Positions 1 to 64,000 of a stretch of DNA of 64,000 nt are shown one piece after another (position 1 is the first letter of the stretch; every line of letters begins with the position of its first letter). The stretch spans positions 203,530 through 267,529 of the forward strand of contig CAWEAM010000010.1 in NCBI GenBank assembly GCA_963807105.1. The letters run 5' to 3'. The stretch is from an uncultured Acidobacteriota bacterium. GTDB taxonomy: Bacteria > Acidobacteriota > Vicinamibacteria > Vicinamibacterales > UBA2999. Position numbers and translations under genes: made by a program. The notes below the pieces were generated by a model. That model made no database searches and was not told where the DNA came from. It was given only the letters and a program-made list of their open reading frames with translations.

Positions 1-551
1 GCCAGGATCGTCATCAACGGCAACGCAGCGCCGAGCCCCAGAATATGATCGTTCACCGCGCGCGAATACGGCAACGCGACGGTTGCACCGGCGAGGCTTG
101 CGGCCAGCGCAACGCACATGGGCAGCGGTAGCGACAGTTGTCGGCCTAATAGGAACACGCACCAGACTGCTATCACGTACGCAACGCCCGACGACCCGAT
201 CGTGATCCAGCGATAAAACACTTTCGGCTGGTCGCTCGCCTGCAGTCCAGTGATCGACTGCAGCGCCTTGTACACCCCTGCCATGAGCACCGCTGGAACC
301 GCCGGTTTGTGTGAGTAGAACGCCCCGTCGATGAAGACCTTGTCGCCGCCAATGCCCTGCCCAAACGGCGACTCGTCGATCGCGAAGGTATGCCGATCGA
401 CCAGGCTCTCCACGGTGGCGACGCGGCTGCTGTCGTTCCAGCTCGTCGGCTCCGGTCGGGCGCCGCCGACTGCAAGCGCGGCGGTCGCAGCGACGAGCAC
501 GGCGACGAGCAGCAGCCGCTGGAGGCGCGATGTACGATCGCGCTCGCTCAT
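1..551 (-). CDS. GT-C fold (PMT/ArnT-like) membrane glycosyltransferase, N-terminal part; the gene runs off the window
   Basis: Not in the ORF track because it is open at the edge. Hand translation of the reverse strand from the ATG at 551-549 gives 183 uninterrupted codons: MSERDRTSRLQRLLLVAVLVAATAALAVGG..SWNDSSRVATVESLVDRHTFAIDESPFG..FYSHKPAVPAVLMAG..YVIAVWCVFLLG. There is one TM helix, then a loop with a D-E pair, then a polytopic region. The ATG overlaps the stop of the upstream flippase gene (ATGA). Confidence 0.6.
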   Translation of the reverse strand, partial: MSERDRTSRLQRLLLVAVLVAATAALAVGGARPEPTSWNDSSRVATVESLVDRHTFAIDESPFGQGIGGDKVFIDGAFYSHKPAVPAVLMAGVYKALQSITGLQASDQPKVFYRWITIGSSGVAYVIAVWCVFLLGRQLSLPLPMCVALAASLAGATVALPYSRAVNDHILGLGAALPLMTIL

Positions 552-2032
552 TGCCCTGCCTTCGAGGGCAGCATTGGCAAGCCCATGTCTTCTCGCGTAA
601 TTTCGCCGAGCACGATCAGTGCGGCGACGTAGATCACGCCAAGCGCCGCGAGCTTGACGAGGATCAACGCACCCTCGACGTGTATGAATGCGCTTGTCAA
701 CCCGACGATGGCCGCAGCGGCGAGAACACGAAGCACGGTCGGCAGTCCATGCAGCGCGCCGAAGTGTCTGCGCGCCAGCACGCCTGTCACCACCACGCCC
801 GCAGCCACGCCGAGCACGAGCGTCATCGCGGCGCCGACCGGCCCAACCCGTGGGATCAGGAGGTAGTTGCCCACCCAGACCAGCGGCACGATGCTCGTCA
901 GCACGGCGGCCACGAGCCGCTGCCGTCCGGCCGCCATGAGCGCGTTCGCGAACACATCTACGATCGCGAACAGGCTGAAGCCGAGAAGCTGCAGCGGCAG
1001 AAACCGCTGCCCCTCGGCGTAGGCGCTGGAGAAGAGAAGCGTGAGCACTTCGGCGCCATTGGCACCGAGAACGATACACGCTCCGCCCGCCACGACGAGT
1101 GCAAACCGGCTCGCCTGGTGGATGTGGCGGACTGCACGAGCCTGGTCGTTCGAGGCCGAGGCCCACGCGACCGAAGAAAACAGCACGCCGGCCTGCACCG
1201 TTGGAATGACGGCGAGGATGCGCGCCAGATTCACCGACGCAACGTAATGGCCGACAACGTCGCCGCTCCCCGTCCATAAGCTCTGCAACGACCAGAGATC
1301 GAGATTGATGAGCACTTGACCCGCCACCAGGCACACCGCCATCGGCCCGGCGAACCGGGCGATTTCCTTTATCGTTCCGAGATCGACACGAAATCCGCTC
1401 GGCGGAAAGCGCAGGATCATGATGATGCAGATCGCGACACTCGAAAACACGGTGGCCAGAAGCGCCCGCTCGATCGAAAGACCGGTGGCGGCGAGCGCCA
1501 CGATCGCACCGACCCGGAGCAGACCGTAAAGGATCTGCGCAACCGCCATCACCCCGAAGCGGCGGCCGCCGGCGAGGATCCCTTCGTACGACGCGTAAAA
1601 TGCTGCGAACGGCAGGTCGATCATCGCCAGCCGGAAGAGGGGCGCCCCGTCGGGGATTCGCATCAGCTCGGCGATCGCCGGTGCCAGAAGCCAGCAGGCG
1701 AGAAATACCAGCATCGAAGAGGACAGCAGCAGCGCCTGCGCTGCCCGCGCAACCGCGCGCGGCTCGTGCTGCCCGTCGGCTATCAGCTTGGACGTGGCGG
1801 CGGGCACACCTGCGTTGACCACCATCTCCACCCAGATCAATTGCGAAATGATGACGCCGTAGATGCCGTAGGCGGCCGGCCCGAGCTGGCGCGTGAGAAT
1901 CGCCGCCGCGACATAGGCCGACGCGAAGAACACACCGCGCGCCAGCAGCAGCTGCTGCGTTCCTCGTCGCTGCCGCGCATAGGCGTCGTCAGCGGCATCG
2001 AGCGCCGAGTCGCGATCGAAATCGCTTCTCAT
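548..2032 (-). CDS. MOP-superfamily polysaccharide/oligosaccharide flippase (Wzx-like)
   Basis: ORF 548..2089. Multi-TM, with LLLARGVFFASAYVAAAILTRQLGPAAYGIYGVIISQLIWVEMVVNAGVPAATSKLIADG typical of Polysacc_synt/Wzx proteins. I prefer the ATG at 2032 (4 nt after the AKR stop) to the GTG at 2089, which would overlap the AKR gene by 53 nt. Confidence 0.8.
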   Translation of the reverse strand: MRSDFDRDSALDAADDAYARQRRGTQQLLLARGVFFASAYVAAAILTRQLGPAAYGIYGVIISQLIWVEMVVNAGVPAATSKLIADGQHEPRAVARAAQALLLSSSMLVFLACWLLAPAIAELMRIPDGAPLFRLAMIDLPFAAFYASYEGILAGGRRFGVMAVAQILYGLLRVGAIVALAATGLSIERALLATVFSSVAICIIMILRFPPSGFRVDLGTIKEIARFAGPMAVCLVAGQVLINLDLWSLQSLWTGSGDVVGHYVASVNLARILAVIPTVQAGVLFSSVAWASASNDQARAVRHIHQASRFALVVAGGACIVLGANGAEVLTLLFSSAYAEGQRFLPLQLLGFSLFAIVDVFANALMAAGRQRLVAAVLTSIVPLVWVGNYLLIPRVGPVGAAMTLVLGVAAGVVVTGVLARRHFGALHGLPTVLRVLAAAAIVGLTSAFIHVEGALILVKLAALGVIYVAALIVLGEITREDMGLPMLPSKAGQ

Positions 2033-2036
2033 GTCG

Positions 2037-3047
2037 TCATTTGCCGTGCGACAGCCACCGCCGTTCGTCCTCTGACAGCTCGAGGCCACAGGCGCTGGCC
2101 GCGTCCACGTAAGACGTGACGCTCCGCGCGCCGACGATGGCGAGGACGCGCGGATGATGGCGCAGCACCCAGGCTAGCGCAATCTGCCCGGGTGTGACGC
2201 CGCGCTGCCGCGCGAGCTCGCGGGCGCGCTGCAGGCGTGCGAGATTGCTGGCATCGAGAAACACCTTGTCGCCGAAGCTCACTGGCGTTGGTACGGTCTC
2301 GGCACCATCCGCGTAGGCCCGCGCGCGCGAGAAGAATCCCATCGCCAGGCTCGAGTAGGCGAGGAGCCACATTTCGCTCGCCTTGTACCACTCGCGGTCC
2401 GCGGCGTTCTCGTCACGCGAGAGCGTCAACGCGCTCTGCCACGGTGGATTTCGCCACGCTGCGAGACTGAACTGGACGCTGCTGACGGCGAACGGCTGCT
2501 GACCGCGCGACCGCGCGTATGCCGCCGCCGCGGCAATCCTGCTGGTCGGCCAGTTCGAAACACCCAGCGCGCGGATGCGGCCGTCGGCCACATGCTCGTT
2601 GAGCGCATCGACGAGCGGTCCCACATCCGTGGCGCCGTCGTCGTAATGGAGAAGATAGAGATCGATGTAATCGGTCCGCAGCGCCTTGAGCGAGCGCCCG
2701 AGATCGTCTGCGATCGCCCGCTTCGTCAAGCGCGACTGCCAGCGCGGTCCCGGGTGCGCGCCCTTGGTGATGATCGCCACGCGGTCGCGCAGCTTGCGCG
2801 CGTGCAGCCAGTCGCCGAGTGTGCGTTCGCTGTCGCCATAGGCGCGGGCGGTGTCGAACGCGGTGCAGCCAGCCGCGACGACGCCGTCGAACAGCTCGAA
2901 GTTCTGGGTGTTGCGCGCGCGATCGACGAACGGAGACGAGAACCGCCGTCCTCTGATGTAGACGAAGCGCCGCGCGCCCAGCCAATCGGTGCCCATGACG
3001 ATGCGCGACACGGGGGCGCCGATGCCGGCGATGTGCACGTAATCCAC
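2037..3047 (-). CDS. aldo/keto reductase
   Basis: C-terminal 336 aa of ORF 2037..3647: GTDWLG..FDTARAYGDSERTLGDWL..ITKGAHPG..LKALRTDYIDLYLLHYDD..IRALGVSNW..GVTPGQIALAWVL. The rest of the long ORF is R/A-rich and overlaps the methyltransferase gene. GTG starts are at 3047 or 3038. Confidence 0.85.
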   Translation of the reverse strand: MDYVHIAGIGAPVSRIVMGTDWLGARRFVYIRGRRFSSPFVDRARNTQNFELFDGVVAAGCTAFDTARAYGDSERTLGDWLHARKLRDRVAIITKGAHPGPRWQSRLTKRAIADDLGRSLKALRTDYIDLYLLHYDDGATDVGPLVDALNEHVADGRIRALGVSNWPTSRIAAAAAYARSRGQQPFAVSSVQFSLAAWRNPPWQSALTLSRDENAADREWYKASEMWLLAYSSLAMGFFSRARAYADGAETVPTPVSFGDKVFLDASNLARLQRARELARQRGVTPGQIALAWVLRHHPRVLAIVGARSVTSYVDAASACGLELSEDERRWLSHGK

Positions 3048-3049
3048 TG

Positions 3050-3763
3050 CTACGCGTTCTTGATCATCCACTGGATTGGCGCATGCGACCCGAGCGCGTC
3101 GCGCTCCCACAGCGCCAGCTTTTTGACCGGGTGTCCTTCGATCCAGTCGTCGATGGTCGCGATCGGTTTCGGGAACGAAAAGGGTGGCAGCTCCAGGTTC
3201 AGAAGACGGAAATTCCCGGTCGGGATGTTCTGATTCGCCGTGGACTCCGGAAACGTCGTGGTCAAAAGATATCGGATGTCGCTGCGCAGAAAATTGTCGA
3301 GCGCGAGCCAGATATTGGCGTCGGAGAAATGGAACAGGCAGTCGCGACACATCCAGACATCCGCCTGGGGCAGTGGATCGTGCGTGATGTCGAGGTGTCT
3401 GAACGACGTGTTGTCGTTGCCGAACGCGGTCTGATTCCGATCGACCAGCGCTGCGACGATGTCGGCGCCAAGATAGGTCGCCTCGCGGTCGCGCGGCACC
3501 AGGCGAAACCAGTTGTAGTCGCCGCATGGCGCGTCGAGGATGCGCCTGACGCCAAGCTGTGCAAACAGCGCCGGCAGCTCCTTTCTGATGTTGTCTGTGT
3601 ACTTGACAGTCGAATGCGATCCCGACACGCTTTCGGGATCGCCCCACACGTTGGTCTCGTAATACTGCGCGAAGAGCTCCTGATTGGTCCGCGTGCGTAG
3701 TCTCTCGATGAGTCGAACGCCGCCGGGGAGCCGCATCAGGATCGACTTGAGTGCCTGCTTCAT
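3050..3763 (-). CDS. class I SAM-dependent methyltransferase
   Basis: ORF 3050..3784 (TTG). ATG at 3763 is preferred. It has LDAPCGDYNWF (SAM-binding G-x-G-like loop), YLGADIV and DVWMCRDCLFHFS. Confidence 0.75.
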   Translation of the reverse strand: MKQALKSILMRLPGGVRLIERLRTRTNQELFAQYYETNVWGDPESVSGSHSTVKYTDNIRKELPALFAQLGVRRILDAPCGDYNWFRLVPRDREATYLGADIVAALVDRNQTAFGNDNTSFRHLDITHDPLPQADVWMCRDCLFHFSDANIWLALDNFLRSDIRYLLTTTFPESTANQNIPTGNFRLLNLELPPFSFPKPIATIDDWIEGHPVKKLALWERDALGSHAPIQWMIKNA

Positions 3764-3870
3764 GTTCGGTTCCGTAGCATACAACTCCCCTTAACTCCGA
3801 GACCGTATACGCGGGCGCGGCCGGCGTGGCTCGTTCCGGCGAGCTCGCGTCGTGAACGACCGATCAAGAT

Positions 3871-3972
3871 CGCGGCCTTCGATCGCGATGGGCGCGACTC
3901 ACCCCGATAAACCCGTCACGGAGTTTGTCTCCCGCTCTGAACAGGCTTGCCTCCAGGGTTTTCGGGTCGAGC
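3871..3972. repeat. intergenic repeat family, short form (copy A)
   Basis: cgcggccttcgatcgcgatgggcgcgactcaccccgataaaccc + gtcacggagtttgtct..ggcttgcctccagggttttcgggtcgagc. This equals copy B with its internal segment of about 117 nt (4076-4192) absent. Confidence 0.8.
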
Positions 3973-4030
3973 AGTGCCCGCCGCGACTCGCGGACGCCTC
4001 GAGCGAGCCGCTCACCAACGATCGATGAAC

Positions 4031-4278
4031 CTTGCGGCCTTCGATCGCGATAGGCGCGACTCGCCCCGACAAACCCGGTCGGCGCGCCGAACAAACTGCG
4101 CGACGGCCGGCAGGCCGAGCCGTTCCCCCAAAGACCCGCCGCGAGTACTCTCTCTGCGCCGACACGCGACGGGTCCGGCACGGGGACGGCCGTCACGCAG
4201 TTTGTCTGGTCCACTGAACACGGCTTGCCTCCAGGGTTTTCGGGTCGAGCCGCGCCCATCGCGCTCGCGGCCGCTCCC
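4031..4278. repeat. intergenic repeat family, long form (copy B)
   Basis: 248 nt. Its reverse complement aligns end to end with 51241-51488 at roughly nine positions in ten by eye. Its first 82 nt also match the reverse complement of 59101-59180. Confidence 0.85.
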
Positions 4279-4479
4279 GGACAACGACCGTGTGAGCCCG
4301 TGAGCCGCGCCCGCTGCGACTCGCGAGCGATCGTGGGAGCGCCTGGCGCTCATTGATATTCCAACGCCGCGCCCATCACGCTCGCGGCCGCTCCCTCCCC
4401 GCCGCTGCCCATGTCGACCGGAGTGAGCGGCGTGAGTCGTGGCGGGCGTGGTTCGCCCGGTACGCTCCACTAGGCTAGC

Positions 4480-6141
4480 TTAGAGTCTCCCCGCGCGCGA
4501 TTCAGAGACGATGAAGTCGCAGGTGCGAACCGTCAGCGCCATGATGCTCAACGTGTGCGACTGATGGCCCGAGGACGGGAAGCACGCGCCATCGGTGACG
4601 AACAGATTCGGCACGTCCCACGACTGGTTGTAGCGGTTGAGCACCGACGTCCTCGAGTCGTCGCCCATCCGCGCGCCCCCCATCTCGTGAATCGCTCCAC
4701 CCGGATGAAAAGCGCCAAATGGGGTCACGACGTGCCGCCAGAGTGACGCGTAGATCGCCCGGCGCCTCAGGCTGGTCATGTCGCTGAGCGACGCGCGGAT
4801 GCGCAGTCCGGCGGCCGCCGCGATCTCGTGCATCGTCGTGGTCATATCGGCGACGAGCGTCCGATCGTTCGCCGAGTGCACGCAATCGATGTGCGCGACC
4901 GGAATTCCCCACGCGTCACGCCGGCTGGCGTCGATGGTGATGGTGTTGCTCGCGGAGGGCAGCATGTCGCCGAATCCGGCGAGGAAGAAGCCGCGACCGT
5001 GCCGGCCGATCGAGCCGAGCATGCTGAAGCTCCCCTGGTAGCTCGAACGCGGCGGTTCAGTGATGTTCTTGAAACCCGGCACGTAGACATAGGCGGACGC
5101 CAGGTCGTACGGATCGCGCTCGACGTCCTCGGCTGTGTGGCCCGCGCCGGCAAGCGACTGGGGCACGTCGCCGGACATCGCTGTCATGCAGTGATCCATC
5201 ACATAGCGGCCGAGCGTTCCGGAGGAGTTGCCGAGCCCGTGCGGATGATGGCCGCCGGCCGAATTCAGGAGGATACGGACCGATTCGAACGCCGACGCAC
5301 AGAGGACGATGATCCGGCCCTGGACGACTTCGGCTCGGCGCGTCACGCGATCGATGAACTCCACGCCTCGCGCCCGGCTGCCCGTGGCATCCACCTGCAC
5401 GCGCTTGACGACGGCGTCGCTGCGCAGCGTGAGATGGCCGGTCTGCAGTGCCGCGATCAGCGGCAACGGGATGCGTTGTGGATTGTGCGCGACCACCGGC
5501 GCCGCGACCAGTCGCCGCGCCGGCCAGCGGCCCTGGACGACGTCGCGGACGCGCTCCTCTGCCGCACTGAGCCGCCGCGGCGCAACGAACGCTCCATCCG
5601 GACGCTGCGGTAGTCCCTCTGGTGTGCCGTGCACCCCAAGAAACCGTTCGACGCGCGCGTACGACGGCTCCAGATCCTCATACGCGATCGGCCAGTCGAG
5701 CCCTTCACCGCCGTGCGCGCTCGGCTTGAGCTCGAAATCGGAAAATCGCGGCGCCACGCGTCCCCATGTGTGCAGCCGGCCTCCGACCTGACGGCCGCGG
5801 AACCAGTTGAACGGCCTTCCTGGCGCGCGGCTATACGGGTTTTCGCGATCGTTGACGTAGAGCTGTCGCGTCGCGCGCGTGCAGGCGAAGCAGCGCGCTT
5901 GCACGGGCTGCCCGGTGAGCGCGAGCCACGCGCGCTCGGGCATGCCGAAGTCGCGCGGACGTGGCGTCGGGAAATGATCGCTGGCGTTCACCTGCGGGCC
6001 GGCGTCGAGGAGGAGCACTTTCATGCCAGCCGTCGTCAGCTCGAGCGCCGCGAAGCAGCCCGCGGCCCCGGCGCCTACTACGATCGCGTCGAACACCGTG
6101 GAAGCGTCTGCCGCGTCTCCCGCGCCGATCACTGCCGTCAT
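4480..6141 (-). CDS. GMC-family FAD-dependent oxidoreductase
   Basis: C-terminal 553 aa of ORF 4480..7056, starting MTAVIGAG..FDAIVVGAGAAGCFAALELTTAGMKVLLLDAG (Rossmann GxGxxG). It ends ..GGARMGDD..VLNRYNQSWDVPNLFVTDGACFPSSG, the GMC C-terminal signature. The ATG at 6141-6139 overlaps the upstream stop at 6138-6140. Confidence 0.85.
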   Translation of the reverse strand: MTAVIGAGDAADASTVFDAIVVGAGAAGCFAALELTTAGMKVLLLDAGPQVNASDHFPTPRPRDFGMPERAWLALTGQPVQARCFACTRATRQLYVNDRENPYSRAPGRPFNWFRGRQVGGRLHTWGRVAPRFSDFELKPSAHGGEGLDWPIAYEDLEPSYARVERFLGVHGTPEGLPQRPDGAFVAPRRLSAAEERVRDVVQGRWPARRLVAAPVVAHNPQRIPLPLIAALQTGHLTLRSDAVVKRVQVDATGSRARGVEFIDRVTRRAEVVQGRIIVLCASAFESVRILLNSAGGHHPHGLGNSSGTLGRYVMDHCMTAMSGDVPQSLAGAGHTAEDVERDPYDLASAYVYVPGFKNITEPPRSSYQGSFSMLGSIGRHGRGFFLAGFGDMLPSASNTITIDASRRDAWGIPVAHIDCVHSANDRTLVADMTTTMHEIAAAAGLRIRASLSDMTSLRRRAIYASLWRHVVTPFGAFHPGGAIHEMGGARMGDDSRTSVLNRYNQSWDVPNLFVTDGACFPSSGHQSHTLSIMALTVRTCDFIVSESRAGRL

Positions 6142-7844
6142 GTCTGCTTCCGGCCGACGAAGCGATACAGGATCACGCCGTCGCCGACGAACGCACGCTC
6201 GAGCCCGGGCACGTCGTCGAGCGTGGCCATCCGATCGTTCCACTCCCACGGCGACCAGATCACCCACGTGACGCCGTTGGTGGCAAGCCATGCCGACCGC
6301 TCGTCGGGCGTCGCCGACGAGGTGAAGAACCAGTCGCGCGCGGCGCGCTTCTCCGGCTCCCGCAGAGTCATGTGCCAATGCCCGTGGAACATGCGCGTGT
6401 CGGCGAGCGTGGGCGCCCAGCCGGCCGTCCAGAATCCCGCGAGCGTGATGTCGCGATCGCTGGCGTGCTCGTGCAGATACTCGAAGAGCCGCTGAGTATC
6501 GGCGCTCAGGAAATAGTTGGGCGCGCGCGGCGTGTAGGCCGATAGATGCCGCTGCAGCATCGCGCCGGCACCGATCGTCGCGATGCCCACGTACCCGTAG
6601 CACAGCGCGCGCGCCAGTGTCCCGCGTGAAGTCTGCGAGCCGGGTCGCGGACTCGAAGGCGATGTCTCGGCGTGCCCGATTCGGCGCTCGCGCCGATATC
6701 GCACAGCAAGTCGCGCGAGGCGGTCCGCGCCGACGGCGGCGAGCAGCGAAAGCGGAACGTGGATGCCACCAGGCAGTCGCGCCTGTTTGCCGCCGAGCCG
6801 GAAGGGCGTCATCAGAAACAAGAAGACGAAGATCACCCAGCACAAAGGCAAGGCGTAGCGCGATCGCAGGGAGGCCTTTGTGAGAACGACGGCGGCCGGC
6901 ACGCCGAGAATGCCGAACGACGCCAGATAAAACGGCCAGCGCTGCACCTGCATGATGTCGTTGGCCATCGCCGCGTAGATCGGATCGATTCGGATGATCC
7001 AGATGAGGTACACCGCCGCCGGCAGTGCGCCAAGCGCGACGGCGGCGGCGTGCCACGCCGAGGCCCTCGGAAATTGTCGCTCCTCAGCCCACAGGAACAG
7101 CGCGTACGTTCCCGTGCCGAGAATCAACGACAGGAAATCCCACGGATGCGTCCACGACAGAAAGAACGACAGCGCCATGGTTGCTGCGACGAACGCGTGC
7201 GGCTTCGGCCGCAGTTGACCGCGCCCCAGCGCCGCGCGCGTCGCAAACAGCGCGGTCAGAAGCGCCAGCGCGAGGATGAGGTGAGGCAGATTGCCGAGCA
7301 CATAAAATGTGTTGCCTTCGGGAAGGTGCTCATCGCCATGCGCCGTTCCCGGCCGCAGGATATCGAGTACCCAGCCGCCCCCGGCGGAGAAGCAGACGAA
7401 CGCGAAGTAAAGGCGCTGGAGCGATCGTCGTCTGAGGAGCAGCGCTCCGAACCACCACGCCGCCGCCAGCAGACCCACGCCGAAGACGACGCGGCTTACC
7501 TGAAACGACGTGAGCGCGCTCATTCCGAAAGCTTTGCAGAGCGCCGCCTGGAAGTAGACTTCCGGCAGGAACAGGCGGGGCATGTGCGGCTCGGACGTAA
7601 ACGGGTTGCCGACGAGAAACGCGCCTTCCGCGACCTCACGCGTAAAGGCGAGGTACTGATTGGCATCCTGCGCGTTGAATGGCGGAACCGCAAAGAACCG
7701 TGTGTTCGCCGGCCCGAACATGTAGCCGTACAGATAGGGCAGGCTGCTGACGAGTAGTGTCGCCGCGCCCATGATCAGCAGCGCGCACGCGTGTCGCGCC
7801 CGCCGGTGATCGGCCGCAGCCGGCACGGTGCGCTGCGCGACCAT
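6138..7844 (-). CDS. large polytopic membrane protein with C-terminal soluble domain; possible GT-C-type enzyme
   Basis: 568 aa with more than 10 hydrophobic segments. The first loop is FNAQDANQYLAFTREV, and there is a soluble tail of about 130 aa. It is translationally coupled on both sides (TGATG at 7842-7846, ATGA at 6138-6141). Assignment of function is weak. Confidence 0.6.
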   Translation of the reverse strand: MVAQRTVPAAADHRRARHACALLIMGAATLLVSSLPYLYGYMFGPANTRFFAVPPFNAQDANQYLAFTREVAEGAFLVGNPFTSEPHMPRLFLPEVYFQAALCKAFGMSALTSFQVSRVVFGVGLLAAAWWFGALLLRRRSLQRLYFAFVCFSAGGGWVLDILRPGTAHGDEHLPEGNTFYVLGNLPHLILALALLTALFATRAALGRGQLRPKPHAFVAATMALSFFLSWTHPWDFLSLILGTGTYALFLWAEERQFPRASAWHAAAVALGALPAAVYLIWIIRIDPIYAAMANDIMQVQRWPFYLASFGILGVPAAVVLTKASLRSRYALPLCWVIFVFLFLMTPFRLGGKQARLPGGIHVPLSLLAAVGADRLARLAVRYRRERRIGHAETSPSSPRPGSQTSRGTLARALCYGYVGIATIGAGAMLQRHLSAYTPRAPNYFLSADTQRLFEYLHEHASDRDITLAGFWTAGWAPTLADTRMFHGHWHMTLREPEKRAARDWFFTSSATPDERSAWLATNGVTWVIWSPWEWNDRMATLDDVPGLERAFVGDGVILYRFVGRKQT

Positions 7845-8959
7845 CAGTTGCGCGACTCCTGGAACCGCGCAAACCAGGCGCTGAACTCGGCGGCGACGAT
7901 GTGGTTGCCGTGCGCGTTGAGATGAATGTCCTTGCGGAAGTACGGCGCCTGGCGCGCGCCGCCGGCCGCGAGCGCGCCGTACAAGTCCAGTACCGCGACG
8001 TTCTTCGACGACAACCGCTCTTTGATGCGAGCCGCAAGGTTTTCGCGCGCCTGCGCCGGCGTCGCGCCAAAGAGCTCCTCTTTACTCGGGATCAGCATGA
8101 CCACGAAGGCCGCGCCGCTCGCTTCGACGGTATCGCGAAGCTCGCTGACCGACGCCATGAAGGTCGCGAGCCTGGGATCGTCGGGAGCCGTGCCCTTCGT
8201 CGCGAACTCCAGCGCGTGGCGCTCGAAGAGAATCTCGGTGCCGTCGGCGAAACGACGGCGAGGCTCGGCGTAATCCTGTCCCTGGACGATCCGCAGCGCG
8301 ACCTGCTGCGCTCGATAGAGGAGCCATGATTTGTCGAGAAAGCGCTGCAGGATGCCTTTGTAGCGCGCGTCGCGCGCGAGGCTGAGCCGGAACCGGTTGT
8401 AGTCGGCCCCGCCGCCCTCGCCGAGCCAGGCGAGAAACTGCTCGTCGTTCTCGACGTCGCTGGCCAGAAACAAACAACCGACCACGAGCGCAGGGCGCCA
8501 GTCACCGCCGAAGCGCTGATAGATCCGACGTTGCCGTGCCGGTCCGGCGGCGGCGAGGCCCAGGTTGAGGACGGAGTGTTTGGACAGCGATCGGGCGACG
8601 AGGCCGGTGAAGATCCCATCGAGCCCCACGCCAGCACCGACCAGAAACGAGTCGCCGAGAAAGACGACCGACGGATTGTCGGGCCACGGATCGCGGTTGG
8701 GATAGCCCCGTGAATCCGTTTCGGCAAGAAACGAGTAGTCGTCCGTGCGAATCATCTCGCGCTGATTGGGCGGCATCGAAAAGCCCAGCTCGGCGTCGGG
8801 GACCACGACAAACGGATAGTGGATGAAGAAGTATTCGATCTGCCACTGCACCGGCATCAAGCGCGGGAACGCGCGGCCTGCGGCTTCGACCATCGCGACA
8901 AGCAGCCCGCCGAGGGCCACCGCGAGGCCGGTCAAGGCAAGATTTCGCTTCGTTCGCAC
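7844..8959 (-). CDS. membrane-anchored SGNH-like hydrolase/acyltransferase-fold protein (paralog 1)
   Basis: N-terminal TM helix, VVFLGDSFLVGAG (GDS block) and RKDIHLNAHGNHIVA (D-x-H block near the C-terminus). Clear paralog of 22861..23955. Confidence 0.75.
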   Translation of the reverse strand: MRTKRNLALTGLAVALGGLLVAMVEAAGRAFPRLMPVQWQIEYFFIHYPFVVVPDAELGFSMPPNQREMIRTDDYSFLAETDSRGYPNRDPWPDNPSVVFLGDSFLVGAGVGLDGIFTGLVARSLSKHSVLNLGLAAAGPARQRRIYQRFGGDWRPALVVGCLFLASDVENDEQFLAWLGEGGGADYNRFRLSLARDARYKGILQRFLDKSWLLYRAQQVALRIVQGQDYAEPRRRFADGTEILFERHALEFATKGTAPDDPRLATFMASVSELRDTVEASGAAFVVMLIPSKEELFGATPAQARENLAARIKERLSSKNVAVLDLYGALAAGGARQAPYFRKDIHLNAHGNHIVAAEFSAWFARFQESRN

Positions 8960-8991
8960 GCGGCGCTTCCTTCGCCTCGGACTCCATCACG

Positions 8992-10674
8992 TTACTCGCG
9001 GTTACCGCGCGGCGCGAACTGGAAGAGACCGACGTTTTCGAACACGCGGATCTCGACCTCGACGTATTCCGCGCGCAGCCACTCGAGGACCGCCTCGTGG
9101 GTGCGTCTCTCAGGTCCCTGGTCGTCGAGATACCAGACACTCCTCGGACGATGCGCCGTCGACAAGGCTCGCAATTGCGTCGCAACATCCGGACTGGACC
9201 GGCGGTGCTCCGGGACGTCGATGCGAGCGAAATCCGGGTTCGATCGCAGGTAATAGGCGAAATCCATCGGGCTCAACCCCGGATCGAGCACCAACACCAG
9301 GTCGCGTTCGCTCGTCCGCTCGTCGATATGGGCCGCCACCTCTCGAACCCCCAATTGGTACATGAGCGTGCCAGACCAGCCGCACAGATAGGCGGCACTC
9401 CCGCCGACGAGAAAGGCGAGAAGGCCGACGGCAATTGTCCGGCGCACAGGAGTCGACGCGATACCGATGACGCCCATGGCAACCGCCAGATAAATCGGTC
9501 CGCTCGCGGTAATGAAATAGCGGTGTGAGTGAACCATGTGGGTGTCGAGCAGGAGATCCATCATGATCGGACCAGCCAGGGCGCACGCAGTCCACATCGC
9601 GCACACCAGCCACGGATTGGGAGCGCATCGCGGCTCGACGCTGTTCGTACGGATATGGTGGACGAAGCGCCAGGCGCACACGGCAAAGATCAACAGCGGA
9701 ATCAGGTACGCGGCTCTCGTGGCCAGGCTGTCGATGCGGCAGCCGGGAGCGAGCGAAAGCCGCGCGCATAGGCCGTCGATGCGGCCAGGTGCCAGCAGCA
9801 GCAAGATGGCTCGCACGAGCGAGATCGCGCCGTCGGCGAGGGTCGACACCCCGGAGTACCAGTAGAACCAGCTGTTCGAGCCCACCTCGCGACTCCACCG
9901 CACCTGGGCAAGCAGCGTGGGTGCCCACAGAAGGCAGATGACACCAGCCGCCAGGCACGCGCCGGCGAATCGCACCAGGGCGCTGCGGTTCTGTCGCTGG
10001 TAAAACGCGATTAGCGCGACGTGAAAGAGGAGATTCCAGACGAAAATGTACTGCGTGTACACGCCCAGAACGACCGCCACCGCATAGATCGTTGGCCACT
10101 TCCATCCTCGCTCGCCGCGAGCAAGATGAACGACCGCCAGCGCCGCGAGCAGCGCGAAGAAGCCAAGCAGGGCATACGGACGATTGAAGAGCGCAAAGGC
10201 AATCTGAAACGGAGCCAGGGCGAAGACCCAGGCGGCGTAGACGCCAACCAGATTAGAGCACAGGTAGCGTCCAATCGCATACAGCAGGGGGATGGAGCCG
10301 ACGCTTGCGAGCAGCGAAAGCGAACGGACCGCTGCCTCCGAAGTCTCGAACAGGTGCAGCCAGAGATTCAGGAGAACGTAATAGAGTGGCGCCTGATCGT
10401 TGATCCGCAACAACTCGATGAGCTGCTGTGAAAAGTAGCCCGGCTGCAGCGATACGAGGTCACGATAATAGTCAGCGCTGTGGAAGGGCGCCGTCTCCTC
10501 GCCTTTGAACGGATACCACGAATGTCCGGTCGAGAGTGCCAGACTGATGAATTCATCTCCCCATAGACTGTAGGCGCGAATGCCTGAAAACCGCAGCACC
10601 GTGCCGCCGATCACCGCGCCGGCGAGCAGCGCCCACCTCGATTTGCTGGTCATTGTTGGGAGAGCTGGAGACAT
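8992..10674 (-). CDS. GT-C fold glycosyltransferase, GT39/ArnT-like
   Basis: ORF 8992..10821 (TTG). I prefer the ATG at 10674 (MSPALPTMTSKSRWALLAG) or at 10653. It has LRFSGIRAYSLWGDEFISLAL (D-E pair after TM1), about 12 TM segments and a soluble C-terminal domain. Confidence 0.75.
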   Translation of the reverse strand: MSPALPTMTSKSRWALLAGAVIGGTVLRFSGIRAYSLWGDEFISLALSTGHSWYPFKGEETAPFHSADYYRDLVSLQPGYFSQQLIELLRINDQAPLYYVLLNLWLHLFETSEAAVRSLSLLASVGSIPLLYAIGRYLCSNLVGVYAAWVFALAPFQIAFALFNRPYALLGFFALLAALAVVHLARGERGWKWPTIYAVAVVLGVYTQYIFVWNLLFHVALIAFYQRQNRSALVRFAGACLAAGVICLLWAPTLLAQVRWSREVGSNSWFYWYSGVSTLADGAISLVRAILLLLAPGRIDGLCARLSLAPGCRIDSLATRAAYLIPLLIFAVCAWRFVHHIRTNSVEPRCAPNPWLVCAMWTACALAGPIMMDLLLDTHMVHSHRYFITASGPIYLAVAMGVIGIASTPVRRTIAVGLLAFLVGGSAAYLCGWSGTLMYQLGVREVAAHIDERTSERDLVLVLDPGLSPMDFAYYLRSNPDFARIDVPEHRRSSPDVATQLRALSTAHRPRSVWYLDDQGPERRTHEAVLEWLRAEYVEVEIRVFENVGLFQFAPRGNRE

Positions 10675-10810
10675 AACAGTTGGATAGTCTCGTCGTCTTG
10701 CGGAGGTACGAGCATGACCAAGGCGCGTGGTCGCGCTCGTATCGGGTGCAGCCGTTGCTCGCGGGTGCGGTTGCATCGCTGCGTCACGGGAGGTCCTCCG
10801 GCGAAGGTTG

Positions 10811-10842
10811 CATGACTGCAAAGCGTATTACACTTCGAAGGC
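10811..10842 (-). promoter_or_regulatory. conserved 32-nt leader motif, copy 1
   Basis: catgactgcaaagcgtattacacttcgaaggc. 30 of 32 nt are identical to 13466-13497. It lies 136 nt upstream of the minus-strand ATG at 10674. Confidence 0.4.
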
Positions 10843-10984
10843 CAGCGGCCAGTAGGGCACGGAGACGGGGCATCGTTTTTGCGTCGTGTGCACGCGCGTT
10901 GCGCTGCTTGAGAACGGATCCAGGGCCGGTGAGGTGCGTGTCTGCCATCAGCCGCCCTTGTTTTAAGGCTGTGATCGGACTGTC

Positions 10985-12352
10985 CTACTGCCCGCCACCG
11001 ATCAACCGCCGGTTCAGCAGGTGTTGCGCCATCGTGTCGGCTACAAACTCGTGTCCGGCGGCATTCCAGTGAGGATCTTCGCGGAAAATCAGTGGGTACT
11101 TGTTCGTCATCTGGAAGTCGGGCAGCAGGTCGACAACCGGATACGGCCGCTCGGCCTCCTGAAAGTAGCGAAAGTACTCGAATTGATGCGGCTCGTTGAG
11201 CGCGTACTCCGGCCGCTCCCAGTTCTCAGGGGATTCCTCCGGATTCCAGTGATGAAAGCGCGGCGTCACGACCAGCAGAAATCCCGCACCGTGTTCGTTC
11301 GCCACTCTGGCGATCTCGTCGACGTTGCTCATGGTCTGGTCGAAGAAATGCCGCGTCGCGCTCAGCGGATGCCGGTAGACAAAGAAGCGATTGCGCTCGA
11401 CCTTGTCGGCAACGGTGATCTCGAAATCGTAATAGTCGTATGCGTTCGAAGCGTCGTTCGATTGGCCTTCTTTCGACAAGCTCCTGGCCACCTTGACCGG
11501 ATACTGCAATGCCGAGGCCAGCCGCCGATGATATGGGCGTATTAGCTCCGGCAGCGCGCCTCGATACCTGGGCGGCCGAGCGTCCTCGAATGGGAAGTTA
11601 GTGCCGTCGACTGATTGTGCGAACTCGGCCATGTAGCGATGGTCGTCGCCGATATCCGTGACGTCAAGAAACACGACGACGAGCGTTGGTTTGTAGGCGA
11701 GCAGCCTCCGCTCCAGCAACAGCTTCTGAAGGAACGGCGAGTAGCTGATGATTCCCGCGTTGAGCACCGCGATGCTGTTGCGACCGGTCATCTCGCGCAG
11801 GCGACCTTCGAGGCGCGCGGGGAACGCCTCCTCGCCAGCGACGCCAAAGCCAAACGTGAAGGAGTCGCCAAGCGCAATGATCCGCTCCTGGAATTGCGCG
11901 AACTCTTCCGCGGAGTACGGTGTGCGCAGTCCGTCTTCATTCGTTTCCAGAAACACATCTTTGCCCTCGAAGCGGCCCATGAAGATACGCGCGCCGCCGG
12001 GATAGATATGGTGAAGCTCCCGCGACCGGAATCCGCCAGCCTCGATGCTGACGGCGGTCGCGCGCGGAACGAGCGCCCGCGCGGCGATTTCGAAGGCCGC
12101 GAGAGCGACTGCAGAGGCAACAACGACGAGGGCCGTCTGCTTGCGCCAGCGCAGCGCGCGTGGCACCAACCAGACCAGTGCGAACAACACCAGCCAGTAC
12201 GCGCACAGGGCGCCAACGGCCGATCTCCGGTAAATGTCTCCGTCCGGAGCCAGGCGATCGAGAGCACCGATGCCGATCGCGGCCGAGGTCACCACCACAG
12301 CCGCGAGTGACGCGAGGATCAAACGTGAGTCGGAGGCCAGTCTTCGTTGCAT
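10985..12352 (-). CDS. membrane-anchored SGNH-like protein (paralog 2)
   Basis: ORF 10985..12448 (TTG). ATG at 12352 is preferred. It has an N-terminal TM region, IIALGDSFTFGFGV and FREDPHWNAAGHEFVA. Confidence 0.7.
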   Translation of the reverse strand: MQRRLASDSRLILASLAAVVVTSAAIGIGALDRLAPDGDIYRRSAVGALCAYWLVLFALVWLVPRALRWRKQTALVVVASAVALAAFEIAARALVPRATAVSIEAGGFRSRELHHIYPGGARIFMGRFEGKDVFLETNEDGLRTPYSAEEFAQFQERIIALGDSFTFGFGVAGEEAFPARLEGRLREMTGRNSIAVLNAGIISYSPFLQKLLLERRLLAYKPTLVVVFLDVTDIGDDHRYMAEFAQSVDGTNFPFEDARPPRYRGALPELIRPYHRRLASALQYPVKVARSLSKEGQSNDASNAYDYYDFEITVADKVERNRFFVYRHPLSATRHFFDQTMSNVDEIARVANEHGAGFLLVVTPRFHHWNPEESPENWERPEYALNEPHQFEYFRYFQEAERPYPVVDLLPDFQMTNKYPLIFREDPHWNAAGHEFVADTMAQHLLNRRLIGGGQ

Positions 12353-12486
12353 CGCGATCACCGCTACCGCACGGTGCGACGCGACAAACGCAGCCACCGG
12401 CGAAAGACGCCCGCGAAGAATCCTGTACCGGGTGCCACCTGTGATCAAGCTGAAGTGTAGCGATCGCTGTTGCGCAATTGGATTTG

Positions 12487-12522
12487 CTCATCATCCCGGA
12501 AGAGCTCATCGTCCCGGAAGAG
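12487..12522. repeat. tandem 18-bp direct repeat (2 copies)
   Basis: ctcatcatcccggaagag followed immediately by ctcatcgtcccggaagag (17/18). It lies in the 106-nt spacer between the FkbM-type gene and SGNH paralog 2. Confidence 0.7.
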
Positions 12523-12554
12523 ATAGAGAATGAGTGCGCGACAACCTTGTTGCC

Positions 12555-13355
12555 CTACCGAAACGTCGCTCCCCGCGCAAGCATCTCGGTACGTCTGTCG
12601 CCGGTGATGAAAAAGCTGTTCAGCGCCTGCGACGACGAGGCGTCGGGTTTCTGCACGAACGAGACGCCGCCCTGAAGCTCGTAGCGCGCGTAGCCGTTGC
12701 TCCGCAGAAGCGGCGCAATCGCGGCGTCGCGCCAGGGTCCCTCGACGAGGAGGACGGGCTGCGCCGACGCCAGCGTGGCAGCGGCACCGGCCAGCACTTT
12801 GTACTCATGCCCCTGCGCATCGACCTTGATGAAGTACGGCGGCTCTGGGAAGGTGAACGAGTCGAGCGTTCGCAGCGTACACTCGGTGACGTCAACGGTC
12901 AGGTGCTTAGGGCGGAATCCGTACAGCGCCTCGGCGTTGAGCCACTCCACCGCTTCGCGCCGATCGAACGACGCGAGGCCGTCGTAGACCATGCCGCGGT
13001 ACGACGGGACATAGAGCGGCAACGTCGCCGCCGCGTCGGACAGACCAACGGCATGGACCGTCACCAGCGGGTTGGCTTCCCATCGCCGCTTGATCCTTCC
13101 CGCCAGTCTAAGGTTGGGCTCGAATGCGACGATCGTGGCACGTGGCGCGAGCAGCGTGATCGAGAGGATGCTCTGTCCGTGGTTGGCGCCAACGTCGAGG
13201 AAGAGCGCCTCGGAAGGACAGAAACGAATCGCCTGGAAGTCGCGCTCGTGCGGCCGGCGCGTCGCACGCATGACGAATTGCTGCACCGCCTCGGTGGCAT
13301 CACGCCCCAAAGGGCCATAGTTCTGAAGAGTGCGCACGAGCTTCTGTATCGACAT
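12555..13355 (-). CDS. FkbM-family methyltransferase
   Basis: FLDVGANHGQSILSI..IVAFEPN..HAVGLSD..FIKVDAQGHEYKVLAGA, the Methyltransf_21 pattern. ATG start. Confidence 0.85.
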   Translation of the reverse strand: MSIQKLVRTLQNYGPLGRDATEAVQQFVMRATRRPHERDFQAIRFCPSEALFLDVGANHGQSILSITLLAPRATIVAFEPNLRLAGRIKRRWEANPLVTVHAVGLSDAAATLPLYVPSYRGMVYDGLASFDRREAVEWLNAEALYGFRPKHLTVDVTECTLRTLDSFTFPEPPYFIKVDAQGHEYKVLAGAAATLASAQPVLLVEGPWRDAAIAPLLRSNGYARYELQGGVSFVQKPDASSSQALNSFFITGDRRTEMLARGATFR

Positions 13356-13465
13356 TGTCCTGGCGGACGATGCGCGAGGGGGTCAGCGGCCCCGCGGCGC
13401 GACCGTGCCCTCATCCGCGGGGGTGCAGAGTGACGCATCGAATGACGAACCTCTGACGAGGGTCA

Positions 13466-13497
13466 CATGACTGCAAAGCCTATTACACTTTGAAGGC
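13466..13497 (-). promoter_or_regulatory. conserved 32-nt leader motif, copy 2
   Basis: catgactgcaaagcctattacactttgaaggc. It lies 110 nt upstream of the minus-strand ATG at 13355, in the divergent region shared with the plus-strand gene starting at 13665. Confidence 0.4.
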
Positions 13498-13664
13498 TAT
13501 GGAAGCGCAGCGCGGCACGACGCGGTGCAGCGTTTGTGCGCTGTGCCCGCACTGCCGGCTCGACTGCGCATCCGAGAGGCCGAGGACGCAATCACGCCGT
13601 GCGCGCTTCTAGAGGAGCCACAGGGGCGGGTATTGCTGACGTACAGTCATTCGACGGCAGACCT

Positions 13665-15122
13665 ATGTCGAACAAAGCCATCGCGGGTAGAATTCGTTAC
13701 TTCGACGTCACGGTAGTTGCGCTCGCCGTTTTCGTCGCCAGCGGTTTACTGCTTGTCCGCAGCTCGGGAAGCACGCAGAGCAGCATCGTAATGCTTTTCG
13801 TCCTCGCCGCCGCCTGCGCCGTGTTTGCGGCACTCCGGCGGCGTGCCTATGTGCAGGACACGCCGTGGCTGATTTTGTCGTTCGCGGCTTTCTTGGGCCT
13901 TGCGATGATCAGGGTCTTCTGGAACGCGCCGCTCATGTGGTTTATGGTGATCATGAGTGCCGGCGTGGCGTTGTTGCTCGTGGGGGTGATCGCGCCTGCC
14001 AAACCCATTCGCGAGCCTGTGAAGCGGCTCGAGGTGTTCAAGCTGATAAGCGTCGTCGTTGGTGTCGTGGTAATGGTCGCTGGGACTGAGGGGCTGCTTC
14101 GGCTGGTGCCCGGCGTCTTCAGCCAGGAGACGCAGCAGGCGCTCACGGGCACGCCGAGCAATTCGGGCATTGGCAATCCGACCATCGGACATCTCCACCG
14201 GTCCGATCGGACATTCGAAGTCGCCGGCAAGGACTTCGACGCGCAACACTCAGTCGACACCTACGGCTTTCGCAATCGATGGCCGTGGCCCGAGCAGGCC
14301 GAGATTGTCGCGGTCGGCGATTCGCTGACGTTTGGTCTCGGCGTGCAAAACGATCAGGCATGGCCCGCGATCGTCCAGCGCGACCTGGGCAAGCCATTGA
14401 TCAGTCTGGGACTCGTCGGCGCCGGTCCACAGCAGTATCTGCGCCTCTACGAAACGTTCGGCGCCAAGCTGCGGCCGAAGCTGGTGCTCGTTGGCATCTA
14501 TGCGCAGAACGACTTCTGGGACGCAGGCATGTTCGATCAGTGGCAGCGCACTGGAGTCGGCGACAACTACATGGTCTGGCGCAACTTCGGCCGGCCACTT
14601 CGTTACACGTTCAGCCTCCGCCATCCGATCGAGACAGCGGAGGGTGTGTTCCGGGCGCATGTGTACCCGGTGTTGCGCTCCAGCTATCTCTACAATCTCG
14701 TGCGCGCCATGCGCGGCGGCGACGCTCAAGCCGTGGGGCCCGCCAAGGCGATGGACTTTCCGGACGGCGGCCGCATGCAATTCTTCGTCGACGACTTTCT
14801 CATCAAGACGGTGGGCGCGAGGCGCGATGCGCCAGAGTTCAGGCTGGTGCTCGACGCGTTACAGCGACTTCACGGGCTGGCCACGAAACAGGGAGCGCGC
14901 GTGCTGATGGTCCTGCTGCCGAGCAAAGAAGAGGTGTACCTGCCGCTGACTGGCGAGTCGCTGCCCGATCCCGCGCTCGCCCTGCGTCAGGCATTTGACG
15001 AGGCGGGTATCTCGTATCTCGATCTCGTTCCCACGTTTCGCGAGCACGCCAAGAAGGGCGAACGGCTGTTCTTCGAGGTTGACACGCATCCCAATGAACG
15101 CGGCTATGCGCTGATCGGCTGA
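13665..15122 (+). CDS. membrane-anchored SGNH-like protein (paralog 3); C-terminus probably frame-broken
   Basis: ORF 13536..15122. ATG at 13665 (MSNKAIAGRIRYFDVTVVALAVF) is preferred. It has IVAVGDSLTFGLGV and FEVDTHPNERGYALIG followed by a stop. The +1 frame from 15121 continues ELVAADLKASPGRYGLED with a stop at 15175-15177, matching the paralog tails. Confidence 0.7.
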   Translation: MSNKAIAGRIRYFDVTVVALAVFVASGLLLVRSSGSTQSSIVMLFVLAAACAVFAALRRRAYVQDTPWLILSFAAFLGLAMIRVFWNAPLMWFMVIMSAGVALLLVGVIAPAKPIREPVKRLEVFKLISVVVGVVVMVAGTEGLLRLVPGVFSQETQQALTGTPSNSGIGNPTIGHLHRSDRTFEVAGKDFDAQHSVDTYGFRNRWPWPEQAEIVAVGDSLTFGLGVQNDQAWPAIVQRDLGKPLISLGLVGAGPQQYLRLYETFGAKLRPKLVLVGIYAQNDFWDAGMFDQWQRTGVGDNYMVWRNFGRPLRYTFSLRHPIETAEGVFRAHVYPVLRSSYLYNLVRAMRGGDAQAVGPAKAMDFPDGGRMQFFVDDFLIKTVGARRDAPEFRLVLDALQRLHGLATKQGARVLMVLLPSKEEVYLPLTGESLPDPALALRQAFDEAGISYLDLVPTFREHAKKGERLFFEVDTHPNERGYALIG

Positions 15123-15189
15123 GCTCGTCGCCGCGGATCTCAAAGCCAGCCCCGGCCGCTACGGTCTCGAGGACTGAGGAACCCATTTC

Positions 15190-16314
15190 ATGCGCATCGC
15201 GATCCTGTTGCAAAGCCTCGATGAAACGTGGGGCGGAATCGGTGTCTACACTCGCGAGGTGGTCAGCGCCTTGCTCCGGGTGGACAGCGTCAACGAGTAC
15301 GTCTTGATTTATCCGCGGTTTGGGTCGGCGAAGACGCGCCGCGGGCAGTTCCGCCGGCACAAGAACGCGATCGAGATCGAGACCGAGTTCTCGAGAGTGC
15401 CGTTCGGCACCTATTGGGATCAGGTGATCGTCCCCGGCGTGGCCACCAGGTACAACGTCGACGTGCTGTTCAATCCTTTCCTCACGGTTCCCGTGCGCGG
15501 CAAGTTCGGGAAGGTGATGATCATGCACAACGTCGAGTACCACGTCGTGCCCAAGGTCTACGATCTGGTGATGTACAGCTGGTGGTTCATGCTCGAGAAG
15601 GGGATCATGCGAGCGGCCGATCGCGTGATCTCGATCTCGAAAGTGATGACAGAGGACTTCCGCAAGCACGTCAACTATCCGATCAGCCAGGTGCGTACGA
15701 TCTATCACGGCGTCAACAAGAAGTTCCGTATCGTCACCGACGAGGCGCAGCTTGCAAAAGCGCGGGGGGAGTACGAGCTGCCGGAAAGGTTCATCCTCTT
15801 CGTTGGCCACTTCTACCCGCAGAAGAACTTTGCCGTGCTGGCGCGCGCGTTCGCGAAACTCAAGAACACCATCCCGCACCGGCTGATCGTCGCCGGCCGT
15901 CCGCGGTGGAAGGCCGACTCCGATCTGCAGCTGGTGCAGGATTTGGGCATCAGCGACCGCGTCGACATGCTGCAGTTCGTGCCGAACGACGATCTGCCGC
16001 TGATTTACAACCTGGCCGACTGTTTCGTCTACCCGTCCCTCTACGAGTCGTTCGGGCTGGCGCAGCTCGAGGCGATGGCGTGCGGCTGTCCGGTGATCGG
16101 CGCCAACTCCGGCGCGATTCCGGAAATCACCGCCGGAACCGCGATGCTGTTCGATCCGCACAGCCCCGACGAGCTCGCCAGCGCGATCATGAAGGTCACC
16201 GAGGATCAGGCGCTCCGCCGCGATTTGATCGATCGCGCGCTCGTTCGCGTGAAGGACTTTACGTGGGAGCGCACGGCGCAGGAAACGATCGACGTGTTCA
16301 AGGAGCTTGCGTAG
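15190..16314 (+). CDS. GT4-family (GT-B) glycosyltransferase
   Basis: MRIAILLQSL..GGIGVYTREV.. and YPSLYESFGLAQLEAMACGCPVIGANSGAIPEI (E-x7-E region). A GAGGAA Shine-Dalgarno lies upstream. Confidence 0.9.
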   Translation: MRIAILLQSLDETWGGIGVYTREVVSALLRVDSVNEYVLIYPRFGSAKTRRGQFRRHKNAIEIETEFSRVPFGTYWDQVIVPGVATRYNVDVLFNPFLTVPVRGKFGKVMIMHNVEYHVVPKVYDLVMYSWWFMLEKGIMRAADRVISISKVMTEDFRKHVNYPISQVRTIYHGVNKKFRIVTDEAQLAKARGEYELPERFILFVGHFYPQKNFAVLARAFAKLKNTIPHRLIVAGRPRWKADSDLQLVQDLGISDRVDMLQFVPNDDLPLIYNLADCFVYPSLYESFGLAQLEAMACGCPVIGANSGAIPEITAGTAMLFDPHSPDELASAIMKVTEDQALRRDLIDRALVRVKDFTWERTAQETIDVFKELA

Positions 16315-16371
16315 CGGGCGCGTCCGGTGATCGCAAAGCCGGGATCATCCGCCGCTCGACGAGGTGACGAT

Positions 16372-16455
16372 TCACCGCGTCAGGGTTCCGGCTGCGATCG
16401 CCGCGCTCAGTGCGCCGGCAACCGCAAACGCAATCAGGACGATTCGGATGCTCAT
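16372..16455 (-). CDS. candidate 27-aa single-TM micro-protein
   Basis: Hand-found, below the ORF-track cut-off. ATG at 16455, MSIRIVLIAFAVAGALSAAIAAGTLTR, TGA at 16372-16374. It starts 9 nt after the GT2 stop on the same strand. 20 of 26 third positions are G/C. No Shine-Dalgarno. Confidence 0.25.
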   Translation of the reverse strand: MSIRIVLIAFAVAGALSAAIAAGTLTR

Positions 16456-16464
16456 GGGGAGACG

Positions 16465-17370
16465 TCAGTCGGCTCGTTGCCACCATTTCGCCAGCCGCTC
16501 GCGGAAGAATCCGGCGCTCGTCGCCACCTGCGAGACGACGAGCAGGGTGGCGATCAGGATCGCGGGCGACTCAGATGGCTGTGAGAAGGGATAACGCACG
16601 AGATTGACGTAGAACGACACCGGAGACGGCAGTCGGGCGCGCGAAGTGGCGTCGTTCCGCTTCTTGTGGAAGGTGGCCGCACCACGGCCATAGGTGAAGT
16701 GCTGCCGCCAATACTGCCGCAGGGTCATGCGATGCGAGTGGTAGATGACGGCCTCGGGCGCGTACAGGATGTTATGTCCACTCGCGACGATTCGCTCGCA
16801 CAGATCACGATCCTCGAACGCGGCCAGCCGGAAGCTCGTGTCGAAGCCATTGAGCCCGCGAAAGATAGGCGCGGGCACCAGCATGTTGTTCGAGGTCAGG
16901 AAACGGGCATTGCTCTGGTCGGCGTTGAGGTAGGCGTAGAGGTAGTCGGCGAGTCGCTGGCTGGCGGTCGAGAACAGGTTGCGCGTCAACGCGTTGACGG
17001 TACGCCCGCCCACCGCCGATCCGGGCGCCTGCGCAGCACGTGCGGCGAGGATGCGCAGGTAATCGGGCGCGGGTGCACAGTCGTCGTCGAGAAACACGAG
17101 GCAGTCGCCCCTGGCCTGGGCGGCGCCGGCATTGCGAGCCGCGGCCGGACCGGCGTTCTGCTGACGAAAGAGCCTGATGTCGAGCGTCTCTTTGAACGGC
17201 ACGACCACCGCGTCGAGCGGCGTCGGGCTGCCGTCATCCACGACCACGACTTCGAACGACGAACGTGGATAGTCAACTCGGACGAGCGAGGCCAGACATG
17301 CCGCGAGTTCGTGCGGCCGGCGGTAGGTCGGAATCACGACCGAAAGGAACTGCTGCTGTGTGTCGGGCAT
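16465..17370 (-). CDS. GT2-family glycosyltransferase
   Basis: ORF 16465..17613. ATG at 17370 (MPDTQQQFLSVVIPTYRRPHELAACLASL..VVVVDDGS..FLDDDC) is preceded by GGGGGA. Confidence 0.85.
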   Translation of the reverse strand: MPDTQQQFLSVVIPTYRRPHELAACLASLVRVDYPRSSFEVVVVDDGSPTPLDAVVVPFKETLDIRLFRQQNAGPAAARNAGAAQARGDCLVFLDDDCAPAPDYLRILAARAAQAPGSAVGGRTVNALTRNLFSTASQRLADYLYAYLNADQSNARFLTSNNMLVPAPIFRGLNGFDTSFRLAAFEDRDLCERIVASGHNILYAPEAVIYHSHRMTLRQYWRQHFTYGRGAATFHKKRNDATSRARLPSPVSFYVNLVRYPFSQPSESPAILIATLLVVSQVATSAGFFRERLAKWWQRAD

Positions 17371-17587
17371 GCCATCCCCCGCGGCCTCGGTTTCGAGCAC
17401 GCGGCAAATCCCGATAGGATGACGAAGCAGGATGCGGAATGCAACGTGCTTCGAGCAGCGTGTACGCGCGTGAATTGTTGTGCAGCCCATCATGACGGCC
17501 TCGCGCGTTGGATCGGATTCGGCGATCATGAGGGTTCGTGGTGCGCCGGCCGATAGGAACGATGACGATCTTGCAAGGGGTTGCGCC

Positions 17588-18826
17588 ATGAGCGGCGGCA
17601 GGCGGCTGTCCATCTGCTACGCCGCGCCGGGCCTCAATCTGCTCACGACGGCTGGGCCGACGCGCAACGTCCTGAGCGTCGCGGAAGCATTGAGCCAATG
17701 GGCCGACGTCACTGTCGCGTTCCGCCACCTGCTCGAGCCTGCCCCGGCGAGCGCGTATCGCGTCATTGCGATCGATTCCGCGAACCCCGCTCCCGTTGAG
17801 CACAACGACGACACCGCGACGCGCGGTTCTCACCCGCTGCAGCACCTTGCCTATTGCCGGCGGCTCCAGTCCTTTGCGCGGCGGCATGCCCGCTCCTTCG
17901 ACGTCGTTCTGGAGAAAGGCTGGCGCTTGTCGGGCTTTCTCTCGGCCGCCTTCACCCGCGCGGGCGTTCCGGCCGTGCTGGTCGAAAACGCGGTCAGCTT
18001 GTGGATCGATCCGGTTGACGACGTGCAGAGCCTGGCCAAGTACTTGCTCTATCGATCGGCGCACGCCGTCACCAATTTCTACACCAGGCGCGTCCCTCTC
18101 GTGATCGCCGAGACGGAAGAGCTCAAGGCGATGATGGTCGCGCATCGCGGCATCGCGCCCGATCGGATTCAGGTGGTTCGCCTCGGCCTCGATCATCAAC
18201 GCTTCCGGCCGATCCCGCAGGCAGCGGCGCGCGCCGCACTGGGTGTCAATCAGGACGCGACGATCCTCGTCTACGTGGGCGGCATCGACGAGTATCACGA
18301 CCTCGCGCCGATGATCGATGCGATGGCGCTTTCGCCGGCGCCGGCAGTGCAGCTTCATATCGTCGGCGACGGTTCATACCGGGCGCACCTGCAGGCCAGA
18401 ATCGACCCGGCATGCGTGAAGGCTCGTTTCTATGGCTACGTGCCGCACGCGGCGGTGCCGCAGTACATCGCGGCGGCGGACCTTTGTCTTGCGCCGTATC
18501 GCACGAGCGCTTTTCATGGCGGGCTGGTGACGTTTGCCACGCTGAAGATTCCTGAATACATGGCATGCGCACGGCCCGTCGCCAGTGTGCCGAGCCCGGC
18601 GATCGCCCGGCTGATCAGCGATCGCGTCAACGGTTTTCTCTTCGCCAATGACGTGACGTCGTGGCGCTCGTTCCTCGAGCAGCTGCCATCCCGCGACAGG
18701 CTCGCCGCCATGGGTCAGGCGGCGCTCGAAACCGCGCGGCCGATCACGTGGGACGCTACCGCACGCAATTACCTGACGGCGTGCGAGGAGCTTCTTTCGC
18801 GAGCGCCGAGCTTGGCGCCTTTATGA
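17588..18826 (+). CDS. GT4-family glycosyltransferase
   Basis: ORF 17480..18826. ATG at 17588 (MSGGRRLSICYAAPG) is preferred. GT-B fold pattern with ..YVGGIDEYHDL..HIVGDG.. and a C-terminal nucleotide-sugar binding half. Confidence 0.8.
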   Translation: MSGGRRLSICYAAPGLNLLTTAGPTRNVLSVAEALSQWADVTVAFRHLLEPAPASAYRVIAIDSANPAPVEHNDDTATRGSHPLQHLAYCRRLQSFARRHARSFDVVLEKGWRLSGFLSAAFTRAGVPAVLVENAVSLWIDPVDDVQSLAKYLLYRSAHAVTNFYTRRVPLVIAETEELKAMMVAHRGIAPDRIQVVRLGLDHQRFRPIPQAAARAALGVNQDATILVYVGGIDEYHDLAPMIDAMALSPAPAVQLHIVGDGSYRAHLQARIDPACVKARFYGYVPHAAVPQYIAAADLCLAPYRTSAFHGGLVTFATLKIPEYMACARPVASVPSPAIARLISDRVNGFLFANDVTSWRSFLEQLPSRDRLAAMGQAALETARPITWDATARNYLTACEELLSRAPSLAPL

Positions 18827-18880
18827 CAGCAACCAGCACCTGGGCGCGCCCGCTTGCCAGAGGGTGACACCATTGAACGG

Positions 18881-19621
18881 CTATTGCCGCAAAACTTGAC
18901 CGACGTCGTCGCTAGACGCCTTGGTCCAGACCGCAATCACCGTCTTCCCAACACGGTAGCCGAGCAATGGGTCCAACACGCGGGACAGGCGGACCAGCGT
19001 TGAATCCCAGAATCGAATCTGAGACAAGGTGGGATAGTCCGCGCGCAGCAGGGTACGGTTCGCAAGCGATGCGAGCATACCCGCGCTATCGAGATAAAAG
19101 GTTCGAATCAAGCGGAGGCGGTCTGGAGCAGCCTGTATCAGGGAGTGTCGATCATAGCGGCGGAAGTGGCCAATTGCACGGTCGAAGGGACTGAACAGCC
19201 GATTGTGAGCCGGCGCGAGCACGATGAGGTGTCCACCCTGCCGAAGCCGCTGTACACAGCGCGCGAGCTCTGCGCGGTCATTCTCGATGTGCTCGAGAAC
19301 GTCGATGAACACGATCGTGTCGAACGTCTCGTCTGGCGCGAGGTCCGCGATGGTCCCGCAGATCACTCGTGCGGGCACTGGCAACGGCTCAGCGGACAGC
19401 AGCTCTCGGAGCGTGTCGGCGAGGCGGGGGTCCGGTTCCAAGCATGTCCAAGCGGCCTGATGTTCGTCACACAGGAATCGCGAGGTTCCGCCGATTCCAG
19501 CGCCCACCTCGAGGACATCGCCGGCAAGATATGGGCGGAGATGCCCCGCGTAGTAACGTTTCCAATTCACCGCATGCTGGAACAGGTCCAGCTCGCTTCC
19601 AGCATAGGAAAAATCGCTCAT
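18881..19621 (-). CDS. class I SAM-dependent methyltransferase
   Basis: VLEVGAGIGGTSRFL, FDTIVFIDVLEHIEND and GGHLIVLAP. The ATG overlaps the upstream stop (ATGA at 19618-19621). Confidence 0.85.
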   Translation of the reverse strand: MSDFSYAGSELDLFQHAVNWKRYYAGHLRPYLAGDVLEVGAGIGGTSRFLCDEHQAAWTCLEPDPRLADTLRELLSAEPLPVPARVICGTIADLAPDETFDTIVFIDVLEHIENDRAELARCVQRLRQGGHLIVLAPAHNRLFSPFDRAIGHFRRYDRHSLIQAAPDRLRLIRTFYLDSAGMLASLANRTLLRADYPTLSQIRFWDSTLVRLSRVLDPLLGYRVGKTVIAVWTKASSDDVGQVLRQ

Positions 19622-20679
19622 ACATTCGGCACTTCGCAGGCAGCAGACCTGCCAATGTTCTCCGCGGAGCCCTGCGGAAACAATCGCGAGGTGCCACCGA
19701 CGAAGTAGCGATAGTCCCGAATCGCAATGAAAAGCGGTTGCGAGCGGCCGTGGAGCACCAGGAAGACGAAAAAGAACGCAAAGGCGATTGCCTGGACAAG
19801 CAGCACCAGTAACAAGCCAGCGGCAGTCGTCGCCCAGCCGGGGATGGCCAGTGGCGTGGTCGTGCGCACGACGAACACCGTGGCGAGGAGAATCGTCACG
19901 GCGATGATCGCGATTGTCGTCGCCGCGAGAAGGCGAACGCCGATCACCTCTGAATGAACCGACAACGCGCTCAGCCCATGGCCAATGAGTGCCATCAGGT
20001 TCATCCGCCCATGTCCGCTCAGGCGTTCTGCCCGCACCGTCGGGATCGTATCGCGCGGAAGTCGGGTCTTGAATACCGCCGCTGCATAGTGGTTCCAGAG
20101 CTCGGGAATGACGACCAGCCGTCGCAAGTGCCCGGCCGGCACGATGCTGAAGTTCCCGACTCGTACCGGGATGCCCGTCAAGAGAAGATGCGCGAGCCGG
20201 TAAAGGCCATAGAACGCGCGGAACGACAGGCTCTCGGACCGCCGGGTCCGCTCGGCAAAAATGATTCGGCAGTTGTTTGCGGCCTGCAGGCGGGCGACGA
20301 GTCGCGGGACGTCCTCGGGAGCATCTTCGCCGTCTCCGTCCATGATGACCACCGCCCCAGGCCCGACGGAGTCCTCGACGTACGCAAGCGCGAGGGCGAT
20401 CGCCCGCTGGTGTCCCATGTTGAGCCGCAGCGTGAGGACCTCTATCCGCCGGATTGCCACGTAACCGCTGGCGCCAATGATGGCGTCCGGCTGGGTCGTC
20501 GACCCATCGTCGACGAGCAGCACATCGGGACGGAGCGATGCCTCGGCAAGCACCTGATCGAGGCGCATGAGCAAAAGGGACACTGCGTCCCAGTCGTTGT
20601 AGAGAGGAATGAGCACAAGCAGTTCGGGACCGCCAGTAGGGCGGTTGGCGCTCTGCCGAGTGTCATTCAGGGCGCTCAT
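19618..20679 (-). CDS. GT2 polyprenyl-phosphate glycosyltransferase (GtrB/ArnC/DPM1-like) with two C-terminal TM helices
   Basis: LVLIPLYNDWDAV, VLLVDDGST and MDGDGEDAPEDV (DxD), followed by two hydrophobic helices at the C-terminus. The ATG overlaps the stop of the GT-C gene upstream. Confidence 0.8.
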   Translation of the reverse strand: MSALNDTRQSANRPTGGPELLVLIPLYNDWDAVSLLLMRLDQVLAEASLRPDVLLVDDGSTTQPDAIIGASGYVAIRRIEVLTLRLNMGHQRAIALALAYVEDSVGPGAVVIMDGDGEDAPEDVPRLVARLQAANNCRIIFAERTRRSESLSFRAFYGLYRLAHLLLTGIPVRVGNFSIVPAGHLRRLVVIPELWNHYAAAVFKTRLPRDTIPTVRAERLSGHGRMNLMALIGHGLSALSVHSEVIGVRLLAATTIAIIAVTILLATVFVVRTTTPLAIPGWATTAAGLLLVLLVQAIAFAFFFVFLVLHGRSQPLFIAIRDYRYFVGGTSRLFPQGSAENIGRSAACEVPNV

Positions 20680-22331
20680 TTTGGAGGCGGCCGGTCCGCA
20701 GGTGTCAGCCGCGATGCGGCCTGGCGGTCGACTTTAACGACGACGGCGAGTGTCACACCGTCGCGGGCGACGCGATGAATGACCTCACCGGGATAGAAAC
20801 GATCGTGGTCCCAGCGTGTGAGCCCGATGTAGAAGTCTGGCGGGTTCGCGTACGGGTTCGTCCGAAACGGCAAATCGTCCACGCTGCCGATGTAGTCGAA
20901 TCGATCTGACGGCACGTAATGTTGCGTTTGCGGCGCTGTGGCGCTACCGGCGACTCGGGGACGCGGTGTCGCGGGCGGCACGTTGTCGACGAGCCATAGG
21001 GTTGCTTCGCGGAGCGCGTTGCCCCAGTAGTCGGTATCCCAACGGCCCGCGGCTCCGACAAGTCCACCAGCGACCGATCGATTGAAGAAAGTGCTCTGGT
21101 AAGGGTGAATCCGGATCATGTCGGCGAGCGTAAGCGCCGCGCTCGCGGCAAACAGAACAAGTCCGGCCGTCCGGACCAACCACAGGCCGGTGCCGCGGAC
21201 GCACCACGCCACACCTGCGCCAACTGGGATTGCGAGGAACACCGTGGCGAAAAGGAAATGCCGCAATCCATCGTAGAGCGCCGGCCGCGTCAGAGTTGCC
21301 AAACCTAGAGGGATAGCCACCGCGGCGATGACCGTAATCCACCCGATGATCGCGTTCGGTGACCAGGGCCGGCTTCGGAGCGACGCGACAATGGCCATCG
21401 CGATCCCGACGAAATAGAACTCCGGCGTAATCCGGAACAGCCACGCCCAGACATATGTCGCCGGGACATCGAGGTAATTGATCACTTCACCGTTGTACAA
21501 GACTGGAAGCGAGCCGAACCCGGCGGCTCGCCATTGTTCGCGAACCACTCTGGCGAGCCCCAGCACCGCCCTCACCTGCAAATAGGGCCAGAATGGCAGC
21601 ATCACGATTGCGGCAATGACGGCGACCGTGCACGCCGATGGCACAAGTCGCTTGACCGTTGACCAGACGGATCCGCGACGTTCGCCAGTCCACCACCAGG
21701 CGGCGAAGGCCGTAGCAATGACCGTCAGGATGAGGAGTGCGTTGATGCGGACCGCGAGCGCCAGCCCCCACCACACGCCGAGACTCAAGATGTCGACTCG
21801 CCTCGGGTGCGGAAGCGACTGGACAAACCTCACGGCTGCTGCCACGGTCCACACCGTGCAGGCCGCCAGGGGTATGTCCTTGCCGTTATTGAAGCCATGA
21901 CCGAAAAATCTCGGCGTCAGAATCAGCGCGAGTGCGGCCCAGAAACCCGCCGCCGGACCGTTGAGTCCGCGAGCCAAGGAAGCGATCCCTGCGACTGTCA
22001 GCACTGCGAAGCCGAACGCGTAAACGTGCCTGACCAGCCAAAGGTCGGCGCCCGTGGCGCGCTCGATTGCGACCGGCGGCAAGTCGAACAGCACGCCGTA
22101 ATAACGCAGGTTGCTGAACTGCATGAAAGATCGATCGGTAAAAGCGCTTGTGTACCAGGCCAGCACATTTTCACCGTTCTTCGAGTGCACGGATTCGTCA
22201 AAGGTGATTCCATAGTGATTCACCAGCATGACGCCGCTACACACGTAGACGAGAAGGAGACCCGTGGTCAGGCGCGTCCATTGGCTTTCGGTCAGTCGCA
22301 TCGAGTGCTTCGATCCTTCGCCCATCACCAC
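20676..22331 (-). CDS. GT-C fold glycosyltransferase, GT39/ArnT-like
   Basis: 551 aa, polytopic. ITFDESVHSKNG lies after TM1 (D-E pair), and there is a soluble C-terminal domain. The start is uncertain (GTG 22331, ATG 22325 or ATG 22301). Confidence 0.75.
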   Translation of the reverse strand: MVMGEGSKHSMRLTESQWTRLTTGLLLVYVCSGVMLVNHYGITFDESVHSKNGENVLAWYTSAFTDRSFMQFSNLRYYGVLFDLPPVAIERATGADLWLVRHVYAFGFAVLTVAGIASLARGLNGPAAGFWAALALILTPRFFGHGFNNGKDIPLAACTVWTVAAAVRFVQSLPHPRRVDILSLGVWWGLALAVRINALLILTVIATAFAAWWWTGERRGSVWSTVKRLVPSACTVAVIAAIVMLPFWPYLQVRAVLGLARVVREQWRAAGFGSLPVLYNGEVINYLDVPATYVWAWLFRITPEFYFVGIAMAIVASLRSRPWSPNAIIGWITVIAAVAIPLGLATLTRPALYDGLRHFLFATVFLAIPVGAGVAWCVRGTGLWLVRTAGLVLFAASAALTLADMIRIHPYQSTFFNRSVAGGLVGAAGRWDTDYWGNALREATLWLVDNVPPATPRPRVAGSATAPQTQHYVPSDRFDYIGSVDDLPFRTNPYANPPDFYIGLTRWDHDRFYPGEVIHRVARDGVTLAVVVKVDRQAASRLTPADRPPPK

Positions 22332-22631
22332 ATGGTGCGTCGTGTCACATCCATCCTCAGCCTGGACAAACGAACTCGGCGCCCGCAGTGATCATCAGAT
22401 AGAACTTGAAGGCCGCAAGGCGGGATTTCCGGTACTCGTTCCGGGAAAAAGGTATACCAGCCAGACGCGGCATCGGAATGCGCGATTACCGTGCTTCGTC
22501 AGGGAGATTGCCCGCATTGAGGTGTGATGATACCGCCGAAAAGAATCGAGTCGCTGCCGGCGACGTGGAGTCTCGTGCTCGCCATCGCGCACGGCGCGCT
22601 GGCCTCGCTGTACGGCACGACTCAGTCGGAT

Positions 22632-22648
22632 CGATTTCGACGAAATCG
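22632..22648. promoter_or_regulatory. perfect 8+1+8 palindrome in a divergent intergenic region
   Basis: cgatttcg a cgaaatcg, inside the 529-nt gap between the divergent genes ending at 22331 and starting at 22861. Confidence 0.3.
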
Positions 22649-22860
22649 CAACCGTGGCAGTCGCCCCGCTCTGGGAGCGCTGAGCGATGCGGGGACGCCG
22701 ATCCTCCGCCTTTCTCCCGGCTCGAGGCTCGTGGCCGCATTGCACGCTCGCGCGGTCGATTGGGCATTCGCCGCGTCGCGGTTCGAGGGCTCGGGCCAAC
22801 CTATGACCTTCCTGTTGAGTTCCGCAGCTACCACAGGCGTTATAAGATAAGCACAACCAT

Positions 22861-23955
22861 ATGCCTCGACGATTCGCTGCGTTCCTTGCGTTCGCGGCAG
22901 CGGCGGGACTCGCGTGCGCGGTCGCCGTCGAACTGACCCTTCGGACCTTTCCCGGCCTCATGTCCGTGCAGTGGCAGTTGCGGCACCCAACACCTCAGCC
23001 CGGCCCACCCTTCGTCGTGATTGCGGACAAAGAGCTGGGTTACGTCAATCCGGTTACTCCGGCGGGCGATCGCTACGGCTTCCCGAACCGTGAGCCGTGG
23101 CCCGAAGACCCGTCGATTGTGTTCCTCGGTGATTCGTTCCTGGGCGGTGCGTTCCCGCAGTTGATCGCCCGTGCTTTGCCTGGGGATCCGGTGCTCAACC
23201 TTGGGATGGCATCGGCGGGTCTGGAACGGCAATTTCTGATCTACCGGCGATTTGGCAGCCAGCTTCATCCGCGGCTCGTCGTGGCCGCGCTGGTTCTCTC
23301 TTTTGACTTCGAGAACGACGCGGCATTTCGCGAATGGCTGCCCAAGCGCGACCAGATCGAATGGGTGAGATTCCGCAATACTTTCGCAGCCGAGCAGCGT
23401 GGCGAACAGCCCTACATCGACGTTCGGACCGCACTTCGGACGCGGCAGTTTCGCCGCCTGCTCGATAAGTCTCGCCTGTACACTCGCGCTCACGATCTCG
23501 TCGGCAGCCTCGGCAGTCCCTATCCCGACACTTATTCCTTCCCCGACGGCACGAAGATGTTGCTCGACGAGTTCACGGTGCGATTCGCGGCTGCGATCGC
23601 GACGAAGAGCGATCCGCGCATCGACTTGCTCGTCGCCTCGATGGAGCGGCTCCGCGACCTCGTGGCCAAGCAGGGCGCCGAGTTGCTGGTGATGCTTATT
23701 CCGAGCAAGGAGGAGCTCTTCGGCGTCCCTCCTGTAGCTGCCGAAAGCAACGTCATCGCCCGAACACGAGAGCGGCTACAGGAGGCGAACTATGCGGTTC
23801 TCGACCTCTACCGGACGCTTCGCGAGGGCGGGAGCATGCACCCACCCCATTCCCATTTTCCGGGCGACATCCATCTCAACGAGCTTGGCAACCGTCTCGT
23901 AGCGGACGCGTTTCTCGACTGGTTCAAGACGCATTACGCGTCGAAGAAGCAATAA
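22861..23955 (+). CDS. membrane-anchored SGNH-like protein (paralog 4)
   Basis: N-terminal TM helix, IVFLGDSFLGGAF and FPGDIHLNELGNRLVADAF. It aligns along its length with 7844..8959. Confidence 0.75.
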   Translation: MPRRFAAFLAFAAAAGLACAVAVELTLRTFPGLMSVQWQLRHPTPQPGPPFVVIADKELGYVNPVTPAGDRYGFPNREPWPEDPSIVFLGDSFLGGAFPQLIARALPGDPVLNLGMASAGLERQFLIYRRFGSQLHPRLVVAALVLSFDFENDAAFREWLPKRDQIEWVRFRNTFAAEQRGEQPYIDVRTALRTRQFRRLLDKSRLYTRAHDLVGSLGSPYPDTYSFPDGTKMLLDEFTVRFAAAIATKSDPRIDLLVASMERLRDLVAKQGAELLVMLIPSKEELFGVPPVAAESNVIARTRERLQEANYAVLDLYRTLREGGSMHPPHSHFPGDIHLNELGNRLVADAFLDWFKTHYASKKQ

Positions 23956-23995
23956 TGAGCGCGTGGTAACGCGTGAGCCGCCCTGCCGGAACTCG

Positions 23996-25525
23996 ATGAC
24001 CGCTGCGACTCCGGTGCTCGTGATCGGCCTCGACATGGGCGATGGCCACCTGATCCGTTATTGGAGCCGCCGTAGCCGATTGCCGCACTTTGCCGCTGTC
24101 GCGGCAGCGGGTGCTTCGCTGGAGCTGGAGAGCACGGCGCAGGCTCTGCACACATCCACCTGGCCGACCTTCGCAACGGGCGTCCTGCCCGGGCGCCACG
24201 GCGTCTACTATCCCTATCAGCCGACGCCGGGACAGCAGTTCGCAAGGCAGATTGAAGCCGATCAGTACGGCGTCGAGACGTTCTGGCAGCGCGCCGGCAC
24301 CACAACACGGGCGATCGTGTACGACATCCCGGAAACATTTCCGGAACACGGCTTCGGCGGGCGTGCGATCTACGACTGGGGTACGTGGGCGCAGTACGGC
24401 AGGACGAGCGCACAGCCGCCGAGTCTTCTGAAAGAGCTCAAGTCTCGCTTCGGGCCGTATCCCCTTGGCTACGAGGCAATGCGGCTCGGCTTCGATCGTC
24501 CGCACGGAATCACGGATCGCCTCCTGCGGAGCGTGCGCTATAAGGCGGCCACCGCACAGTGGCTGCTCGAGCGCGCCGATTGGGATCTCGCCGTCGTCGG
24601 TTTCGGCGAAACGCATGCGGCGGGGCATTACCTCTGGCCATCCGGAGCCGACAGAGTCGAGTCGACCGATGAGGGCGCGTTCGACGCGCTGTTGTCGGTG
24701 TATACGGCCGTGGACGAAGCGCTTGGAATGCTGATGAGCGTCCTGCCGCCGGAAATCAACGTCCTGGTCGTCAGCGGCGACGGCGTTCGCGACAATCGCT
24801 GTGGCTGGCACCTGCTGCCCGGTGTGCTCGATCGTCTCGGGTACACGTCGAGAGGCGCTGCGCCAGCAGATGGGCCGCCGCCGTCACCGTCGATCGTCGG
24901 ACGCGTGGCGCAACTCGTGCCGACCGCCGTCAAGAAGCGCATCTCCGACAGCCTTCCGCTGAAAGTGCGAAACCGGTTGTCGCTGCTTTCACAGGCTGCC
25001 GGACTGGACTGGTCGCGAACCCGCGCGTTCGCGTTGCCGACTGACCTGGAAGGATGCATCCGCATCAATCTCGAGGGGCGCGAGCCGCAAGGCATTGTCG
25101 AACCCGGCGCGCAGTACGAAGATCTGTGTCACGAGATCCGCGCGCGTCTCGAGGAGCTGGTCAACCCGCGCACCGGCGCGGCAGCAGTGCGGCGCGTCTG
25201 GATCCGCAGCGAGATCTTCCCCGGACCCAAGCAGGAGGAGCTGCCGGATCTCATGGTGGCGTGGAGCGACGACGCGCCTATTGCCGCGCTTGCCTCGCCG
25301 CGGATCGGCACGCTCGAGGGCGTCAATCCCGACATCCGGTCGGGCACCCACTCCACGGAAGGATTTCTGATCGCGAAGGGACCGGCGATCCCGCGGCGCT
25401 ACGAGGGACGCGCCCGCCTCGTGGATGTTGCCGCAACTGTCCTGGAGATGGCTGGCGTTGAGCACGTGGCCGGCCTCGACGGCGAGCCGCTGCCGATGCT
25501 GCGCGCCGGCGAATCGGTTAACTGA
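23996..25525 (+). CDS. alkaline-phosphatase-superfamily protein, nucleotide pyrophosphatase/phosphodiesterase type (paralog 1)
   Basis: ORF 23963..25525. ATG at 23996 is preferred. It has VLVIGLDMGD, HTSTWPTFATGVLPGRHGVY (nucleophile T/S plus TG..P..HG) and GETHAAGHYLW. No signal peptide. Confidence 0.75.
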   Translation: MTAATPVLVIGLDMGDGHLIRYWSRRSRLPHFAAVAAAGASLELESTAQALHTSTWPTFATGVLPGRHGVYYPYQPTPGQQFARQIEADQYGVETFWQRAGTTTRAIVYDIPETFPEHGFGGRAIYDWGTWAQYGRTSAQPPSLLKELKSRFGPYPLGYEAMRLGFDRPHGITDRLLRSVRYKAATAQWLLERADWDLAVVGFGETHAAGHYLWPSGADRVESTDEGAFDALLSVYTAVDEALGMLMSVLPPEINVLVVSGDGVRDNRCGWHLLPGVLDRLGYTSRGAAPADGPPPSPSIVGRVAQLVPTAVKKRISDSLPLKVRNRLSLLSQAAGLDWSRTRAFALPTDLEGCIRINLEGREPQGIVEPGAQYEDLCHEIRARLEELVNPRTGAAAVRRVWIRSEIFPGPKQEELPDLMVAWSDDAPIAALASPRIGTLEGVNPDIRSGTHSTEGFLIAKGPAIPRRYEGRARLVDVAATVLEMAGVEHVAGLDGEPLPMLRAGESVN

Positions 25526-25565
25526 TCGGACGCAGCGTAGGCCGCGCGCGTTGGAGGAGCGGTTG

Positions 25566-25958
25566 ATGCGAGTTCTTTACCTGTTGGCGATCTACGTGCA
25601 CATCTGCACCATCGCGGTCTGGATTGGCGCCATGTTCTTTGCCGATCCGAACAGCAAGCGGCTGCCGTCGCGTATGGTCGAGAAGATGCACGGCGTCGGC
25701 TGGTATGCGCAGGCGGTGGTCTGGACCACGGGACTGTTCATGCTGAACTATCGCGGCGTCACGGTGAGCGAGCTGTTTTCGTCGTCGTTCGTGGCCACGT
25801 CATGGGGCCGGGCGCTCTGGGCGAAGCTGGCACTGGTGATCCTGATGGCGGTGTTTCAGGTGATCGCCGGCCACAAGGGCCTCCTGTTCGGGTATCTTTC
25901 GGCCATCTTCATCATCGTCGCGATCTCGGTCCTGTTGGTGCGGCCGATCATTCTGTAG
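25566..25958 (+). CDS. small 4-TM membrane protein (CopD-like helix with conserved His)
   Basis: ATG at 25566 is preceded by GGAGGAG. MRVLYLLAIYVHICTIAVWIGAMFF.., 130 aa. The longer ORF 25425..25958 overlaps the preceding gene. Confidence 0.6.
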   Translation: MRVLYLLAIYVHICTIAVWIGAMFFADPNSKRLPSRMVEKMHGVGWYAQAVVWTTGLFMLNYRGVTVSELFSSSFVATSWGRALWAKLALVILMAVFQVIAGHKGLLFGYLSAIFIIVAISVLLVRPIIL

Positions 25959-25975
25959 CCATCAGGAGTTGAAGG

Positions 25976-27034
25976 GTGCCGATCAAGGTCATTCATCTCG
26001 GGGTCGGTGTGCGAGGGCGCCACTGGCTCGAGATCGTCGCCGCGCATCCCGACTTCGTGTCGGTCGCCTGCGTCGATACCGACGAGAAATCGCTGCAGGC
26101 CGCGCGATCGTCGCCCGGACAGCAGCACGGCCACTTCCTCCGTTCGCTCGAGGAGGCAGCGGGCCGTGTCGAGGCGGATGCGGCGCTGATTGCGAGCCCC
26201 ACGTTCCTGCACGCACAGCACGGCCGGCAGGCGCTCGATGCCGGACTTGCCGTGCTGCTGGAGAAGCCGCTGGCCACCACTCTCAGCGATGCGGTGGCCG
26301 TCGTCGAGCGCGCGCGTGCGGCCTCGCGTCCATGCGTGGTGGCGGAGAACTACCGCTTCTTTCCGGCCGAGCGCACCGTCCGGCGGATGCTCGACGATGG
26401 GATGGCGGGGCACATCTCACAGGTCGTCTGCGTCGATCGGCGCGACCAGCCGAGCCACACGCAGGGCCCGTGGGTCAAGGGCATCGACTATCCGTTTCTC
26501 AGCGAGATCGCGGTCCATCACTTCGACAGTTTCCGCTATCTGTTCTCGCGCCGGCCGGTGGCGATGACCGCGCGCTCGTACAACCCGTCCGGCAGCACCT
26601 ACGATCGCGAAGGCGCCGCGGAGGCGCTGATCGAGATGGAAGGCGGATTCCCGATCGTCTACGCCGGCACCTATCAGGGCAATCGCTTCGAATTCAGCTT
26701 GTGGGTGCAAGGCGATAAGGGTGACATCTGGACGGATCGCAAGCGCGTCTGGTGGCGCGCGCGCGGCAAGCGCTTCTTCTGGCCGTCGAAGCTGACTCCC
26801 GTGCCCAAGGGTGATGAGCTCCCTTACCCGAAGGGCGGCACCGTGTCGCTGCTGAATCAGTTTCGCGACGCCGTCCTCAAGGGCGAGACCGCGGAAACAT
26901 CGGCGCAGGACAACCTGTGGACGATTGCCATGGTTGAAGCGAGCATCAAGTCGCACCACGAAGGACGGAAGGTCCGCATCGACGAAATCCTCACGCCCGA
27001 GCAGAGCCGCCGCGCCGGCCTGCCGGCGAGCTGA
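25976..27034 (+). CDS. Gfo/Idh/MocA-family NAD(P)-dependent oxidoreductase
   Basis: IKVIHLGVGVRGRHW, ASPTFLHAQHGRQALDAGLAVLLEKPLA (EKP motif). GTG start after AGGAG. Confidence 0.85.
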   Translation: MPIKVIHLGVGVRGRHWLEIVAAHPDFVSVACVDTDEKSLQAARSSPGQQHGHFLRSLEEAAGRVEADAALIASPTFLHAQHGRQALDAGLAVLLEKPLATTLSDAVAVVERARAASRPCVVAENYRFFPAERTVRRMLDDGMAGHISQVVCVDRRDQPSHTQGPWVKGIDYPFLSEIAVHHFDSFRYLFSRRPVAMTARSYNPSGSTYDREGAAEALIEMEGGFPIVYAGTYQGNRFEFSLWVQGDKGDIWTDRKRVWWRARGKRFFWPSKLTPVPKGDELPYPKGGTVSLLNQFRDAVLKGETAETSAQDNLWTIAMVEASIKSHHEGRKVRIDEILTPEQSRRAGLPAS

Positions 27035-27058
27035 CCCGCCGAACGGGCGCGGGGAGAG

Positions 27059-28657
27059 ATGAGTAGAAGACGCCTGCTGTTCGTCGGCCTCGATGCCGCG
27101 GATGCCGACCTGATCGACCAGTGGTGTCGGCAAGGCGTGCTGCCGAACATCGCGCGCGTGAAGGAACGAGGCGCGTCGTTTCGCATGCGGACGACGGCCG
27201 AAATCTTTCACGTTTCGGCGTGGCCGTCGATGTTCACCGGCACGGAGCCCGATCAGCATGGCCTGTATCACGCGTACGTGACGCATCCCGGCCACCAGGG
27301 CCTGCTGCGGCCGACGCCCGATCAGAGCCCGTTTCCGTTTCTCTGGAAGCTGCTCAGCGATCGCGGCAAGCGGTCGGTGATCATGGACGCCTTCCTCACC
27401 TGCCCGATCCGCGATTTCAACGGCACGCAGATCGTCGACTGGGGCACCTGGTCCTGGTTCTGGGAGCCGACGATGATCCCGGCGTCGCTCGCGGCGGAGA
27501 TCAAGAAGAAGTTCGGGCCGTATCCGTCGGACGATCACAGCAAGGTCGGGATCACGCCAGTGACCGACATCGCCACGTTCCGCAGCCGGCTGCTCGCGGC
27601 CGTCGGCCGCAAGAAGGAAGTCGTCAAGTGGCTGATGACGCGGGAAGACTGGGATCTCTTCCTCGTGGTGTTCAGCGAGTCGCACCCTGCCGGGCACTAC
27701 TTCTGGCACTACCACGATCCGTCGTATCTGACGCATCCCCGCGACGCCGGCGCGCTCGCACACGCCTTGCGCGATGTGTACGTCGCGCTCGACGGCGCGA
27801 TCGGCGAGCTTCTCGGCATGGTTGACGGCGACACCACTGTCTGGCTCGCGTCGGGCGACGGCATCTGCGCCAACTACAGCGGCTCGCACATCCTGCCGCA
27901 AATGCTCAGGCAGATGGGCGCGCTGCACACGTCGGCGCCCGACGCTCGTAGTGGCGGGACTTCAGGGCCGCCTCCCAGGGCGCCGAAGAAAGATCTGCTC
28001 AAGGCCGTGCGCGATCTCATCCCGCAGCCGATCCGCATCGCCATCTCGCAGGCTTTCCTTTCGCGGCAGGCGCAGGAGCAGCTGGCGTTGCGCTGGAAGA
28101 CCGCGGGCATCGCGTGGCCGGCGACGCGCGTCTACGTCATCGAGAACGCCAACGAAGGCTACCTGCGCGTCAATCTGAAGGGACGCGAGCCGCAGGGCTG
28201 TGTCGAACCCGGCCAGGAATACGAAGCGCTGTGCGACGAGCTCTATCGCACGGCGAAATCGCTGGTCAATCCGCTCAACGGCAAGCCGTGCATACGCGCG
28301 GTTCTCAAGACCGACGACATCTACAGGGGCCCGTTCCGCAGCCATCTGCCCGACGTGGTGATCGCCTGGGATCCCGAGGCGAAGATCACAACTGAGCTGC
28401 TCACCGAGAAGCACGGCGTGATCCGCGTCGACGCACCGTCGTGCGGCGTGTCGCCGTTCTATACGGGCAACCATTGGCCCAACGCGTTTGCGATGGCGAT
28501 CGGGCCCGACGTGCCGCAAGGCGTCAGGCTCGAGCCGCCGAGCGTGCTCGACGTTGCGCCGACCATACTCCGTCACTTCGAGATCGACGTGCCCGGCTAC
28601 ATGAAAGGGCGAGTCCTCGACGCGCTGCGCCGCGGCGCACACGCCGGCCGCGAATGA
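27059..28657 (+). CDS. alkaline-phosphatase-superfamily protein, phosphodiesterase type (paralog 2)
   Basis: LLFVGLDAADAD, HVSAWPSMFTGTEPDQHGLY and SESHPAGHYFW. It aligns with 23996..25525 throughout. No signal peptide. Confidence 0.75.
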   Translation: MSRRRLLFVGLDAADADLIDQWCRQGVLPNIARVKERGASFRMRTTAEIFHVSAWPSMFTGTEPDQHGLYHAYVTHPGHQGLLRPTPDQSPFPFLWKLLSDRGKRSVIMDAFLTCPIRDFNGTQIVDWGTWSWFWEPTMIPASLAAEIKKKFGPYPSDDHSKVGITPVTDIATFRSRLLAAVGRKKEVVKWLMTREDWDLFLVVFSESHPAGHYFWHYHDPSYLTHPRDAGALAHALRDVYVALDGAIGELLGMVDGDTTVWLASGDGICANYSGSHILPQMLRQMGALHTSAPDARSGGTSGPPPRAPKKDLLKAVRDLIPQPIRIAISQAFLSRQAQEQLALRWKTAGIAWPATRVYVIENANEGYLRVNLKGREPQGCVEPGQEYEALCDELYRTAKSLVNPLNGKPCIRAVLKTDDIYRGPFRSHLPDVVIAWDPEAKITTELLTEKHGVIRVDAPSCGVSPFYTGNHWPNAFAMAIGPDVPQGVRLEPPSVLDVAPTILRHFEIDVPGYMKGRVLDALRRGAHAGRE

Positions 28658-28686
28658 CGCCGCGGCACGGGTGCTAGACTTCCGCC

Positions 28687-29589
28687 ATGGCTGAGAAGCG
28701 ACTCAGCTTCGCCGTCGCCATTCCGGTCAGCAACGAAGCGCAAAATATCGTCGCCCTGCTCGAGCGAGCCGCCGCAGCGCGGCCGGCGCGGATTCTGGTC
28801 GTGAGTGACGGCTCGACCGACGACACCGACGCGCTGGTCCGCGGTGTTGCCGCGCGCTCGGCAGTGCCGGTCGAACTCCTCACCTCGCCCGTGCGGCGGG
28901 GAAAAGCCGACGCCGTCAATCGCATCATCGCCGCCCTGGCCGGCATCGAGGTGATCGTGATGATCAGCGGCGACGCCATGCCCGACGAGAACTGCATCGC
29001 CCGGCTCGTGGCCGCGTTCGCTGACGAGACGGTCGGCGTCGCGGCTGGCCGCCCGGTGCCGCAAGGCCCGGCCGGCGTCCCGGCGGTGGAGGTGTCGCGC
29101 CTTCTCTGGGCGGTCCACCACCGGATCGTGCTGGCGAGCCCGAAGTCCACGGAAATCACCGCGTTTCGCAACGTCTTTCCGGGCATCGATCCCGATTCGC
29201 GGACCGATGAAGCCGCGATCGAAGCGGCGGTGACCGACCGCGGTTATCGAATCGTGTACGTCGCCGACGCGCTGATCCTGACCAACTGCCCGCTGTCGTT
29301 GCGCGAGTACGTGAAGCAGCGCACGTCGGTCACGCTTGGTCATCTGGCGCTGGCGCGTGACGGGTACAGCGTCGGCACTCTGTCATGGGGTCAACGGTTC
29401 CGGGCAGTCGGCGAGGTGTGGCGGGAAGAGGGCGTCAAGCTGACGACGCTCGTCCGCGCAGTGCTGCTCGAAGCCAGCGTTTACGGCGCCGCGTGGCTGC
29501 GGTTTCGCTTCGGGCCGCGGATTCACGGCGTATGGTCGCGCAGCGACTCCACCAAGCGATCCTTCGGGCGACAGCCACCACCGGCGTGA
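28687..29589 (+). CDS. GT2-family glycosyltransferase
   Basis: LSFAVAIPVSNEAQNIVALL, ILVVSDGSTDDT and VIVMISGDAMPDE. Confidence 0.8.
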   Translation: MAEKRLSFAVAIPVSNEAQNIVALLERAAAARPARILVVSDGSTDDTDALVRGVAARSAVPVELLTSPVRRGKADAVNRIIAALAGIEVIVMISGDAMPDENCIARLVAAFADETVGVAAGRPVPQGPAGVPAVEVSRLLWAVHHRIVLASPKSTEITAFRNVFPGIDPDSRTDEAAIEAAVTDRGYRIVYVADALILTNCPLSLREYVKQRTSVTLGHLALARDGYSVGTLSWGQRFRAVGEVWREEGVKLTTLVRAVLLEASVYGAAWLRFRFGPRIHGVWSRSDSTKRSFGRQPPPA

Positions 29590-29606
29590 GCCACGCGAAA
29601 CACAGA

Positions 29607-31565
29607 TCAACGGCAATCGATGACTTCGGTGCCTGGCGTGACTCCGATCAACCCGCGAGCGATGCGCGCGCGCGCGTCGTACTGGGGATTTGCAAGAGGC
29701 GATCGGTCACCTCGTCGAGCGGCTGACGCATGAAGAACAGCCGCCCCCAGATTTCGAGCGCCAGCATGTTGAAAAAGCCATGCACATTCGACTGCCAGCC
29801 GTCGACGATCGCGAGCAGCCCCGGCTCGTGCAACTCGAAGGTACTCGAGGCAGAATCCGCCGGTAAAGAAATCCCGGCGGGCGAGCGGCGCCAGATAATC
29901 CTTGACCGGCAGCGGGAAGCCGACCTTCTTACGGTGTACGACATCGTGCGGCACGTAGCGCGCGGCGATCTCCTTGAGCATCCATTTGTCGTGACGGCCG
30001 CGCAACCGGTACGAGAGAGGCAGGTTGACGATCGCCTGCACGAGCTGACGGTCGAGGAAAGGCGTACGGCATTCGACCGATGCCGCCATGCTCATCCGAT
30101 CCAGCCGGCGCAGGAGCGGTGTCAGAAAGTTGGTCATGTCCGCGAGCATGGCGCCCAGCACCGCGCGCTCGCCCTCATCCTGGACGAACGCGTAGGCCGC
30201 CTCGGAGCGCACGCGCAGATCCTCGCGTGCGAACTTGTCGAGGAAGTTGATGGTATGCGGAAGCAGCCCGTCGTACTCGGCAAACGTCGTCGCCGGCACG
30301 CCGTCCACCGCATAGCCGGCCATCGCCACGGCCTTCCTGATCTTTGCCGGCAGCAGCCGCAGCATCTTTTGCAGCCAGAGGAATTGACGGTACTGGCGAT
30401 AGCGATGCATGTAGCCGCCGAAGAGCTCGTCGGCGCCTTCGCCGCTGAGGAGCACGATCACCCCGTGCTGACGCGCGAACTCCGAGATCAGGAGAAACGC
30501 GACGGAGTTGGGGTGCGTGAGCGGCAGATCGCTGTGATAGATGGCGCGCGCGAGATTTGCGCGAAACGCCTCGGCGGTCAACGGATACGTCAGCAGCGCG
30601 ATGCCGAGCGCGTCGCTCACCTGCTTGGCGTAGCGATGCTCGTCCAACTCGGCGTAACCCGAAACCGATACGTGAAACGCGGTGACGTCGGGCAGGTCGC
30701 GGGCGCACAACGCCGTGATCAGGCTCGAATCGATGCCGCCACTGCACAACGTCCCGAGCGGCACGTCGCTCACCAGCCGCGCGCGGACGCTGGCCTGCAG
30801 AAGCGATTCGATTTGCCCAGTCACCGCTGCAGGCTCGGTGCGCTGAAAGCGCTGGTATGCGTCCGGGTCGATATCGCCCGACGGCGCGTAGTAGCAGCGC
30901 GGCGCGCCCGCCTTCCCCTGCGTCACCTCGAGGAAGTGGCCTGGCGGGAGCGACGACAGATTGTCGATCAGCGTGTCGGGTGAACCGAAATCGGTGTTGC
31001 GATAGAGCGACCACTCGATCAGCCGCTGGTAGTTGGGGCGGCGATCGTCGCACACTTCCAGCAGGGCCTTGACCTCCGACGCGAACACGAAGTGCCCGGC
31101 GCGGCGCGTGTAGTAGAGGGGCTTTTTGCCGAACCGATCGCGCGCCAGCGTGAGCGTGCCGCTCTGGCGATCGAAAATCGCGAGCGCGAACATGCCCACC
31201 AGGCGGTCGAAGCACGCGTGCCCCCAGTGCTGGAACGCACGCAGCACCACCTCGGTGTCGGTCTTGGAACGGAACGTGGCGCCTTCTGCCGCGAGTTCGT
31301 CGCGCAGCTGCCGGAAGTTGTAGGTCTCGCCGTTGTACGCAATCCAGTAGCGCCCGGACTCTTCGGACATCGGCATGTGCCCGGCGGGCGAGAGGTCGAT
31401 GATACTCAGGCGATTCGACCCAAGACACACGCTGCCCAGTGCGGCCACACCCTGGTCGTCGGGACCACGGTGGGCCTGCAGCTCGCACATCCTGGTTATG
31501 GTCGCGACATGGTCCTGTTCGCGGCACGCCGCCGTTCCACAGACCAGTCCCGCGATGCCACACAT
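29607..31565 (-). CDS. asparagine synthase (glutamine-hydrolysing) family amidotransferase; C-terminal about 70 codons probably out of frame
   Basis: ORF 29607..31649. The start is MCGIAGL at 31565 (N-terminal Cys nucleophile). It has ..SGGIDSS (PP-loop). After ..FFTGGFCLEY the translation turns R/A-rich, while the overlapping frame (ORF 29648..29944) reads ELHEPGLLAIVDGWQSNVHGFFNMLALEIWGRLFF. Confidence 0.85.
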   Translation of the reverse strand: MCGIAGLVCGTAACREQDHVATITRMCELQAHRGPDDQGVAALGSVCLGSNRLSIIDLSPAGHMPMSEESGRYWIAYNGETYNFRQLRDELAAEGATFRSKTDTEVVLRAFQHWGHACFDRLVGMFALAIFDRQSGTLTLARDRFGKKPLYYTRRAGHFVFASEVKALLEVCDDRRPNYQRLIEWSLYRNTDFGSPDTLIDNLSSLPPGHFLEVTQGKAGAPRCYYAPSGDIDPDAYQRFQRTEPAAVTGQIESLLQASVRARLVSDVPLGTLCSGGIDSSLITALCARDLPDVTAFHVSVSGYAELDEHRYAKQVSDALGIALLTYPLTAEAFRANLARAIYHSDLPLTHPNSVAFLLISEFARQHGVIVLLSGEGADELFGGYMHRYRQYRQFLWLQKMLRLLPAKIRKAVAMAGYAVDGVPATTFAEYDGLLPHTINFLDKFAREDLRVRSEAAYAFVQDEGERAVLGAMLADMTNFLTPLLRRLDRMSMAASVECRTPFLDRQLVQAIVNLPLSYRLRGRHDKWMLKEIAARYVPHDVVHRKKVGFPLPVKDYLAPLARRDFFTGGFCLEYLRVARAGAARDRRRLAVECAWLFQHAGARNLGAAVLHASAARRGDRSPLANPQYDARARIARGLIGVTPGTEVIDCR

Positions 31566-31668
31566 CGAGCGATCGCCTCCAGCACGTAATAGTAGCGGAC
31601 GCGGTGAACGAAGATCGAAGGCCGGGCGCTGCCGCGCGATCGGTCGCACGCCGCCGGTGCGACACGCG

Positions 31669-31986
31669 CTAGAACTGGATCAGCCGGTTGTAAATGATGC
31701 TCACAGTGCGGCCGAACGCGTAGCCGACCACGAACGCGTAGACGAACCCGATGAAACTGCCGAGAAACGTCACGCTGTAGCCCGGAAAAAACATCGAGAG
31801 CAGCCCGAGATGCGGGCCCACCACCGCGCCGCCCTTGAAGACGAGGACGTTCGTGGCGACGAAGAGCCCGACACCGAGCAGCAGGCCAAACGCGATGCCC
31901 CACCCCTGCTCGTTCATCCGGAGCAGCGTCTTGTTCACATAACGAAGCTCTTCGGGCTTGAGGCTTTCCTGCATCAATTCGCTCAT
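31669..31986 (-). CDS. small 2-TM membrane protein (paralog of the next gene)
   Basis: ATG at 31986 (MSELMQESLKPEEL..). It has FFPGYSVTFLGSFIGFVYAFVVGYAFG. The start overlaps the upstream stop (TGATG). Confidence 0.55.
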   Translation of the reverse strand: MSELMQESLKPEELRYVNKTLLRMNEQGWGIAFGLLLGVGLFVATNVLVFKGGAVVGPHLGLLSMFFPGYSVTFLGSFIGFVYAFVVGYAFGRTVSIIYNRLIQF

Positions 31987-32411
31987 CAGATGTGATCCAG
32001 GAATGGCTGGGTCAAATCGGCTTTCGTGCGGATGACGAACAACCAGAGCGCCGTGAACAGGTTCTTCAGAAACCCGAGGAACCAGCCGGCGACGAATCCT
32101 GTGACGAACGCCCAGAAGAACCCGATCGCCGCGCCGGCGAAGCTCACGGTGTAGCCGTAAAAGAAATGGCTGAGGTAGAGCATCCACATGCCGTCGACGG
32201 GGGCGGCAACGACGACGACAATCGTGGCGAGCGCGACCAGCGCGCCACTCGTGAGTCCGGTCGCGACGCCAAGCGCCGCCTTGTGCACCGGCGCAAACGC
32301 GTACCGCGCAGCCAGCGGCAGCTTCTCGTCCTGGGTGTCGCGAAGAGTCTTCACCGGCGTCCTTCCGTGAGCAGGGCCGAAACCCTTCACCGCGCTCAGC
32401 GTCCTCGCCAT
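31986..32411 (-). CDS. small membrane protein (paralog of the previous gene)
   Basis: ATG at 32411 (MARTLSAVKGF..). It has FFYGYTVSFAGAAIGFFWAFVTGFVAGWFLG, which aligns with the neighbouring gene. Confidence 0.55.
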   Translation of the reverse strand: MARTLSAVKGFGPAHGRTPVKTLRDTQDEKLPLAARYAFAPVHKAALGVATGLTSGALVALATIVVVVAAPVDGMWMLYLSHFFYGYTVSFAGAAIGFFWAFVTGFVAGWFLGFLKNLFTALWLFVIRTKADLTQPFLDHI

Positions 32412-32471
32412 ATTATGCGCCGCTCCCTTGCCGTGCAACGCCGCCCGTCACGCCGCGAACCATCTGCGCCG

Positions 32472-33959
32472 CTACACCGCCGCCTTGAGCGGCGCGGTCT
32501 CGAGTTTCTGTTCTTCGTGGTATTCGAAATCGGTGTTGACTTCCCACAGATCGTGCGCCGCGCCCTTCATGTTCCAGATCGCCATCATCGCGGTCAGCAT
32601 CGAGTGGTCCTGGTTGTTGTACTTGTGCATGCCGTTGCGGCCGACGGTGTGGAGGTTCCTGATCGGGTCGATGTAGCTCCGCACCACGTCGAGGTGACCG
32701 CGATACACCGAGTCGTAGATGGGATACGCCTTCGGCATGCGAATCACCGCACCGTCGACGACGTCGGACGCTACGGCGAGGCCGAGTTCCTCCAGCTCCT
32801 GCGCCGCCCGCGCGATGAGCGCCTTGTCGTCGCTCTCCCACAGGCCGTCGCCCTTGAAGCAGAAGTACTCCATGCCCAGAACCGTGGTGTTGGGCGTCGG
32901 CACCATCGCCGCGCTCCAGTTGTTGAAGTTCTGGATGCGCCCCACGTTGACCCCCGGCGTATGGATGTAAATCCAGTTGTCGGGAAAGAGCTTGTCGCGG
33001 TTGAGGATGAGCGCAACGACCAGGAAGTCGCGGTACTTGAGGCCTTCGGCCGCGCTCCGCACCGCCTCGGGTGGCGCCGGATCGAACGCCCGCACCAGCG
33101 ATCGCACCGGCATCGTTGAGATGAAATGGTCGCCTTCGAAGCGCCGTTCGCCGTCCGGCGTCGCCGCGCGCACGGCCTGCACGCGCCCGTTGGCGCACTC
33201 GATGGCCGTGACGCGGTGCTGCATCAGCACCTGGTTGCCGAGCTCGACGACCCGATCGCGCGCCGTTTCCCACATCTGTCCCGGTCCGAGCCGCGGATAT
33301 TGGAATTCGTTGATCAGCGTCTTGATCTTGGTGGAGCGCTTGTTGAGCGAGGTCGCGTTGAGAATCGCGCGCGCGAGCGACAGCCCCTGGATGCGCTGCG
33401 CCGCCCACTCGGCGCGGATCTCCGTGCACGGGATCCCCCAGACCTTTTCGGTGTAGGTCTTGAAAAAGATCTCGTAGAGGCGCTTGCCGAATCGATTGGT
33501 GACCCACTGCTCGAAGTTCTCTTCGACGGGGTGCGGCTTATAGTGCCACTTGACGTAGCTGGCGACGATGGCCAGCGCGGTAAACGGCCCGAGCGCCTGG
33601 AGCGCGTTCATCGCCTTGAGCGGGTAGTCGAAATACTTGCCGCGATAGTGGATGCGCGACATGCGCGGCACCGAGATGAACTCGTTGCCGAGCAGCTCGC
33701 GCCACAGCGCCTCGACCGGCGCGATCTTGGTGAAGAACCGATGGCCACCGATGTCGAAGCGGTAGCCTTTGTACATGGCCGTGCGCGAGATGCCGCCCAC
33801 CATATCGTCGCCTTCGAGGACGGTGACCTTGTAGCCCTCTTTCGAGAGCAGATAGGCGGCGGTCAGACCGGCGGGTCCGGCGCCGGTCACGACAATCCGG
33901 TTGCCCGGCTGCAAGCGATCAACAATGCGAGCACTACTCATGCGAGCCGGTGAGGTCAC
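32472..33959 (-). CDS. FAD/NAD(P)-binding oxidoreductase (amine-oxidase / protoporphyrinogen-oxidase-like fold)
   Basis: IVVTGAGPAGLTAAYLLSKEGYKVTVLEGDDMVGGISRT..GYRFDIGGHRFF. 495 aa. Confidence 0.8.
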   Translation of the reverse strand: MTSPARMSSARIVDRLQPGNRIVVTGAGPAGLTAAYLLSKEGYKVTVLEGDDMVGGISRTAMYKGYRFDIGGHRFFTKIAPVEALWRELLGNEFISVPRMSRIHYRGKYFDYPLKAMNALQALGPFTALAIVASYVKWHYKPHPVEENFEQWVTNRFGKRLYEIFFKTYTEKVWGIPCTEIRAEWAAQRIQGLSLARAILNATSLNKRSTKIKTLINEFQYPRLGPGQMWETARDRVVELGNQVLMQHRVTAIECANGRVQAVRAATPDGERRFEGDHFISTMPVRSLVRAFDPAPPEAVRSAAEGLKYRDFLVVALILNRDKLFPDNWIYIHTPGVNVGRIQNFNNWSAAMVPTPNTTVLGMEYFCFKGDGLWESDDKALIARAAQELEELGLAVASDVVDGAVIRMPKAYPIYDSVYRGHLDVVRSYIDPIRNLHTVGRNGMHKYNNQDHSMLTAMMAIWNMKGAAHDLWEVNTDFEYHEEQKLETAPLKAAV

Positions 33960-34350
33960 CGGACGAGCAGCATAGCAAACCCAACGCCACTCGTCGTCAT
34001 GGCGTGTATGCCGTGCGTGTGTGTCGTGGCGTGCAACTGGCGCTGGTTGACGCTGGCGCTGCCCGATTATCGACCGATTCGTAGACTAAAGTCGCGGGCT
34101 GGCTGGACTGCCGCGACTCTGGCGCCTGCCTGAGCCATCAAGCACAGCAAAGGGCGGGCGCCGGCGTTCGGCCCGAGGAGGCCTGTGCATCGGCGCGCGT
34201 GCTGGTCGAATTTTCTAACGAAAAATCTCGTGGTAGCCTCTTTTTCGCAGCCATTCCGCCGTCTGCCACCTCTGCAGCGCGCCACCACGCCCGCGTCCTC
34301 CGGCAGCGTCAGTGGAGCCAGACCTCTGGGCGTAGTTTTGTGGTGATACC

Positions 34351-36075
34351 GTGATCGACGTGCCGGCCGGCGAGACCAACGCGCCCGCGACTACTCAGTC
34401 GCGCAGCCATCCTGCGGTGGCCGTTCGAGCCACGCACGCGCTCCGCTCGCTGGGCGTGGCGGCGGTCTGCGTGCTCGCGCTCGCCATTGGCGGCAACGGC
34501 ATTACCGACGAAGGGCACGTCTCGCTGCACGGCGACATGCCGAGGCACCTGATGAACGGGGTGTTCTTCCTCGACCTGACGCGCGACTTCCCCTTCCGCA
34601 ATCTCGACACCTTGATCGAGTACACACGGCACTACTACGCGCGCTATCCAGCGCTGTCCCTCGGACTGCATCCACCGCTCGTCGCGCTCGCCGAAGCGCC
34701 GGCCTACGCGCTGTTCGGCGTGTCGGTCGGTGCGGCGAGAGTGGTCGTGCTGTCGTCGTACGTGCTCGCGACCGCGCTGGTCTACGTGCTCGCCCGGAAG
34801 ATGCTGACGACCTGGCCGGCTCTCTTTGCGGCGGCGCTTTTCGCGCTCAGCCCGCACATCGTGATCCTCTCGCAATCCGTGCTCTCCGAGATGCTCACGC
34901 TGGCGCTGCTGCTCGCGGCGACCTGGTTTCTCGACCGGTTCTCGGTCACCGAGCGTGGTAAGGATCTCACGGCATTCGCCGTCGCCGCTGTGCTGAGCCT
35001 GTACGCGAAGCAGGTGGCGGTCTTCGTCTTTCCGATGTTCGCGTTCATGCTGCTCCAGCGGCTCGGTTTCCGCCAGCTGTTCCGTCGCGACATCCTCGCG
35101 GCGGCGATTGGCATGATCGTAGCGGCGCTGCCGCTGGCGTTCATGACGTGGATTCTGTCGGGGATGAACGTCAGCGCCAGCATCTCCGCGCTGACCGCGC
35201 CACCCGCGACTCCGTACAGCGTTCTCCGCGAGGCGCTGCTGGAGCAGTTCGCGCTGCCGGCGATTGTGCTCAGTGCGATTGGGCTGATTCGCGCGTTCGT
35301 GATTTCGCTCCGCTCGCGTGACTGGACGCCATTCATGTGGGTGGTCGGCGCGCTCTCGGCGCTCGTGTGCATGGTCGAACTGGCGCCGTTCGAGCCGGCG
35401 CGCTACGGCATCTACGCCGTGCCGGCACTCTGCGTGCTTGCCGGCCTCGCGCTCGCCGGCCTGCATGGTCGCCTGTTGATGCCCGTCGGTGTGGTGGTGG
35501 CGGTCGTGGTGCTTGCCGCGCAGGGCATGCAGGCGTTCTCGCGGCCGGCGGTACGCGGCGCTCGCGGCTACGAGGCGGCGGCGCAATTCGTCATCGATTC
35601 GAATCCGGGACCGACGGTCCTCTTCAGCGGCGACATCGACACCGGGTTTTTCACGTTCTTCATCCGCAAGCACGATGCGCAACGCCGATTGGTGGTGTTG
35701 CGATCAGACAAAGTGCTGACCACGTCGTTCATGGGCATGCCGGCTATCCAGGACCGCATCGCCCGGCCGGAAGAGATCTACGCGGTCCTGCATCGATTCG
35801 GCACGCGCTACGTCGTCATCGAAGACCGGCCGAGCGTGTCGCGCGTGCTCGAATGGCTGCGCGCCGAGCTGCGATCGCCGCATTTTGCCGAACGGCGGCG
35901 AATTCCGATCGTCACGTCGGACGTCAGGCTCGCCGGCACCGATCTCGTGGTGTACGAATTCCTCGACGCGACGCCGCCGGATCCGCGTGCCGTGCTGTCG
36001 CTCAGCATCCCGGTCATCGGCCGATCGGTCGACGTGAGTCTGTCCGATTTGATCAACCGCCGCAATCTCCGCTGA
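34351..36075 (+). CDS. GT-C fold glycosyltransferase, GT39/ArnT-like
   Basis: 574 aa, polytopic. GNGITDEGHVSLHGD lies after TM1, followed by HYYARYPALSLGLHPPL, and there is a soluble C-terminal domain. Confidence 0.75.
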   Translation: MIDVPAGETNAPATTQSRSHPAVAVRATHALRSLGVAAVCVLALAIGGNGITDEGHVSLHGDMPRHLMNGVFFLDLTRDFPFRNLDTLIEYTRHYYARYPALSLGLHPPLVALAEAPAYALFGVSVGAARVVVLSSYVLATALVYVLARKMLTTWPALFAAALFALSPHIVILSQSVLSEMLTLALLLAATWFLDRFSVTERGKDLTAFAVAAVLSLYAKQVAVFVFPMFAFMLLQRLGFRQLFRRDILAAAIGMIVAALPLAFMTWILSGMNVSASISALTAPPATPYSVLREALLEQFALPAIVLSAIGLIRAFVISLRSRDWTPFMWVVGALSALVCMVELAPFEPARYGIYAVPALCVLAGLALAGLHGRLLMPVGVVVAVVVLAAQGMQAFSRPAVRGARGYEAAAQFVIDSNPGPTVLFSGDIDTGFFTFFIRKHDAQRRLVVLRSDKVLTTSFMGMPAIQDRIARPEEIYAVLHRFGTRYVVIEDRPSVSRVLEWLRAELRSPHFAERRRIPIVTSDVRLAGTDLVVYEFLDATPPDPRAVLSLSIPVIGRSVDVSLSDLINRRNLR

Positions 36076-36116
36076 GTTCGCTGTATCCTGAACCCGCCAC
36101 CCCGGCTGGAGACAAG

Positions 36117-36887
36117 GTGAAGCTCGAGACGATGTATTCCACGGTGGACGATCGTGTTGCCACCGTCGTCCTCAATCGGCCGGATGTTCTGAACTGCGCC
36201 AACGAGCAATGGGCGCGCGACCTCAACACACTCGTCGACGATCTAGCCGCCAACGAGCGCCTCCGCGTGGTCGTCCTGCGCGGCGCCGGCCGCGCCTTTT
36301 GCAGCGGCATCGATCTCACCGCGCTGTCTCGCGGCGAAACCGGGATGACGTTCTTCCGCAATTGGGAGCAGGCGCTGCGCAAGATCGAAGCGCTCGATCC
36401 GATCGTCATCGCCGCGATTCACTCGCACTGCATCGGCGGCGGCCTGCAGGTCGCGCTTGCCTGCGATCTCCGCGTCGCCCGCGACGATGCACAATTCGGG
36501 ATCACGGCAGTGCGCGAGGGCATCATTCCGGGCATCGGCATGTGGCGCGTGGCGCGCCATGCGGGCATCGGGCGTGCGAAGCAGCTAGCGCTGGCCGCCG
36601 ACGTCATCGGCGCGGCCGCGGCGCTCGAGTGGGGGCTGGTCGAATGGGTCGCCGGCGCGGACGCGTTCGAGGCGAAGATTGCCGAGCTGACCGACCGGCT
36701 TTTGTCGATGGCGTGGACGTCGACGCGGCTCACCAAGAAGTTGACGAACATGGCCTTCGAGACACCCTTTGCCGAGTTCGTCGAAACCTACTTCGAGTAC
36801 CAACGCGCCGCGACGGCTTCGCCCGAGCATCAGCAGGTCCTGGCCGAGCACCGCGCCAGGCGCGCCGCGCGTGGTGAACGATCGTGA
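36117..36887 (+). CDS. enoyl-CoA hydratase/isomerase (crotonase) family protein
   Basis: In the frame of ORF 35337..36887. GTG at 36117 after GGAGA (or ATG at 36132). VATVVLNRPDVLNCAN, LRGAGRAFCSGIDL and HSHCIGGGLQVALACD. Confidence 0.85.
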   Translation: MKLETMYSTVDDRVATVVLNRPDVLNCANEQWARDLNTLVDDLAANERLRVVVLRGAGRAFCSGIDLTALSRGETGMTFFRNWEQALRKIEALDPIVIAAIHSHCIGGGLQVALACDLRVARDDAQFGITAVREGIIPGIGMWRVARHAGIGRAKQLALAADVIGAAAALEWGLVEWVAGADAFEAKIAELTDRLLSMAWTSTRLTKKLTNMAFETPFAEFVETYFEYQRAATASPEHQQVLAEHRARRAARGERS

Positions 36888-38194
36888 GCGCCCGTCGCGG
36901 GCTCCCGGCGGATCTCGAGCCGATCGAGCGGGCCAGCCGTGACGAGCTCGAAAGCGTGCAGCTCGAACGCCTCGGGTGGTCGATTCGCCGTGCCTACGAC
37001 CATGTCCCGCAGTATCGGAAGAAGTGCGCCGCCGCCGGCGCGCATCCCGACGACTTGCGGACCTTGACCGATCTCAGTCGATTTCCATTCACCACCAAGC
37101 AGGACCTGCGCGAGGGATATCCGTTCGGCCTGTTCGCGGTCCCGCGAACCGACGTCGTGCGCGTGCACGCATCGAGCGGTACCACCGGGAAGCCGACGGT
37201 CGTCGGCTATACCGCCCGCGATATCGAAACGTGGGCGACGTTGATGGCGCGCTCGATCCGAGCGGCCGGCGCGCGTCCGGGTGACATCGTGCACATCGCC
37301 TACGGCTACGGCCTTTTCACTGGCGGTCTCGGCGCGCATTACGGGGCCGAGAAGCTGGGGTGCACCGTCGTGCCGATGTCCGGCGGCCAGACCGAAAAGC
37401 AAGTGCAGCTCATCGTCGACTTCGAGCCCGCGGTGATCATGGCGACGCCCTCATACACGCTCAACATCTGCGAAGAGCTGGTGCGGCAGGGCTTCGATCC
37501 GCGAAGCACGTCACTCGAGGTCGGCATCTTCGGCGCCGAGCCGTGGACCGATGCGATGCGCACCGACATCGAGCAGCGGCTCGACCTCGACGCCGTCGAT
37601 TTATACGGCTTGTCAGAGGTGATCGGACCGGGCGTCGCCTGCGAATGCATCGAGGCGAAGGACGGTCCGGTGATTTGGGAGGATCACTTCCTTCCCGAGA
37701 TCGTCGATCCCGACACCGGCGCCGTGCTGCCAGACGGCGAGATCGGCGAGCTGGTGTTCACTTCGCTCACCAAAGAGGCGCTGCCGATCATCCGGTATCG
37801 CACGCGGGATCGTACCAGGCTGCTGCCGCCGACGGCACGGTCGATGCGGAGGATGGCGAGAATCACGGGCCGCACCGACGACATGCTGATCATCCGCGGC
37901 GTCAATCTCTTCCCCTCGCAGATCGAAGAGCTCATCGTTGGACAGCCGCATCTGGCGCCGCACTATCGCCTCGAGGTGCGCCGCGACGGCGCGCTCGATC
38001 ATCTCGACGTGCTCGTGGAAGTCGATCCGCAGGTGCCCGACGTGGCCGCCACCGGCGATGAGGCGGCCAGGGATCTGCAGCGGCGCATCAAGTCGTACAT
38101 CGGAGTGACCGCGTCGATCACGGTCTGCAAGCCCGGAACGATCGAGCGATCCCTTGGCAAGGCCAAGCGCGTCATTGACAGACGGAGTATCTAA
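36884..38194 (+). CDS. paaK: phenylacetate--CoA ligase
   Basis: FPFTTKQDLREGYPFGLFAVP, VHASSGTTGKPTVVGYT, YGLFTGGLGAHYGAEKLGCTVVPMSGG and IRGVNLFPSQIE. GTG overlaps the upstream stop (GTGA). Confidence 0.9.
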   Translation: MSARRGLPADLEPIERASRDELESVQLERLGWSIRRAYDHVPQYRKKCAAAGAHPDDLRTLTDLSRFPFTTKQDLREGYPFGLFAVPRTDVVRVHASSGTTGKPTVVGYTARDIETWATLMARSIRAAGARPGDIVHIAYGYGLFTGGLGAHYGAEKLGCTVVPMSGGQTEKQVQLIVDFEPAVIMATPSYTLNICEELVRQGFDPRSTSLEVGIFGAEPWTDAMRTDIEQRLDLDAVDLYGLSEVIGPGVACECIEAKDGPVIWEDHFLPEIVDPDTGAVLPDGEIGELVFTSLTKEALPIIRYRTRDRTRLLPPTARSMRRMARITGRTDDMLIIRGVNLFPSQIEELIVGQPHLAPHYRLEVRRDGALDHLDVLVEVDPQVPDVAATGDEAARDLQRRIKSYIGVTASITVCKPGTIERSLGKAKRVIDRRSI

Positions 38195-38199
38195 CGCAT

Positions 38200-38335
38200 A
38201 CCTGAGGTGCCTTGGGCGCCTGCAAGTGCCTATGGAGTCTGGGTGCTGAATGCGTTGGTGCTGGTGCTGGGCCTCGGGCACGCACTCAGCACCGAGCACC
38301 GGCACCCTCCAGGCACCTCAAGGCACCTCAGGCAC
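38200..38335. terminator. long nested hairpin between convergent genes; candidate bidirectional terminator
   Basis: The outer 13-bp inverted repeat is perfect (38201-38213 cctgaggtgcctt / 38320-38332 aaggcacctcagg). The inner repeat is 12/13 (38242-38254 / 38281-38293). No U-tract is evident. Confidence 0.35.
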
Positions 38336-38738
38336 CTTCAGGTGCCAGTACTGGCTTGATATCGATGACCGGCGTGCCATCGATCGCTTCGATGGGGCCA
38401 ACTCGCAGCCGATTCTGGCCCACCTTTCGCACCGTGACACGATGAAGGCCAATCGGATTGGGACGATCCGGCGAGCGCGTGGCGAACACGCCGGTGAGCA
38501 GCCGGCCGCGGTCCGAGCGCGGATAGACTTTCAGCACATCGCGCTTCGCCCTGTGTAGCCACGTGAGCACAACGATCGTGTCGCCGGCAGCGAGGCCATC
38601 GAGGCCCGCCGCCACTGACGGATCGATATCGATCCATGCGTCGGGCGCGCCTTCGGCGCCCTGCTTGGGCGCCTCTGCGCGCGTTTTGAGTGCCGATCGA
38701 ATCACTCCGATCGGCTTTACTTGCGCTCGTCGGCTCAT
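38328..38738 (-). CDS. tsaA: TsaA/YaeB-family protein (tRNA m6t6A37 methyltransferase TrmO-like domain)
   Basis: KPIGVIRS..EAPKQG, TWLHRA and FATRSPDRPNPIGLHRVTV..IDGTPVIDIKPVL. Confidence 0.8.
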   Translation of the reverse strand: MSRRAQVKPIGVIRSALKTRAEAPKQGAEGAPDAWIDIDPSVAAGLDGLAAGDTIVVLTWLHRAKRDVLKVYPRSDRGRLLTGVFATRSPDRPNPIGLHRVTVRKVGQNRLRVGPIEAIDGTPVIDIKPVLAPEGA

Positions 38739-38879
38739 CTACGGTTTCTCCGCTTCTGTCGCAGCGTTAATCGGTGGAAAAATTCATGAATCAAGGCATC
38801 AGCTTAGTCGTCTATCCCGTCACCGGCGTCGCGCGGGCGAAATCGGTCTATCGCCAGCTGCTAACGGTCGTGCCTCCCC

Positions 38880-39315
38880 TTGGTCAGTATCGCGCCGGGC
38901 AACTCGTTAACCTCGGCTTCCACCGGTGGGCGTTCAGGCCCGAAGTCGGTGTGTCGCGCCCGTTCGGACGTTGGACGATCGAGGGCTACACCGGCGTCTG
39001 GCTGTTCACGACGAACGACGCGTACTTTCCGGACGTGCGCGGGAGCAGCAGGATCCGGTTCTCGCTCTCCAGGCGCACGCCAGTTACGCGTTGCAGCGGC
39101 GGATGCGGGTTGCCGTAGACGGAACGTGGTTTTCCGGAGGCGAGACGCGGGTGGACGACATCCTCAATTCGGATCTGCAGCGCAACGCGCGGATGGGCGT
39201 CACGCTGTCCATCGGACAACAATCGTTGAAGTTCGTGTACAGCACGGGCTCCAGCACGCGCAGGGGATCCGACTTCGACACCACCACCGCCACCTGGCAG
39301 CTTGTGAGACTCTGA
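38880..39315 (+). pseudogene. remnant of an outer-membrane beta-barrel (MetA-pathway/phenol-degradation-type transporter family), 5-prime truncated and frame-shifted
   Basis: Frame A reads LGFHRWAFRPEVGVSRPFGRWTIEGYTGVWLFTTNDAYFPD. It then switches near 39045 to frame B: QDPVLALQAHASYALQRRMRVAVDGTWFSGGETRVDD..RNARMGVTLS..SLKFVYSTG. Only about half of a normal barrel is present. Confidence 0.45.
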
Positions 39316-39381
39316 GCGCCGCTTGACGTCACGTCTGGATGCCGTGCGGCCGTCCGACAACCGGATCACCGGCCTGTCGGC

Positions 39382-39924
39382 ATGACTTCGACTGCTGTCG
39401 GGCCTGCTGGTGGTGTTTGCCGTCTTTCAATTGATGGCCGAAGCGCTGGGCAGCGATCGCGGGCAAGCGGGCTTGATCGTCGCCGCGATCGTCGTGGCTG
39501 CGACGATTGGCGCGCCGAGCGGGTGCTGTTCGGCCGTTCAATTGGGGCTGCCACGTCGGCTCTCGGGCTCGGTCGTGCACCGGCGATCGGCCTGCTCGCC
39601 GCCGCCGTGTGCTTGCTGCTCATGCTGAGCGTTCCGGTTTTTGCGCGGGTGAGCGGTACCACGCTCTCGCTCGCTCCGGACTGGTTGTCGGCCCTACCGG
39701 GACTCTTCGCACAGGCCGGCATCGCGGAAGAGACGCTGTTTCGCGGCTATCTCTATGGTCATCTAAGAGACGGACGGTCGTTCTGGCGTGCAAGTGCCCT
39801 CTCGATACTGCCGTTCAGCGCGGTGCACCTGTACCTCTTCCTTACGATGCCCTGGCCCATCGCGCTGGCTGCGGTTCTCTTTGCGGTTGTGGCGTCACTT
39901 CCGCGCGGCATGCTTCGACCGTAA
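39382..39924 (+). pseudogene. CPBP-family intramembrane protease (CAAX protease-like), frame-shifted and 3-prime truncated
   Basis: The EE..FRG motif (GIAEETLFRGYLYGHL) and the following His helix are present. N-terminal TM helices read in another frame (LVVFAVFQLMAEALG..IVAAIVVAATIGA, ORF 39410..). The final conserved His-helix is missing, and the ORF ends where the IS-end repeat begins. Confidence 0.6.
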
Positions 39925-39974
39925 GGTGGCCAACTGCACGGCTCACCGTCACCGCCCCGATCGACCGATATCAA

Positions 39975-40000
39975 TCAGTTATTTCCTGACAATCCCTTAG
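39975..40000 (+). repeat. IS terminal sequence, copy 1
   Basis: tcagttatttcctgacaatcccttag versus 41766-41791 tcagttatttcctgacaggcccttag (24/26, same orientation). Confidence 0.75.
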
Positions 40001-40160
40001 TAGTGGCGTGTATCGGCTGAATCACTAGTCCCTTCCGGGGCATCGCCGCTGGCGGCGTTGCTTCTCCCTCAGATACGCTGAGTATCCCCGGTCGTCGCGC
40101 CTTGCCATCGGGGCGCCGCGCTCGGGAATTCACTACTGATTCAGCCGATACGCGCCACTA
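40001..40160. mobile_element. MITE-like non-autonomous element, 160 bp
   Basis: 24-bp terminal inverted repeats match 23/24 (40001-40024 tagtggcgtgtatcggctgaatca; 40137-40160 is its complement). The 112-bp core has no ORF. A TA dinucleotide flanks both sides if the TIR is taken from GTGGCG. Confidence 0.7.
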
Positions 40161-41367
40161 GCCTAGTCCGCTCCAACGCATGGCCGTCTCGGAAGATGCC
40201 GATTATCACTGCGAGCACGGCCAGATCCTTGACGAACACGATGGCGGAAAACGTTGGCGATGCCATGTCCAACGCATCGAAGGCGACTGGAAAGACAACG
40301 TAGTTCCATACCGCCAGGAACGCGAGCACGCCAACGACGCGCGCGTCGCCGACGAACATCAGCGCCGGCACCATGTACCAGAGAATCCACTGCGGCGAAT
40401 CGATGCGCGAGAACGTGACGAACAAGTAAATCGCCAGAATGACGTATCGGAACACGTCAGCCAGCGACCGGACGCGTCCGGACAACAGCACGGGAATGAT
40501 CGAGAACTGCAGAGCGAAAAAGATGACCTTGACAATCTGCCAGCCACTGTCATCGATCCTGAGCGGTCCCCGATACTGCTCCAGCAGCCAATACAGATTG
40601 AAGTACTGACCGCCCCTTCCGGCGTGGAAGCGGTACGGGACCAGCACGCCCTCCCACGTGAAGGCCGCGATGCTCGCGAGAACGACGACGACCACCGTCG
40701 CAACGTAGACACTGCCGTAGCGAATCGTCTCTGACCGCCAGATGTTGGACAGCCGGATGGGCGCGCGCTCGTGCGCCAGGTGAAAGGCGACGTAGACGGG
40801 AAACGCCAGTGCCGGATACCACTTCACAAACGTCGCCACGCCGAGCAGCGCATGCGCGAGCCGGTAGCGGCCACGCGCGAAGGCTGCGAGACTGGCGCAG
40901 AGGACAAGAGCGCACAGGATGTCGAAGCGCATCAGGCTGAAGTACAGAGGCGACGGCAGGAGCAACAGAAGTACCGGGATAGGATTCAGGTCATGGCTGA
41001 CGCGGAACCACGCCAGCAGATAGATGGTCGTGACCAGCACTGCGGCCATACCAGCGGACCAACGAAAGCGGTACGCCTCCCTGCTGACGTGCCAGCCCGG
41101 GCTGATCAGTAAGGGTGCGGCGAACGCCATTGTGGCGACCGGCGGGTACTCGGATCGCACATCCAGGTAGGGAACCGCCGCAGCAGGCAGGAATTGCGCG
41201 ATGTCGTAAAAGACGTCGCGATCGAAATCATCCGAGACCCAACGGTGCGTCCAGGCGCGGCTATGCGCGGCTTCGATGCCAATGAGTGTCAGATACACCG
41301 CGCTCACGGCGCAGCTGATCAGGACGATCGTTCTGACGGAGAGAGCCGGCACTACGCGGCGTCGCAA
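40141..41367 (-). CDS. polytopic membrane protein, GT87/DUF2029-like (GT-C) glycosyltransferase candidate
   Basis: 408 aa with about 10 TM segments. It has VRSEYPPVATMAFAAPLL, resembling the YPP motif region of DUF2029 proteins. TTG or GTG start. The last six codons and the stop lie inside the MITE right TIR. Confidence 0.6.
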   Translation of the reverse strand: MRRRVVPALSVRTIVLISCAVSAVYLTLIGIEAAHSRAWTHRWVSDDFDRDVFYDIAQFLPAAAVPYLDVRSEYPPVATMAFAAPLLISPGWHVSREAYRFRWSAGMAAVLVTTIYLLAWFRVSHDLNPIPVLLLLLPSPLYFSLMRFDILCALVLCASLAAFARGRYRLAHALLGVATFVKWYPALAFPVYVAFHLAHERAPIRLSNIWRSETIRYGSVYVATVVVVVLASIAAFTWEGVLVPYRFHAGRGGQYFNLYWLLEQYRGPLRIDDSGWQIVKVIFFALQFSIIPVLLSGRVRSLADVFRYVILAIYLFVTFSRIDSPQWILWYMVPALMFVGDARVVGVLAFLAVWNYVVFPVAFDALDMASPTFSAIVFVKDLAVLAVIIGIFRDGHALERTRLVARIG

Positions 41368-41504
41368 TGTCCGCAGGCCTCCGCACTCACGCGGGCCGAG
41401 ATTTCCACAAAGGGGTCGGGTCTAATTCACGATTCGCCACTGGTACGCAGAATCTACTACACACCGACGGCTGTCTGAGGGCGCGTGCGATCTTGTGGTT
41501 GAGC

Positions 41505-41791
41505 TTCATCTAAAGAAGATCGCCTGTTCTCCCACATCGCCATGAACTGCGCGGGACCCCGCTCGTGAATCTCGCCACGATTGTGAGCCTCATCGGCTCG
41601 ACCCACAGCCGGTTAGGCTTAGGTGTCCGATCCGAGGTCGATCGAGGTCGCTATCCTGGCGGCGTGTCGGTGACTGACGCACAGCTGGCCAAGGTGCGGC
41701 TGGAGCGGCATCAGTTCCACGGCGACTGGAACTACACCATTCACCCTGGCAGCGCCGGAAATAGGTCAGTTATTTCCTGACAGGCCCTTAG
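41505..41791 (+). mobile_element. ISAzo13-family transposase gene remnant (last 90 codons or so, frame-shifted) with IS end
   Basis: ..EDRLFSHIAMN..PLVNLATIVSLIGSTHSRLGLGVRSEVDRGRYPGGVSVTDAQLAKVRLERHQFHGDWNYTIHP. The HxFHGxWNYTI C-terminus is what I remember for ISAzo13-type DDE transposases. There is a frame break near 41553-41558. Confidence 0.6.
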
Positions 41792-43632
41792 GACACTTGC
41801 GGCGCTCTGGCCGACGGCGACCGAGCGTAGGCGGCAGCCTGGATCGCGTACAGCTCCGCGTAATGACCGCGCGCCGCCATCAGCGTGTCGTGCGATCCGA
41901 TTTCGACGACTCGCGCACCGTCCAGCACGACGATGAGGTCGGCCATACGGACGGTCGAGAAGCGATGCGAGACGAGAATCGTCACGCCCTTTCTGCCGCC
42001 GTCGTCCTTCGCCGCCGCCGCGTAGCGCTCGAAGAGCGCATGCTCGGTCTCGGCATCGAGCGCCGCGGTCGGCTCGTCGAGCACGAGCAGCAGCGGCTGG
42101 TCGCGCATGAAACCGCGTGCGAGCGCCAGCTTCTGCCACTGTCCGAAGCTGAGTTCGACGCCGCCCGGCCAGGTCGGGCCCAGCTGCGTATCGAAGGCAG
42201 CCGGCAACTGCGCGATAACATCGCTGGCGCCGGCGCGCGCCACCGCCGTGTCTACGGCTGGTTCGCTGTCGAGTCGCGGCAGATCGCCGATGCCGACGCT
42301 GTGTCGCGCGATCAGCTCGAAGCGGAAAAAATCCTGGAAGGCGCCGGCAAGACGAGCGCGCCAGTCGATTGTCGAGATGCGTGAGAGCTCCGTCGACCCG
42401 ATCAGGATGCGGCCGCTCGTCGGCTCGTACATCTTGGCGAGCAGCTTGACCAGCGTGGACTTGCCGGCCCCGTTCTCGCCGACGATCGCGACGACGGCGG
42501 ACGTCGGCAGCGACAAGGTGACGTCGTCGAGAACCAGACGGTCCGTTCCCGGGTACGCGAATGACACGTGCTCGAACCGAATGCCGTCCGTCAGACGATC
42601 GGGGGCCGGTTGATCGGCGGTTGCCGTGATCGAACGCGCGTAATCCTCGAGCCAGGCGAGACGCCTCGAGGCATCCAGCCAGACCCCGCGCAGGAATCCG
42701 ACCTCTCCAACGGTGGCTCCGACATAGAAGGAAAGGCGCGAGCCGGCCGCCAGCGTCAGCAGTACGTGGTCGGCCGGGGCCTGCAGAACGGATGTCACGA
42801 ACACGATGGCGGCTACATATCCGGCGGCGAAGACCGCCCAGGCGAGCGTGTGCCAAACGGCGGAAGACCATCGCGCCCGCGCAGTCGCTCGATAACCGGC
42901 GTCCCAGGCCGATCGCCGATCGTGGATCAATCGGGTGCCGATGCCGGTGACGCGGACTTCCTTGCCCGCTGCCGCCGTCGTCGCGACATCGAACAGGTGA
43001 CGCGCGAGACGGCTTGCCTGTGCGCCGCGCTCATAGGCGGTGCGCTCGACGCCCGGTCGCCAGCTGGACGTCCACACCGTGGGCAGCGCGAAGAGCGCCA
43101 GGAGCGCCAGCGCTGGATGGATCGAGACGAGCAGCGCTATCGTGACCGCCAGCCGCAGAATCCATCCACATGTCGTGAAGAGCGACATGTACATGTGGTC
43201 GAGCATGAACACCTGATTCCGCAGCACGGCGAGGCGATCGAGATAGTCGGGCCGCTCCTGATGCGCAATCGTTGGAATCGACGCCAGCAGGGTCGCGACG
43301 TGCGACTCGAGCGCAATCGTCACCTTGTCGCGAAAGCGCCGCTGCACGCGCGTGCTGACGGTGAGCAGGAACCACGTCGCGACCGAAGAGACGCCGATGG
43401 CGAGCAACGCTACGCGGACGCGGCTCCAGTCGCCTTGCAGCGCGCCTTCGCCAATCACCTTGAACCAGTAGGCGAGGAGCGCGTCGGGCAGCGCCGCCAG
43501 CAGGGCGAGCGTGAAGGCCGCGACGATCAGCCCGGGCTCGTGCTGATAGCCAAGCTTGCAGAGCCGCCACATCGACGCAAGCGCCGGCGGCAGATTGTCT
43601 CGGGTGCTGCTCTTGTCAAGCGAGGACGTCAT
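41788..43632 (-). CDS. ABC transporter, fused permease/ATP-binding protein (exporter type)
   Basis: N-terminal 6-TM domain. Walker A is GENGAGKSTLVKLL, the signature is LSFGQWQKLALAR, and Walker B is LLVLDEPTAALD. Confidence 0.9.
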   Translation of the reverse strand: MTSSLDKSSTRDNLPPALASMWRLCKLGYQHEPGLIVAAFTLALLAALPDALLAYWFKVIGEGALQGDWSRVRVALLAIGVSSVATWFLLTVSTRVQRRFRDKVTIALESHVATLLASIPTIAHQERPDYLDRLAVLRNQVFMLDHMYMSLFTTCGWILRLAVTIALLVSIHPALALLALFALPTVWTSSWRPGVERTAYERGAQASRLARHLFDVATTAAAGKEVRVTGIGTRLIHDRRSAWDAGYRATARARWSSAVWHTLAWAVFAAGYVAAIVFVTSVLQAPADHVLLTLAAGSRLSFYVGATVGEVGFLRGVWLDASRRLAWLEDYARSITATADQPAPDRLTDGIRFEHVSFAYPGTDRLVLDDVTLSLPTSAVVAIVGENGAGKSTLVKLLAKMYEPTSGRILIGSTELSRISTIDWRARLAGAFQDFFRFELIARHSVGIGDLPRLDSEPAVDTAVARAGASDVIAQLPAAFDTQLGPTWPGGVELSFGQWQKLALARGFMRDQPLLLVLDEPTAALDAETEHALFERYAAAAKDDGGRKGVTILVSHRFSTVRMADLIVVLDGARVVEIGSHDTLMAARGHYAELYAIQAAAYARSPSARAPQVS

Positions 43633-45439
43633 ACACCCTACCTTCTTCGTCCTCGCTGCTGAAGCGCTGCGCTTGGAGGGTGAACATTCTGTAATAGCGG
43701 CCGCCGAGCGCCATCAGCTCGTCGTGGGTGCCGAGCTCGACGACCCTGCCGCGCTCGAGCACGCAGATTCGATCGGCGTGCCGCACGGTGGAGAAACGAT
43801 GAGAGATCAGGATGGTGGTGCAGTGGCGCGTGGCGGCGAGCATGCGCTCGAAGATCTCGGCCTCGCCGCGCACGTCGAGCTGTGCGGTCGGCTCGTCGAG
43901 CAGGACCACACCGGCCCCCATCCGAACGGCGCAGAGCGCGCGCGCCAGCGCGACGCGCTGCCATTGGCCGCCAGACAGATCGGTGCCGCCCTCGTAGCCG
44001 CGCGCGAGAATCGTGTCCAGCTGCGCGAGATTGGCCGCGCCCGCCGCGTCGAGCGCTTCACGGATAATCTCGTCGGGCGCTCCGCCCGGCGCCACGTTGT
44101 CGCGCAGCGGGCGCTCGAGCCGGATGAAGTCCTGGAACACGGCGGTCACGCGCGATCGCCATGCATCAAGATCCAGCTCGCGCATGTCGATGCCATCGAC
44201 TTCGATCGCGCCGCGCTGCGGGTCGTACAACCGGCACAGCAGCTTGGCGAGCGTCGTCTTGCCGGCGCCGTTCTGCCCCACGATCGCGAGCGAAGAACCC
44301 GCGGGAATCGTCAGGTCGAAGCCGTCGAGGACCGGCGGGCCGCCGGGATAACTGAACGTGACCTGCCGGAACCGGACCTCGCGTGCAGGCAGGTCGGCGG
44401 CCGTTCGTCGTCCTGACGCGAGCTCGCCGGCGGCACGCATCGCCGGTTCGAGACGATGAACCGCCGCGACCGGGGCGGCTGCGCCATCGAGCGCCCAGTT
44501 GAGTCCGCCAAAGGCGATGAGCGACGTGCCGACGAGGCACTGCGCGTAGACAACGGTTTCGGCAAGCGTGACTCGCCCTTCCGACGCCGCTGCCGCCAGC
44601 GCCCACAACACGGCGAGGTTGCCGGCCGCGACGAGCAACAGACACCAGACCAGCGGCCGCTCGCGCAGCCGCGTCGCTTCATATTGAAGACGATGCAGCT
44701 TCGTGCGTTGCGCCAGGAAGCGCTCGATGGTCCAGCCGACCAGGCCGAACAGTCGCAGCTCCTTGCTCGCCGGCGGATCGACGGCAAGACGATAGGCGTA
44801 GTCGGCGTCGCGCTGCGCGCTGCGTACCGCAGGCGTATTGCGGTCCTGCCAGACGCCGCTTTCCCGCAGCAGCCAATGCGTCGACAGCCACGCGCCGGCG
44901 AGCACGAACGGCGCCCACCATGCGAAGCCGAAGAGCACGATCGCTGCGGCGAGGCCGCCGATCGTGCCGACGAGACCGCCGGCGATGAAATCCATCGAGT
45001 ACGAAAGTGGCGGCCCGGTCATGCCGAGATCGAAATCGCGCGCCACCGTGAGGTCGGCGGTCAGCGCCGGATCCTCGAGGTGTGTCATGCCGGCCGGCCG
45101 AACGCTGGCAGCAGTCAACCGATCGTAAAGGTGCGCGGCCATGCAGTCGCCGAGATTGCGACTGACAGCTGTCTGAAGCGGTGTCAGGACCTGCACCAGG
45201 ACGAAGGTGATGGCGACGAGCGTCAGCGGCGCCGCGAGCGATTGGCCGGCTTGCGCCTCTGCTGGCGAACGCTGCACGGCCGCGACCAGCACGCCGGTCG
45301 CAATCGCGAAGAGGGCGGGCAGCACCCCATGCAGCACGACAACGACCCACCAGGCGGCCGCCAGCAGGCGATCGGCTCGTGGCAGCGTCGCAAAGAACAG
45401 CCACTCGTTGCGCTGGCGAAGACGCTGATAGAAATGCAC
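43616..45439 (-). CDS. ABC transporter, fused permease/ATP-binding protein (partner half-transporter)
   Basis: ORF 43616..45970. GTG at 45439 (VHFYQRLRQRNEW) is preferred. It has GQNGAGKTTLAKLL, LSGGQWQRVALAR and VVLLDEPTAQLD. It overlaps the next gene by 17 nt. Confidence 0.85.
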   Translation of the reverse strand: MHFYQRLRQRNEWLFFATLPRADRLLAAAWWVVVVLHGVLPALFAIATGVLVAAVQRSPAEAQAGQSLAAPLTLVAITFVLVQVLTPLQTAVSRNLGDCMAAHLYDRLTAASVRPAGMTHLEDPALTADLTVARDFDLGMTGPPLSYSMDFIAGGLVGTIGGLAAAIVLFGFAWWAPFVLAGAWLSTHWLLRESGVWQDRNTPAVRSAQRDADYAYRLAVDPPASKELRLFGLVGWTIERFLAQRTKLHRLQYEATRLRERPLVWCLLLVAAGNLAVLWALAAAASEGRVTLAETVVYAQCLVGTSLIAFGGLNWALDGAAAPVAAVHRLEPAMRAAGELASGRRTAADLPAREVRFRQVTFSYPGGPPVLDGFDLTIPAGSSLAIVGQNGAGKTTLAKLLCRLYDPQRGAIEVDGIDMRELDLDAWRSRVTAVFQDFIRLERPLRDNVAPGGAPDEIIREALDAAGAANLAQLDTILARGYEGGTDLSGGQWQRVALARALCAVRMGAGVVLLDEPTAQLDVRGEAEIFERMLAATRHCTTILISHRFSTVRHADRICVLERGRVVELGTHDELMALGGRYYRMFTLQAQRFSSEDEEGRVYDVLA

Positions 45440-45456
45440 CTCGAAGTCCTCGCCCC

Positions 45457-46650
45457 TCACTCTGCGCAGAAGGCAATGCGGCGCGCGCGCTGCGCCGGCG
45501 GATCGACCGACGAGAGCTTCGCGTCGCCGAGTTGCTGCTGAATGAAGTGTTCGGTCTCGGCTGCCGCTTCGCGGACGGCAGCGCCGAGCGTCTTGTCGGT
45601 GTTCCACAGGCGGGTGACGATGCGCTCGTGATCCGGATCGTATTCCCACACACCGACCAGCTCGCCGCCGGCGACGACGGTGTGGTGCTTCAACGTTTCC
45701 ACCTCGCCGATACAAACGATCTGAAGCTTGGCGTTGAGAACCTGAACGTTGTCGCCTCGCGCCAGCACCGCCGCAGGCCGTCGCGCCGCCACGAACGGGT
45801 CGCGGAAGGGAAGAAAGACGACCTGCCTGTCGTCGGCGTCGAACGCGTTCCAGTCGCGAAGATCGTCGGCGAGCAGCCAGGCATTCTCGGTCCAGCCGGC
45901 GACGGCAACTTGTTCGGCGCCGAGGACCGCCAGTGCGCCACGGACGGCGCTCTTGGTCAACGTGCTCCACTCCGCGATCTCGTCAACCGTGGCCGGACCG
46001 TGGCGCCGCAGGAAAAGACGTGTGGTCTCGCGCTCGATTGCCGCAGTGTCGCCCGGGGCCTCGAGATCGGGACGATCGTCGGCGTGCCTGAGCTCGTAAA
46101 TGTACTTTGATGAGTCGAGACGGCCATCCGCCGGATAACGGCGGATGACGCCGCTGACCGCCAGGTCGATGAGCGCGCCGGTGAGAAGCTCTGCGGCGTC
46201 GGGGTGCGTCACGCGCTCGCGGATCTCGGCGGTCGAGAGCGGGCCCTCATCCAACGCGCGCGAAGCCTGTGCCGCGATCGCCCTGAGCGCGGCTTCGCTG
46301 TAGCGGCCACTGGCGAAGACTGGAGCGGCGTGCTTGGCATACGACGCGCGATGCGATCGCAGGGCAAGCGCCATCTCGTCGCGCGGCACGAGCACCGGCG
46401 GTCTGGCGTGTGCGCCGGGTACTTCGACGACTTCCTTTCCGTCGAGCGCGGCGCGGTCGACCGTCTCGCGGGTCGTGCCCGGCAGGCGCGCGCGGATCGA
46501 AAGGTAGACGCCGGTCGAGCCAGCCGTGACGAACCAACCGGCCTGACGAAAACATGCGGCCAGACTCGCAGGTGCGCCGCGCCGGCTCAGACCCTGTCGC
46601 CGAAACCACCACGCGCGGAGACGAGTGCGTGCAGCATCAGCCTTGGTCAC
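45457..46650 (-). CDS. winged-helix DNA-binding domain protein of the YcaQ/AlkZ (HTH_42, DUF1006) family
   Basis: RLRAWWFRRQGL..AGWFVTAGSTGVYLSIRARL.. The length (397 aa) and layout fit the family. Its stop is 17 nt upstream of the ABC gene start. Confidence 0.75.
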   Translation of the reverse strand: MTKADAARTRLRAWWFRRQGLSRRGAPASLAACFRQAGWFVTAGSTGVYLSIRARLPGTTRETVDRAALDGKEVVEVPGAHARPPVLVPRDEMALALRSHRASYAKHAAPVFASGRYSEAALRAIAAQASRALDEGPLSTAEIRERVTHPDAAELLTGALIDLAVSGVIRRYPADGRLDSSKYIYELRHADDRPDLEAPGDTAAIERETTRLFLRRHGPATVDEIAEWSTLTKSAVRGALAVLGAEQVAVAGWTENAWLLADDLRDWNAFDADDRQVVFLPFRDPFVAARRPAAVLARGDNVQVLNAKLQIVCIGEVETLKHHTVVAGGELVGVWEYDPDHERIVTRLWNTDKTLGAAVREAAAETEHFIQQQLGDAKLSSVDPPAQRARRIAFCAE

Positions 46651-46775
46651 TTGGGGTCAATTCTCGCCGAAGAGCCGAGCGCCCGGCTTGTAAGAATTTC
46701 ACCTGTCGGACGCGCCGGCTCTGATCGCGCTGGCGCAACGCGGCAGCCGCTCGATCGCCCCGCTGCTAACGCCGA

Positions 46776-47994
46776 TCAGAGCGACGTCAAGTATTCGACC
46801 AACGCCGCCCGCTCGCCGCCGGACAGCTTCAAGCCAAACGTACGATTGTAGTGATCGACCACCGCTTCGTAGCTCTTGAAGCGGCCGTCGTGATAGAAGC
46901 CGCCCTTGAGACGAGTGAACAGGCCCTTGAGCGGTGTCGTGCGGTAGTGCTCGTCGGGCGAACGCTGCGCCTGGAAATCGTCGATGCCGATCTCCGACGC
47001 CGTGTGCATGTTCCACCCCGGCTCGGTGAAGAGCGGCGGCACGTGGCAGGTCGCGCAGCGTGCGCGGTTGGTGAAGACCTCGCGTCCCTGTCGCGCCAGG
47101 GCGTCGTCGACCGAATCCGGCGGCGGTTCAGGCGCCGCGAGCGCGAGCTGATAGAACTGCAACGCGGGCAGCTTTGGCGTCACCAGATCGGGATCGTTGC
47201 GCACGTTCGCAAATCCGGCGCGCGCGGCAACCGGAAAACGCGCCGCATCGTTCAGACGGGGATCGAAGAACACGCCCTTGCCATGCATCTCGAGGTTGGC
47301 GACGAACGCGTTCCAATGCGAGACGCCGCCCCATCCCGTGGACGTGTGCAGGTTGACGCCGGCAAGACCGAACGCAGGCGGGATCATCACTGCCGCCGAC
47401 TGGCCGTGGAGTCGAACCGCCTTCCCATCCAGAATGATCGAGGCATCGAACTTGCCGGGACCCCACGACCTCAACACCCGGCGGAGCGTCGGATCATCCA
47501 CGCTGAGTAGCGACGTCAGCACCGACAGATCCGGAGCGAGCGCGGCGATGCGCCGATATCCAGATCGCGGTTCGGCCAGCCATCGAAACGCTGGCCGACG
47601 CCGCGCGCGAACGAGTCGTCGACCGTGGAGTGACAGAGCGAGCACTGCACGCCGAGCGACGTGAGCCGCGCGCCTTCGAAAAGCCGGTGACCCCGACGAC
47701 CGCATTCGCGCGCAGCAGCTCGATCGTCGTCGCCGGGCTGTTCAGATCCACCGCGCCACGCCGCACCGCTTCCCGAACCGGTGGCGACAACGCCTCGACG
47801 TCAACCTTGAGACCGACGGCCAACGCAGCCGCCGGACTCACTCCGGGACCGACGCCGCCCAACGCGGCGCCCGCAATCGTGCGATGCAGTCCGAGCGTGT
47901 CTCCCCAGAATGCCTCATCTCCAAAGGTTTCGTCTCTGAACGTCCGCTGGCCTTCGACGAGCATCTTCGCGGCGTGTCCTGCGACCGGCGTCAA
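46776..47994 (-). pseudogene. di-haem cytochrome c peroxidase/MauG-like protein, two 1-nt frame breaks
   Basis: Three consecutive frames give RTFRDETFGDEAFWGD..VVGVTGF / FEGARLTSLGVQCSLCHSTVDDSFARGVGQRFDGWPNRDLDIGA / AALAPDLSVL..CATCHVPPLFTEPG..FYHDGRFKSYEAVVDHYN. The breaks are at the A/T run 47679-47682 and near 47541-47554. Confidence 0.65.
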
Positions 47995-48104
47995 TGCGCG
48001 GCGATCCTCCTGCTATCGTCAACCGTCGAGTGACACAGCGCACAGGTCGTGCCGAGGCCGTCAGCGCTCAGCGAGCCGGTGTTAGACAAAGTAGAGCCTG
48101 GCGG
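47991..48104 (-). pseudogene. fragment duplicating the first haem-binding segment of the adjacent peroxidase gene
   Basis: Open 37-codon stretch PPGSTLSNTGSLSADGLGTTCALCHSTVDDSRRIAAH. Compare LTSLGVQCSLCHSTVDDSFARG in the main gene. Confidence 0.4.
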
Positions 48105-48313
48105 TCACATGGCTGACTTTGAACATGACCAACCTCTCTGTGCACCAAGCAAGACACTTGCCGCGGCGCCGCGGATGGCAGCGCGCATGCACGTCAACCA
48201 GGTCGCGCAGCCTGAGCCATGCATGGTTCGACGACGTGTTGTACCTCTGGAATTCCTCAAACACTCAAGCTGCTGATATGCACGCCCGCCGCGCGCACCC
48301 GATGGAGGACACG

Positions 48314-48732
48314 ATGACGAGAAAACCGTCGAGCAGGAGTTGCTCGCGCTTGAAAAGAACTACTGGCAGGCGATCAAGGACAAAGACGTCGAGACTGCCG
48401 TGCGTCTCAGTGACGATCCCTGCATCGTGACAGGCGCCCAAGGTGTAGGGCGAATCGGGAGTCAGGCTTTAGCCGGGATGATGAAGGACGCAATGTACAC
48501 GCTGCACGATTTCAGCATCGGAGACGATGCTCACGTGCGTCTGCTCAGCGACGATGTCGCTGTCGTCGCCTACAACGTGCACGAGGACCTGACGGTGGAC
48601 GGCAAGCGGGTGACGCTCGACGCAGCCGACGCGTCGACGTGGGTGCGCCGCGATGGCCGTTGGGTCTGTGCGCTGCACACGGAATCGGTCCGAGGCGACC
48701 CGTTCGGCCGCGATCGACGTGCCGTTACATAG
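48314..48732 (+). CDS. NTF2-like (SnoaL/DUF4440-type) small protein; start region frame-broken
   Basis: ORF 48340..48732 (TTG) reads LALEKNYWQAIKDKDVETAVRLSDD..VCALHTESV. The in-frame upstream stretch TVEQEL has no start codon. ATG at 48314 follows GGAGGA and joins the frame if the A4 run at 48322-48325 is read as A5. Confidence 0.65.
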
Positions 48733-48758
48733 CGCGAGCGCAGGGCGCGACGTTCAGA

Positions 48759-50357
48759 TCACTGACTCGTCGTGCCGCGCTTCTTCTGCGCTTCTACCAT
48801 CGCCGCCACGTCGGCGAGCAGCTTCTTCGCGTTGTAGACGATGCCGTCTTTAATCGTGTAGCGAATGCCGCCCACGCGCTCGTTGCGGCCGGTGCGGTCG
48901 TTGAGGCGCAGGTGTCCGGTGCCGTACAGCACCAGCAGGTTCTGCAGCGGGTTCTGATCGACGAGGACGAGATCCGCGAGCATGCCGGCGCGGACGATGC
49001 CGAACTCCGGCTCGAGGCCCTTCGGTTCGAACAGAGCCTCGGCGCCATGCATGGTGGCGGCGCGGATCACTTCCAGCGGATGGAAGCCGGCTTCCTGCAG
49101 CAGCGTCATCTCGTGGACCAAGCCGAACCCCCACGTGTTGTAGATGTAAGCCGCGTCGTCGCTGACGGTGACGCGCCCGCCCATCTTCTTGTAGTCGTTG
49201 AGCAGCTTGAACCAGACCTGATAGAAGTTGCGCCACGCGATTTCGTCGCTGAGCGTCCAGTCGAAGAAATAGGAGCCGTGGTTCTCGCGGTTCGGCTCGT
49301 AGAAGGCCATGAGTGACGGCAGCGTGTAGCGCGCGTGCCAATCGGCATTGCGCATGCGCATCACGTCGCGACCGGCGGCGTACGCCGTCATCGTCGGATC
49401 GAAGATGGTACCGAGCTTGACGTGCTCCTGCAGATACTCCTTCCACTCGGGGCTGCCTGGGGGATGGATCTGATCCCAGAGACGCGCCACCTGTCCGAAG
49501 CGCAGCTGCTCGTCGTTGTAGTTCATCTGCTCGGGCCACGGCTGCACCTTGTAGTCGCGGAGCAGCGCCTCGAAGTGCCCGTAGAAGTGCGTCACGGTGC
49601 CCAGTCCCAGCCTGGCCGCTGCGAGCGCGTTCATCTGCGCGACGCCGCGCTGCTCGAGATGCGCCGTCGTGCCCAGGCCGAGCTTCTTCGCTTCGTCGAT
49701 GAGCGCGGCCATGAGGCGCGGCGGATAGGCCACGAGCTTCAGACCGTCGACGCCGTTGGCGGCACACCACCGCACCCAGGCGCGCGCCTTCTCGGGCGTG
49801 TCGACGGCGCCGTCGTTCCATCCGGCGCCGGGCCGCTGATAGTTGTAAATGCGCGGCGCGACGATGGCGTTGGCGGCGCTGCGCTCCTTTTCCTTGAGCG
49901 CAAACGGCTGCGGCGCGAGCTCGACGCCGCGGATCGTCGTCACGCCATGCGCCATGTAAAGCTTGTAGACGTATTCGGCCTCTGGCGCTTTGGTGTTGTC
50001 GCCGAGATGCGCGTGCAGGTTGACGAAACCTGGCATCAGATACATCCCGGTGCCGTCGATCACGTCCGGCGTGGCAGCAGCCGGAGTGTCGGCCCTGCGC
50101 GGCGGCACCCCAGGAGTGCCCGCGCTGACGATGCGCGCGATCCGATTGCGCTCGATGACGACGTGCATCGGGCCCGCGGGCGGCGCTCCTGTGCCGTCGA
50201 TTACCATCACGTTGCGGATGGTCAGCGTGGGGAACGGGCCTGACCCTTCGCCGGCGCGGCGGTCGGGCGCGGGGACGAGACGATCCTGCTGCGCGTTCAC
50301 CACCGCGTGCGCGATCAACATCAGACCGAGAGCCGGCGCCACGAGTCGCTTGGTCAT
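48759..50357 (-). CDS. secreted amidohydrolase-family (metal-dependent hydrolase) protein
   Basis: Signal peptide MTKRLVAPALGLMLIAHAVVNAQ. It has VIDGTG, YLMPGFVNLHAHLG (HxH metal motif) and a C-terminal MLADLVLVD. Confidence 0.85.
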   Translation of the reverse strand: MTKRLVAPALGLMLIAHAVVNAQQDRLVPAPDRRAGEGSGPFPTLTIRNVMVIDGTGAPPAGPMHVVIERNRIARIVSAGTPGVPPRRADTPAAATPDVIDGTGMYLMPGFVNLHAHLGDNTKAPEAEYVYKLYMAHGVTTIRGVELAPQPFALKEKERSAANAIVAPRIYNYQRPGAGWNDGAVDTPEKARAWVRWCAANGVDGLKLVAYPPRLMAALIDEAKKLGLGTTAHLEQRGVAQMNALAAARLGLGTVTHFYGHFEALLRDYKVQPWPEQMNYNDEQLRFGQVARLWDQIHPPGSPEWKEYLQEHVKLGTIFDPTMTAYAAGRDVMRMRNADWHARYTLPSLMAFYEPNRENHGSYFFDWTLSDEIAWRNFYQVWFKLLNDYKKMGGRVTVSDDAAYIYNTWGFGLVHEMTLLQEAGFHPLEVIRAATMHGAEALFEPKGLEPEFGIVRAGMLADLVLVDQNPLQNLLVLYGTGHLRLNDRTGRNERVGGIRYTIKDGIVYNAKKLLADVAAMVEAQKKRGTTSQ

Positions 50358-50424
50358 GGCTGCGATGATACCCGTAACGCAGCGCGCCGACAGGGTCCTA
50401 CAATGGCCGCTGCATCGGGAGTGA

Positions 50425-51147
50425 ATGGCGACAGCGCCGCGATTCGCACATGTCAGGCTCGCGTCCGGTTTGCAGCTGCATTACGCCGAGCACCTGCCGT
50501 CGCGGGTCCGTGCGCTCGTGCTCGACCAGCGCGGCTTCGGCGAGTCGGAGCGTCCGGCGTCGGGCTATGACGTCAGCGACTTCGCCGCGGACGTCGCGAG
50601 GTTCCTCGACGCGCTTGCAATCGAGCGAGCCATCATCGTCGGGCACTCGTTCGGGAGCTTCGTCGCGCGCGCGGTCGCGATCGACCATCCGGCACGCGTC
50701 AGCCGGCTCGCGCTGATCGGCACTGGCGCGACGGCGGCCAACGCGGTCACGCGCGAGATGCAGGCGAGCGTGCAGCATCTCGAAGACCCAGTGCCATTGG
50801 CGTTTGCCCGCGAGTTCCAGGCGAGCACAGCCTATGCGCCGCTGCCGCCAGACTTCTTCTCGCGAATCATCGGAGAGAGCATCAAACTGCCTGCGCGTCT
50901 GTGGCGTGAGGTGTTCGATCGGCTGCTTGCCTACGACGATCGAGAGCGATGGCCACGAATCACCGCGCCAACGCTCGTGCTCTGGGGCGAGCGCGATGCG
51001 CTGTTTCGGCGCGTGGACCAGGATCGCTTCGTGGCAGCGGTCTCTGGTGCCACGTTCAGGATGTATCCGGAGGTCGGGCACTGCCCGAACTGGGAATGCC
51101 CCGAGCTGGTCGCGGCCGATCTGGGCGCGTTTCGACAACAGGCCTGA
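50425..51147 (+). CDS. alpha/beta-hydrolase fold protein, apparently lacking the HG oxyanion-loop segment
   Basis: GHSFGSF nucleophile elbow, LDQRGFGESERP and a C-terminal EVGHCPNWE. Only 6 residues separate LHYAEH from LPSRVRALVLDQRG, where relatives have about 30. Confidence 0.7.
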   Translation: MATAPRFAHVRLASGLQLHYAEHLPSRVRALVLDQRGFGESERPASGYDVSDFAADVARFLDALAIERAIIVGHSFGSFVARAVAIDHPARVSRLALIGTGATAANAVTREMQASVQHLEDPVPLAFAREFQASTAYAPLPPDFFSRIIGESIKLPARLWREVFDRLLAYDDRERWPRITAPTLVLWGERDALFRRVDQDRFVAAVSGATFRMYPEVGHCPNWECPELVAADLGAFRQQA

Positions 51148-51240
51148 ACCGCCGCACGAAGCACGGTCGCGTTCCCTCGATGGCGCGTGAGCCGCGCCCG
51201 GCCACGCCCCCACGGGCTCACTCAGTCGCTCTCAGTGTCT

Positions 51241-51488
51241 GGGAGCGGCCGCCGAGCGGGATGGGCGCGGCTCGACCCCGAAAACCCTGGAGGCAAGCCG
51301 TGGTCAGTGCGGCAGACAAACTGCGTGACGGACGTCCCGCGCCGGACCCGCCGCGTGTCGGCGCAGGGAGAGTACTAGCGGCGGGTCTTCGGGGGGCACG
51401 ACTCGGCCTGTCGGCCGTCGCGCAGTTTGTTCCGGCGCGCCGACCGGGTTGTCGGGGCGAGTCGTGCTCATCGCGCTCGAAGGCAGCG
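51241..51488. repeat. intergenic repeat family, long form (copy C, inverted relative to copy B)
   Basis: See 4031-4278. It has the same 248-nt modular structure. Confidence 0.85.
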
Positions 51489-51570
51489 AACTCAGAGCCG
51501 ATTGTCGGCCGCACCTTTCGCCGTGGCGGACGCGCCTCTTCGCACGATCGCCCCGGGTAGAAGGCAGCTC

Positions 51571-52995
51571 TTATCGCCTGCCGACTTCCGCAGTGGGCGG
51601 TCGCGGCGATGTGGCGGGACCGCCCTTGTGCATCACGCCGTCCTTGACGACGACTTCGACCCGCGACAGCGCGGTGATGTCGTAGTTCGGGTTCCCGTTG
51701 ACGACGATGATGTCGGCGATCTTGCCCGGCTCGATCGACCCGAGCTCTCGTCCGCGGCCGATCGCCTGCGCATTGACACGCGTCGCAGCGGCGATCGCGC
51801 GCGTGGGCGACATGCCCATGTCCACATGCACCTTGATCTCGCGCCAGAGTGCTTCGCTGTGGAAGTTCATCGGCGTGCCGGAGTCAGTGCCCATGCCCAT
51901 CACCGCCCCTGACTCGATGAACTGCTTCACGCCGCGCTCGCGGAACAGCATCTCGCGGTCCGTCCGCTGAAAGTAGCCAAGCGACCACCAGTTCTTGAGC
52001 GAGCTCTGCACTTCGCCGTAGATCTCCGGCCCGAACGCCTGCTTGAGCCCCGGATCCTGGAGGCGCTCCGGAAACGCTGTCGTGTCCTCGTAGATCCAGG
52101 CGCGATGCGCAGCGGTGACCACGACGGGCCGTCCGGCGTTGACGATGGCCGTGATCAGCTCCTTGCTGTAAGGCGGCGCCGTGCCGGCGGACCCGACGTG
52201 CTGCAGCACATCGACGCCGGCGTCGAGCGCGTTGCGAACGTCGCGCTCGGCGTAGACGTGCGCATGAACGCGAATGTTGCTCTTGCGCGCGGCGGCAACG
52301 ATCGCCTGGTAGTCTTCGAGCGTCAGCCCGGCGTGCGCCTTGATGTGATCGACGCCGGCCTTCGCGAGCTCCTCGACTCTTTTGCCCGCGTCGAACGACG
52401 AATTCACGTTGACGCCGCCGAACCCCTCCTGCATGGCGCCACTCCCGCCGCGCGAGATCCACGGACCGCTCGCGAGCACACGCGTGCCCACCAGCTCGCC
52501 TTTGTTGATGCGATCGCGAATCCTCAGGCTTGGCTGGAGCGGCGATCCGAGGTCCACGGTCGTGGTCACGCCGGCCATCAAGAGCTGTCTCGCCGAGATC
52601 TCCATCACCTTGGTCAACATCGCGTCGCCGCCGTGTGCCGCGATCCACGGGAACCAGGTGTCGTACGCGCCATGCCCCAAGACGATGAGGTGGCCGTGGG
52701 CCTCGATGAGTCCGGGCAGCATGGTGCGACCGCTGGTGTCGATGACCGTTGTATCGGCCGGCACCGTCACCGCCGCCGACGGTCCGGCCGCGGTGATCCT
52801 GTTGCCTTCGATCAGGATCGTCGCGTGATGAATCGGCGGCACTTCGTAGCCGGTGAGCAGCATGCCTCCGACCAGGGCGAGCCGCTTGCCACCCGTGGTC
52901 GTACCGGAGCGCGGCGGTTGCTGCGCCGCTCCGGTTGCCAGCCAGCTCACGACGACGATCGACGCCAGGCTCACGACACGTGTTGCGTTGCGCAT
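51571..52995 (-). CDS. secreted amidohydrolase-family protein
   Basis: ORF 51571..53052. ATG at 52995 follows GAGGAAGAGGG. It has a signal peptide, MLPGLIEAHGHLIVLGHG and IADIIVVNGNP. Confidence 0.85.
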   Translation of the reverse strand: MRNATRVVSLASIVVVSWLATGAAQQPPRSGTTTGGKRLALVGGMLLTGYEVPPIHHATILIEGNRITAAGPSAAVTVPADTTVIDTSGRTMLPGLIEAHGHLIVLGHGAYDTWFPWIAAHGGDAMLTKVMEISARQLLMAGVTTTVDLGSPLQPSLRIRDRINKGELVGTRVLASGPWISRGGSGAMQEGFGGVNVNSSFDAGKRVEELAKAGVDHIKAHAGLTLEDYQAIVAAARKSNIRVHAHVYAERDVRNALDAGVDVLQHVGSAGTAPPYSKELITAIVNAGRPVVVTAAHRAWIYEDTTAFPERLQDPGLKQAFGPEIYGEVQSSLKNWWSLGYFQRTDREMLFRERGVKQFIESGAVMGMGTDSGTPMNFHSEALWREIKVHVDMGMSPTRAIAAATRVNAQAIGRGRELGSIEPGKIADIIVVNGNPNYDITALSRVEVVVKDGVMHKGGPATSPRPPTAEVGRR

Positions 52996-53011
52996 GATCG
53001 GACCCTCTTCC

Positions 53012-54874
53012 TCACCACCCGATGGCATAGCCGGTCCGTCGCGGATCGGCACCAGCCATCATCGTTCCTGTCGTGGGATCGACGACGATCGCCTGCATGC
53101 CGCCGGCGCCCGCGGTGAAGTCGGACGTCAGCGTGACCTGATGCCCCCAGGCCTGCAGCATCTTGATCGCGGCAGGCGGCACACGACGCTCGATGGTGAC
53201 CGCGATCTCCGAACCGGGCTTGTAGAAATTGGGTTTGGCGTCGAGCACGAACCGCGGGCTCTCCACCGCCTGCTGCACCGGCATCTGGAAATCGACGACA
53301 TTGACGAGCATCTGGAACTGCGTCTGGCCGATGGTTTCGCCGCCCGGCGTGCCGAACACCATCACTACCTTGTCGTCCTTGAGGACGATCGTCGGCGCGT
53401 TGTTGAGCAGCGGAATCTGTCCGCCGCGAGCGTAGTTGACGTTGTCCGGGTAAGGCGACGACGAACCGAGGCGGATGCCGTTATTGAGAAGCAGCCCCGT
53501 ATTGCCGACGACGACACCGCTGCCGAAGCCGCCGCCCAGCGTCGGCGTGCACGCGACGGCGTTGCCGAACTTGTCGATGATCGAGAAGCTCGTGGTGTCC
53601 TTCTCGGTCTCGTAGTTCTCGTCGAACGCCGGCCCGGTCGCGGGGCGGCGAAGGAACGCGGCGATGCCCGCGGAGGTGGACGCGAACTTGTCGGGTTGGC
53701 CCGACTCTGGATAGACGATCGCCTTGGCCGGTGTGATCAGACTGCGCCGCGTTTCGGCATACGACTTGGAGAGGAGACCGGCCATCGGGATCTGCGTGAA
53801 CTTCGGGTCGGCGACGTAGCGATAGACGTCGGCTTTGGCAATCTTGATCGCCTCGATCATCAGGTGAAGCGCTTCCGGACTGTGCGCGCCCATCTGCCTG
53901 AGGTCGAAGCCTTCAACGAGGTTCAACTGCATCGCCAGCTCGATGCCACCGCGCGACGTCGCCGGGTTGGAGTAGACGTCGTGCCCGCGATAGGTCACAT
54001 GTACCGGTTCCTGCCACTGCGGCCGGTAGCCGGCCAGATCGGCCGCGGTGAGCACGCCGCGGTTTTCCTTGAAGAACCGATCGAACTCCTGCGCGATGTC
54101 GCCCTTGTAGAACCGGTCGAACGCCGCGTCGATCGCGGCGGCGCGTGTCTTCTTCGCCTTCAGCGCGGTCTGCTCCGCTTCCACCAGCTTCTTTATCGTG
54201 CTCGCCAGGTCTGCGTTCTTCCACATCTCGCCGGGCCTGGGCGCCTTCCCTCCGGGCAGGAACACCTTCGCGCTGGTCTGGTACTTCGCGAGCGTTGCCT
54301 GCGCGCGCGAGATGGCGGTGGCAAGCGACGGATCCACCGGGTAGCCGTTGTCGGCGTAATCGATCGCCGAGGCGAACACATCGCCGACGCTCATCGTGCC
54401 AAACCGTTGCAGCGCGATCAGATACCCGCCCAGGTTGCCGGGGACGATGCCGGCGTCGATGCCCGAATTCAGCGTCTCTGGTGTGGCGCGCTCGGCGTTG
54501 AAGGCCTTGGGCGTGGCTCCCGTCATCGCGAGCGAGTACACGCGGCCGGTCTTATTCTCGTACACCGTCATGAACCCGTTGCCGCCGATGCCGTTCATCT
54601 GCGGCTCCATCATCGTCAGCGCCGCGCCGACCGCAGCGGCGGCGTCGACGGCGTTTCCGCCCTTCATCAGCACCTGCATCCCGGCCATCGCGGCAAGGGG
54701 ATGACCGGCCGTGACCAGGCCGTGCACGCCTGGCACCGACGGACGGTATGCCGCCAGCGGCCGACCGCGTCCCGCGCCTCCGTCCGGGTCCTGCCCGCGC
54801 AGATTGGATGTTCCGCCAATCGCCACAATCACGAGAACCAGCAACCCGAGTCGGAGGTGTGTTCGACGCTGCAT
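53012..54874 (-). CDS. ggt: gamma-glutamyltransferase
   Basis: ORF 53012..54970. ATG at 54874 follows GAGGAA. It has a signal peptide, GHPLAAMAGMQVLMKGGNAVDAA and the autoprocessing site ..EKDTTSFSIIDKFGNAVACTPTLGGGFGSG. Confidence 0.9.
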   Translation of the reverse strand: MQRRTHLRLGLLVLVIVAIGGTSNLRGQDPDGGAGRGRPLAAYRPSVPGVHGLVTAGHPLAAMAGMQVLMKGGNAVDAAAAVGAALTMMEPQMNGIGGNGFMTVYENKTGRVYSLAMTGATPKAFNAERATPETLNSGIDAGIVPGNLGGYLIALQRFGTMSVGDVFASAIDYADNGYPVDPSLATAISRAQATLAKYQTSAKVFLPGGKAPRPGEMWKNADLASTIKKLVEAEQTALKAKKTRAAAIDAAFDRFYKGDIAQEFDRFFKENRGVLTAADLAGYRPQWQEPVHVTYRGHDVYSNPATSRGGIELAMQLNLVEGFDLRQMGAHSPEALHLMIEAIKIAKADVYRYVADPKFTQIPMAGLLSKSYAETRRSLITPAKAIVYPESGQPDKFASTSAGIAAFLRRPATGPAFDENYETEKDTTSFSIIDKFGNAVACTPTLGGGFGSGVVVGNTGLLLNNGIRLGSSSPYPDNVNYARGGQIPLLNNAPTIVLKDDKVVMVFGTPGGETIGQTQFQMLVNVVDFQMPVQQAVESPRFVLDAKPNFYKPGSEIAVTIERRVPPAAIKMLQAWGHQVTLTSDFTAGAGGMQAIVVDPTTGTMMAGADPRRTGYAIGW

Positions 54875-54911
54875 GGGTTTCCTCACAGAGAACTGACGCA
54901 GATGGCCGCCG

Positions 54912-57782
54912 TCAGAACGAGAATCGAAGTCCCCACTGTACCTGCCGCGCCGCTCGCGCCGATGACGCAATGAGGAACGAGTTGGTGTTCATGTTGCCGT
55001 TGTAGCCGGAGTAGTTCACCTTGTTCGTCAGGTTGAACGTTTCGAGGAACACTTCGATCCGCCGATCCGACGGGAGGCGGAAAGCCTTCGTCGCGCGCAA
55101 GTCGAGCGTGAAGTAGCCGAAGAGATCAAGGCGAGCCGCGTCGATCGGTTGCAGATTGATCGTTTGGCGGAAGGTATTGACCAGCGACAGCTGATCGTCG
55201 ACGTCGCCGCGGCCGATGGTCGGCGGCAGGCCGACCGGCCGATCGCCCTGCGCGACGTTGTCGCCATCGAGATCGGGTCCCGCCTGGACCCTGAAGGGCG
55301 TGCCGCTCAGTGCCTTCAGGATGCCGCTGAACTGAACATCGAACGGCAGCACCGTGGACGCCGACACCGAAATGTTGTGCGGTGTGTCGAGCACGTGGTC
55401 GCCTTTCTCCTGCGGGGTTCGCTGCGTGCCGCGCAGCGTGTTGAAGAAGTCCACGCCGTTGATCTGCTGCTTCGAGAACGTGTAGGACACCTGCAGGCTG
55501 TTGGCGCCGCGGACGCGGGTGCGCAGCTGCATCTGCAGCGCGTTGTAGCGGCTGGTCACATAGTTCTGCAGCGCCAGTACCTGCGCAAACTGCGGCACCG
55601 GTCGCGGGTTGGCCGCGCCCACGCGCCCCGTCGGCGGCAGGTTCAGATCGATCGTGCCGATCTGATTCCGTCCGAGGGTGTTCACGTAATCGATGTCGAG
55701 CGACGTGACGGCATTGAGCTGCCAGCCGACGCCGACCGTCGTGTTGTAGGACGACGGCAGCTTGAAATCGTCGGGAATCAACGTGCCGATGTTCTGCGAC
55801 GCTGTCGTCGCGAACTCGCTAAGGCTGCGGCCACCGAGCACACCGTCGATGTCAGGGAAGAACCGCAGCGCTGCCGGATCGGTGATGAACACCGAGCTGC
55901 TCGTCGTCTGGTTCATCGTCCGCGCTGCGAACCACGGGCGATTGCGGGTGACGTAGCGGCCCCAGCCGGCGCGCGCTACGAGCGAGCCGTTGCCGCTGAT
56001 GTCGTAGGCGACGCCGAGTCGCGGCTGCAGGGTCGCCGAGTAGGTGCCGGCATCGGCGTCGCCGCGGAAGACGCCGAGCGGCGCGTAGAAGGGGTTCGCG
56101 AGAAGATCGGTGTAGAACTCATTGATCCGCAGATTGGTGTCGAGGTCGTAGCGCAGGCCGAGATTGACGTGCAGCCTCGGCTTCACCTGCCATTCGTCCT
56201 GCACGTATGCGGCGAATTGCTGGGAGTTGTAGCTGTAGAAGCCCGGCGTCTGCATCGTAAAGGAGATCGGGTAGGTCAGCGGGTTCGCCGCGTTGAACGC
56301 CGCGTCGGTCGTGAAGGTGAAGACGCCCTTTTCGTTGAAGTGCGCCTCGAACGGGAAGTGGTCGTAGGCGTAATCCAGGCCGATCTTGAAGTCGTGTGAG
56401 CCGGTGTTGTAGTAAAGCGTCTCGTAGGCCGACAGCGCCCACCGATCGAAGATCTGCGGCGAGATGCTCGACTGGCCCCAGGAGAACGACGGCCGCACGA
56501 CGCCGAGCGTGTCGCTGTTGGGCAGCGTGGCCAGGTAGTTCTTGAAGTAGTGCACCCGAAAGGTGTTGACCATGCGCTCCGACAGCACCCAGCTGTCCTG
56601 CGCCACCGTGCTGTGCGCGCGGATGTTGGAATCGGTCGAGGTCGTCCCGAGCATGAGGCCGCCGCCGACGTCGTGCAGCGGCTTCTTCGCCCCCCCGAGG
56701 TTCTGATTGTCGTAGGCGTAGCGGACGAACATCCGGTGTGTGCTACTGAGCTGATGGTCGATCTTCAGCGCGCCCAGGGTTTCGCGCGTCGGCGTGTCGA
56801 ACATCCCGTTTTCGAGCGGCGCGAAGGGATTGGTGGTGGGAAGCGAGACCAGGGTCGTGTTGTTGACGATCAGCCGTTCGGCCGAGGCGAAGAAGTGCGT
56901 ACGGTTCGGCACGATGGGTCCACCAAACGACCCGCCAACTCGCGTCTGACTGAATGGCACCTCAGTGGTCGCGAACGCGTTCCTGGCGTCGAGCGCCTCG
57001 TCGCGGCCGAAGTAATAGCCGCTGCCGCTGAACCGGTTGGTCCCCGACTTCGTCGCCACACTGACGACGGCGACGAGCGCGGCGCCGTACTGCGCGTCGA
57101 ACTGGTTGCGGAAGACCTTGAACTCCTGCACCGCGTCCTGGCTCACATTGACGATCGGGCTGCCCCAGTCGGTGTCGTCTACGCTGCCGCCGTCCACGAT
57201 CGTGGTGTAGCCGTTGCGTTGATCCGCGGGGCCGCCGAACTTGGTCGAGGCAAAGGTTGTGTTGCCGGCGGTCAGCGGGGCGGAGCCCGGCAGCGTCTGC
57301 GCCAGCACGAGGAAATTGCGGTCGAGGACCGGCAGCGTCTCGATCTGATCGGCCAGCACCACCGACGTAGGCTCGGATCGCGCGGTCTCGATCAGTGGCG
57401 ACTGCCCTGACACAGTCACGGTTTCCTGCACGCTGGCGAGCGAGAGCTTGAAGTCCATCCGCGCGTCGGCGCCAACCGTCAGCGTGATCGCCCGCGTTTG
57501 CGCGCTGAAGCCGGCGAGCTCGATCTTGATCTCGTAGGGGGCTGGCGGCAGCGCCACCGCTCGATAGCTCCCTTCCGTTCCGGTGACCAGCACCTGCCTG
57601 GCGCCGTTGGACGTATTGGTGACCGTCACGGTGACACCGGGCAGTAACGCGCCGGTATCGTCAGTGACGACGCCGCCCACCGACGCTCCGACCTGAGCCT
57701 GCGTACGCTCGGGAAGAACCAGGGCCGCGCCGAAGACGGCAGTGAGAACGACCAATCGCAGTGAACGACTCTTCGACGTCAT
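54912..57782 (-). CDS. TonB-dependent receptor with N-terminal carboxypeptidase-regulatory-like domain
   Basis: Signal peptide, then GGVVTDDTGALLPGVTVTVTNTSNGARQVLVTGTEGSYRAVALPPAPYEIKIELAGF. A plug and a long beta-barrel follow, ending ..QWGLRFSF (terminal aromatic). Confidence 0.85.
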   Translation of the reverse strand: MTSKSRSLRLVVLTAVFGAALVLPERTQAQVGASVGGVVTDDTGALLPGVTVTVTNTSNGARQVLVTGTEGSYRAVALPPAPYEIKIELAGFSAQTRAITLTVGADARMDFKLSLASVQETVTVSGQSPLIETARSEPTSVVLADQIETLPVLDRNFLVLAQTLPGSAPLTAGNTTFASTKFGGPADQRNGYTTIVDGGSVDDTDWGSPIVNVSQDAVQEFKVFRNQFDAQYGAALVAVVSVATKSGTNRFSGSGYYFGRDEALDARNAFATTEVPFSQTRVGGSFGGPIVPNRTHFFASAERLIVNNTTLVSLPTTNPFAPLENGMFDTPTRETLGALKIDHQLSSTHRMFVRYAYDNQNLGGAKKPLHDVGGGLMLGTTSTDSNIRAHSTVAQDSWVLSERMVNTFRVHYFKNYLATLPNSDTLGVVRPSFSWGQSSISPQIFDRWALSAYETLYYNTGSHDFKIGLDYAYDHFPFEAHFNEKGVFTFTTDAAFNAANPLTYPISFTMQTPGFYSYNSQQFAAYVQDEWQVKPRLHVNLGLRYDLDTNLRINEFYTDLLANPFYAPLGVFRGDADAGTYSATLQPRLGVAYDISGNGSLVARAGWGRYVTRNRPWFAARTMNQTTSSSVFITDPAALRFFPDIDGVLGGRSLSEFATTASQNIGTLIPDDFKLPSSYNTTVGVGWQLNAVTSLDIDYVNTLGRNQIGTIDLNLPPTGRVGAANPRPVPQFAQVLALQNYVTSRYNALQMQLRTRVRGANSLQVSYTFSKQQINGVDFFNTLRGTQRTPQEKGDHVLDTPHNISVSASTVLPFDVQFSGILKALSGTPFRVQAGPDLDGDNVAQGDRPVGLPPTIGRGDVDDQLSLVNTFRQTINLQPIDAARLDLFGYFTLDLRATKAFRLPSDRRIEVFLETFNLTNKVNYSGYNGNMNTNSFLIASSARAARQVQWGLRFSF

Positions 57783-57815
57783 GACTGGGCCTCCCGTGAA
57801 GAACCCGCCTGTTTG

Positions 57816-58817
57816 CTACTGACTCTGAGGTTTGCGCGCGCTCTGAACGAAACGGGCAACCTGTTCGTGCGTCGCGAACCACACGCCGCGGTGCCCGCGG
57901 ATATAAGTGATGAGTTGATCGAGCATGACGACCCGGGAGCGATGGCCCGAAACGCGCGGGTGCATGGTCAACTGAAAGAGTCCACGTTCTTCGTAGGCCT
58001 TGTCGAACTCGGCGCGCCACGTCTCGAGGACGGCATTAGGGCTGTGCGGGTTCTGACGCTGAAAGTACATCGCGTCGTCTCGCATCCACTCGACCGGGAC
58101 TTCAATCAGGCCGGTCGCCGTCCCATCCACGAAGATTTCGTACGGCTCGTCATCGGCCATCATGCCGCTGTCGTAGACGAAGCCGAGCTCGCGCAGCAGG
58201 CCGAGGGTGGCGTCGCTGAACGCCCATGAAGGCGAGCGGTAGCCAACGGGTGTCTTGCCCGTGACCGACTGAAGGGCAGCGATGGCCTTGGTCAGCAGAC
58301 GACGCTCGTCGGCTGCGGGCAGTGCGCTGTTGTTCTCGTGAATCCAGCCGTGCACGCCGATCTCGTGGCGGCCGCTCGCGAGGATCTGCCTGAGAGTTTC
58401 AGGGTAAAACTGCGCGGTGACGCCAGTCACGAAAAACGATGCGGGTACTTTGTGTTTGTCGAGCAGCTTGAGGAGCCGTGGCAGACCGACGCGGCCGTCG
58501 TACTGGCTGTTGGTGTTCGTGCTGGCCGCCGGGCCAGGCTCGTAAACCGTTCCCATTTGATAGTCGAACGACAGCGCTACGGCCACCTGCGCGCCGTCCG
58601 GCCATCGCTCCGGCTTGAGGCTTGGCCCGGCGCTCACGCGGCGCCAGAACTCGGCAATCTTCTCGTCCGTCCATTTCCACGACGGATCCTGCTGTGCCGC
58701 ATCGGCCGGCGTTTGCGCGTCCGCGAGACTACCTCGCTGCCCGGGTCCTGTCAGGACTCCGAGAAGAACGACGATCAAGAACGCGATCGAGCGCCCGGGA
58801 AAACGAACGACGCCCAC
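57816..58817 (-). CDS. polysaccharide deacetylase (NodB-homology) family protein, secreted
   Basis: Signal peptide, VALSFDYQ, HEIGVHGWIHE and LTMHPRVSG. Confidence 0.8.
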   Translation of the reverse strand: MGVVRFPGRSIAFLIVVLLGVLTGPGQRGSLADAQTPADAAQQDPSWKWTDEKIAEFWRRVSAGPSLKPERWPDGAQVAVALSFDYQMGTVYEPGPAASTNTNSQYDGRVGLPRLLKLLDKHKVPASFFVTGVTAQFYPETLRQILASGRHEIGVHGWIHENNSALPAADERRLLTKAIAALQSVTGKTPVGYRSPSWAFSDATLGLLRELGFVYDSGMMADDEPYEIFVDGTATGLIEVPVEWMRDDAMYFQRQNPHSPNAVLETWRAEFDKAYEERGLFQLTMHPRVSGHRSRVVMLDQLITYIRGHRGVWFATHEQVARFVQSARKPQSQ

Positions 58818-59100
58818 GGTGCACCTCGGATTCTACGGTGCGCGGATTATAGCCGACAGGTTCGCGCAGCCCTCGCGCCACAGGGCGGAAGAGCCTTCTC
58901 TTCCGTTCCGTACGGTTTCCTGAATTGATAGGGCCTATCGCTCGATTCTGTTGTCGCAGTTTGTCGCGATCGGAGGGATTGACTCGCCGACGTGAGGATC
59001 CATCGGTCCTCGAGGCCTCCCTTTGATCGCGTGCGAGTCGCGGCGGGCGCGGTTCTCGCCGCGAACCCGGTCGGCATGAGCATGAAGTGCTCGCTGGATC

Positions 59101-59180
59101 TGCCGGCCGTCGCGCCGTTTGTTCGGCGCGCCGACCGGGTTTGTCGGGGCGAGTTGCGCCTAACGCGCTCGAAGGCCGCG
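59101..59180. repeat. intergenic repeat family, left-module-only copy (copy D)
   Basis: ctgccggccgtcgcgccgtttgttcggcgcgccgaccgggtttgtcggggcgagttgcgcctaacgcgctcgaaggccgcg matches the reverse complement of 4031-4112 with a handful of mismatches. Weaker related sequence extends back to about 58950. Confidence 0.8.
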
Positions 59181-59350
59181 ACAAACGATCCATGGGCGTA
59201 AAGTGCTCCTGGATCGCACGCTACGCCTCACGCGTTCACTCAGCGGCTCGCGTCAGCGGCTCGCTCATCAGGCAGGCGATTGCCCTCGTCGGACGCGATC
59301 TACGGCGACAGGTTCTGGATACAATCGCGCCCATCCACAAACGTCGTTCC

Positions 59351-60343
59351 ATGAGGATGCTAATGAGACTGCACCGATTTGCCGTCGTCGCTCTGGCGCT
59401 GGCCCTGCTAACAGCCTCCACGGGCGCAGAGCAGAAGCAGAGGTACGTTGGCGCAGACGGCAAACTGCGCGTCGCGCTAGTGAAACAACCGCTCTCGCCG
59501 AACGGTCCGTCGAAGGGACCGACGACGATGGCCGAAGGGGGTATTCAGAAGATCCTCGAGGGAATCGGTGCGACAGTCCGGGTCGAAGAGGCCCGCCTCA
59601 CCGCGGATGAAGAAACCGAGTATGGCGGCTGGAAACGGCTCGGCATGTCGCTCGGCCATTTCGCCGATATCGTGGCAGGCAACGAGCGGGACGGCTACTT
59701 CACCGTGGGTCTGCTCGCCACGTGTCCGTCGATGCCTGGCCTCGTTGCGGGTCTTCAGCGGTCGGGACCGACGCGCGAGCCGATCAAGATCGGCATGCTG
59801 TGGCTCGATGCGCATCCCGACTTCAACACCCCGGAAACGACGCGCAGCGGATCGCTCGGCGGCATGCCGGTGGCGGTGGCGACCGGACGGGCTTTGCAAG
59901 TGATGCGCCTCGACGCGAAACTCGATCCCCCACTGCCCGACCGCCACATCGTGATGGGCGGCGTGCGGCTGACCGACCCGCTGGAGCAGCACCTGCTCGA
60001 CAACTCGTTGATCGAGCAGCTGAGCGTGGACGACCTGCGCAACATTACCCCCGCCGTGTGGGCGCAGCTCGATCGGCTCGATCGACTCACCGACAAGATC
60101 TACGTGCACATCGACATGGATGTCCTCGACCCGCGCGAAGTGATGGCGCACGGCAACAAGGTGCCCAACGGTCCGTCGAGCGATCAGCTGGCGAAGCTGT
60201 TCGAAGCGATCTTCGCGCGATATGCCAAGGCGTCGGCGATCGGCTTCGCCACGATTCCGCTGACCGACGAAGGCGGGCTCTCGATCGCGGCGGTGAATCG
60301 AATGATTGCCGCGGCGGTTCGCGGTGTGAAAGCGCGCCGCTGA
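59351..60343 (+). CDS. arginase/agmatinase/formiminoglutamase-family (ureohydrolase fold) protein with signal peptide
   Basis: ORF 59087..60343. ATG at 59351 (MRMLMRLHRFAVVALALALLTASTGA) is preferred. It has WLDAHPDFNTP, SLGGMPVA and VHIDMDVLDP (Mn-binding DxHxD / DxD pattern). Confidence 0.8.
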   Translation: MRMLMRLHRFAVVALALALLTASTGAEQKQRYVGADGKLRVALVKQPLSPNGPSKGPTTMAEGGIQKILEGIGATVRVEEARLTADEETEYGGWKRLGMSLGHFADIVAGNERDGYFTVGLLATCPSMPGLVAGLQRSGPTREPIKIGMLWLDAHPDFNTPETTRSGSLGGMPVAVATGRALQVMRLDAKLDPPLPDRHIVMGGVRLTDPLEQHLLDNSLIEQLSVDDLRNITPAVWAQLDRLDRLTDKIYVHIDMDVLDPREVMAHGNKVPNGPSSDQLAKLFEAIFARYAKASAIGFATIPLTDEGGLSIAAVNRMIAAAVRGVKARR

Positions 60344-60376
60344 AGAGCGAGGTCGGCCGCCGGCGTGTGAGCCGTC

Positions 60377-61678
60377 TCAGCGAGTGAGCGCCTGATACAC
60401 CAGCGGCTGGAACGCGTCAGACACCGCGTTCTGGCCGGGAAACCGCTGCACCATCACCAGCGCAACGAGCTTCTCCTTCGGATCGACCCAGAACTTGGTT
60501 CCGTAGATCCCCTCCCACCCATACATGCCAACCGATCCGAGCGCCTGCGAGGCGCCCAGATCGGTCAACACGCGAAAGCCAAGGCCGAATTGCGCGCCAA
60601 GGCCGATGAGTGGCGAGGGTGGCAAGTCCGCAGTGTGACTCGCGGTCATCAACTCGATCGATTTCGGACTCAGCAGGCGGGCGTCTTCGAGCACGCCGCC
60701 GTTGAGCAGCATCTGCGCAAACCGCGCGTAATCGCGCGCCGTGGACGCGAGCCCGGCGCCGCCGGAGAAATAGCGCTTCCCTTCCTTGTAGTACGCGAGC
60801 GGCGACATGTTGACGTTGCCGAACGCCTCGGGATCCTTCATCGGGCGAATGCCGCCTTTGCCGTCCGCCGTATACAGAGTGGTCAGTCGTGACCACTTCG
60901 CATCCGGCACGATAAAGTCCGTGTCGCTCATCCGCAGCGGCGCGAAGATCCGCTCCCTGAGAACGACGTTGAATGGCTGGCCCGAAGCCACTTCGACGAC
61001 ACGGCCGAGCACGTCGGTTGCCAGGCTGTAATTCCACGCCGAGCCGGGCTGCGCGATCAAGGGCTCCGCGGCGAGCTTGTCGATCCCCTCCTCGAGCGTC
61101 ATCGTCGTCGTTGTCAATCCGTCTGTCACGCCGTTCTTGCGATAGCCGTTGCCAACCGCGCCACCGTTGATGAAGCCGTAGGTGATGCCGGATCGGTGCG
61201 AGAGCAAATCGCGAATGCTGATTGGGCGCCGCGCCGCCACCGGCGTGTCGGAGCCGGGTTCGAGCACTTGCGCGCTTTTGAAGGCCGGGATGAACCTCGA
61301 AACGGGATCGGAGAGCAGCAGCTTCCCGTCCTCGTAGAGCATCATCACTGCAACGCTGGCGATCGGCTTCGTCATCGAAGCGATGCGGAAGATCGAGTCG
61401 GTCTTCATCCGCTTGCCGCTCTCGACATCCTGGAAGCCGACCGCATGGAGATCGACGATCCGGCCTTCGCGCGCGATCAGCGTGACGATGCCGCCGGCTT
61501 CGCGGCGATCGACGAAGCCCTGCATGCCGCGATGGAGCCGCTCGAGCCGCTCCGCCGAAATCCCAACGCTCGCTGGCGGTGCCGGTGTGCGCGGCGTGGA
61601 CGCCTGCTGCGCGGATACGGCAAGACCCGCGACTGCAAACAGGACCAGCGTGCGAAACAGGGACTTAATCCCCATCAT
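60377..61678 (-). CDS. beta-lactamase-related serine hydrolase (class C / DD-peptidase-like), secreted
   Basis: Signal peptide. FRIASMTKPIASVAVMML (SxxK) and ..YSLATDVLG. Confidence 0.85.
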   Translation of the reverse strand: MMGIKSLFRTLVLFAVAGLAVSAQQASTPRTPAPPASVGISAERLERLHRGMQGFVDRREAGGIVTLIAREGRIVDLHAVGFQDVESGKRMKTDSIFRIASMTKPIASVAVMMLYEDGKLLLSDPVSRFIPAFKSAQVLEPGSDTPVAARRPISIRDLLSHRSGITYGFINGGAVGNGYRKNGVTDGLTTTTMTLEEGIDKLAAEPLIAQPGSAWNYSLATDVLGRVVEVASGQPFNVVLRERIFAPLRMSDTDFIVPDAKWSRLTTLYTADGKGGIRPMKDPEAFGNVNMSPLAYYKEGKRYFSGGAGLASTARDYARFAQMLLNGGVLEDARLLSPKSIELMTASHTADLPPSPLIGLGAQFGLGFRVLTDLGASQALGSVGMYGWEGIYGTKFWVDPKEKLVALVMVQRFPGQNAVSDAFQPLVYQALTR

Positions 61679-62023
61679 CTGCTCACGGCTGTCTCGGCTG
61701 CCAGTTGGCGATCACCGTGATCGCGCTGGCCGCTTCCCGACTCACTTGCGCGATTGGCATGGATGAAGCGGGTGGATTATATAGCGCCCACCCATCGTCT
61801 TCCCGGCGCCGATATCGATGATCGCGCCCGAAGATCACGCCCTCCCGCGACGTGACGATCGGGGCACAGATGTCAACCGAGGTTCTTGGCCGAAATCAGG
61901 TTCGTCGGACCGTTGACACAATAACGATGGGCAGGTCGTCGGCTTTGCTCATCGACGGGACTGGTAGGCATGGCCGACGTTTGGCTCGCGCTCGAACGAC
62001 ATAGGGCGATCCGGATCGCGGAG

Positions 62024-63226
62024 TCAGCGTTCGACCGCGACGTCGAAGCGCAGCCCGCTCGATCCCTCGCCGCGGCCGATCTGCTTGCGGCGCGCGATCC
62101 AGAGATAGGTCGCGCCGTCGCTCCCGCGCGTGCGGCAGACGACGCGCGAGACGCGCACGCCTTCGCGCGGCACTTCTTCCTCGCGGATGCGGTAGGCGCG
62201 TCCGGTCAGCGCAGACGGCTGCAGGATGCGGCCCGTGGGCAAAACAGGTGTCGGCTCGACAACGGGGCGCAGCATCACGCCGCGCTCGAGCGCGATCTCT
62301 CCGTTGGCGGCATCGATGGCGACGGGGAGCAGCGGTATCCAGTGCTCCGGCACGCGGGTCTGGAGTTGATAGCGGAGCGGAGGCCCCTCCGCGCCTTCGG
62401 GCGTCCCCGCGGTTCCGGGCTGACTCTGCGGATTGACCGCGAGGTCGCGCTCGTGGCCGGGCCACGGTGCGCCCAATCCGTTTTCCGTTGTGAAGTCCAC
62501 CGCCCAGGCCATGTTCGCCATCTCGTCGCGCAGAAAGCGCACGTCTTCGACAACGATGCCGTCCTGCGCGACGGGACCAGCGTTTGGCGGCAGCACGAAG
62601 AAGTTCGCGAGACCGTCAGGCGCGCCCGGCTCGCTGGTGGAGAAACGCGTCCAGCGCTGACCCGTAGCCGGCGTGCTCTCGTCGGCGCGCTCGACCTCAG
62701 TCGTTCCGCCGAACACATCGTGAACAGCCAGCCGGTCGATGCGGCACAACGAGCCAGTCTCCAATTCGAGCGGCAGCAGAAACCAGTCGTTGCCCTGGAC
62801 GAGCATGAAGTCCATCACCACGAGCTTGACCAGATCGCGCTTGTCCGGCGCGATCGATCCGAAGTCCATCTGGCCGTTCTCGAAGTCCCACCATCGATGA
62901 TTCGGCATGCCGCGGAAGCGGACGTGACCGGGGATCGCGCTGCGCGTCACGCTCTGTACGGCGTCGGCAGGCACGCTGACGCCGGCGGACGCGCCCGCAG
63001 CGATCGACAGCGATTGCCACGCGAAGTCTCCACCGCCGTCGGGCTCGACGTCGATAACGGCGGCATTGCCGGTCGGCGCTGCGGCCACGAGCGACACGCG
63101 ATACTCGAGGCGTTCGGGCTTCCACGCCGGCACATCGCTCGCGCCGAAGCCGCCCCAGACTTCCTCGACCCACTCGATCAGCGTGCGCAACGCGCCGCGT
63201 ACTGCATCACGCTTTGGTCCGGGCAC
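62024..63226 (-). CDS. conserved-looking hypothetical protein, family not recognised
   Basis: 400 aa from GTG 63226. High third-position GC. Distinctive RFRGMPNHRWWDFENGQMDFGSI and VMDFMLVQGNDWFLLPLEL. The start is doubtful; see findings. Confidence 0.6.
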   Translation of the reverse strand: MPGPKRDAVRGALRTLIEWVEEVWGGFGASDVPAWKPERLEYRVSLVAAAPTGNAAVIDVEPDGGGDFAWQSLSIAAGASAGVSVPADAVQSVTRSAIPGHVRFRGMPNHRWWDFENGQMDFGSIAPDKRDLVKLVVMDFMLVQGNDWFLLPLELETGSLCRIDRLAVHDVFGGTTEVERADESTPATGQRWTRFSTSEPGAPDGLANFFVLPPNAGPVAQDGIVVEDVRFLRDEMANMAWAVDFTTENGLGAPWPGHERDLAVNPQSQPGTAGTPEGAEGPPLRYQLQTRVPEHWIPLLPVAIDAANGEIALERGVMLRPVVEPTPVLPTGRILQPSALTGRAYRIREEEVPREGVRVSRVVCRTRGSDGATYLWIARRKQIGRGEGSSGLRFDVAVER

Positions 63227-63301
63227 TGTTGGCGCCGCAGGGTGCCCCAGCCATAAACGCGCGCCGGTATCGACTCCGGCTCGGACACGATCTTCGGGAT
63301 C

Positions 63302-63788
63302 TCATCCCAGAGAATGCGGCTGCGCAAGCACGCCCGGCCGCTCCGGTGTCGCCTCGGCGAACTCCTCGACGACGACGCCGAGCGCGCGCAGCGTGGCGTG
63401 CACCGCAGGGAACTGATCGACGAGGTAGTCCACCAGCAGCACGTCGAGAAGTCCTAGTCCGATCTCCTCGAGAAACGCCGCCGCATCGACGCCGTCGGGC
63501 GCATTCGTCACCTTGCGCAACGCGTCGTACAGCCCCTTCACCTTGTCGAGGAGATCGAAGACCCTCAGACGGCGACGGATCGTCCCCTAGTGCGTCGAGT
63601 GCCGCGAGCGCGGCGTCGACGTTGGTCGCGAGCGACGTGTATTCGGGCGGGAGCGACTTGACGTCCCAGGCGAGCCGCGCCAGCAGCGTGCGGAACGATG
63701 GCAGATCGCTCACGCCGGTCTTCAACGGCTGGAGCGCCAGCACGAGGTGCCGCGCCAGTGCGCTCAACGTTCCGGATCGTTCGTCCAT
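63302..63788 (-). pseudogene. hypothetical protein, frame-broken; possibly the N-terminal part of the same gene as 62024..63226
   Basis: ATG 63788 opens MDERSGTLSALARHLVLALQPLKTG..ALDALGDDPSPSE. The coding signal then moves to the frame of ORF 63302..63541 (VFDLLDKVKGLYDALRKV..LLVDYLVDQFPAVHATLRALGVV) at a G/C run near 63562-63564. Confidence 0.45.
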
Positions 63789-63824
63789 GTGCGAAGCGAG
63801 TCGTGTCGGGCCGTGTGTGACCGA

Positions 63825-64000
63825 TCAGAGAGCGACGTCTGGATACAGGAGGTCGAGCTCGCCGTGCTTTCCGGGATTCACGCGATCGACGATGGCGTAG
63901 CGGCAGACATGGCGGAAGATGACGCTCGCGTTGTCTCCCTGGCGCATCTTGCAGCGGCCGGCGGGGCGGAACACGCCGCAGTCGTGGCTGCCTCCGCCCT
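63825..64000 (-). CDS. hypothetical protein, C-terminal 58 codons only (gene starts beyond the window)
   Basis: Hand translation: ..GGGSHDCGVFRPAGRCKMRQGDNASVIFRHVCRYAIVDRVNPGKHGELDLLYPDVAL, with the stop at 63825-63827. High third-position GC. No family recognised. Confidence 0.5.
   Translation of the reverse strand, partial: GGGSHDCGVFRPAGRCKMRQGDNASVIFRHVCRYAIVDRVNPGKHGELDLLYPDVAL

Follow-up and report, generated by a model that had tools for sequence, protein, structure and literature searches.

A GT-C-rich, probably composite envelope-glycan locus in an uncultured acidobacterium

The stretch of DNA analysed here, 64,000 nucleotides from an uncultured Acidobacteriota bacterium (the window), carries between positions 1 and 36,075 a locus that we consider somewhat likely to be a composite envelope-glycan locus, one that combines Wzx-dependent assembly with several extracytoplasmic reactions of GT-C and SGNH enzymes, on an acceptor that may be polysaccharide, lipid or protein. 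The modules of the locus form a mosaic, and a single core of them is kept in close relatives. By profile or predicted fold, five polytopic proteins encoded here and a sixth outside the region are GT-C enzymes. A sequence-only reading had proposed the five as PMT/ArnT-type GT-C enzymes and had named the region its best candidate for an undescribed system; the GT-C identity is borne out, but the region does not behave as one conserved system: the core alone is syntenic, and the closest relatives of two of the GT-Cs lie in other contexts. Genes were called with a codon-usage model, and their coordinates (Table 1) agree with those of the earlier reading.

Table 1. Genes of the glycan locus and the outlying GT-C F, with profile scores
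Feature	Position	Strand	Evidence
GT-C A	1..551	-	N-terminal 183 aa, polytopic; gene cut by window edge
Wzx-like MOP-family flippase	548..2032	-	Polysacc_synt 68 bits, Polysacc_synt_3 52 bits
Aldo-keto reductase (AKR), cytoplasmic	2037..3047	-	Aldo_ket_red 176 bits; syntenic in L005, 64%
Probable SAM methyltransferase	3050..3784	-	weak: Methyltransf_25 24.5 bits, below threshold of 27
GMC flavoprotein oxidoreductase, sugar-dehydrogenase type	4480..6132	-	GMC_oxred_C 77 bits
GT-C B	6138..7844	-	~11 TM helices and 130-aa C-terminal alpha/beta domain
Membrane-anchored SGNH/AlgX-like esterase or acyltransferase	7844..8935	-	ALGX 39 bits, Lipase_GDSL_2 38 bits
GT-C C (PMT_2)	8992..10674	-	PMT_2 32.6 bits
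SGNH protein, 3 N-terminal TM segments	10985..12322	-	Lipase_GDSL_2 39 bits, ALGX 30 bits
FkbM-family methyltransferase	12555..13355	-	Methyltransf_21 56 bits; TIGR01444 73.6 bits, cut-off 37.7
SGNH protein, 5 N-terminal TM segments	13665..15122	+	Lipase_GDSL_2 46 bits
GT4 Leloir glycosyltransferase	15190..16314	+	Glycos_transf_1 125 bits
GT2 Leloir glycosyltransferase, EpsD-like	16465..17400	-	Glycos_transf_2 103 bits; EpsD 152 bits, below cut-off
GT4 Leloir glycosyltransferase	17588..18826	+	Glyco_trans_1_4 67 bits
SAM methyltransferase	18881..19621	-	Methyltransf_12 and Methyltransf_11, 47-49 bits; ATGA-coupled to GtrB-like gene
GtrB/ArnC-type polyprenyl-phosphate glycosyltransferase	19618..20679	-	GT2 domain, then 2 C-terminal TM segments
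GT-C D (PMT_2)	20676..22331	-	PMT_2 30.3 bits; ATGA-coupled to GtrB-like gene
Membrane-anchored SGNH protein	22861..23955	+	ALGX 24 bits, below threshold; divergent from GT-C D
Alkaline-phosphatase-superfamily enzyme (Phosphodiest)	24014..25525	+	Phosphodiest 62 bits; without signal peptide
Small 4-TM membrane protein	25566..25958	+	weak CopD match only, below threshold
GFO/IDH/MocA sugar dehydrogenase	25976..27034	+	GFO_IDH_MocA 66 bits; L005 gene at 63% identity
Second alkaline-phosphatase-superfamily enzyme	27059..28657	+	Phosphodiest 68 bits
GT2 glycosyltransferase	28687..29589	+	Glycos_transf_2 59 bits
AsnB-type glutamine amidotransferase	29607..31490	-	Asn_synthase 251 bits; TIGR01536 426 bits, above cut-off
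Two paralogous small 2-TM proteins	31669..32438	-	weak holin_4 35-37 bits, cut-off 70
UDP-galactopyranose-mutase-like flavoenzyme (PRK07208 family)	32472..33914	-	NF005548 704 bits, cut-off 389
GT-C E (PMT_2)	34351..36075	+	PMT_2 47.0 bits; right border of locus
GT-C F, PIG-M-like	40141..41367	-	Mannosyl_trans (PIG-M) 33 bits, threshold 23.4

GT-C proteins and their conserved residues

GT-Cs C, D and E score above the Pfam PMT_2 threshold of 26.1 bits, while GT-C B and the truncated GT-C A match nothing in Pfam or NCBIfam profile searches and are assigned through structural matches to GT-C proteins only. The AF2 model of GT-C B (pLDDT 93.9) retrieves in Foldseek exclusively GT-C structures at probability 1.00, headed by STT3 (2e-9, TM 0.59) and followed by DPY19, AglB, AftA, PglB and ArnT. 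Its family is nearly restricted to Armatimonadota, a few members match Pfam DUF6541 (P0025, for example, at 33 bits), and N57, Y64, R118, D171, P175, E176, H489 and W490 are invariant across it. GT-C A is a member of an unannotated GT-C family of 848 representative clusters, typically 440-490 aa long and with the motif AID..S...DK..I.GHFYSDKPP; none of nine full-length members scanned has a Pfam match. The AlphaFold model (pLDDT 93.5) of its nearest full-length relative, P0074 (66% identity), matches AglB, ArnT, PglB, AftB, Pmt4 and ALG9/12 in a structural search. Profiles and predicted folds rule out a Wzy, O-antigen ligase or transporter identity for the GT-Cs, and the window's five are not paralogues of each other.

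The GT-C topology is N-in with the motif directly after TM1. The D-E pairs that had been noticed there in four GT-Cs are present, 5 to 28 residues past TM1, and their aspartate is conserved (invariant in family A and in three C sequences, at least 90% in family D), but the glutamate is not conserved in family A. The WGDE motif of GT-C C is unchanged in all three orthologues; family D has D142 and P144 without exception and conserves D35 and K141 to at least 90% each.

GT-C F, taken earlier for a GT87-like protein, is a GT-C but matches the PIG-M profile, with no GT87 match in the Pfam search; it lies outside the glycan locus, with a true PaaK gene in between, and adjoins two fused ABC exporters. 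Beyond GT-C E come an enoyl-CoA hydratase and then true PaaK (701 bits, cut-off 646), and because phenylacetate-catabolism genes come next, GT-C E may be no part of the glycan locus.

Partner genes and the components searched for

The GT2 at 19618-20679 is GtrB/ArnC-like from end to end, TM hairpin included, with matches to Synechocystis GtrB (5ekp, 8e-14, residues 18-307) and ArnC (4e-12). Its best NCBIfam matches, ArnC, PgfS and PpgS, all fall under their cut-offs, and none of the enzymes encoded here attains the cut-off of an NCBIfam equivalog with a glycan function. Two ATGA overlaps join it to GT-C D, as had been claimed, and to the methyltransferase at 18881-19621; the start of GT-C A likewise overlaps the stop of the Wzx-like gene, whose product shows 16 hydrophobic peaks in a simple hydropathy scan that over-splits true helices.

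Pfam and motif searches recover the rest of the inventory as first read, namely two further GT2, two GT4 (that at 15190-16314 yielding no NCBIfam equivalog), the Wzx-like MOP protein, three methyltransferases, AsnB and four anchored SGNH proteins. All four of the last keep intact GDS and DxH motifs, which are invariant in 7844-8935 and retained in its paralogue 22861-23955 (45% identity). The count of four oxidoreductases needs amending, for 32472-33914 is closest to UDP-galactopyranose mutase (UGM; nearest solved chains eukaryote-type UGMs, 4dsg, 6e-20). The GMC protein has as nearest solved chains the FAD-glucose dehydrogenase alpha subunit (6a2u_B, 7e-31) and the fructose dehydrogenase large subunit. 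The two alkaline-phosphatase-superfamily enzymes, absent from the earlier reading, are paralogues (35% identity), and a sequence search yielded no solved relative for the second. The small 2-TM proteins have no Pfam match. The 4-TM protein is, by its size alone, a candidate lipid-sugar flippase; no GtrA-family flippase was found.

Among all called genes of the window there is no match to Wzy_C, Wzz, Poly_export, Bac_transf or Glycos_transf_4, in keeping with the earlier remark that Wzy, Wzz, Wza and an initiating transferase were missing from view. The locus, however, is truncated on the left by the window edge (position 1), so that Wzy and a priming transferase cannot be taken as absent; with no priming phosphoglycosyltransferase or polymerase in the window, the visible Wzx branch is incomplete.

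Gene order in relatives

The conserved core runs GT-C C, SGNH, GT-C B, GMC oxidoreductase, aldo-keto reductase, Wzx, and recurs at 49-71% identity on two uncharacterised metagenome contigs, L005 and L006. The syntenic part is limited to roughly 548-13355 together with 25976-27034 and 29607-31490. GT-C C (49% in L005, 56% in L006), the GMC gene (64% and 71%) and the SGNH gene 7844-8935 are syntenic in both contigs; L005 further shares the Wzx-like (60%), FkbM (67%) and AsnB-type (67%) genes and, at a matching relative position, a partial homologue of SGNH 13665-15122, with no counterpart of the methyltransferase 3050-3784. The closest relatives of GT-C D (59%) and GT-C A (66%) stand in other gene contexts, so that the five GT-Cs may act on several acceptors that have nothing to do with one another.

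The analysis judged the lineage most likely to be Armatimonadota rather than Acidobacteriota, the phylum of its GTDB record. GT-C and SGNH genes are repeated neighbours in relatives' loci. Clusters of GT-C enzymes occur in 8 of the 60 Armatimonadota genome loci fetched, and a conserved 11-gene cluster of that phylum contains distant relatives of GT-Cs B and D. Its first gene encodes signal peptidase I; among the others are six for GT-Cs, one for a GT2 resembling Dol-P-Man synthase (5mlz, 4e-31) and one for a small, EamA-like membrane protein. The D-like gene, matched by the family D profile at 1e-43 to 1e-16, adjoins the polyprenyl-phosphate-type GT2, with the B-like gene some 4 kb off. As a crude clustering control, the window's six GT-C sequences and three family profiles gave six matches in the window and none in unrelated soil contigs totalling 1.03 Mb, a comparison biased because the queries match themselves.

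A composite locus and its alternatives

The composite reading would place much of the chemistry at the outer face of the cytoplasmic membrane. By homology, the GtrB-like enzyme moves a sugar from a nucleotide sugar to polyprenyl phosphate at the cytoplasmic face, where the coupled methyltransferase may modify it; the lipid-linked sugar would cross via the Wzx-like protein or a small membrane protein. GT-Cs D (the GT2-coupled one), C, B, A and E, which show the fold and the conserved first-loop aspartate, would then transfer such sugars to extracytoplasmic acceptors, and the four SGNH enzymes, whose catalytic triad is present, would O-acylate or deacylate the same glycan. In parallel, the two GT4 and two GT2 may build and tailor, in the cytoplasm, a lipid-linked oligosaccharide for export by the Wzx-like protein; the UGM-like mutase would contribute a furanose sugar and AsnB an amidation, and keto or epimerised sugars would come from the GMC, AKR and GFO redox enzymes. 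Profile and structure searches place all of the polytopic proteins discussed here among the GT-Cs, and no characterised locus matching the gene order was found; neither of the two results that could have spoken against a GT-C-rich glycan locus was obtained.

Less probable, but a serious possibility, is that the region is a normal EPS or O-antigen locus of the Wzx/Wzy-dependent kind in a phylum rich in GT-C genes, with polymerase, chain-length regulator, exporter and priming transferase just to the left of the window or elsewhere and the GT-Cs as Gtr-type side-chain decorators. The cut at position 1 would allow for it; the set of Wzx, two GT4, two GT2, AsnB, methyltransferases and acyl-modifying enzymes is usual for EPS loci, a GT-C A homologue in locus L070 lies among PEP-CTERM, AsnB, GT4 and RmlABC genes, and multi-GT-C clusters recur in Armatimonadota. 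Yet the L005 core (two GT-Cs, SGNH, GMC, AKR and Wzx) has no Leloir glycosyltransferase, Wzy or priming transferase in 16 kb, five GT-Cs to four Leloir enzymes is far off the usual ratio, and the partner translationally coupled to Wzx is a GT-C, not Wzy.

We think it unlikely that successive GT-Cs build a whole chain outside the membrane, drawing on monosaccharides carried by polyprenyl phosphate, the way lipomannan, LAM and arabinan are made in corynebacteria and mycobacteria, with GMC and AKR as a DprE1/DprE2-like oxidase/reductase pair epimerising the donor sugar. Five different GT-C families beside one polyprenyl-phosphate GT2 would suit such a line, as would the make-up of the Armatimonadota cluster, the persistence of GMC and AKR beside the core GT-Cs and MOP flippase in L005, and the furanose sugar indicated by the UGM-like enzyme. 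A profile search of the window's called genes, however, revealed neither a UbiA-type phosphoribosyltransferase nor a DprE1/DprE2 homologue, no lipid anchor or primer enzyme was found, and GMC relatives elsewhere stand in tandem pairs without GT-C genes and look catabolic.

Protein glycosylation is likewise doubtful, whether through PMT_2-type enzymes using a polyprenyl-phosphate sugar to O-glycosylate proteins that are secreted or lie in the membrane, like actinobacterial Pmt or streptococcal PgfS/PgfM1/PgfM2, or through GT-C B or A moving a Wzx-flipped oligosaccharide en bloc in the manner of PglB, or both. The D-E pair past TM1 as in PMT, STT3, AglB and PglB as top structural neighbours of GT-C B, the PgfS match of the GT2, the signal peptidase I of the Armatimonadota cluster and the coupling of GT-C A to Wzx all point that way. 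Against this, neither the Pfam PMT family (PF02366) nor the MIR domain matches any GT-C of the window, there is no STT3 Pfam match, the GT-C B family alignment lacks a WWDYG motif, no Ser/Thr-rich acceptor candidate was found, and a polysaccharide better suits the SGNH, AsnB and redox enzymes. Chance adjacency of independent housekeeping GT-C genes in a GT-C-rich genome is very improbable: the five are not mutual paralogues, and D and A have close relatives, and B moderately distant ones, that are solitary or in unrelated contexts, but the core order on two other contigs, the translational couplings of A with Wzx and of D with GT2 and methyltransferase, the repeated adjacency of GT-C and SGNH genes and the joint presence of B-like and D-like genes in the conserved Armatimonadota cluster all argue against it.

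Compared with known systems, the composite locus favoured here has parts that are each of a familiar type, namely transmembrane glycosylation (Gtr-type or multi-component) and a Wzx pathway; as GT-C clusters recur in Armatimonadota loci, it looks like an unstudied mode of cell-surface assembly and not like an altogether new type of system.

Six GT-C proteins in and beside the locus

The G+C content of the window is about 65%, and raw ORF lists are crowded. A codon-usage gene call placed 50 genes in the window, 28 of them in the glycan locus (1-36075), and reproduced the gene coordinates of the sequence-only reading. All 50 called genes were scanned against Pfam and the locus genes against NCBIfam; the features discussed below are collected in the table.

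Features of the window discussed in the text, with their profile matches (GT-C proteins are lettered A to F)
Feature	Position	Match
GT-C A, cut by the window edge	1-551	no Pfam or NCBIfam match
Wzx-like flippase (MOP protein)	548-2032	Polysacc_synt, 68 bits
AKR	2037-3047	
Repeat-bearing gap	3785-4479	
GMC oxidoreductase	4480-6132	
GT-C B	6138-7844	no Pfam or NCBIfam match
GT-C C	8992-10674	PMT_2, 32.6 bits
SGNH protein	10985-12322	
GtrB-like GT2	19618-20679	
GT-C D	20676-22331	PMT_2, 30.3 bits
AP-superfamily pair with the genes between	24014-28657	
Small-flippase candidate	25566-25958	
Paralogous pair of 2-TM proteins	31669-32438	'holin_4', weak, below cut-off
UGM-like protein	32472-33914	PRK07208 family, 704 bits
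GT-C E	34351-36075	PMT_2, 47.0 bits
Enoyl-CoA hydratase and PaaK	36117-38194	
PaaK	36884-38194	701 bits (cut-off 646)
GT-C F	40141-41367	PIG-M mannosyltransferase family (Mannosyl_trans), 33 bits (threshold 23.4); sole Pfam match
GT-C F with two ABC exporters	40141-45460	

The claim that six polytopic proteins are glycosyltransferases of the GT-C type is borne out by profiles and predicted folds alike: C, D and E exceed the Pfam threshold for PMT_2 (PF13231; 26.1 bits), F matches PIG-M, and the models of B and of a close relative of A find GT-C structures only among their confident matches. No Wzy, O-antigen ligase or transporter is among the six, which share the hallmarks of the superfamily, a polytopic protein with 7-13 TM segments and the GT-C fold, and show no paralogy to one another. 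The label 'GT87-like' for F has to be replaced by PIG-M, as the Pfam scan gave F no match to GT87 (PF09594).

B has 47 homologues, the named ones from Armatimonadota MAGs; a few match DUF6541, on which literature searches brought up nothing relevant. An AlphaFold2 model of B, built on 43 homologues (pLDDT 93.9), gave confident PDB matches to GT-C enzymes exclusively (Foldseek prob 1.00), including DPY19, AglB, AftA, PglB and ArnT. STT3 was the best structural match of all (2e-9) with a TM score of only 0.59, and the first match outside the GT-C fold was a transporter with an E-value of 0.03 and a TM score of 0.12. B carries neither an STT3 Pfam match nor the WWDYG motif, its invariant C-terminal motif being G-H-W (488-490), and it does not belong to the STT3 family (GT66).

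The B family hardly occurs outside Armatimonadota. Its profile, searched against one genome per GTDB species, located 60 loci, the named ones mostly from this phylum (Chthonomonadaceae, Armatimonadaceae, Capsulimonadaceae), and the closest relative in that scan is only 50% identical to B. The source organism is thus probably an Armatimonadota lineage that lacks a near species representative, and an assignment to Acidobacteriota finds no support here. Homologues at 45-52% identity are solitary. Three at 48-52% (L001, L007 and L009, each at about position 10001) lie outside glycan loci, with a conserved hypothetical gene of 175-179 aa directly upstream on the opposite strand; downstream of the homologue, L007 and L009 encode a 500-aa Hexapep (LbH)-CBM9 fusion protein.

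Of A, the window contains just the 183 N-terminal residues. A word-indexed search with this fragment returned just five fragments; an exhaustive search recovered 848 representative clusters (50% identity), mostly of 440-490 aa. Nine full-length members scanned have no Pfam match, and members bearing a name are called 'hypothetical'. The AlphaFold model of the nearest full-length relative (P0074, 66% identical to A; pLDDT 93.5) matches AglB, ArnT, PglB, AftB, Pmt4, ALG9/12 and Emb (Foldseek prob 1.00, GT-C only), and the A family is thus large, wholly unannotated and, going by this model, of the GT-C fold. Sequence searches of PDB chains with B, with E and with the profiles of families A and B gave no meaningful match, and profile-profile comparison revealed no relation between the two families. 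Reading A or B as Wzy, O-antigen ligase or transporter was considered and rejected, no such structure occurring among the confident matches.

The D-E pair that the sequence-only reading placed behind the first TM segment of A, C, D and E is present in all four, 5 to 28 residues past that segment, which is preceded by basic residues. A conserved acidic residue in this first extracytoplasmic loop marks the GT-C superfamily. The two residues of the pair differ in conservation: the Asp shows no variation in family A or in 3/3 C orthologues and reaches at least 90% in family D, whereas the Glu is unconserved in family A. B lacks a loop-1 D-E pair and has a non-invariant Asp in the consensus DANQY, with N57 and Y64 invariant; further along, D171 and E176 are invariant in its family.

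Lipid-sugar synthase, accessory genes and borders

The GT2 described as GtrB/ArnC-like and coupled to a GT-C gene is both of these things. Over residues 18-307 it aligns with Synechocystis GtrB (5ekp, 8e-14) and ArnC (4e-12), including the hairpin formed by its two C-terminal TM segments, and its top NCBIfam matches (ArnC, PgfS and PpgS, all below their cut-offs) are all polyprenyl-phosphate transferases. The stop codon of D overlaps its start as ATGA, and its own stop overlaps the start of a methyltransferase gene in the same way. Given this coupling to D, the GT-Cs would use a polyprenyl-phosphate or -diphosphate sugar as their donor. Neither GtrA nor EamA is matched in the window (Pfam, all genes; NCBIfam, locus genes); candidates for a small flippase, by size only, are the 25566-25958 protein and the 2-TM pair, next to which the MOP protein has to be considered.

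The four SGNH proteins possess N-terminal anchors of 1, 3, 5 and 1 TM segments, and their GDS and DxH motifs are invariant in 6/6 aligned sequences (four from the window and one each from the syntenic metagenome contigs L005 and L006). C sits between two SGNH genes and D adjoins one; SGNH neighbours of GT-Cs are also found in both syntenic contigs and beside an A homologue. This gene pairing suggests an unstudied link, on the outer side of the membrane, between the transfer of glycosyl and of acyl groups. Stretches in which a GT-C and a membrane-anchored SGNH protein are neighbours lie at 7844-12322 and 20676-23955 of the window, L005:1867-6357, L006:2706-10711 and L070:8529-11320, the last with an A-family homologue at L070:10001-11320.

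Among the accessory enzymes, the UGM-like protein has its nearest relatives in UDP-galactopyranose mutases of the eukaryote type (6e-20), a hint at a furanose sugar. Directly downstream lies the pair of adjacent paralogous 2-TM proteins (105 and 150 aa), which share the motif FFxGY(S/T)V(T/S)FxG..IGF. Two cytoplasmic AP-superfamily paralogues, 35% identical, bracket a 130-aa protein with four TM segments and a GFO/IDH/MocA dehydrogenase; by sequence the pair has no solved relative, and it has no NCBIfam name.

The GMC protein comes closest to the catalytic subunit of FAD-glucose dehydrogenase and that of fructose dehydrogenase. More than 529 relatives emerged from a metagenome scan, the best only 44% identical and none with the GT-C module; the GMC protein thus belongs to a general soil family of sugar dehydrogenases, whose association with GT-Cs is lineage-specific. 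In soil metagenomes its relatives (L073-L094 and others, at 31-44% identity) very often stand in tandem, two or three paralogues together, and glycan genes are absent from their surroundings. Next to the GMC gene, a tight run of minus-strand genes is broken by a non-coding gap of 695 nt, which is missing from L005. A gene for a small Tat-signal subunit was sought here and rejected, the gap holding repeats only and no credible gene. The repeats are direct (61 nt, 42 nt and 30 nt) and inverted (34-nt arms) and look like REP or MITE elements; Rfam has no match in the window.

On the right, PaaK is a true member of its family by score, and the glycan locus therefore ends near 36075. The enoyl-CoA hydratase and PaaK genes follow E on the same strand after 41 nt: either E is co-transcribed with these aromatic-acid catabolism genes or the border of the locus falls within the 41-nt gap. 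Further along, F adjoins a tandem of two fused ABC exporters, both 614 aa long, with which it could form a separate export/glycosylation unit. On the left, A runs off the edge and the locus is cut. Wzy_C, Wzz, Poly_export, Bac_transf and Glycos_transf_4 are matched by none of the genes called in the 64 kb, in line with the remark that no Wzy, Wzz, Wza or initiating transferase is in view; because of the cut edge, this does not extend to absence from the locus, and such genes can also lie elsewhere in the genome.

Conserved gene order and a related cluster in Armatimonadota

A search for syntenic regions recovered part of the locus. On L005 the order is an SGNH-TM gene, FkbM, C (PMT_2, 49%), SGNH (55%), B (61%), GMC (64%), AKR (64%), Wzx (60%), a second GMC, GFO (63%), GH1 and AsnB (67%). 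L006 carries C (PMT_2, 56%), SGNH (63%), B (65%) and GMC (71%), together with one more SGNH-PMT_2 pair and two additional polytopic proteins. Beyond the core (C, SGNH, B, GMC, AKR, Wzx) no other window gene order is common to the two contigs.

Relatives of D and A lie in other contexts. A D relative at 59% identity adjoins a PQQ-repeat protein and has no GT2 beside it, and a genome scan with D alone found nothing. The 66% relative of A comes from the sample that also gave L005, on a different contig, with PEP-CTERM, AsnB, GT4, RmlCAB and an SGNH protein like 10985-12322 as neighbours; other A-family genes are solitary. One of these (L151:8001-9650) has DUF1501, PSCyt2 and PSD1 neighbours, which we take to be typical of Planctomycetota. 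A general partnership of A with Wzx was rejected, A-family members elsewhere not being beside Wzx. With synteny restricted to the core, and with relatives of D, A, B and GMC found elsewhere without the module, the region is best described as a mosaic of modules round one conserved core.

In the 60 genome loci a distant B-like gene (about 25% identical) is often part of a row of genes that encode large polytopic proteins on one strand; among 35 such neighbours scanned, 13 match YfhO, 10 PMT_2 and one GT87. An Armatimonadota clade holds an 11-gene cluster, seen in L032 (chromosome CP070816.1, L032:4682-19661). It opens with signal peptidase I and an EamA-like membrane protein of 137 aa. Five GT-C genes follow on one strand, in the order YfhO-like, PMT_2/PMT, B-like, weak PMT_2 and YfhO, and then, on the opposite strand, a D-like PMT_2/PMT gene that a 248-aa GT2 overlaps; a GT4 and a GT2 come last. 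The top match of the 248-aa GT2 is Dol-P-Man synthase (5mlz, 4e-31), and the D-family profile matches the D-like gene at 1e-43 to 1e-16. This order is repeated at 47-78% identity in L015 (in which one weak PMT_2 member has no match), L016, L023 and L026; it is partial in the shorter loci L017, L061 and L068 and reduced in L014, L018, L040 and L056. We found no description of the cluster in the literature searched.

Interpretation, and parallels in known systems

What the analysis shows of the locus are its folds, motifs, couplings and synteny; as to what they amount to, the sequence-only account is confirmed in its observations and supported in part in its interpretation. The best-supported reading of 1-36075 is a composite envelope-glycan locus. 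The GtrB-type enzyme would charge polyprenyl phosphate, the lipid-sugar would be flipped by one of the candidate flippases, and several GT-Cs would then transfer sugars from such donors to an acceptor outside the membrane, where the anchored SGNH enzymes may put on or take off acyl groups. In a parallel branch, the cytoplasmic GT4 and GT2 enzymes may assemble a lipid-linked oligosaccharide for the Wzx-like protein, with the UGM-like mutase, AsnB and the redox enzymes tailoring it.

Four other explanations remain in play. An ordinary Wzx/Wzy locus with accessory GT-Cs would account for the Wzx-like flippase, the GT4 and GT2 enzymes, the AsnB-type amidotransferase and the methyl- and acyl-modifying enzymes; unlike in such loci, a GT-C gene takes the place coupled to wzx, and the 64 kb contain none of Wzy, Wzz, Wza or a priming transferase. 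Likewise still standing is a lipomannan-like assembly line outside the membrane. The Corynebacterineae produce lipomannan, LAM and arabinogalactan with Ppm1, PimE, MptA-C, Emb and AftA-D (PMC3229680), many of them GT-Cs that use polyprenyl-phosphate sugars outside the membrane. The GT-C set parallels these enzymes, a Dol-P-Man-synthase-like GT2 recurs in the Armatimonadota cluster, and the UGM-like enzyme of the window implies a furanose. The window GT-Cs, by contrast, share only a fold with Emb and Aft, with no sequence match, and in the window nothing points to a lipid anchor or to chains built processively. Pfam finds no UbiA, FAD_binding_4 or SDR match in the locus, and there are no UbiA or DprE1/E2 homologues; the window thus lies outside the DPA/arabinan pathway, to which GMC and AKR would be an analogue at most.

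A protein glycosylation system is the third survivor. The loop-1 D-E motif of GT39 PMTs is found in four window GT-Cs, yet it is common to many PMT_2 proteins and is therefore not diagnostic of a PMT. Window proteins match PMT_2 only, with no Pfam match to PMT (PF02366) or MIR at E<=0.01, and the window GT-Cs do not belong to GT39 PMT proper; ArnT (GT83) models in NCBIfam match none of them at E<=0.1, leaving ArnT as a structural neighbour only. Chance co-location of genes, lastly, would suit the solitary or unrelated settings of the D, A and B relatives, and against it stands the trio of B-type GT-C, D-type GT-C and polyprenyl-phosphate-type GT2, whose co-occurrence in both the window and the conserved cluster argues for a functional link and makes GT-C clustering a recurrent trait in Armatimonadota rather than a peculiarity of the window.

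A more far-reaching proposal, which we think improbable, is that Armatimonadota build or heavily remodel a major envelope glycan outside the membrane with five to six GT-Cs, one polyprenyl-phosphate sugar synthase and a small flippase, the window locus being a lineage-specific, serotype-like version in which GMC and AKR epimerise the donor as DprE1/DprE2 do. If true, this would be a convergent counterpart of mycobacterial lipomannan/arabinan assembly in a probably diderm phylum, and the window's version would use two GT-C families new to Pfam and paired SGNH acyl enzymes. The Fimbriimonas genome paper infers a diderm envelope and reports for Fimbriimonas ginsengisoli a visible capsule and no recognisable EPS cluster (PMC4072686). 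In the literature searched we found no study of Armatimonadota surface glycans, glycan systems or such GT-C clusters. The locus and the six-GT-C cluster provide concrete candidate genes for these glycans and add two unannotated GT-C families, one of 848 clusters on varied contigs and the other almost only in Armatimonadota. Cultured members of the phylum exist, and a strain that carries the six-GT-C cluster would make genetics and glycan analysis possible.

Extracytoplasmic O-acetyl enzymes of the SGNH/AlgX type include AlgX, AlgJ, PatB and the SGNH domains of OafA and OafB. Similarly, the window proteins are anchored with an outward Ser-Asp-His triad, and two exceed the Pfam ALGX threshold; unlike these systems, the window offers no MBOAT or AT3 partner to carry acetyl across the membrane, so that an esterase role is equally possible.

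The closest parallels are found in transmembrane glycosylation. In three-component Gtr-type systems (GtrA/GtrB/GtrC of Salmonella and Shigella, ArnC/ArnE-F/ArnT, and the pentofuranose systems of Kelly et al. 2024, PMC11127046) a GtrB/ArnC-type GT2 is coupled to a GT-C, as in the window, where the GT2 has the C-terminal TM hairpin and is encoded with D. The window's MOP-superfamily transporter parallels the MATE flippase proposed for the pentofuranose systems (PMC11127046), and its auxiliary redox enzymes could likewise diversify the donor sugar. The window differs in that its GT-Cs number five, all from unrelated families, where those systems have one; two of the families are without a Pfam family, and four anchored SGNH genes are interleaved with the GT-C genes. 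It has no PRPP-dependent synthase and no recognisable small flippase of the GtrA family or SMR type. The Gram-positive multi-component systems (CsbB/GtcA/YfhO, GacI-L, PgfS/PgfM1/PgfM2) combine a GtrB-like synthase with at least one nearby GT-C of the PMT_2 or YfhO type, and one donor may serve several GT-Cs with different acceptors (PMC8035078, PMC12041528). The window shares the GtrB-like synthase and the PMT_2 GT-Cs; it belongs to a different phylum, lacks teichoic-acid and rhamnan genes and has no YfhO-type GT-C, of which the Armatimonadota cluster has two. Judged by its genes, the locus would follow the logic of Gtr-type and Gram-positive multi-component glycosylation; it is set apart by how many and how diverse its GT-Cs are, by two GT-C families outside Pfam, by SGNH genes interleaved with them, and by having no GtrA-type flippase that can be recognised.

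What the first reader, a model, noticed from the sequence alone, without database searches (positions are those of the whole stretch)
6138..23955. Four paralogous membrane-anchored SGNH-like proteins, three of them adjacent to a GT-C gene
The genes 7844-8959, 10985-12352, 13665-15122 and 22861-23955 share one architecture. Each has one N-terminal TM helix, a GDS(F/L) block about 100 residues in, and a D-x-H-(L/W/P)-N block near the C-terminus (DIHLN, DPHWN, DTHPN, DIHLN). The Asp sits two residues before the His, not three as in the canonical SGNH DxxH block. That spacing resembles the AlgJ/AlgX-type DxHW motif of polysaccharide O-acetyltransferases. Three of the four lie next to a GT-C-type gene. 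Pairs are 6138-7844/7844-8959 (coupled by a 1-nt overlap), 8992-10674/10985-12352, and 20676-22331/22861-23955 (divergent). A repeated GT-C plus SGNH-like module is not a pairing I know from characterised systems, where MBOAT or AT3 proteins are the usual partners of such domains.
Basis: partly seen in the sequence, partly recalled or inferred. Interest (0 to 1): 0.65.

Follow-up and report, generated by a model that had tools for sequence, protein, structure and literature searches.

The report
Four membrane-anchored SGNH esterase-like paralogs
A large sugar-polymer gene cluster carries four diverged copies of an uncharacterised, membrane-tethered esterase/acyltransferase-like enzyme. The copies mix classical SGNH features with AlgJ-type motifs, and their pairing with GT-C glycosyltransferases is real but occasional rather than a fixed two-part system.

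Summary
The observation largely holds. The four ORFs (7844-8959, 10985-12352, 13665-15122, 22861-23955) are homologous SGNH-fold proteins with an invariant GDS serine and a C-terminal D-x-H-x-N block. Three lie next to genuine GT-C genes; the one without a Pfam match, 6138-7844, has an STT3/ArnT/AftA-like predicted fold.

Corrections: only two of the four have a single TM helix (S2 about 3, S3 about 5). S3 carries a frameshift at its 3' end.

The family combines the two AlgJ signature motifs (hydrophobic-PxK and DxH) with a classical GDSL block I in canonical S-G-N-H order. It is therefore not a member of the circularly permuted AlgX/AlgJ family. No MBOAT or AT3 partner is encoded in the 64-kb window.

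In 119 other loci, only 12 of 153 family genes sit next to a PMT_2-type GT-C. Wzx-like flippase, GH1, AsnB, a PDE-GFO-PDE trio and a second SGNH paralog are commoner neighbours, and S2-type homologs stand alone. When a GT-C is present, however, it is directly adjacent in 12 of 16 cases (4.9 expected).

Best reading: extracytoplasmic enzymes that tailor ester groups on a flipped surface glycan, loosely and recurrently linked to GT-Cs. This is a new variant of a known kind, of moderate interest.

The parts
7844..8959 (-). S1: single-TM SGNH-fold protein (GDS 102-104, VMLIPSKEE 287-295, DIHLN 344-348)
   Evidence: Pfam ALGX 39.2 bits and Lipase_GDSL_2 38.0 bits, both above cut-off. AF2 pLDDT 92.7. 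Foldseek matches TesA, PatB and CgnD. Orthologs at 53-64% identity lie in syntenic loci.
10985..12352 (-). S2: SGNH-fold paralog with about 3 TM segments; the most divergent copy (GDS 162, DPHWN 426; PxK motif replaced by TPRF)
   Evidence: It belongs to a large subfamily (more than 300 hits) whose members are stand-alone elsewhere.
13665..15177 (+). S3: SGNH-fold paralog with about 5 N-terminal TM segments (GDS 218, DTHPN 473). The ORF stops at 15122 because of an apparent 1-nt insertion near 15117; the +1 frame continues to 15177.
   Evidence: Orthologs at 42-52% identity are followed by a short PMT_2 gene in L004, L006, L011, L012 and L078; L031 has the same pairing from the, 83 coordinates.
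22861..23955 (+). S4: single-TM SGNH-fold paralog of S1 (GDS 90, DIHLN 336). It heads the S4-PDE-GFO-PDE-GT2 run.
   Evidence: The Pfam ALGX and GDSL_2 hits are below the gathering scores, but it is 42% identical to S1.
6138..7844 (-). GTC1: GT-C-fold membrane protein (DUF6541/PTPS_related-like), translationally coupled to S1 (TGATG) and to the GMC gene (ATGA)
8992..10674 (-). GTC2: PMT_2-type GT-C, upstream of S1 (32-nt gap) and downstream of S2 (310-nt gap)
   Evidence: Pfam PMT_2 32.6 bits against a cut-off of 26.1. It is 49% identical to the PMT_2 of the syntenic locus L003.
20676..22331 (-). GTC3: PMT_2-type GT-C, divergent from S4
   Evidence: Pfam PMT_2 30.3 bits. Its stop overlaps the start of the GT2 gene (ATGA).
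19618..20679 (-). ArnC/PgfS/PpgS-like GT2 with 2 C-terminal TM segments: the likely polyprenyl-phosphate sugar synthase feeding GTC3
   Evidence: scores are below the equivalog cut-offs, so this is a family-level assignment only
548..2089 (-). Wzx-like MOP flippase (Polysacc_synt), the last gene of the minus-strand run that contains S2-GTC2-S1-GTC1
   Evidence: Flippases of this family are the commonest immediate upstream neighbour of S1-type genes elsewhere.
4480..6141 (-). GMC oxidoreductase, coupled to GTC1 by an ATGA overlap
   Evidence: The same order is seen in L003.
23963..28657 (+). PDE (AlkP-like, PF01663) - GFO/IDH/MocA - PDE trio downstream of S4, with a small 4-TM ORF at 25425-25958
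   Evidence: The trio recurs with the SGNH family in many loci.
29607..31649 (-). AsnB-type amidotransferase, a recurrent companion of the family

Best explanation
The four genes are diverged paralogs of a widespread, uncharacterised subfamily of SGNH-fold serine enzymes. The subfamily comprises at least about 1,250 clusters at 50% identity.

Each protein is tethered to the cytoplasmic membrane by an odd number of N-terminal TM helices (1, 3, 5, 1). The catalytic domain is therefore most likely extracytoplasmic; this is inferred from the positive-inside rule.

Catalysis should run through an acyl-enzyme on the GDS serine (S104 in S1). H346 would act as the base and D344 as the acid, with the acid two residues before the His, as in AlgJ/AlgX.

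The domain is a hybrid:
- Blocks I-II are classical GDSL.
- The strand-PxK(EE) motif and the DxH block are the two AlgJ signature motifs.
- The order is the canonical, un-permuted S-G-N-H.

The genes sit in a large surface-glycan cluster containing a Wzx flippase, GT2/GT4/GT-C transferases, methyltransferases, AsnB, oxidoreductases and a PDE-GFO-PDE trio. I infer that they add, move or, more likely, remove ester-linked substituents on a lipid-linked or nascent glycan. They would act at the outer face of the inner membrane, after flipping. I favour removal because no transmembrane acyl-donor protein (MBOAT or AT3) is encoded nearby.

GT-C enzymes act at that same face. Adjacency to GT-Cs (and elsewhere to Wzx) would reflect operon-level coupling of steps that share site and substrate. 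It recurs with different GT-C subfamilies but is not an obligate two-component system.

Shown: homology, fold, motif conservation, gene order and neighbourhood statistics. Inferred: topology, substrate and direction of the reaction.
For: - Homology and motifs.
- Fold: AF2 pLDDT 92.7, with Foldseek hits to TesA, PatB, acetylxylan esterase, CgnD and DltD.
- Catalytic alignment: the GDS block aligns on the catalytic Ser block of classical SGNH proteins, and DxH aligns on AlgJ D190/H192. The motif definitions are from PMC9487903.
- Family size: 1,254 representatives at E <= 1e-30.
- Glycan-cluster context.
- Syntenic locus L003 (FkbM-PMT_2-SGNH-GTC1-GMC-AKR-Wzx).
- Neighbourhood statistics.
- No MBOAT/AT3 in the window or in the annotated loci L001-L005.
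Against: - No biochemical data exist for any member.
- The AlgJ-type motifs are so far known only from O-acetyltransferases, which argues for transfer rather than hydrolysis. The Block III Asn is replaced (Ser/Phe/Thr) in S1-, S4- and S2-type proteins, as in some transferases.
- An MBOAT/AT3 could be encoded elsewhere in the genome.
- S2-type homologs occur outside any glycan context, so S2 may do something different.
- GT-C detection in other loci relied on jackhmmer from 8 seeds and may undercount.
Confidence: 0.55

Rival explanations
1. One reading: SGNH plus GT-C form a dedicated two-component module. The SGNH enzyme would process (for example de-acylate or acylate) the polyprenyl-phosphate-linked donor or the acceptor of its neighbouring GT-C.
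For: - In the window, three of four paralogs are adjacent to a GT-C, one with a 1-nt overlap.
- Conserved pairs exist elsewhere: L003, L002, and overlapping SGNH-PMT_2 pairs in L004/L005, L006, L011, L012 and L078, plus L031.
- When a PMT_2 gene is present, it is directly adjacent in 12 of 16 cases against 4.9 expected.
- The partners come from several unrelated GT-C subfamilies.
- Both protein types would act at the periplasmic face.
Against: - Only 12 of 153 family genes have an adjacent PMT_2-type GT-C.
- Wzx, GH1 and a second SGNH are each more frequent neighbours.
- GTC1-family homologs L044-L046 lack an SGNH neighbour.
- S2-type homologs stand alone.
- S3, whose orthologs pair with PMT_2 elsewhere, is next to a GT4 gene here.
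- No SGNH-GT-C fusion appeared among the 150 best family members.
- The adjacent cases are phylogenetically non-independent.
Confidence: 0.15
2. They are AlgJ/AlgX- or PatB-like O-acetyltransferases in a classical relay. An MBOAT or AT3/TmAT protein encoded elsewhere would pass acetyl groups to one paralog, which hands them to another or to the glycan.
For: - Both AlgJ signature motifs are present, with DxH spacing.
- Two or more paralogs co-occur per locus (15 of 34 loci of at least 15 kb), reminiscent of AlgJ plus AlgX.
- The Block III Asn is replaced in most members.
Against: - No MBOAT or AT3 is encoded in 64 kb here or in five annotated homologous loci. In known systems the partner is adjacent or fused (PMC9487903, PMC12148441).
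- The block order is not permuted.
- Block I is GDS(F/L), not GTSYS or KDS.
- The permuted profile does not extend the AlgJ match.
- The N-terminal TM region of S3-type proteins is poorly conserved, so it is unlikely to be an acyl conduit.
Confidence: 0.15
3. Some or all copies, especially S2, are general membrane-associated lipases, phospholipases or esterases unrelated to the glycan pathway and merely embedded in the cluster.
For: - S2-type homologs lie in unrelated contexts in 3 of 3 large contigs.
- Sources name the homologs only 'GDSL-type esterase/lipase' or 'lysophospholipase L1-like'.
- The best fold matches include thioesterase/lysophospholipase TesA.
Against: - S1-, S3- and S4-type genes are consistently embedded in glycan loci and translationally coupled to Wzx, GT-C or GH1 genes.
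- The source names are automatic, not tested.
Confidence: 0.1

Closest known systems
AlgJ / AlgX (Pfam ALGX, PF16822) and B. cereus PatB1 (DHHW family): periplasmic polysaccharide O-acetyltransferases
   Same: - The hydrophobic-PxK motif and the (R/K)xDxH block, with the acid two residues before the His.
- The C-terminal ~100 residues align to AlgJ at E 2.7e-8 to 4.8e-6.
- Membrane-anchored and, by inference, extracytoplasmic.
- Located in a polysaccharide locus, with more than one paralog per locus.
   Different: - Canonical S-G-N-H order instead of the circularly permuted H-S-G-N.
- Block I is GDS(F/L), not GTSYS or KDS.
- The Pfam match covers only model positions about 21-135 of 268.
- No AlgI/PatA-type MBOAT is nearby and there is no CBM.
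Classical SGNH/GDSL hydrolases (Lipase_GDSL_2; E. coli TesA, acetylxylan esterases)
   Same: - Block I GDS and Block II N-x-G, in canonical block order.
- The overall predicted fold (Foldseek TM about 0.7 normalised to the target).
   Different: - DxH instead of DxxH.
- The AlgJ-type PxK(EE) motif.
- The Block III Asn is mostly replaced by Ser/Phe/Thr (retained in S3-type).
- A ~90-residue helical insertion (residues about 165-255) and an N-terminal beta-hairpin region.
- An N-terminal membrane anchor.
DltD (lipoteichoic acid D-alanylation) and N. gonorrhoeae PatB: membrane-tethered or periplasmic SGNH acyltransferases that work with an MBOAT
   Same: - A single N-terminal anchor plus an extracytoplasmic SGNH-like domain in canonical order.
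- Weak fold matches (6pfx E 3.5e-4; 7tjb E 3.9e-5).
   Different: - No Pfam DltD or PatB match.
- No MBOAT or carrier-protein genes nearby.
- Different Block V spacing from PatB (DxxH).
Three-component extracytoplasmic glycosylation systems (GtrA/GtrB/GtrC; ArnC/ArnEF/ArnT; CsbB/GtcA/YfhO)
   Same: - GTC3 is coupled to an ArnC/PpgS-like GT2.
- GT-C enzymes act at the outer face of the membrane, where the SGNH domains are predicted to sit.
   Different: - None of these systems is known to include an SGNH protein.
- No GtrA-like flippase was identified here.

Membership tests
SGNH hydrolase superfamily | Block I G-D-S-(L) carrying the nucleophilic Ser | tested here: met
   GDS is present in all four. 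G102 and S104 are invariant and D103 is present in 27 of 28 homologs. The block aligns to the catalytic Ser block of 9otv and TesA.
SGNH hydrolase superfamily | Block II Gly, Block III Asn (GxND) and Block V His | tested here: inconclusive
   Block II: N132 in 27 of 28 and G134 in 23 of 28. Block V: His in 28 of 28. The Block III Asp (D168) is invariant, but the Asn position is Ser 20, Asn 5, Phe 2, Thr 1; only S3-type proteins keep Asn.
SGNH hydrolase superfamily | Three-layer alpha/beta/alpha fold with the Ser-His-Asp triad in contact | tested here: inconclusive
   The fold criterion is met (AF2 pLDDT 92.7; Foldseek probability 1.00 to many SGNH structures).
SGNH hydrolase superfamily | Pfam Lipase_GDSL_2 score above the gathering cut-off (32.9 bits) | tested here: met
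   S1 38.0, S2 39.2 and S3 45.8 bits. S4 scores 23.6 bits, below the cut-off, but is 42% identical to S1.
AlgX/AlgJ family (PF16822) | AlgJ signature motifs: hydrophobic-PxK and (R/K)xDxH(W), with Block V as DxH | tested here: met
   VMLIPSK, VLLPSK and VMLIPSK in S1, S3 and S4. S2 has VVTPRF, so its PxK motif is not met. DxH is present in all four. Motif definitions are from PMC9487903.
AlgX/AlgJ family (PF16822) | Circularly permuted block order H-S-G-N | tested here: not met
   GDS lies 240-265 residues before DxH in all four. The Pfam ALGX match covers only model positions about 21-135 of 268. A permuted profile does not extend the AlgJ alignment into the Ser half.
AlgX/AlgJ family (PF16822) | Block I GTSYS and Block III Tyr | tested here: not met
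   Block I is GDS(F/L). The Block III position is Ser/Asn/Phe/Thr.
AlgX/AlgJ family (PF16822) | Adjacent MBOAT (AlgI/PatA-type) acetyl donor | tested here: not met
   Every polytopic ORF of the window is assigned to a flippase, GT-C, ABC transporter or SGNH anchor. None was found in L001-L005. The rest of the genome was not available.
DltD family / AT3-SGNH fusions (OafA, OatA) | Pfam DltD or SGNH (PF19040) match above cut-off; an AT3 domain or a DltB partner | tested here: not met
   There is no DltD hit. PF19040 scores only 16.1 bits for S1 against a cut-off of 27. No AT3 or MBOAT is present.
GT-C glycosyltransferases (the neighbours) | Polytopic GT-C fold or a Pfam GT-C family match | tested here: met
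   GTC2 and GTC3 pass PMT_2. The GTC1 model matches STT3, ArnT, AftA, PglB and DPY19, and homologs hit DUF6541/PTPS_related.
GT-C glycosyltransferases (the neighbours) | Use of a polyprenyl-phosphate-linked sugar donor | not testable with these tools
   This is inferred only, from the ArnC/PpgS-like GT2 coupled to GTC3.

The most novel reading that the evidence does not exclude
This family could be the catalytic part of an MBOAT/AT3-independent system for tailoring ester groups on periplasmic glycans. It would work directly on polyprenyl-linked intermediates handed over by Wzx or consumed by GT-C enzymes. One possible role is removing a cytoplasmically installed acyl 'protecting' group, or moving it onto the polymer. 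The family could also represent the un-permuted evolutionary precursor of the AlgJ/AlgX/PatB1 O-acetyltransferases.
Probability: 0.15. Interest if true: 0.7.

Novelty: new variant of a known kind. Interest (0 to 1): 0.4.

Why it matters
Extracytoplasmic acylation of bacterial surface polymers is currently explained by MBOAT-SGNH or AT3-SGNH pairs. Here a large family of at least about 1,250 sequence clusters, spread over several phyla, carries the AlgJ signature motifs in an un-permuted SGNH scaffold. Its genes are linked to Wzx flippases and sometimes GT-Cs, not to MBOAT/AT3 proteins.

If these enzymes are active on glycans, there are two possibilities. Either an unrecognised acyl-donor route exists, or periplasmic de-esterification is a common maturation step in the surface glycans of soil bacteria.

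The family also offers a plausible intermediate for how the permuted AlgX/AlgJ fold arose. The conserved AsnB-Wzx-SGNH / GH1-PDE-GFO-PDE gene set points to an uncharacterised glycoconjugate pathway.

Tried and rejected
1. Circular-permutation test. I re-ordered 15 family sequences as C-terminal half plus N-terminal half and searched PDB sequences. The AlgJ match did not extend beyond the PxK-DxH half, so 'a simple un-permuted AlgJ' is rejected in favour of a hybrid.
2. Rosetta-stone fusions. I inspected the long members among the 150 best representatives and found no GT-C fusion. P0114 has a soluble C-terminal extension. The P0131 'SGNH-GH1' protein looks like a frameshift-merged gene call.
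3. S3 N-terminal TM domain as an acyl conduit. The alignment of 12 homologs shows almost no conservation there, so this is rejected.
4. Linkage seen from the GT-C side. Three GTC1 homologs on large contigs have no SGNH neighbour.
5. S2 contexts. Three large contigs show no glycan genes.
6. Promoter/terminator scan of 4100-24050. It found fewer promoter-like and only slightly more terminator-like sites than in shuffled sequence, which is uninformative.
7. Literature searches for SGNH plus GT-C pairings found nothing relevant. The top fold hit, CgnD, is a slow RiPP leader-peptide hydrolase and gives no functional lead.
8. The first attempt to scan genomes with the broad alignment failed for lack of a conserved stretch. 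It was repeated with the S1/S4 clade.
Full report
**Observation**

They are homologous. BLASTP gives S1 (7844-8959) against S4 (22861-23955) 42% identity, E 1e-78. S3 (13665-15122) against S1/S4 gives E 1e-26 to 1e-30. S2 (10985-12352) against S1/S3 gives E about 5e-8.

The GDS and D-x-H-x-N motifs are at the stated places. Two details are wrong:
- Hydropathy predicts one TM segment for S1 and S4, but about three for S2 and about five for S3.
- GDS lies about 100 residues in only for S1 and S4; it is at residue 162 in S2 and 218 in S3.

The GT-C neighbours are real:
- 8992-10674 and 20676-22331 pass the Pfam PMT_2 cut-off.
- 6138-7844 has no Pfam hit. Its family (47 homologs) partly matches DUF6541/PTPS_related.
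- Its AF2 model (pLDDT 92) matches STT3/OST, DPY19, AftA, ArnT and PglB at Foldseek E 2e-10 to 7e-6.

Gene junctions:
- The S1 stop and GTC1 start share one base (TGATG).
- GTC1/GMC and GTC3/GT2 overlap by ATGA.

**What the proteins are**

All four hit both Lipase_GDSL_2, through the N-terminal GDS block, and ALGX (PF16822). The ALGX match involves only their C-terminal ~100 residues against model positions about 21-135 of 268.

A profile of the four matches classical SGNH proteins over the GDS block. It matches AlgJ (4o8v), AlgX and B. cereus PatB1 over the C-terminal half, including the AlgJ 'RTDTHW' block.

The review PMC9487903 describes AlgJ/AlgX as follows:
- They have two signature motifs, hydrophobic-PxK and (R/K)TDTHW.
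- Block V is DxH rather than DxxH.
- The block order is circularly permuted (H-S-G-N).
- Block I is GTSYS, and Block III carries Tyr.

The present family has both signature motifs: VMLIPSKEE (P291 and E294 invariant, K293 in 27 of 28) and F-x-x-D-x-H-L-N (H346 in 28 of 28, D344 in 27 of 28, position -3 variable). It keeps the canonical order, however, with a GDS(F/L) Block I. A profile of artificially permuted sequences still matches AlgJ only over the PxK-DxH half, while the Ser half matches classical GDSL enzymes.

The S1 model is confident (pLDDT 92.7). It matches TesA, acetylxylan esterase, N. gonorrhoeae PatB, CgnD and, weakly, DltD.

The family is therefore a hybrid: an un-permuted SGNH scaffold with AlgJ-type acid/base and PxK motifs. 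The Block III Asn is mostly Ser in S1-type proteins and retained in S3-type. I could not read model coordinates, so the triad geometry rests on homology and conservation, not on measured distances.

**Family size and names**

A profile search of 1.84 billion representatives gives 1,254 proteins at E <= 1e-30. Sources call the members 'hypothetical', 'lysophospholipase L1-like esterase', 'SGNH/GDSL hydrolase family protein' or 'AlgX domain'. None is characterised.

The nearest genome relatives of S1 are only 44% identical. They come from Vicinamibacterales, Candidatus Entotheonella, other Acidobacteriota, Gemmatimonadota and Alphaproteobacteria.

**Context in the window**

The genes lie in a surface-glycan cluster of about 36 kb:
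- Wzx-like flippase 548-2089
- aldo-keto reductase
- methyltransferases
- GMC oxidoreductase 4480-6141
- GTC1, S1, GTC2, S2
- FkbM methyltransferase
- S3
- GT4, GT2, GT4
- methyltransferase
- an ArnC/PpgS-like GT2 coupled to GTC3
- S4
- a PDE-GFO-PDE trio
- GT2
- AsnB

Two further GT-C-type genes lie at 34336-36075 and 40141-41367. No MBOAT or AT3 gene is present: every polytopic ORF of the 64-kb window is otherwise assigned.

**Is GT-C plus SGNH a module?**

I collected 119 non-redundant loci from other genomes and metagenomes. Neighbours were classified with jackhmmer from window seeds.

Immediate neighbours (within 400 bp) of the 153 SGNH-family genes:

| Neighbour | Genes adjacent |
|---|---|
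| another SGNH paralog | 30 |
| GH1 | 29 |
| Wzx-like flippase | 26 |
| PMT_2-type GT-C | 12 |
| GTC1-type GT-C | 1 |

Content of the 34 loci of at least 15 kb:

| Gene class | Loci containing it |
|---|---|
| Wzx-like flippase | 22 |
| PDE | 19 |
| AsnB | 18 |
| GH1 | 17 |
| second SGNH | 15 |
| PMT_2 | 8 |

Patterns by subfamily:
- S1-type genes usually follow a flippase directly (L001, L008-L012, L014).
- Only close relatives of the window show PMT_2-SGNH-GTC1.
- S3-type genes are followed by a short PMT_2 gene in L004/L005, L006, L011, L012 and L078, and in L031 by coordinates. The window has no ortholog of that PMT_2; here S3 is next to a GT4.
- GTC1 homologs at about 50% identity have no SGNH neighbour.
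- S2-type homologs (Planctomycetota, Myxococcota and others) are stand-alone genes in 3 of 3 large contigs.

Within the window, shuffling gene order gives P = 0.18 or 0.04 for the observed adjacency.

On the other side, when a PMT_2-type GT-C occurs in a family locus it is directly adjacent to the SGNH gene in 12 of 16 cases. Random placement predicts 4.9 (P about 1e-4). The GT-Cs involved belong to several unrelated subfamilies.

Caveats:
- Five or six of the twelve adjacent cases are one orthologous pair.
- GT-C detection may miss divergent members.
- Gene calling was crude.

Conclusion: there is a genuine, recurrent but minority linkage, not an obligate pairing.

**Mechanism**

Shown:
- an SGNH fold
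- an invariant Ser and His, and a near-invariant Asp at position -2
- membrane anchors with odd TM numbers
- embedding in operons with a flippase, GT-Cs and GTs

Inferred:
- The catalytic domains face the periplasm. The N-termini carry two or three basic residues before the first TM segment.
- Serine-esterase chemistry acts on ester substituents of a flipped, lipid-linked or nascent glycan.

No transmembrane acyl donor is encoded nearby, and the periplasm lacks acyl-CoA. I therefore rate de-esterification or transesterification somewhat above de novo O-acylation (roughly 0.35 against 0.25). The AlgJ-type motifs and the replaced Block III Asn argue the other way. GT-C adjacency fits enzymes that share the same membrane face and substrate.

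**Comparison and novelty**

The family works most like the AlgJ/AlgX/PatB1/DltD class of extracytoplasmic SGNH-type acyl-handling enzymes. It fails the membership tests for AlgX/AlgJ: permutation, Block I and the MBOAT partner. It also departs from classical SGNH proteins through DxH, PxK, the helical insertion and the membrane anchor.

I class it as a new variant of a known kind. Literature searches found no described SGNH plus GT-C system.

**Also noticed**

- S3 carries an apparent 1-nt insertion near 15117. The +1 frame restores the conserved C-terminal helix up to 15177.
- A conserved AsnB-Wzx-SGNH / GH1-PDE-GFO-PDE core of unknown product recurs across phyla.

Noticed in passing
window 15110-15177: S3 ends prematurely (..GYALIG*) at 15122. 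The +1 frame continues AELVAADLKASPGRYGLED* to 15177 and matches the conserved C-terminal helix of homologs (..ALIAExV...RYGL..). This looks like a 1-nt insertion near 15117, either a sequencing error or a real truncation of about 19 residues after the catalytic His.
   Followed up: partly
window 22861-31649; loci L049, L068, L090, L112-L115: A conserved gene set accompanies this SGNH family in several phyla: AsnB, a Wzx-like flippase, SGNH, GH1 (no signal peptide) and a PDE(AlkP-like PF01663)-GFO/IDH/MocA-PDE trio. The window has S4-PDE-(4-TM ORF)-GFO-PDE-GT2 and AsnB. The product of this pathway is unknown.
   Followed up: partly
window 18881-22331 (- strand): GTC3, an ArnC/PgfS/PpgS-like GT2 with two C-terminal TM segments, and a class-I methyltransferase are chained by ATGA overlaps. 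This is the layout of a polyprenyl-phosphate-sugar synthase feeding a GT-C. No GtrA-like flippase was identified.
   Followed up: partly
window 34336-36075 (+) and 40141-41367 (-): Two further GT-C-type genes lie outside the finding (PMT_2, E 4e-12; PIG-M-like Mannosyl_trans, E 7e-8). The window therefore has five GT-C-type genes in 64 kb, which raises the chance level of SGNH/GT-C adjacency.
   Followed up: no
window 25425-25958 (+): A small ORF with about 4 hydrophobic segments lies between PDE and GFO, and its 5' part overlaps the end of the PDE gene. Its only hit is a weak CopD match (E 5e-5, below cut-off). It could be a small flippase-like membrane protein or have a later start.
   Followed up: no
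proteins P0131 and P0114 (one search hits): P0131 looks like an SGNH-GH1 fusion. However, it has an Arg/Gly/Ser-rich linker and lacks the GH1 N-terminus, so it is probably two adjacent genes merged by a frameshift. P0114 (886 aa) has a long soluble C-terminal extension with no Pfam match.
   Followed up: partly
protein P0247: An S2-type homolog (43% identity) is annotated in a Promethearchaeota (Asgard archaeon) MAG, on a 4-kb contig. This could be binning contamination or lateral transfer.
   Followed up: no
window 36884-38194 (+) and 41788-63226: A PaaK phenylacetate-CoA ligase passes the NCBIfam equivalog cut-off (701 against 646 bits). Beyond it lie two ABC transporter fusions, an AlkZ-like glycosylase, amidohydrolases, gamma-glutamyltranspeptidase, a CarboxypepD_reg-TonB-type outer-membrane barrel, a polysaccharide deacetylase and a beta-lactamase-fold protein. 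The glycan cluster seems to end near 36 kb, apart from the PIG-M-like gene at 40 kb.
   Followed up: no
loci L044 and L046: GTC1-family (DUF6541-like) GT-C homologs at about 50% identity are followed, directly or one gene away, by a Hexapep-CBM9 protein rather than an SGNH protein. This points to a different acyl-related partner in those lineages.
   Followed up: no
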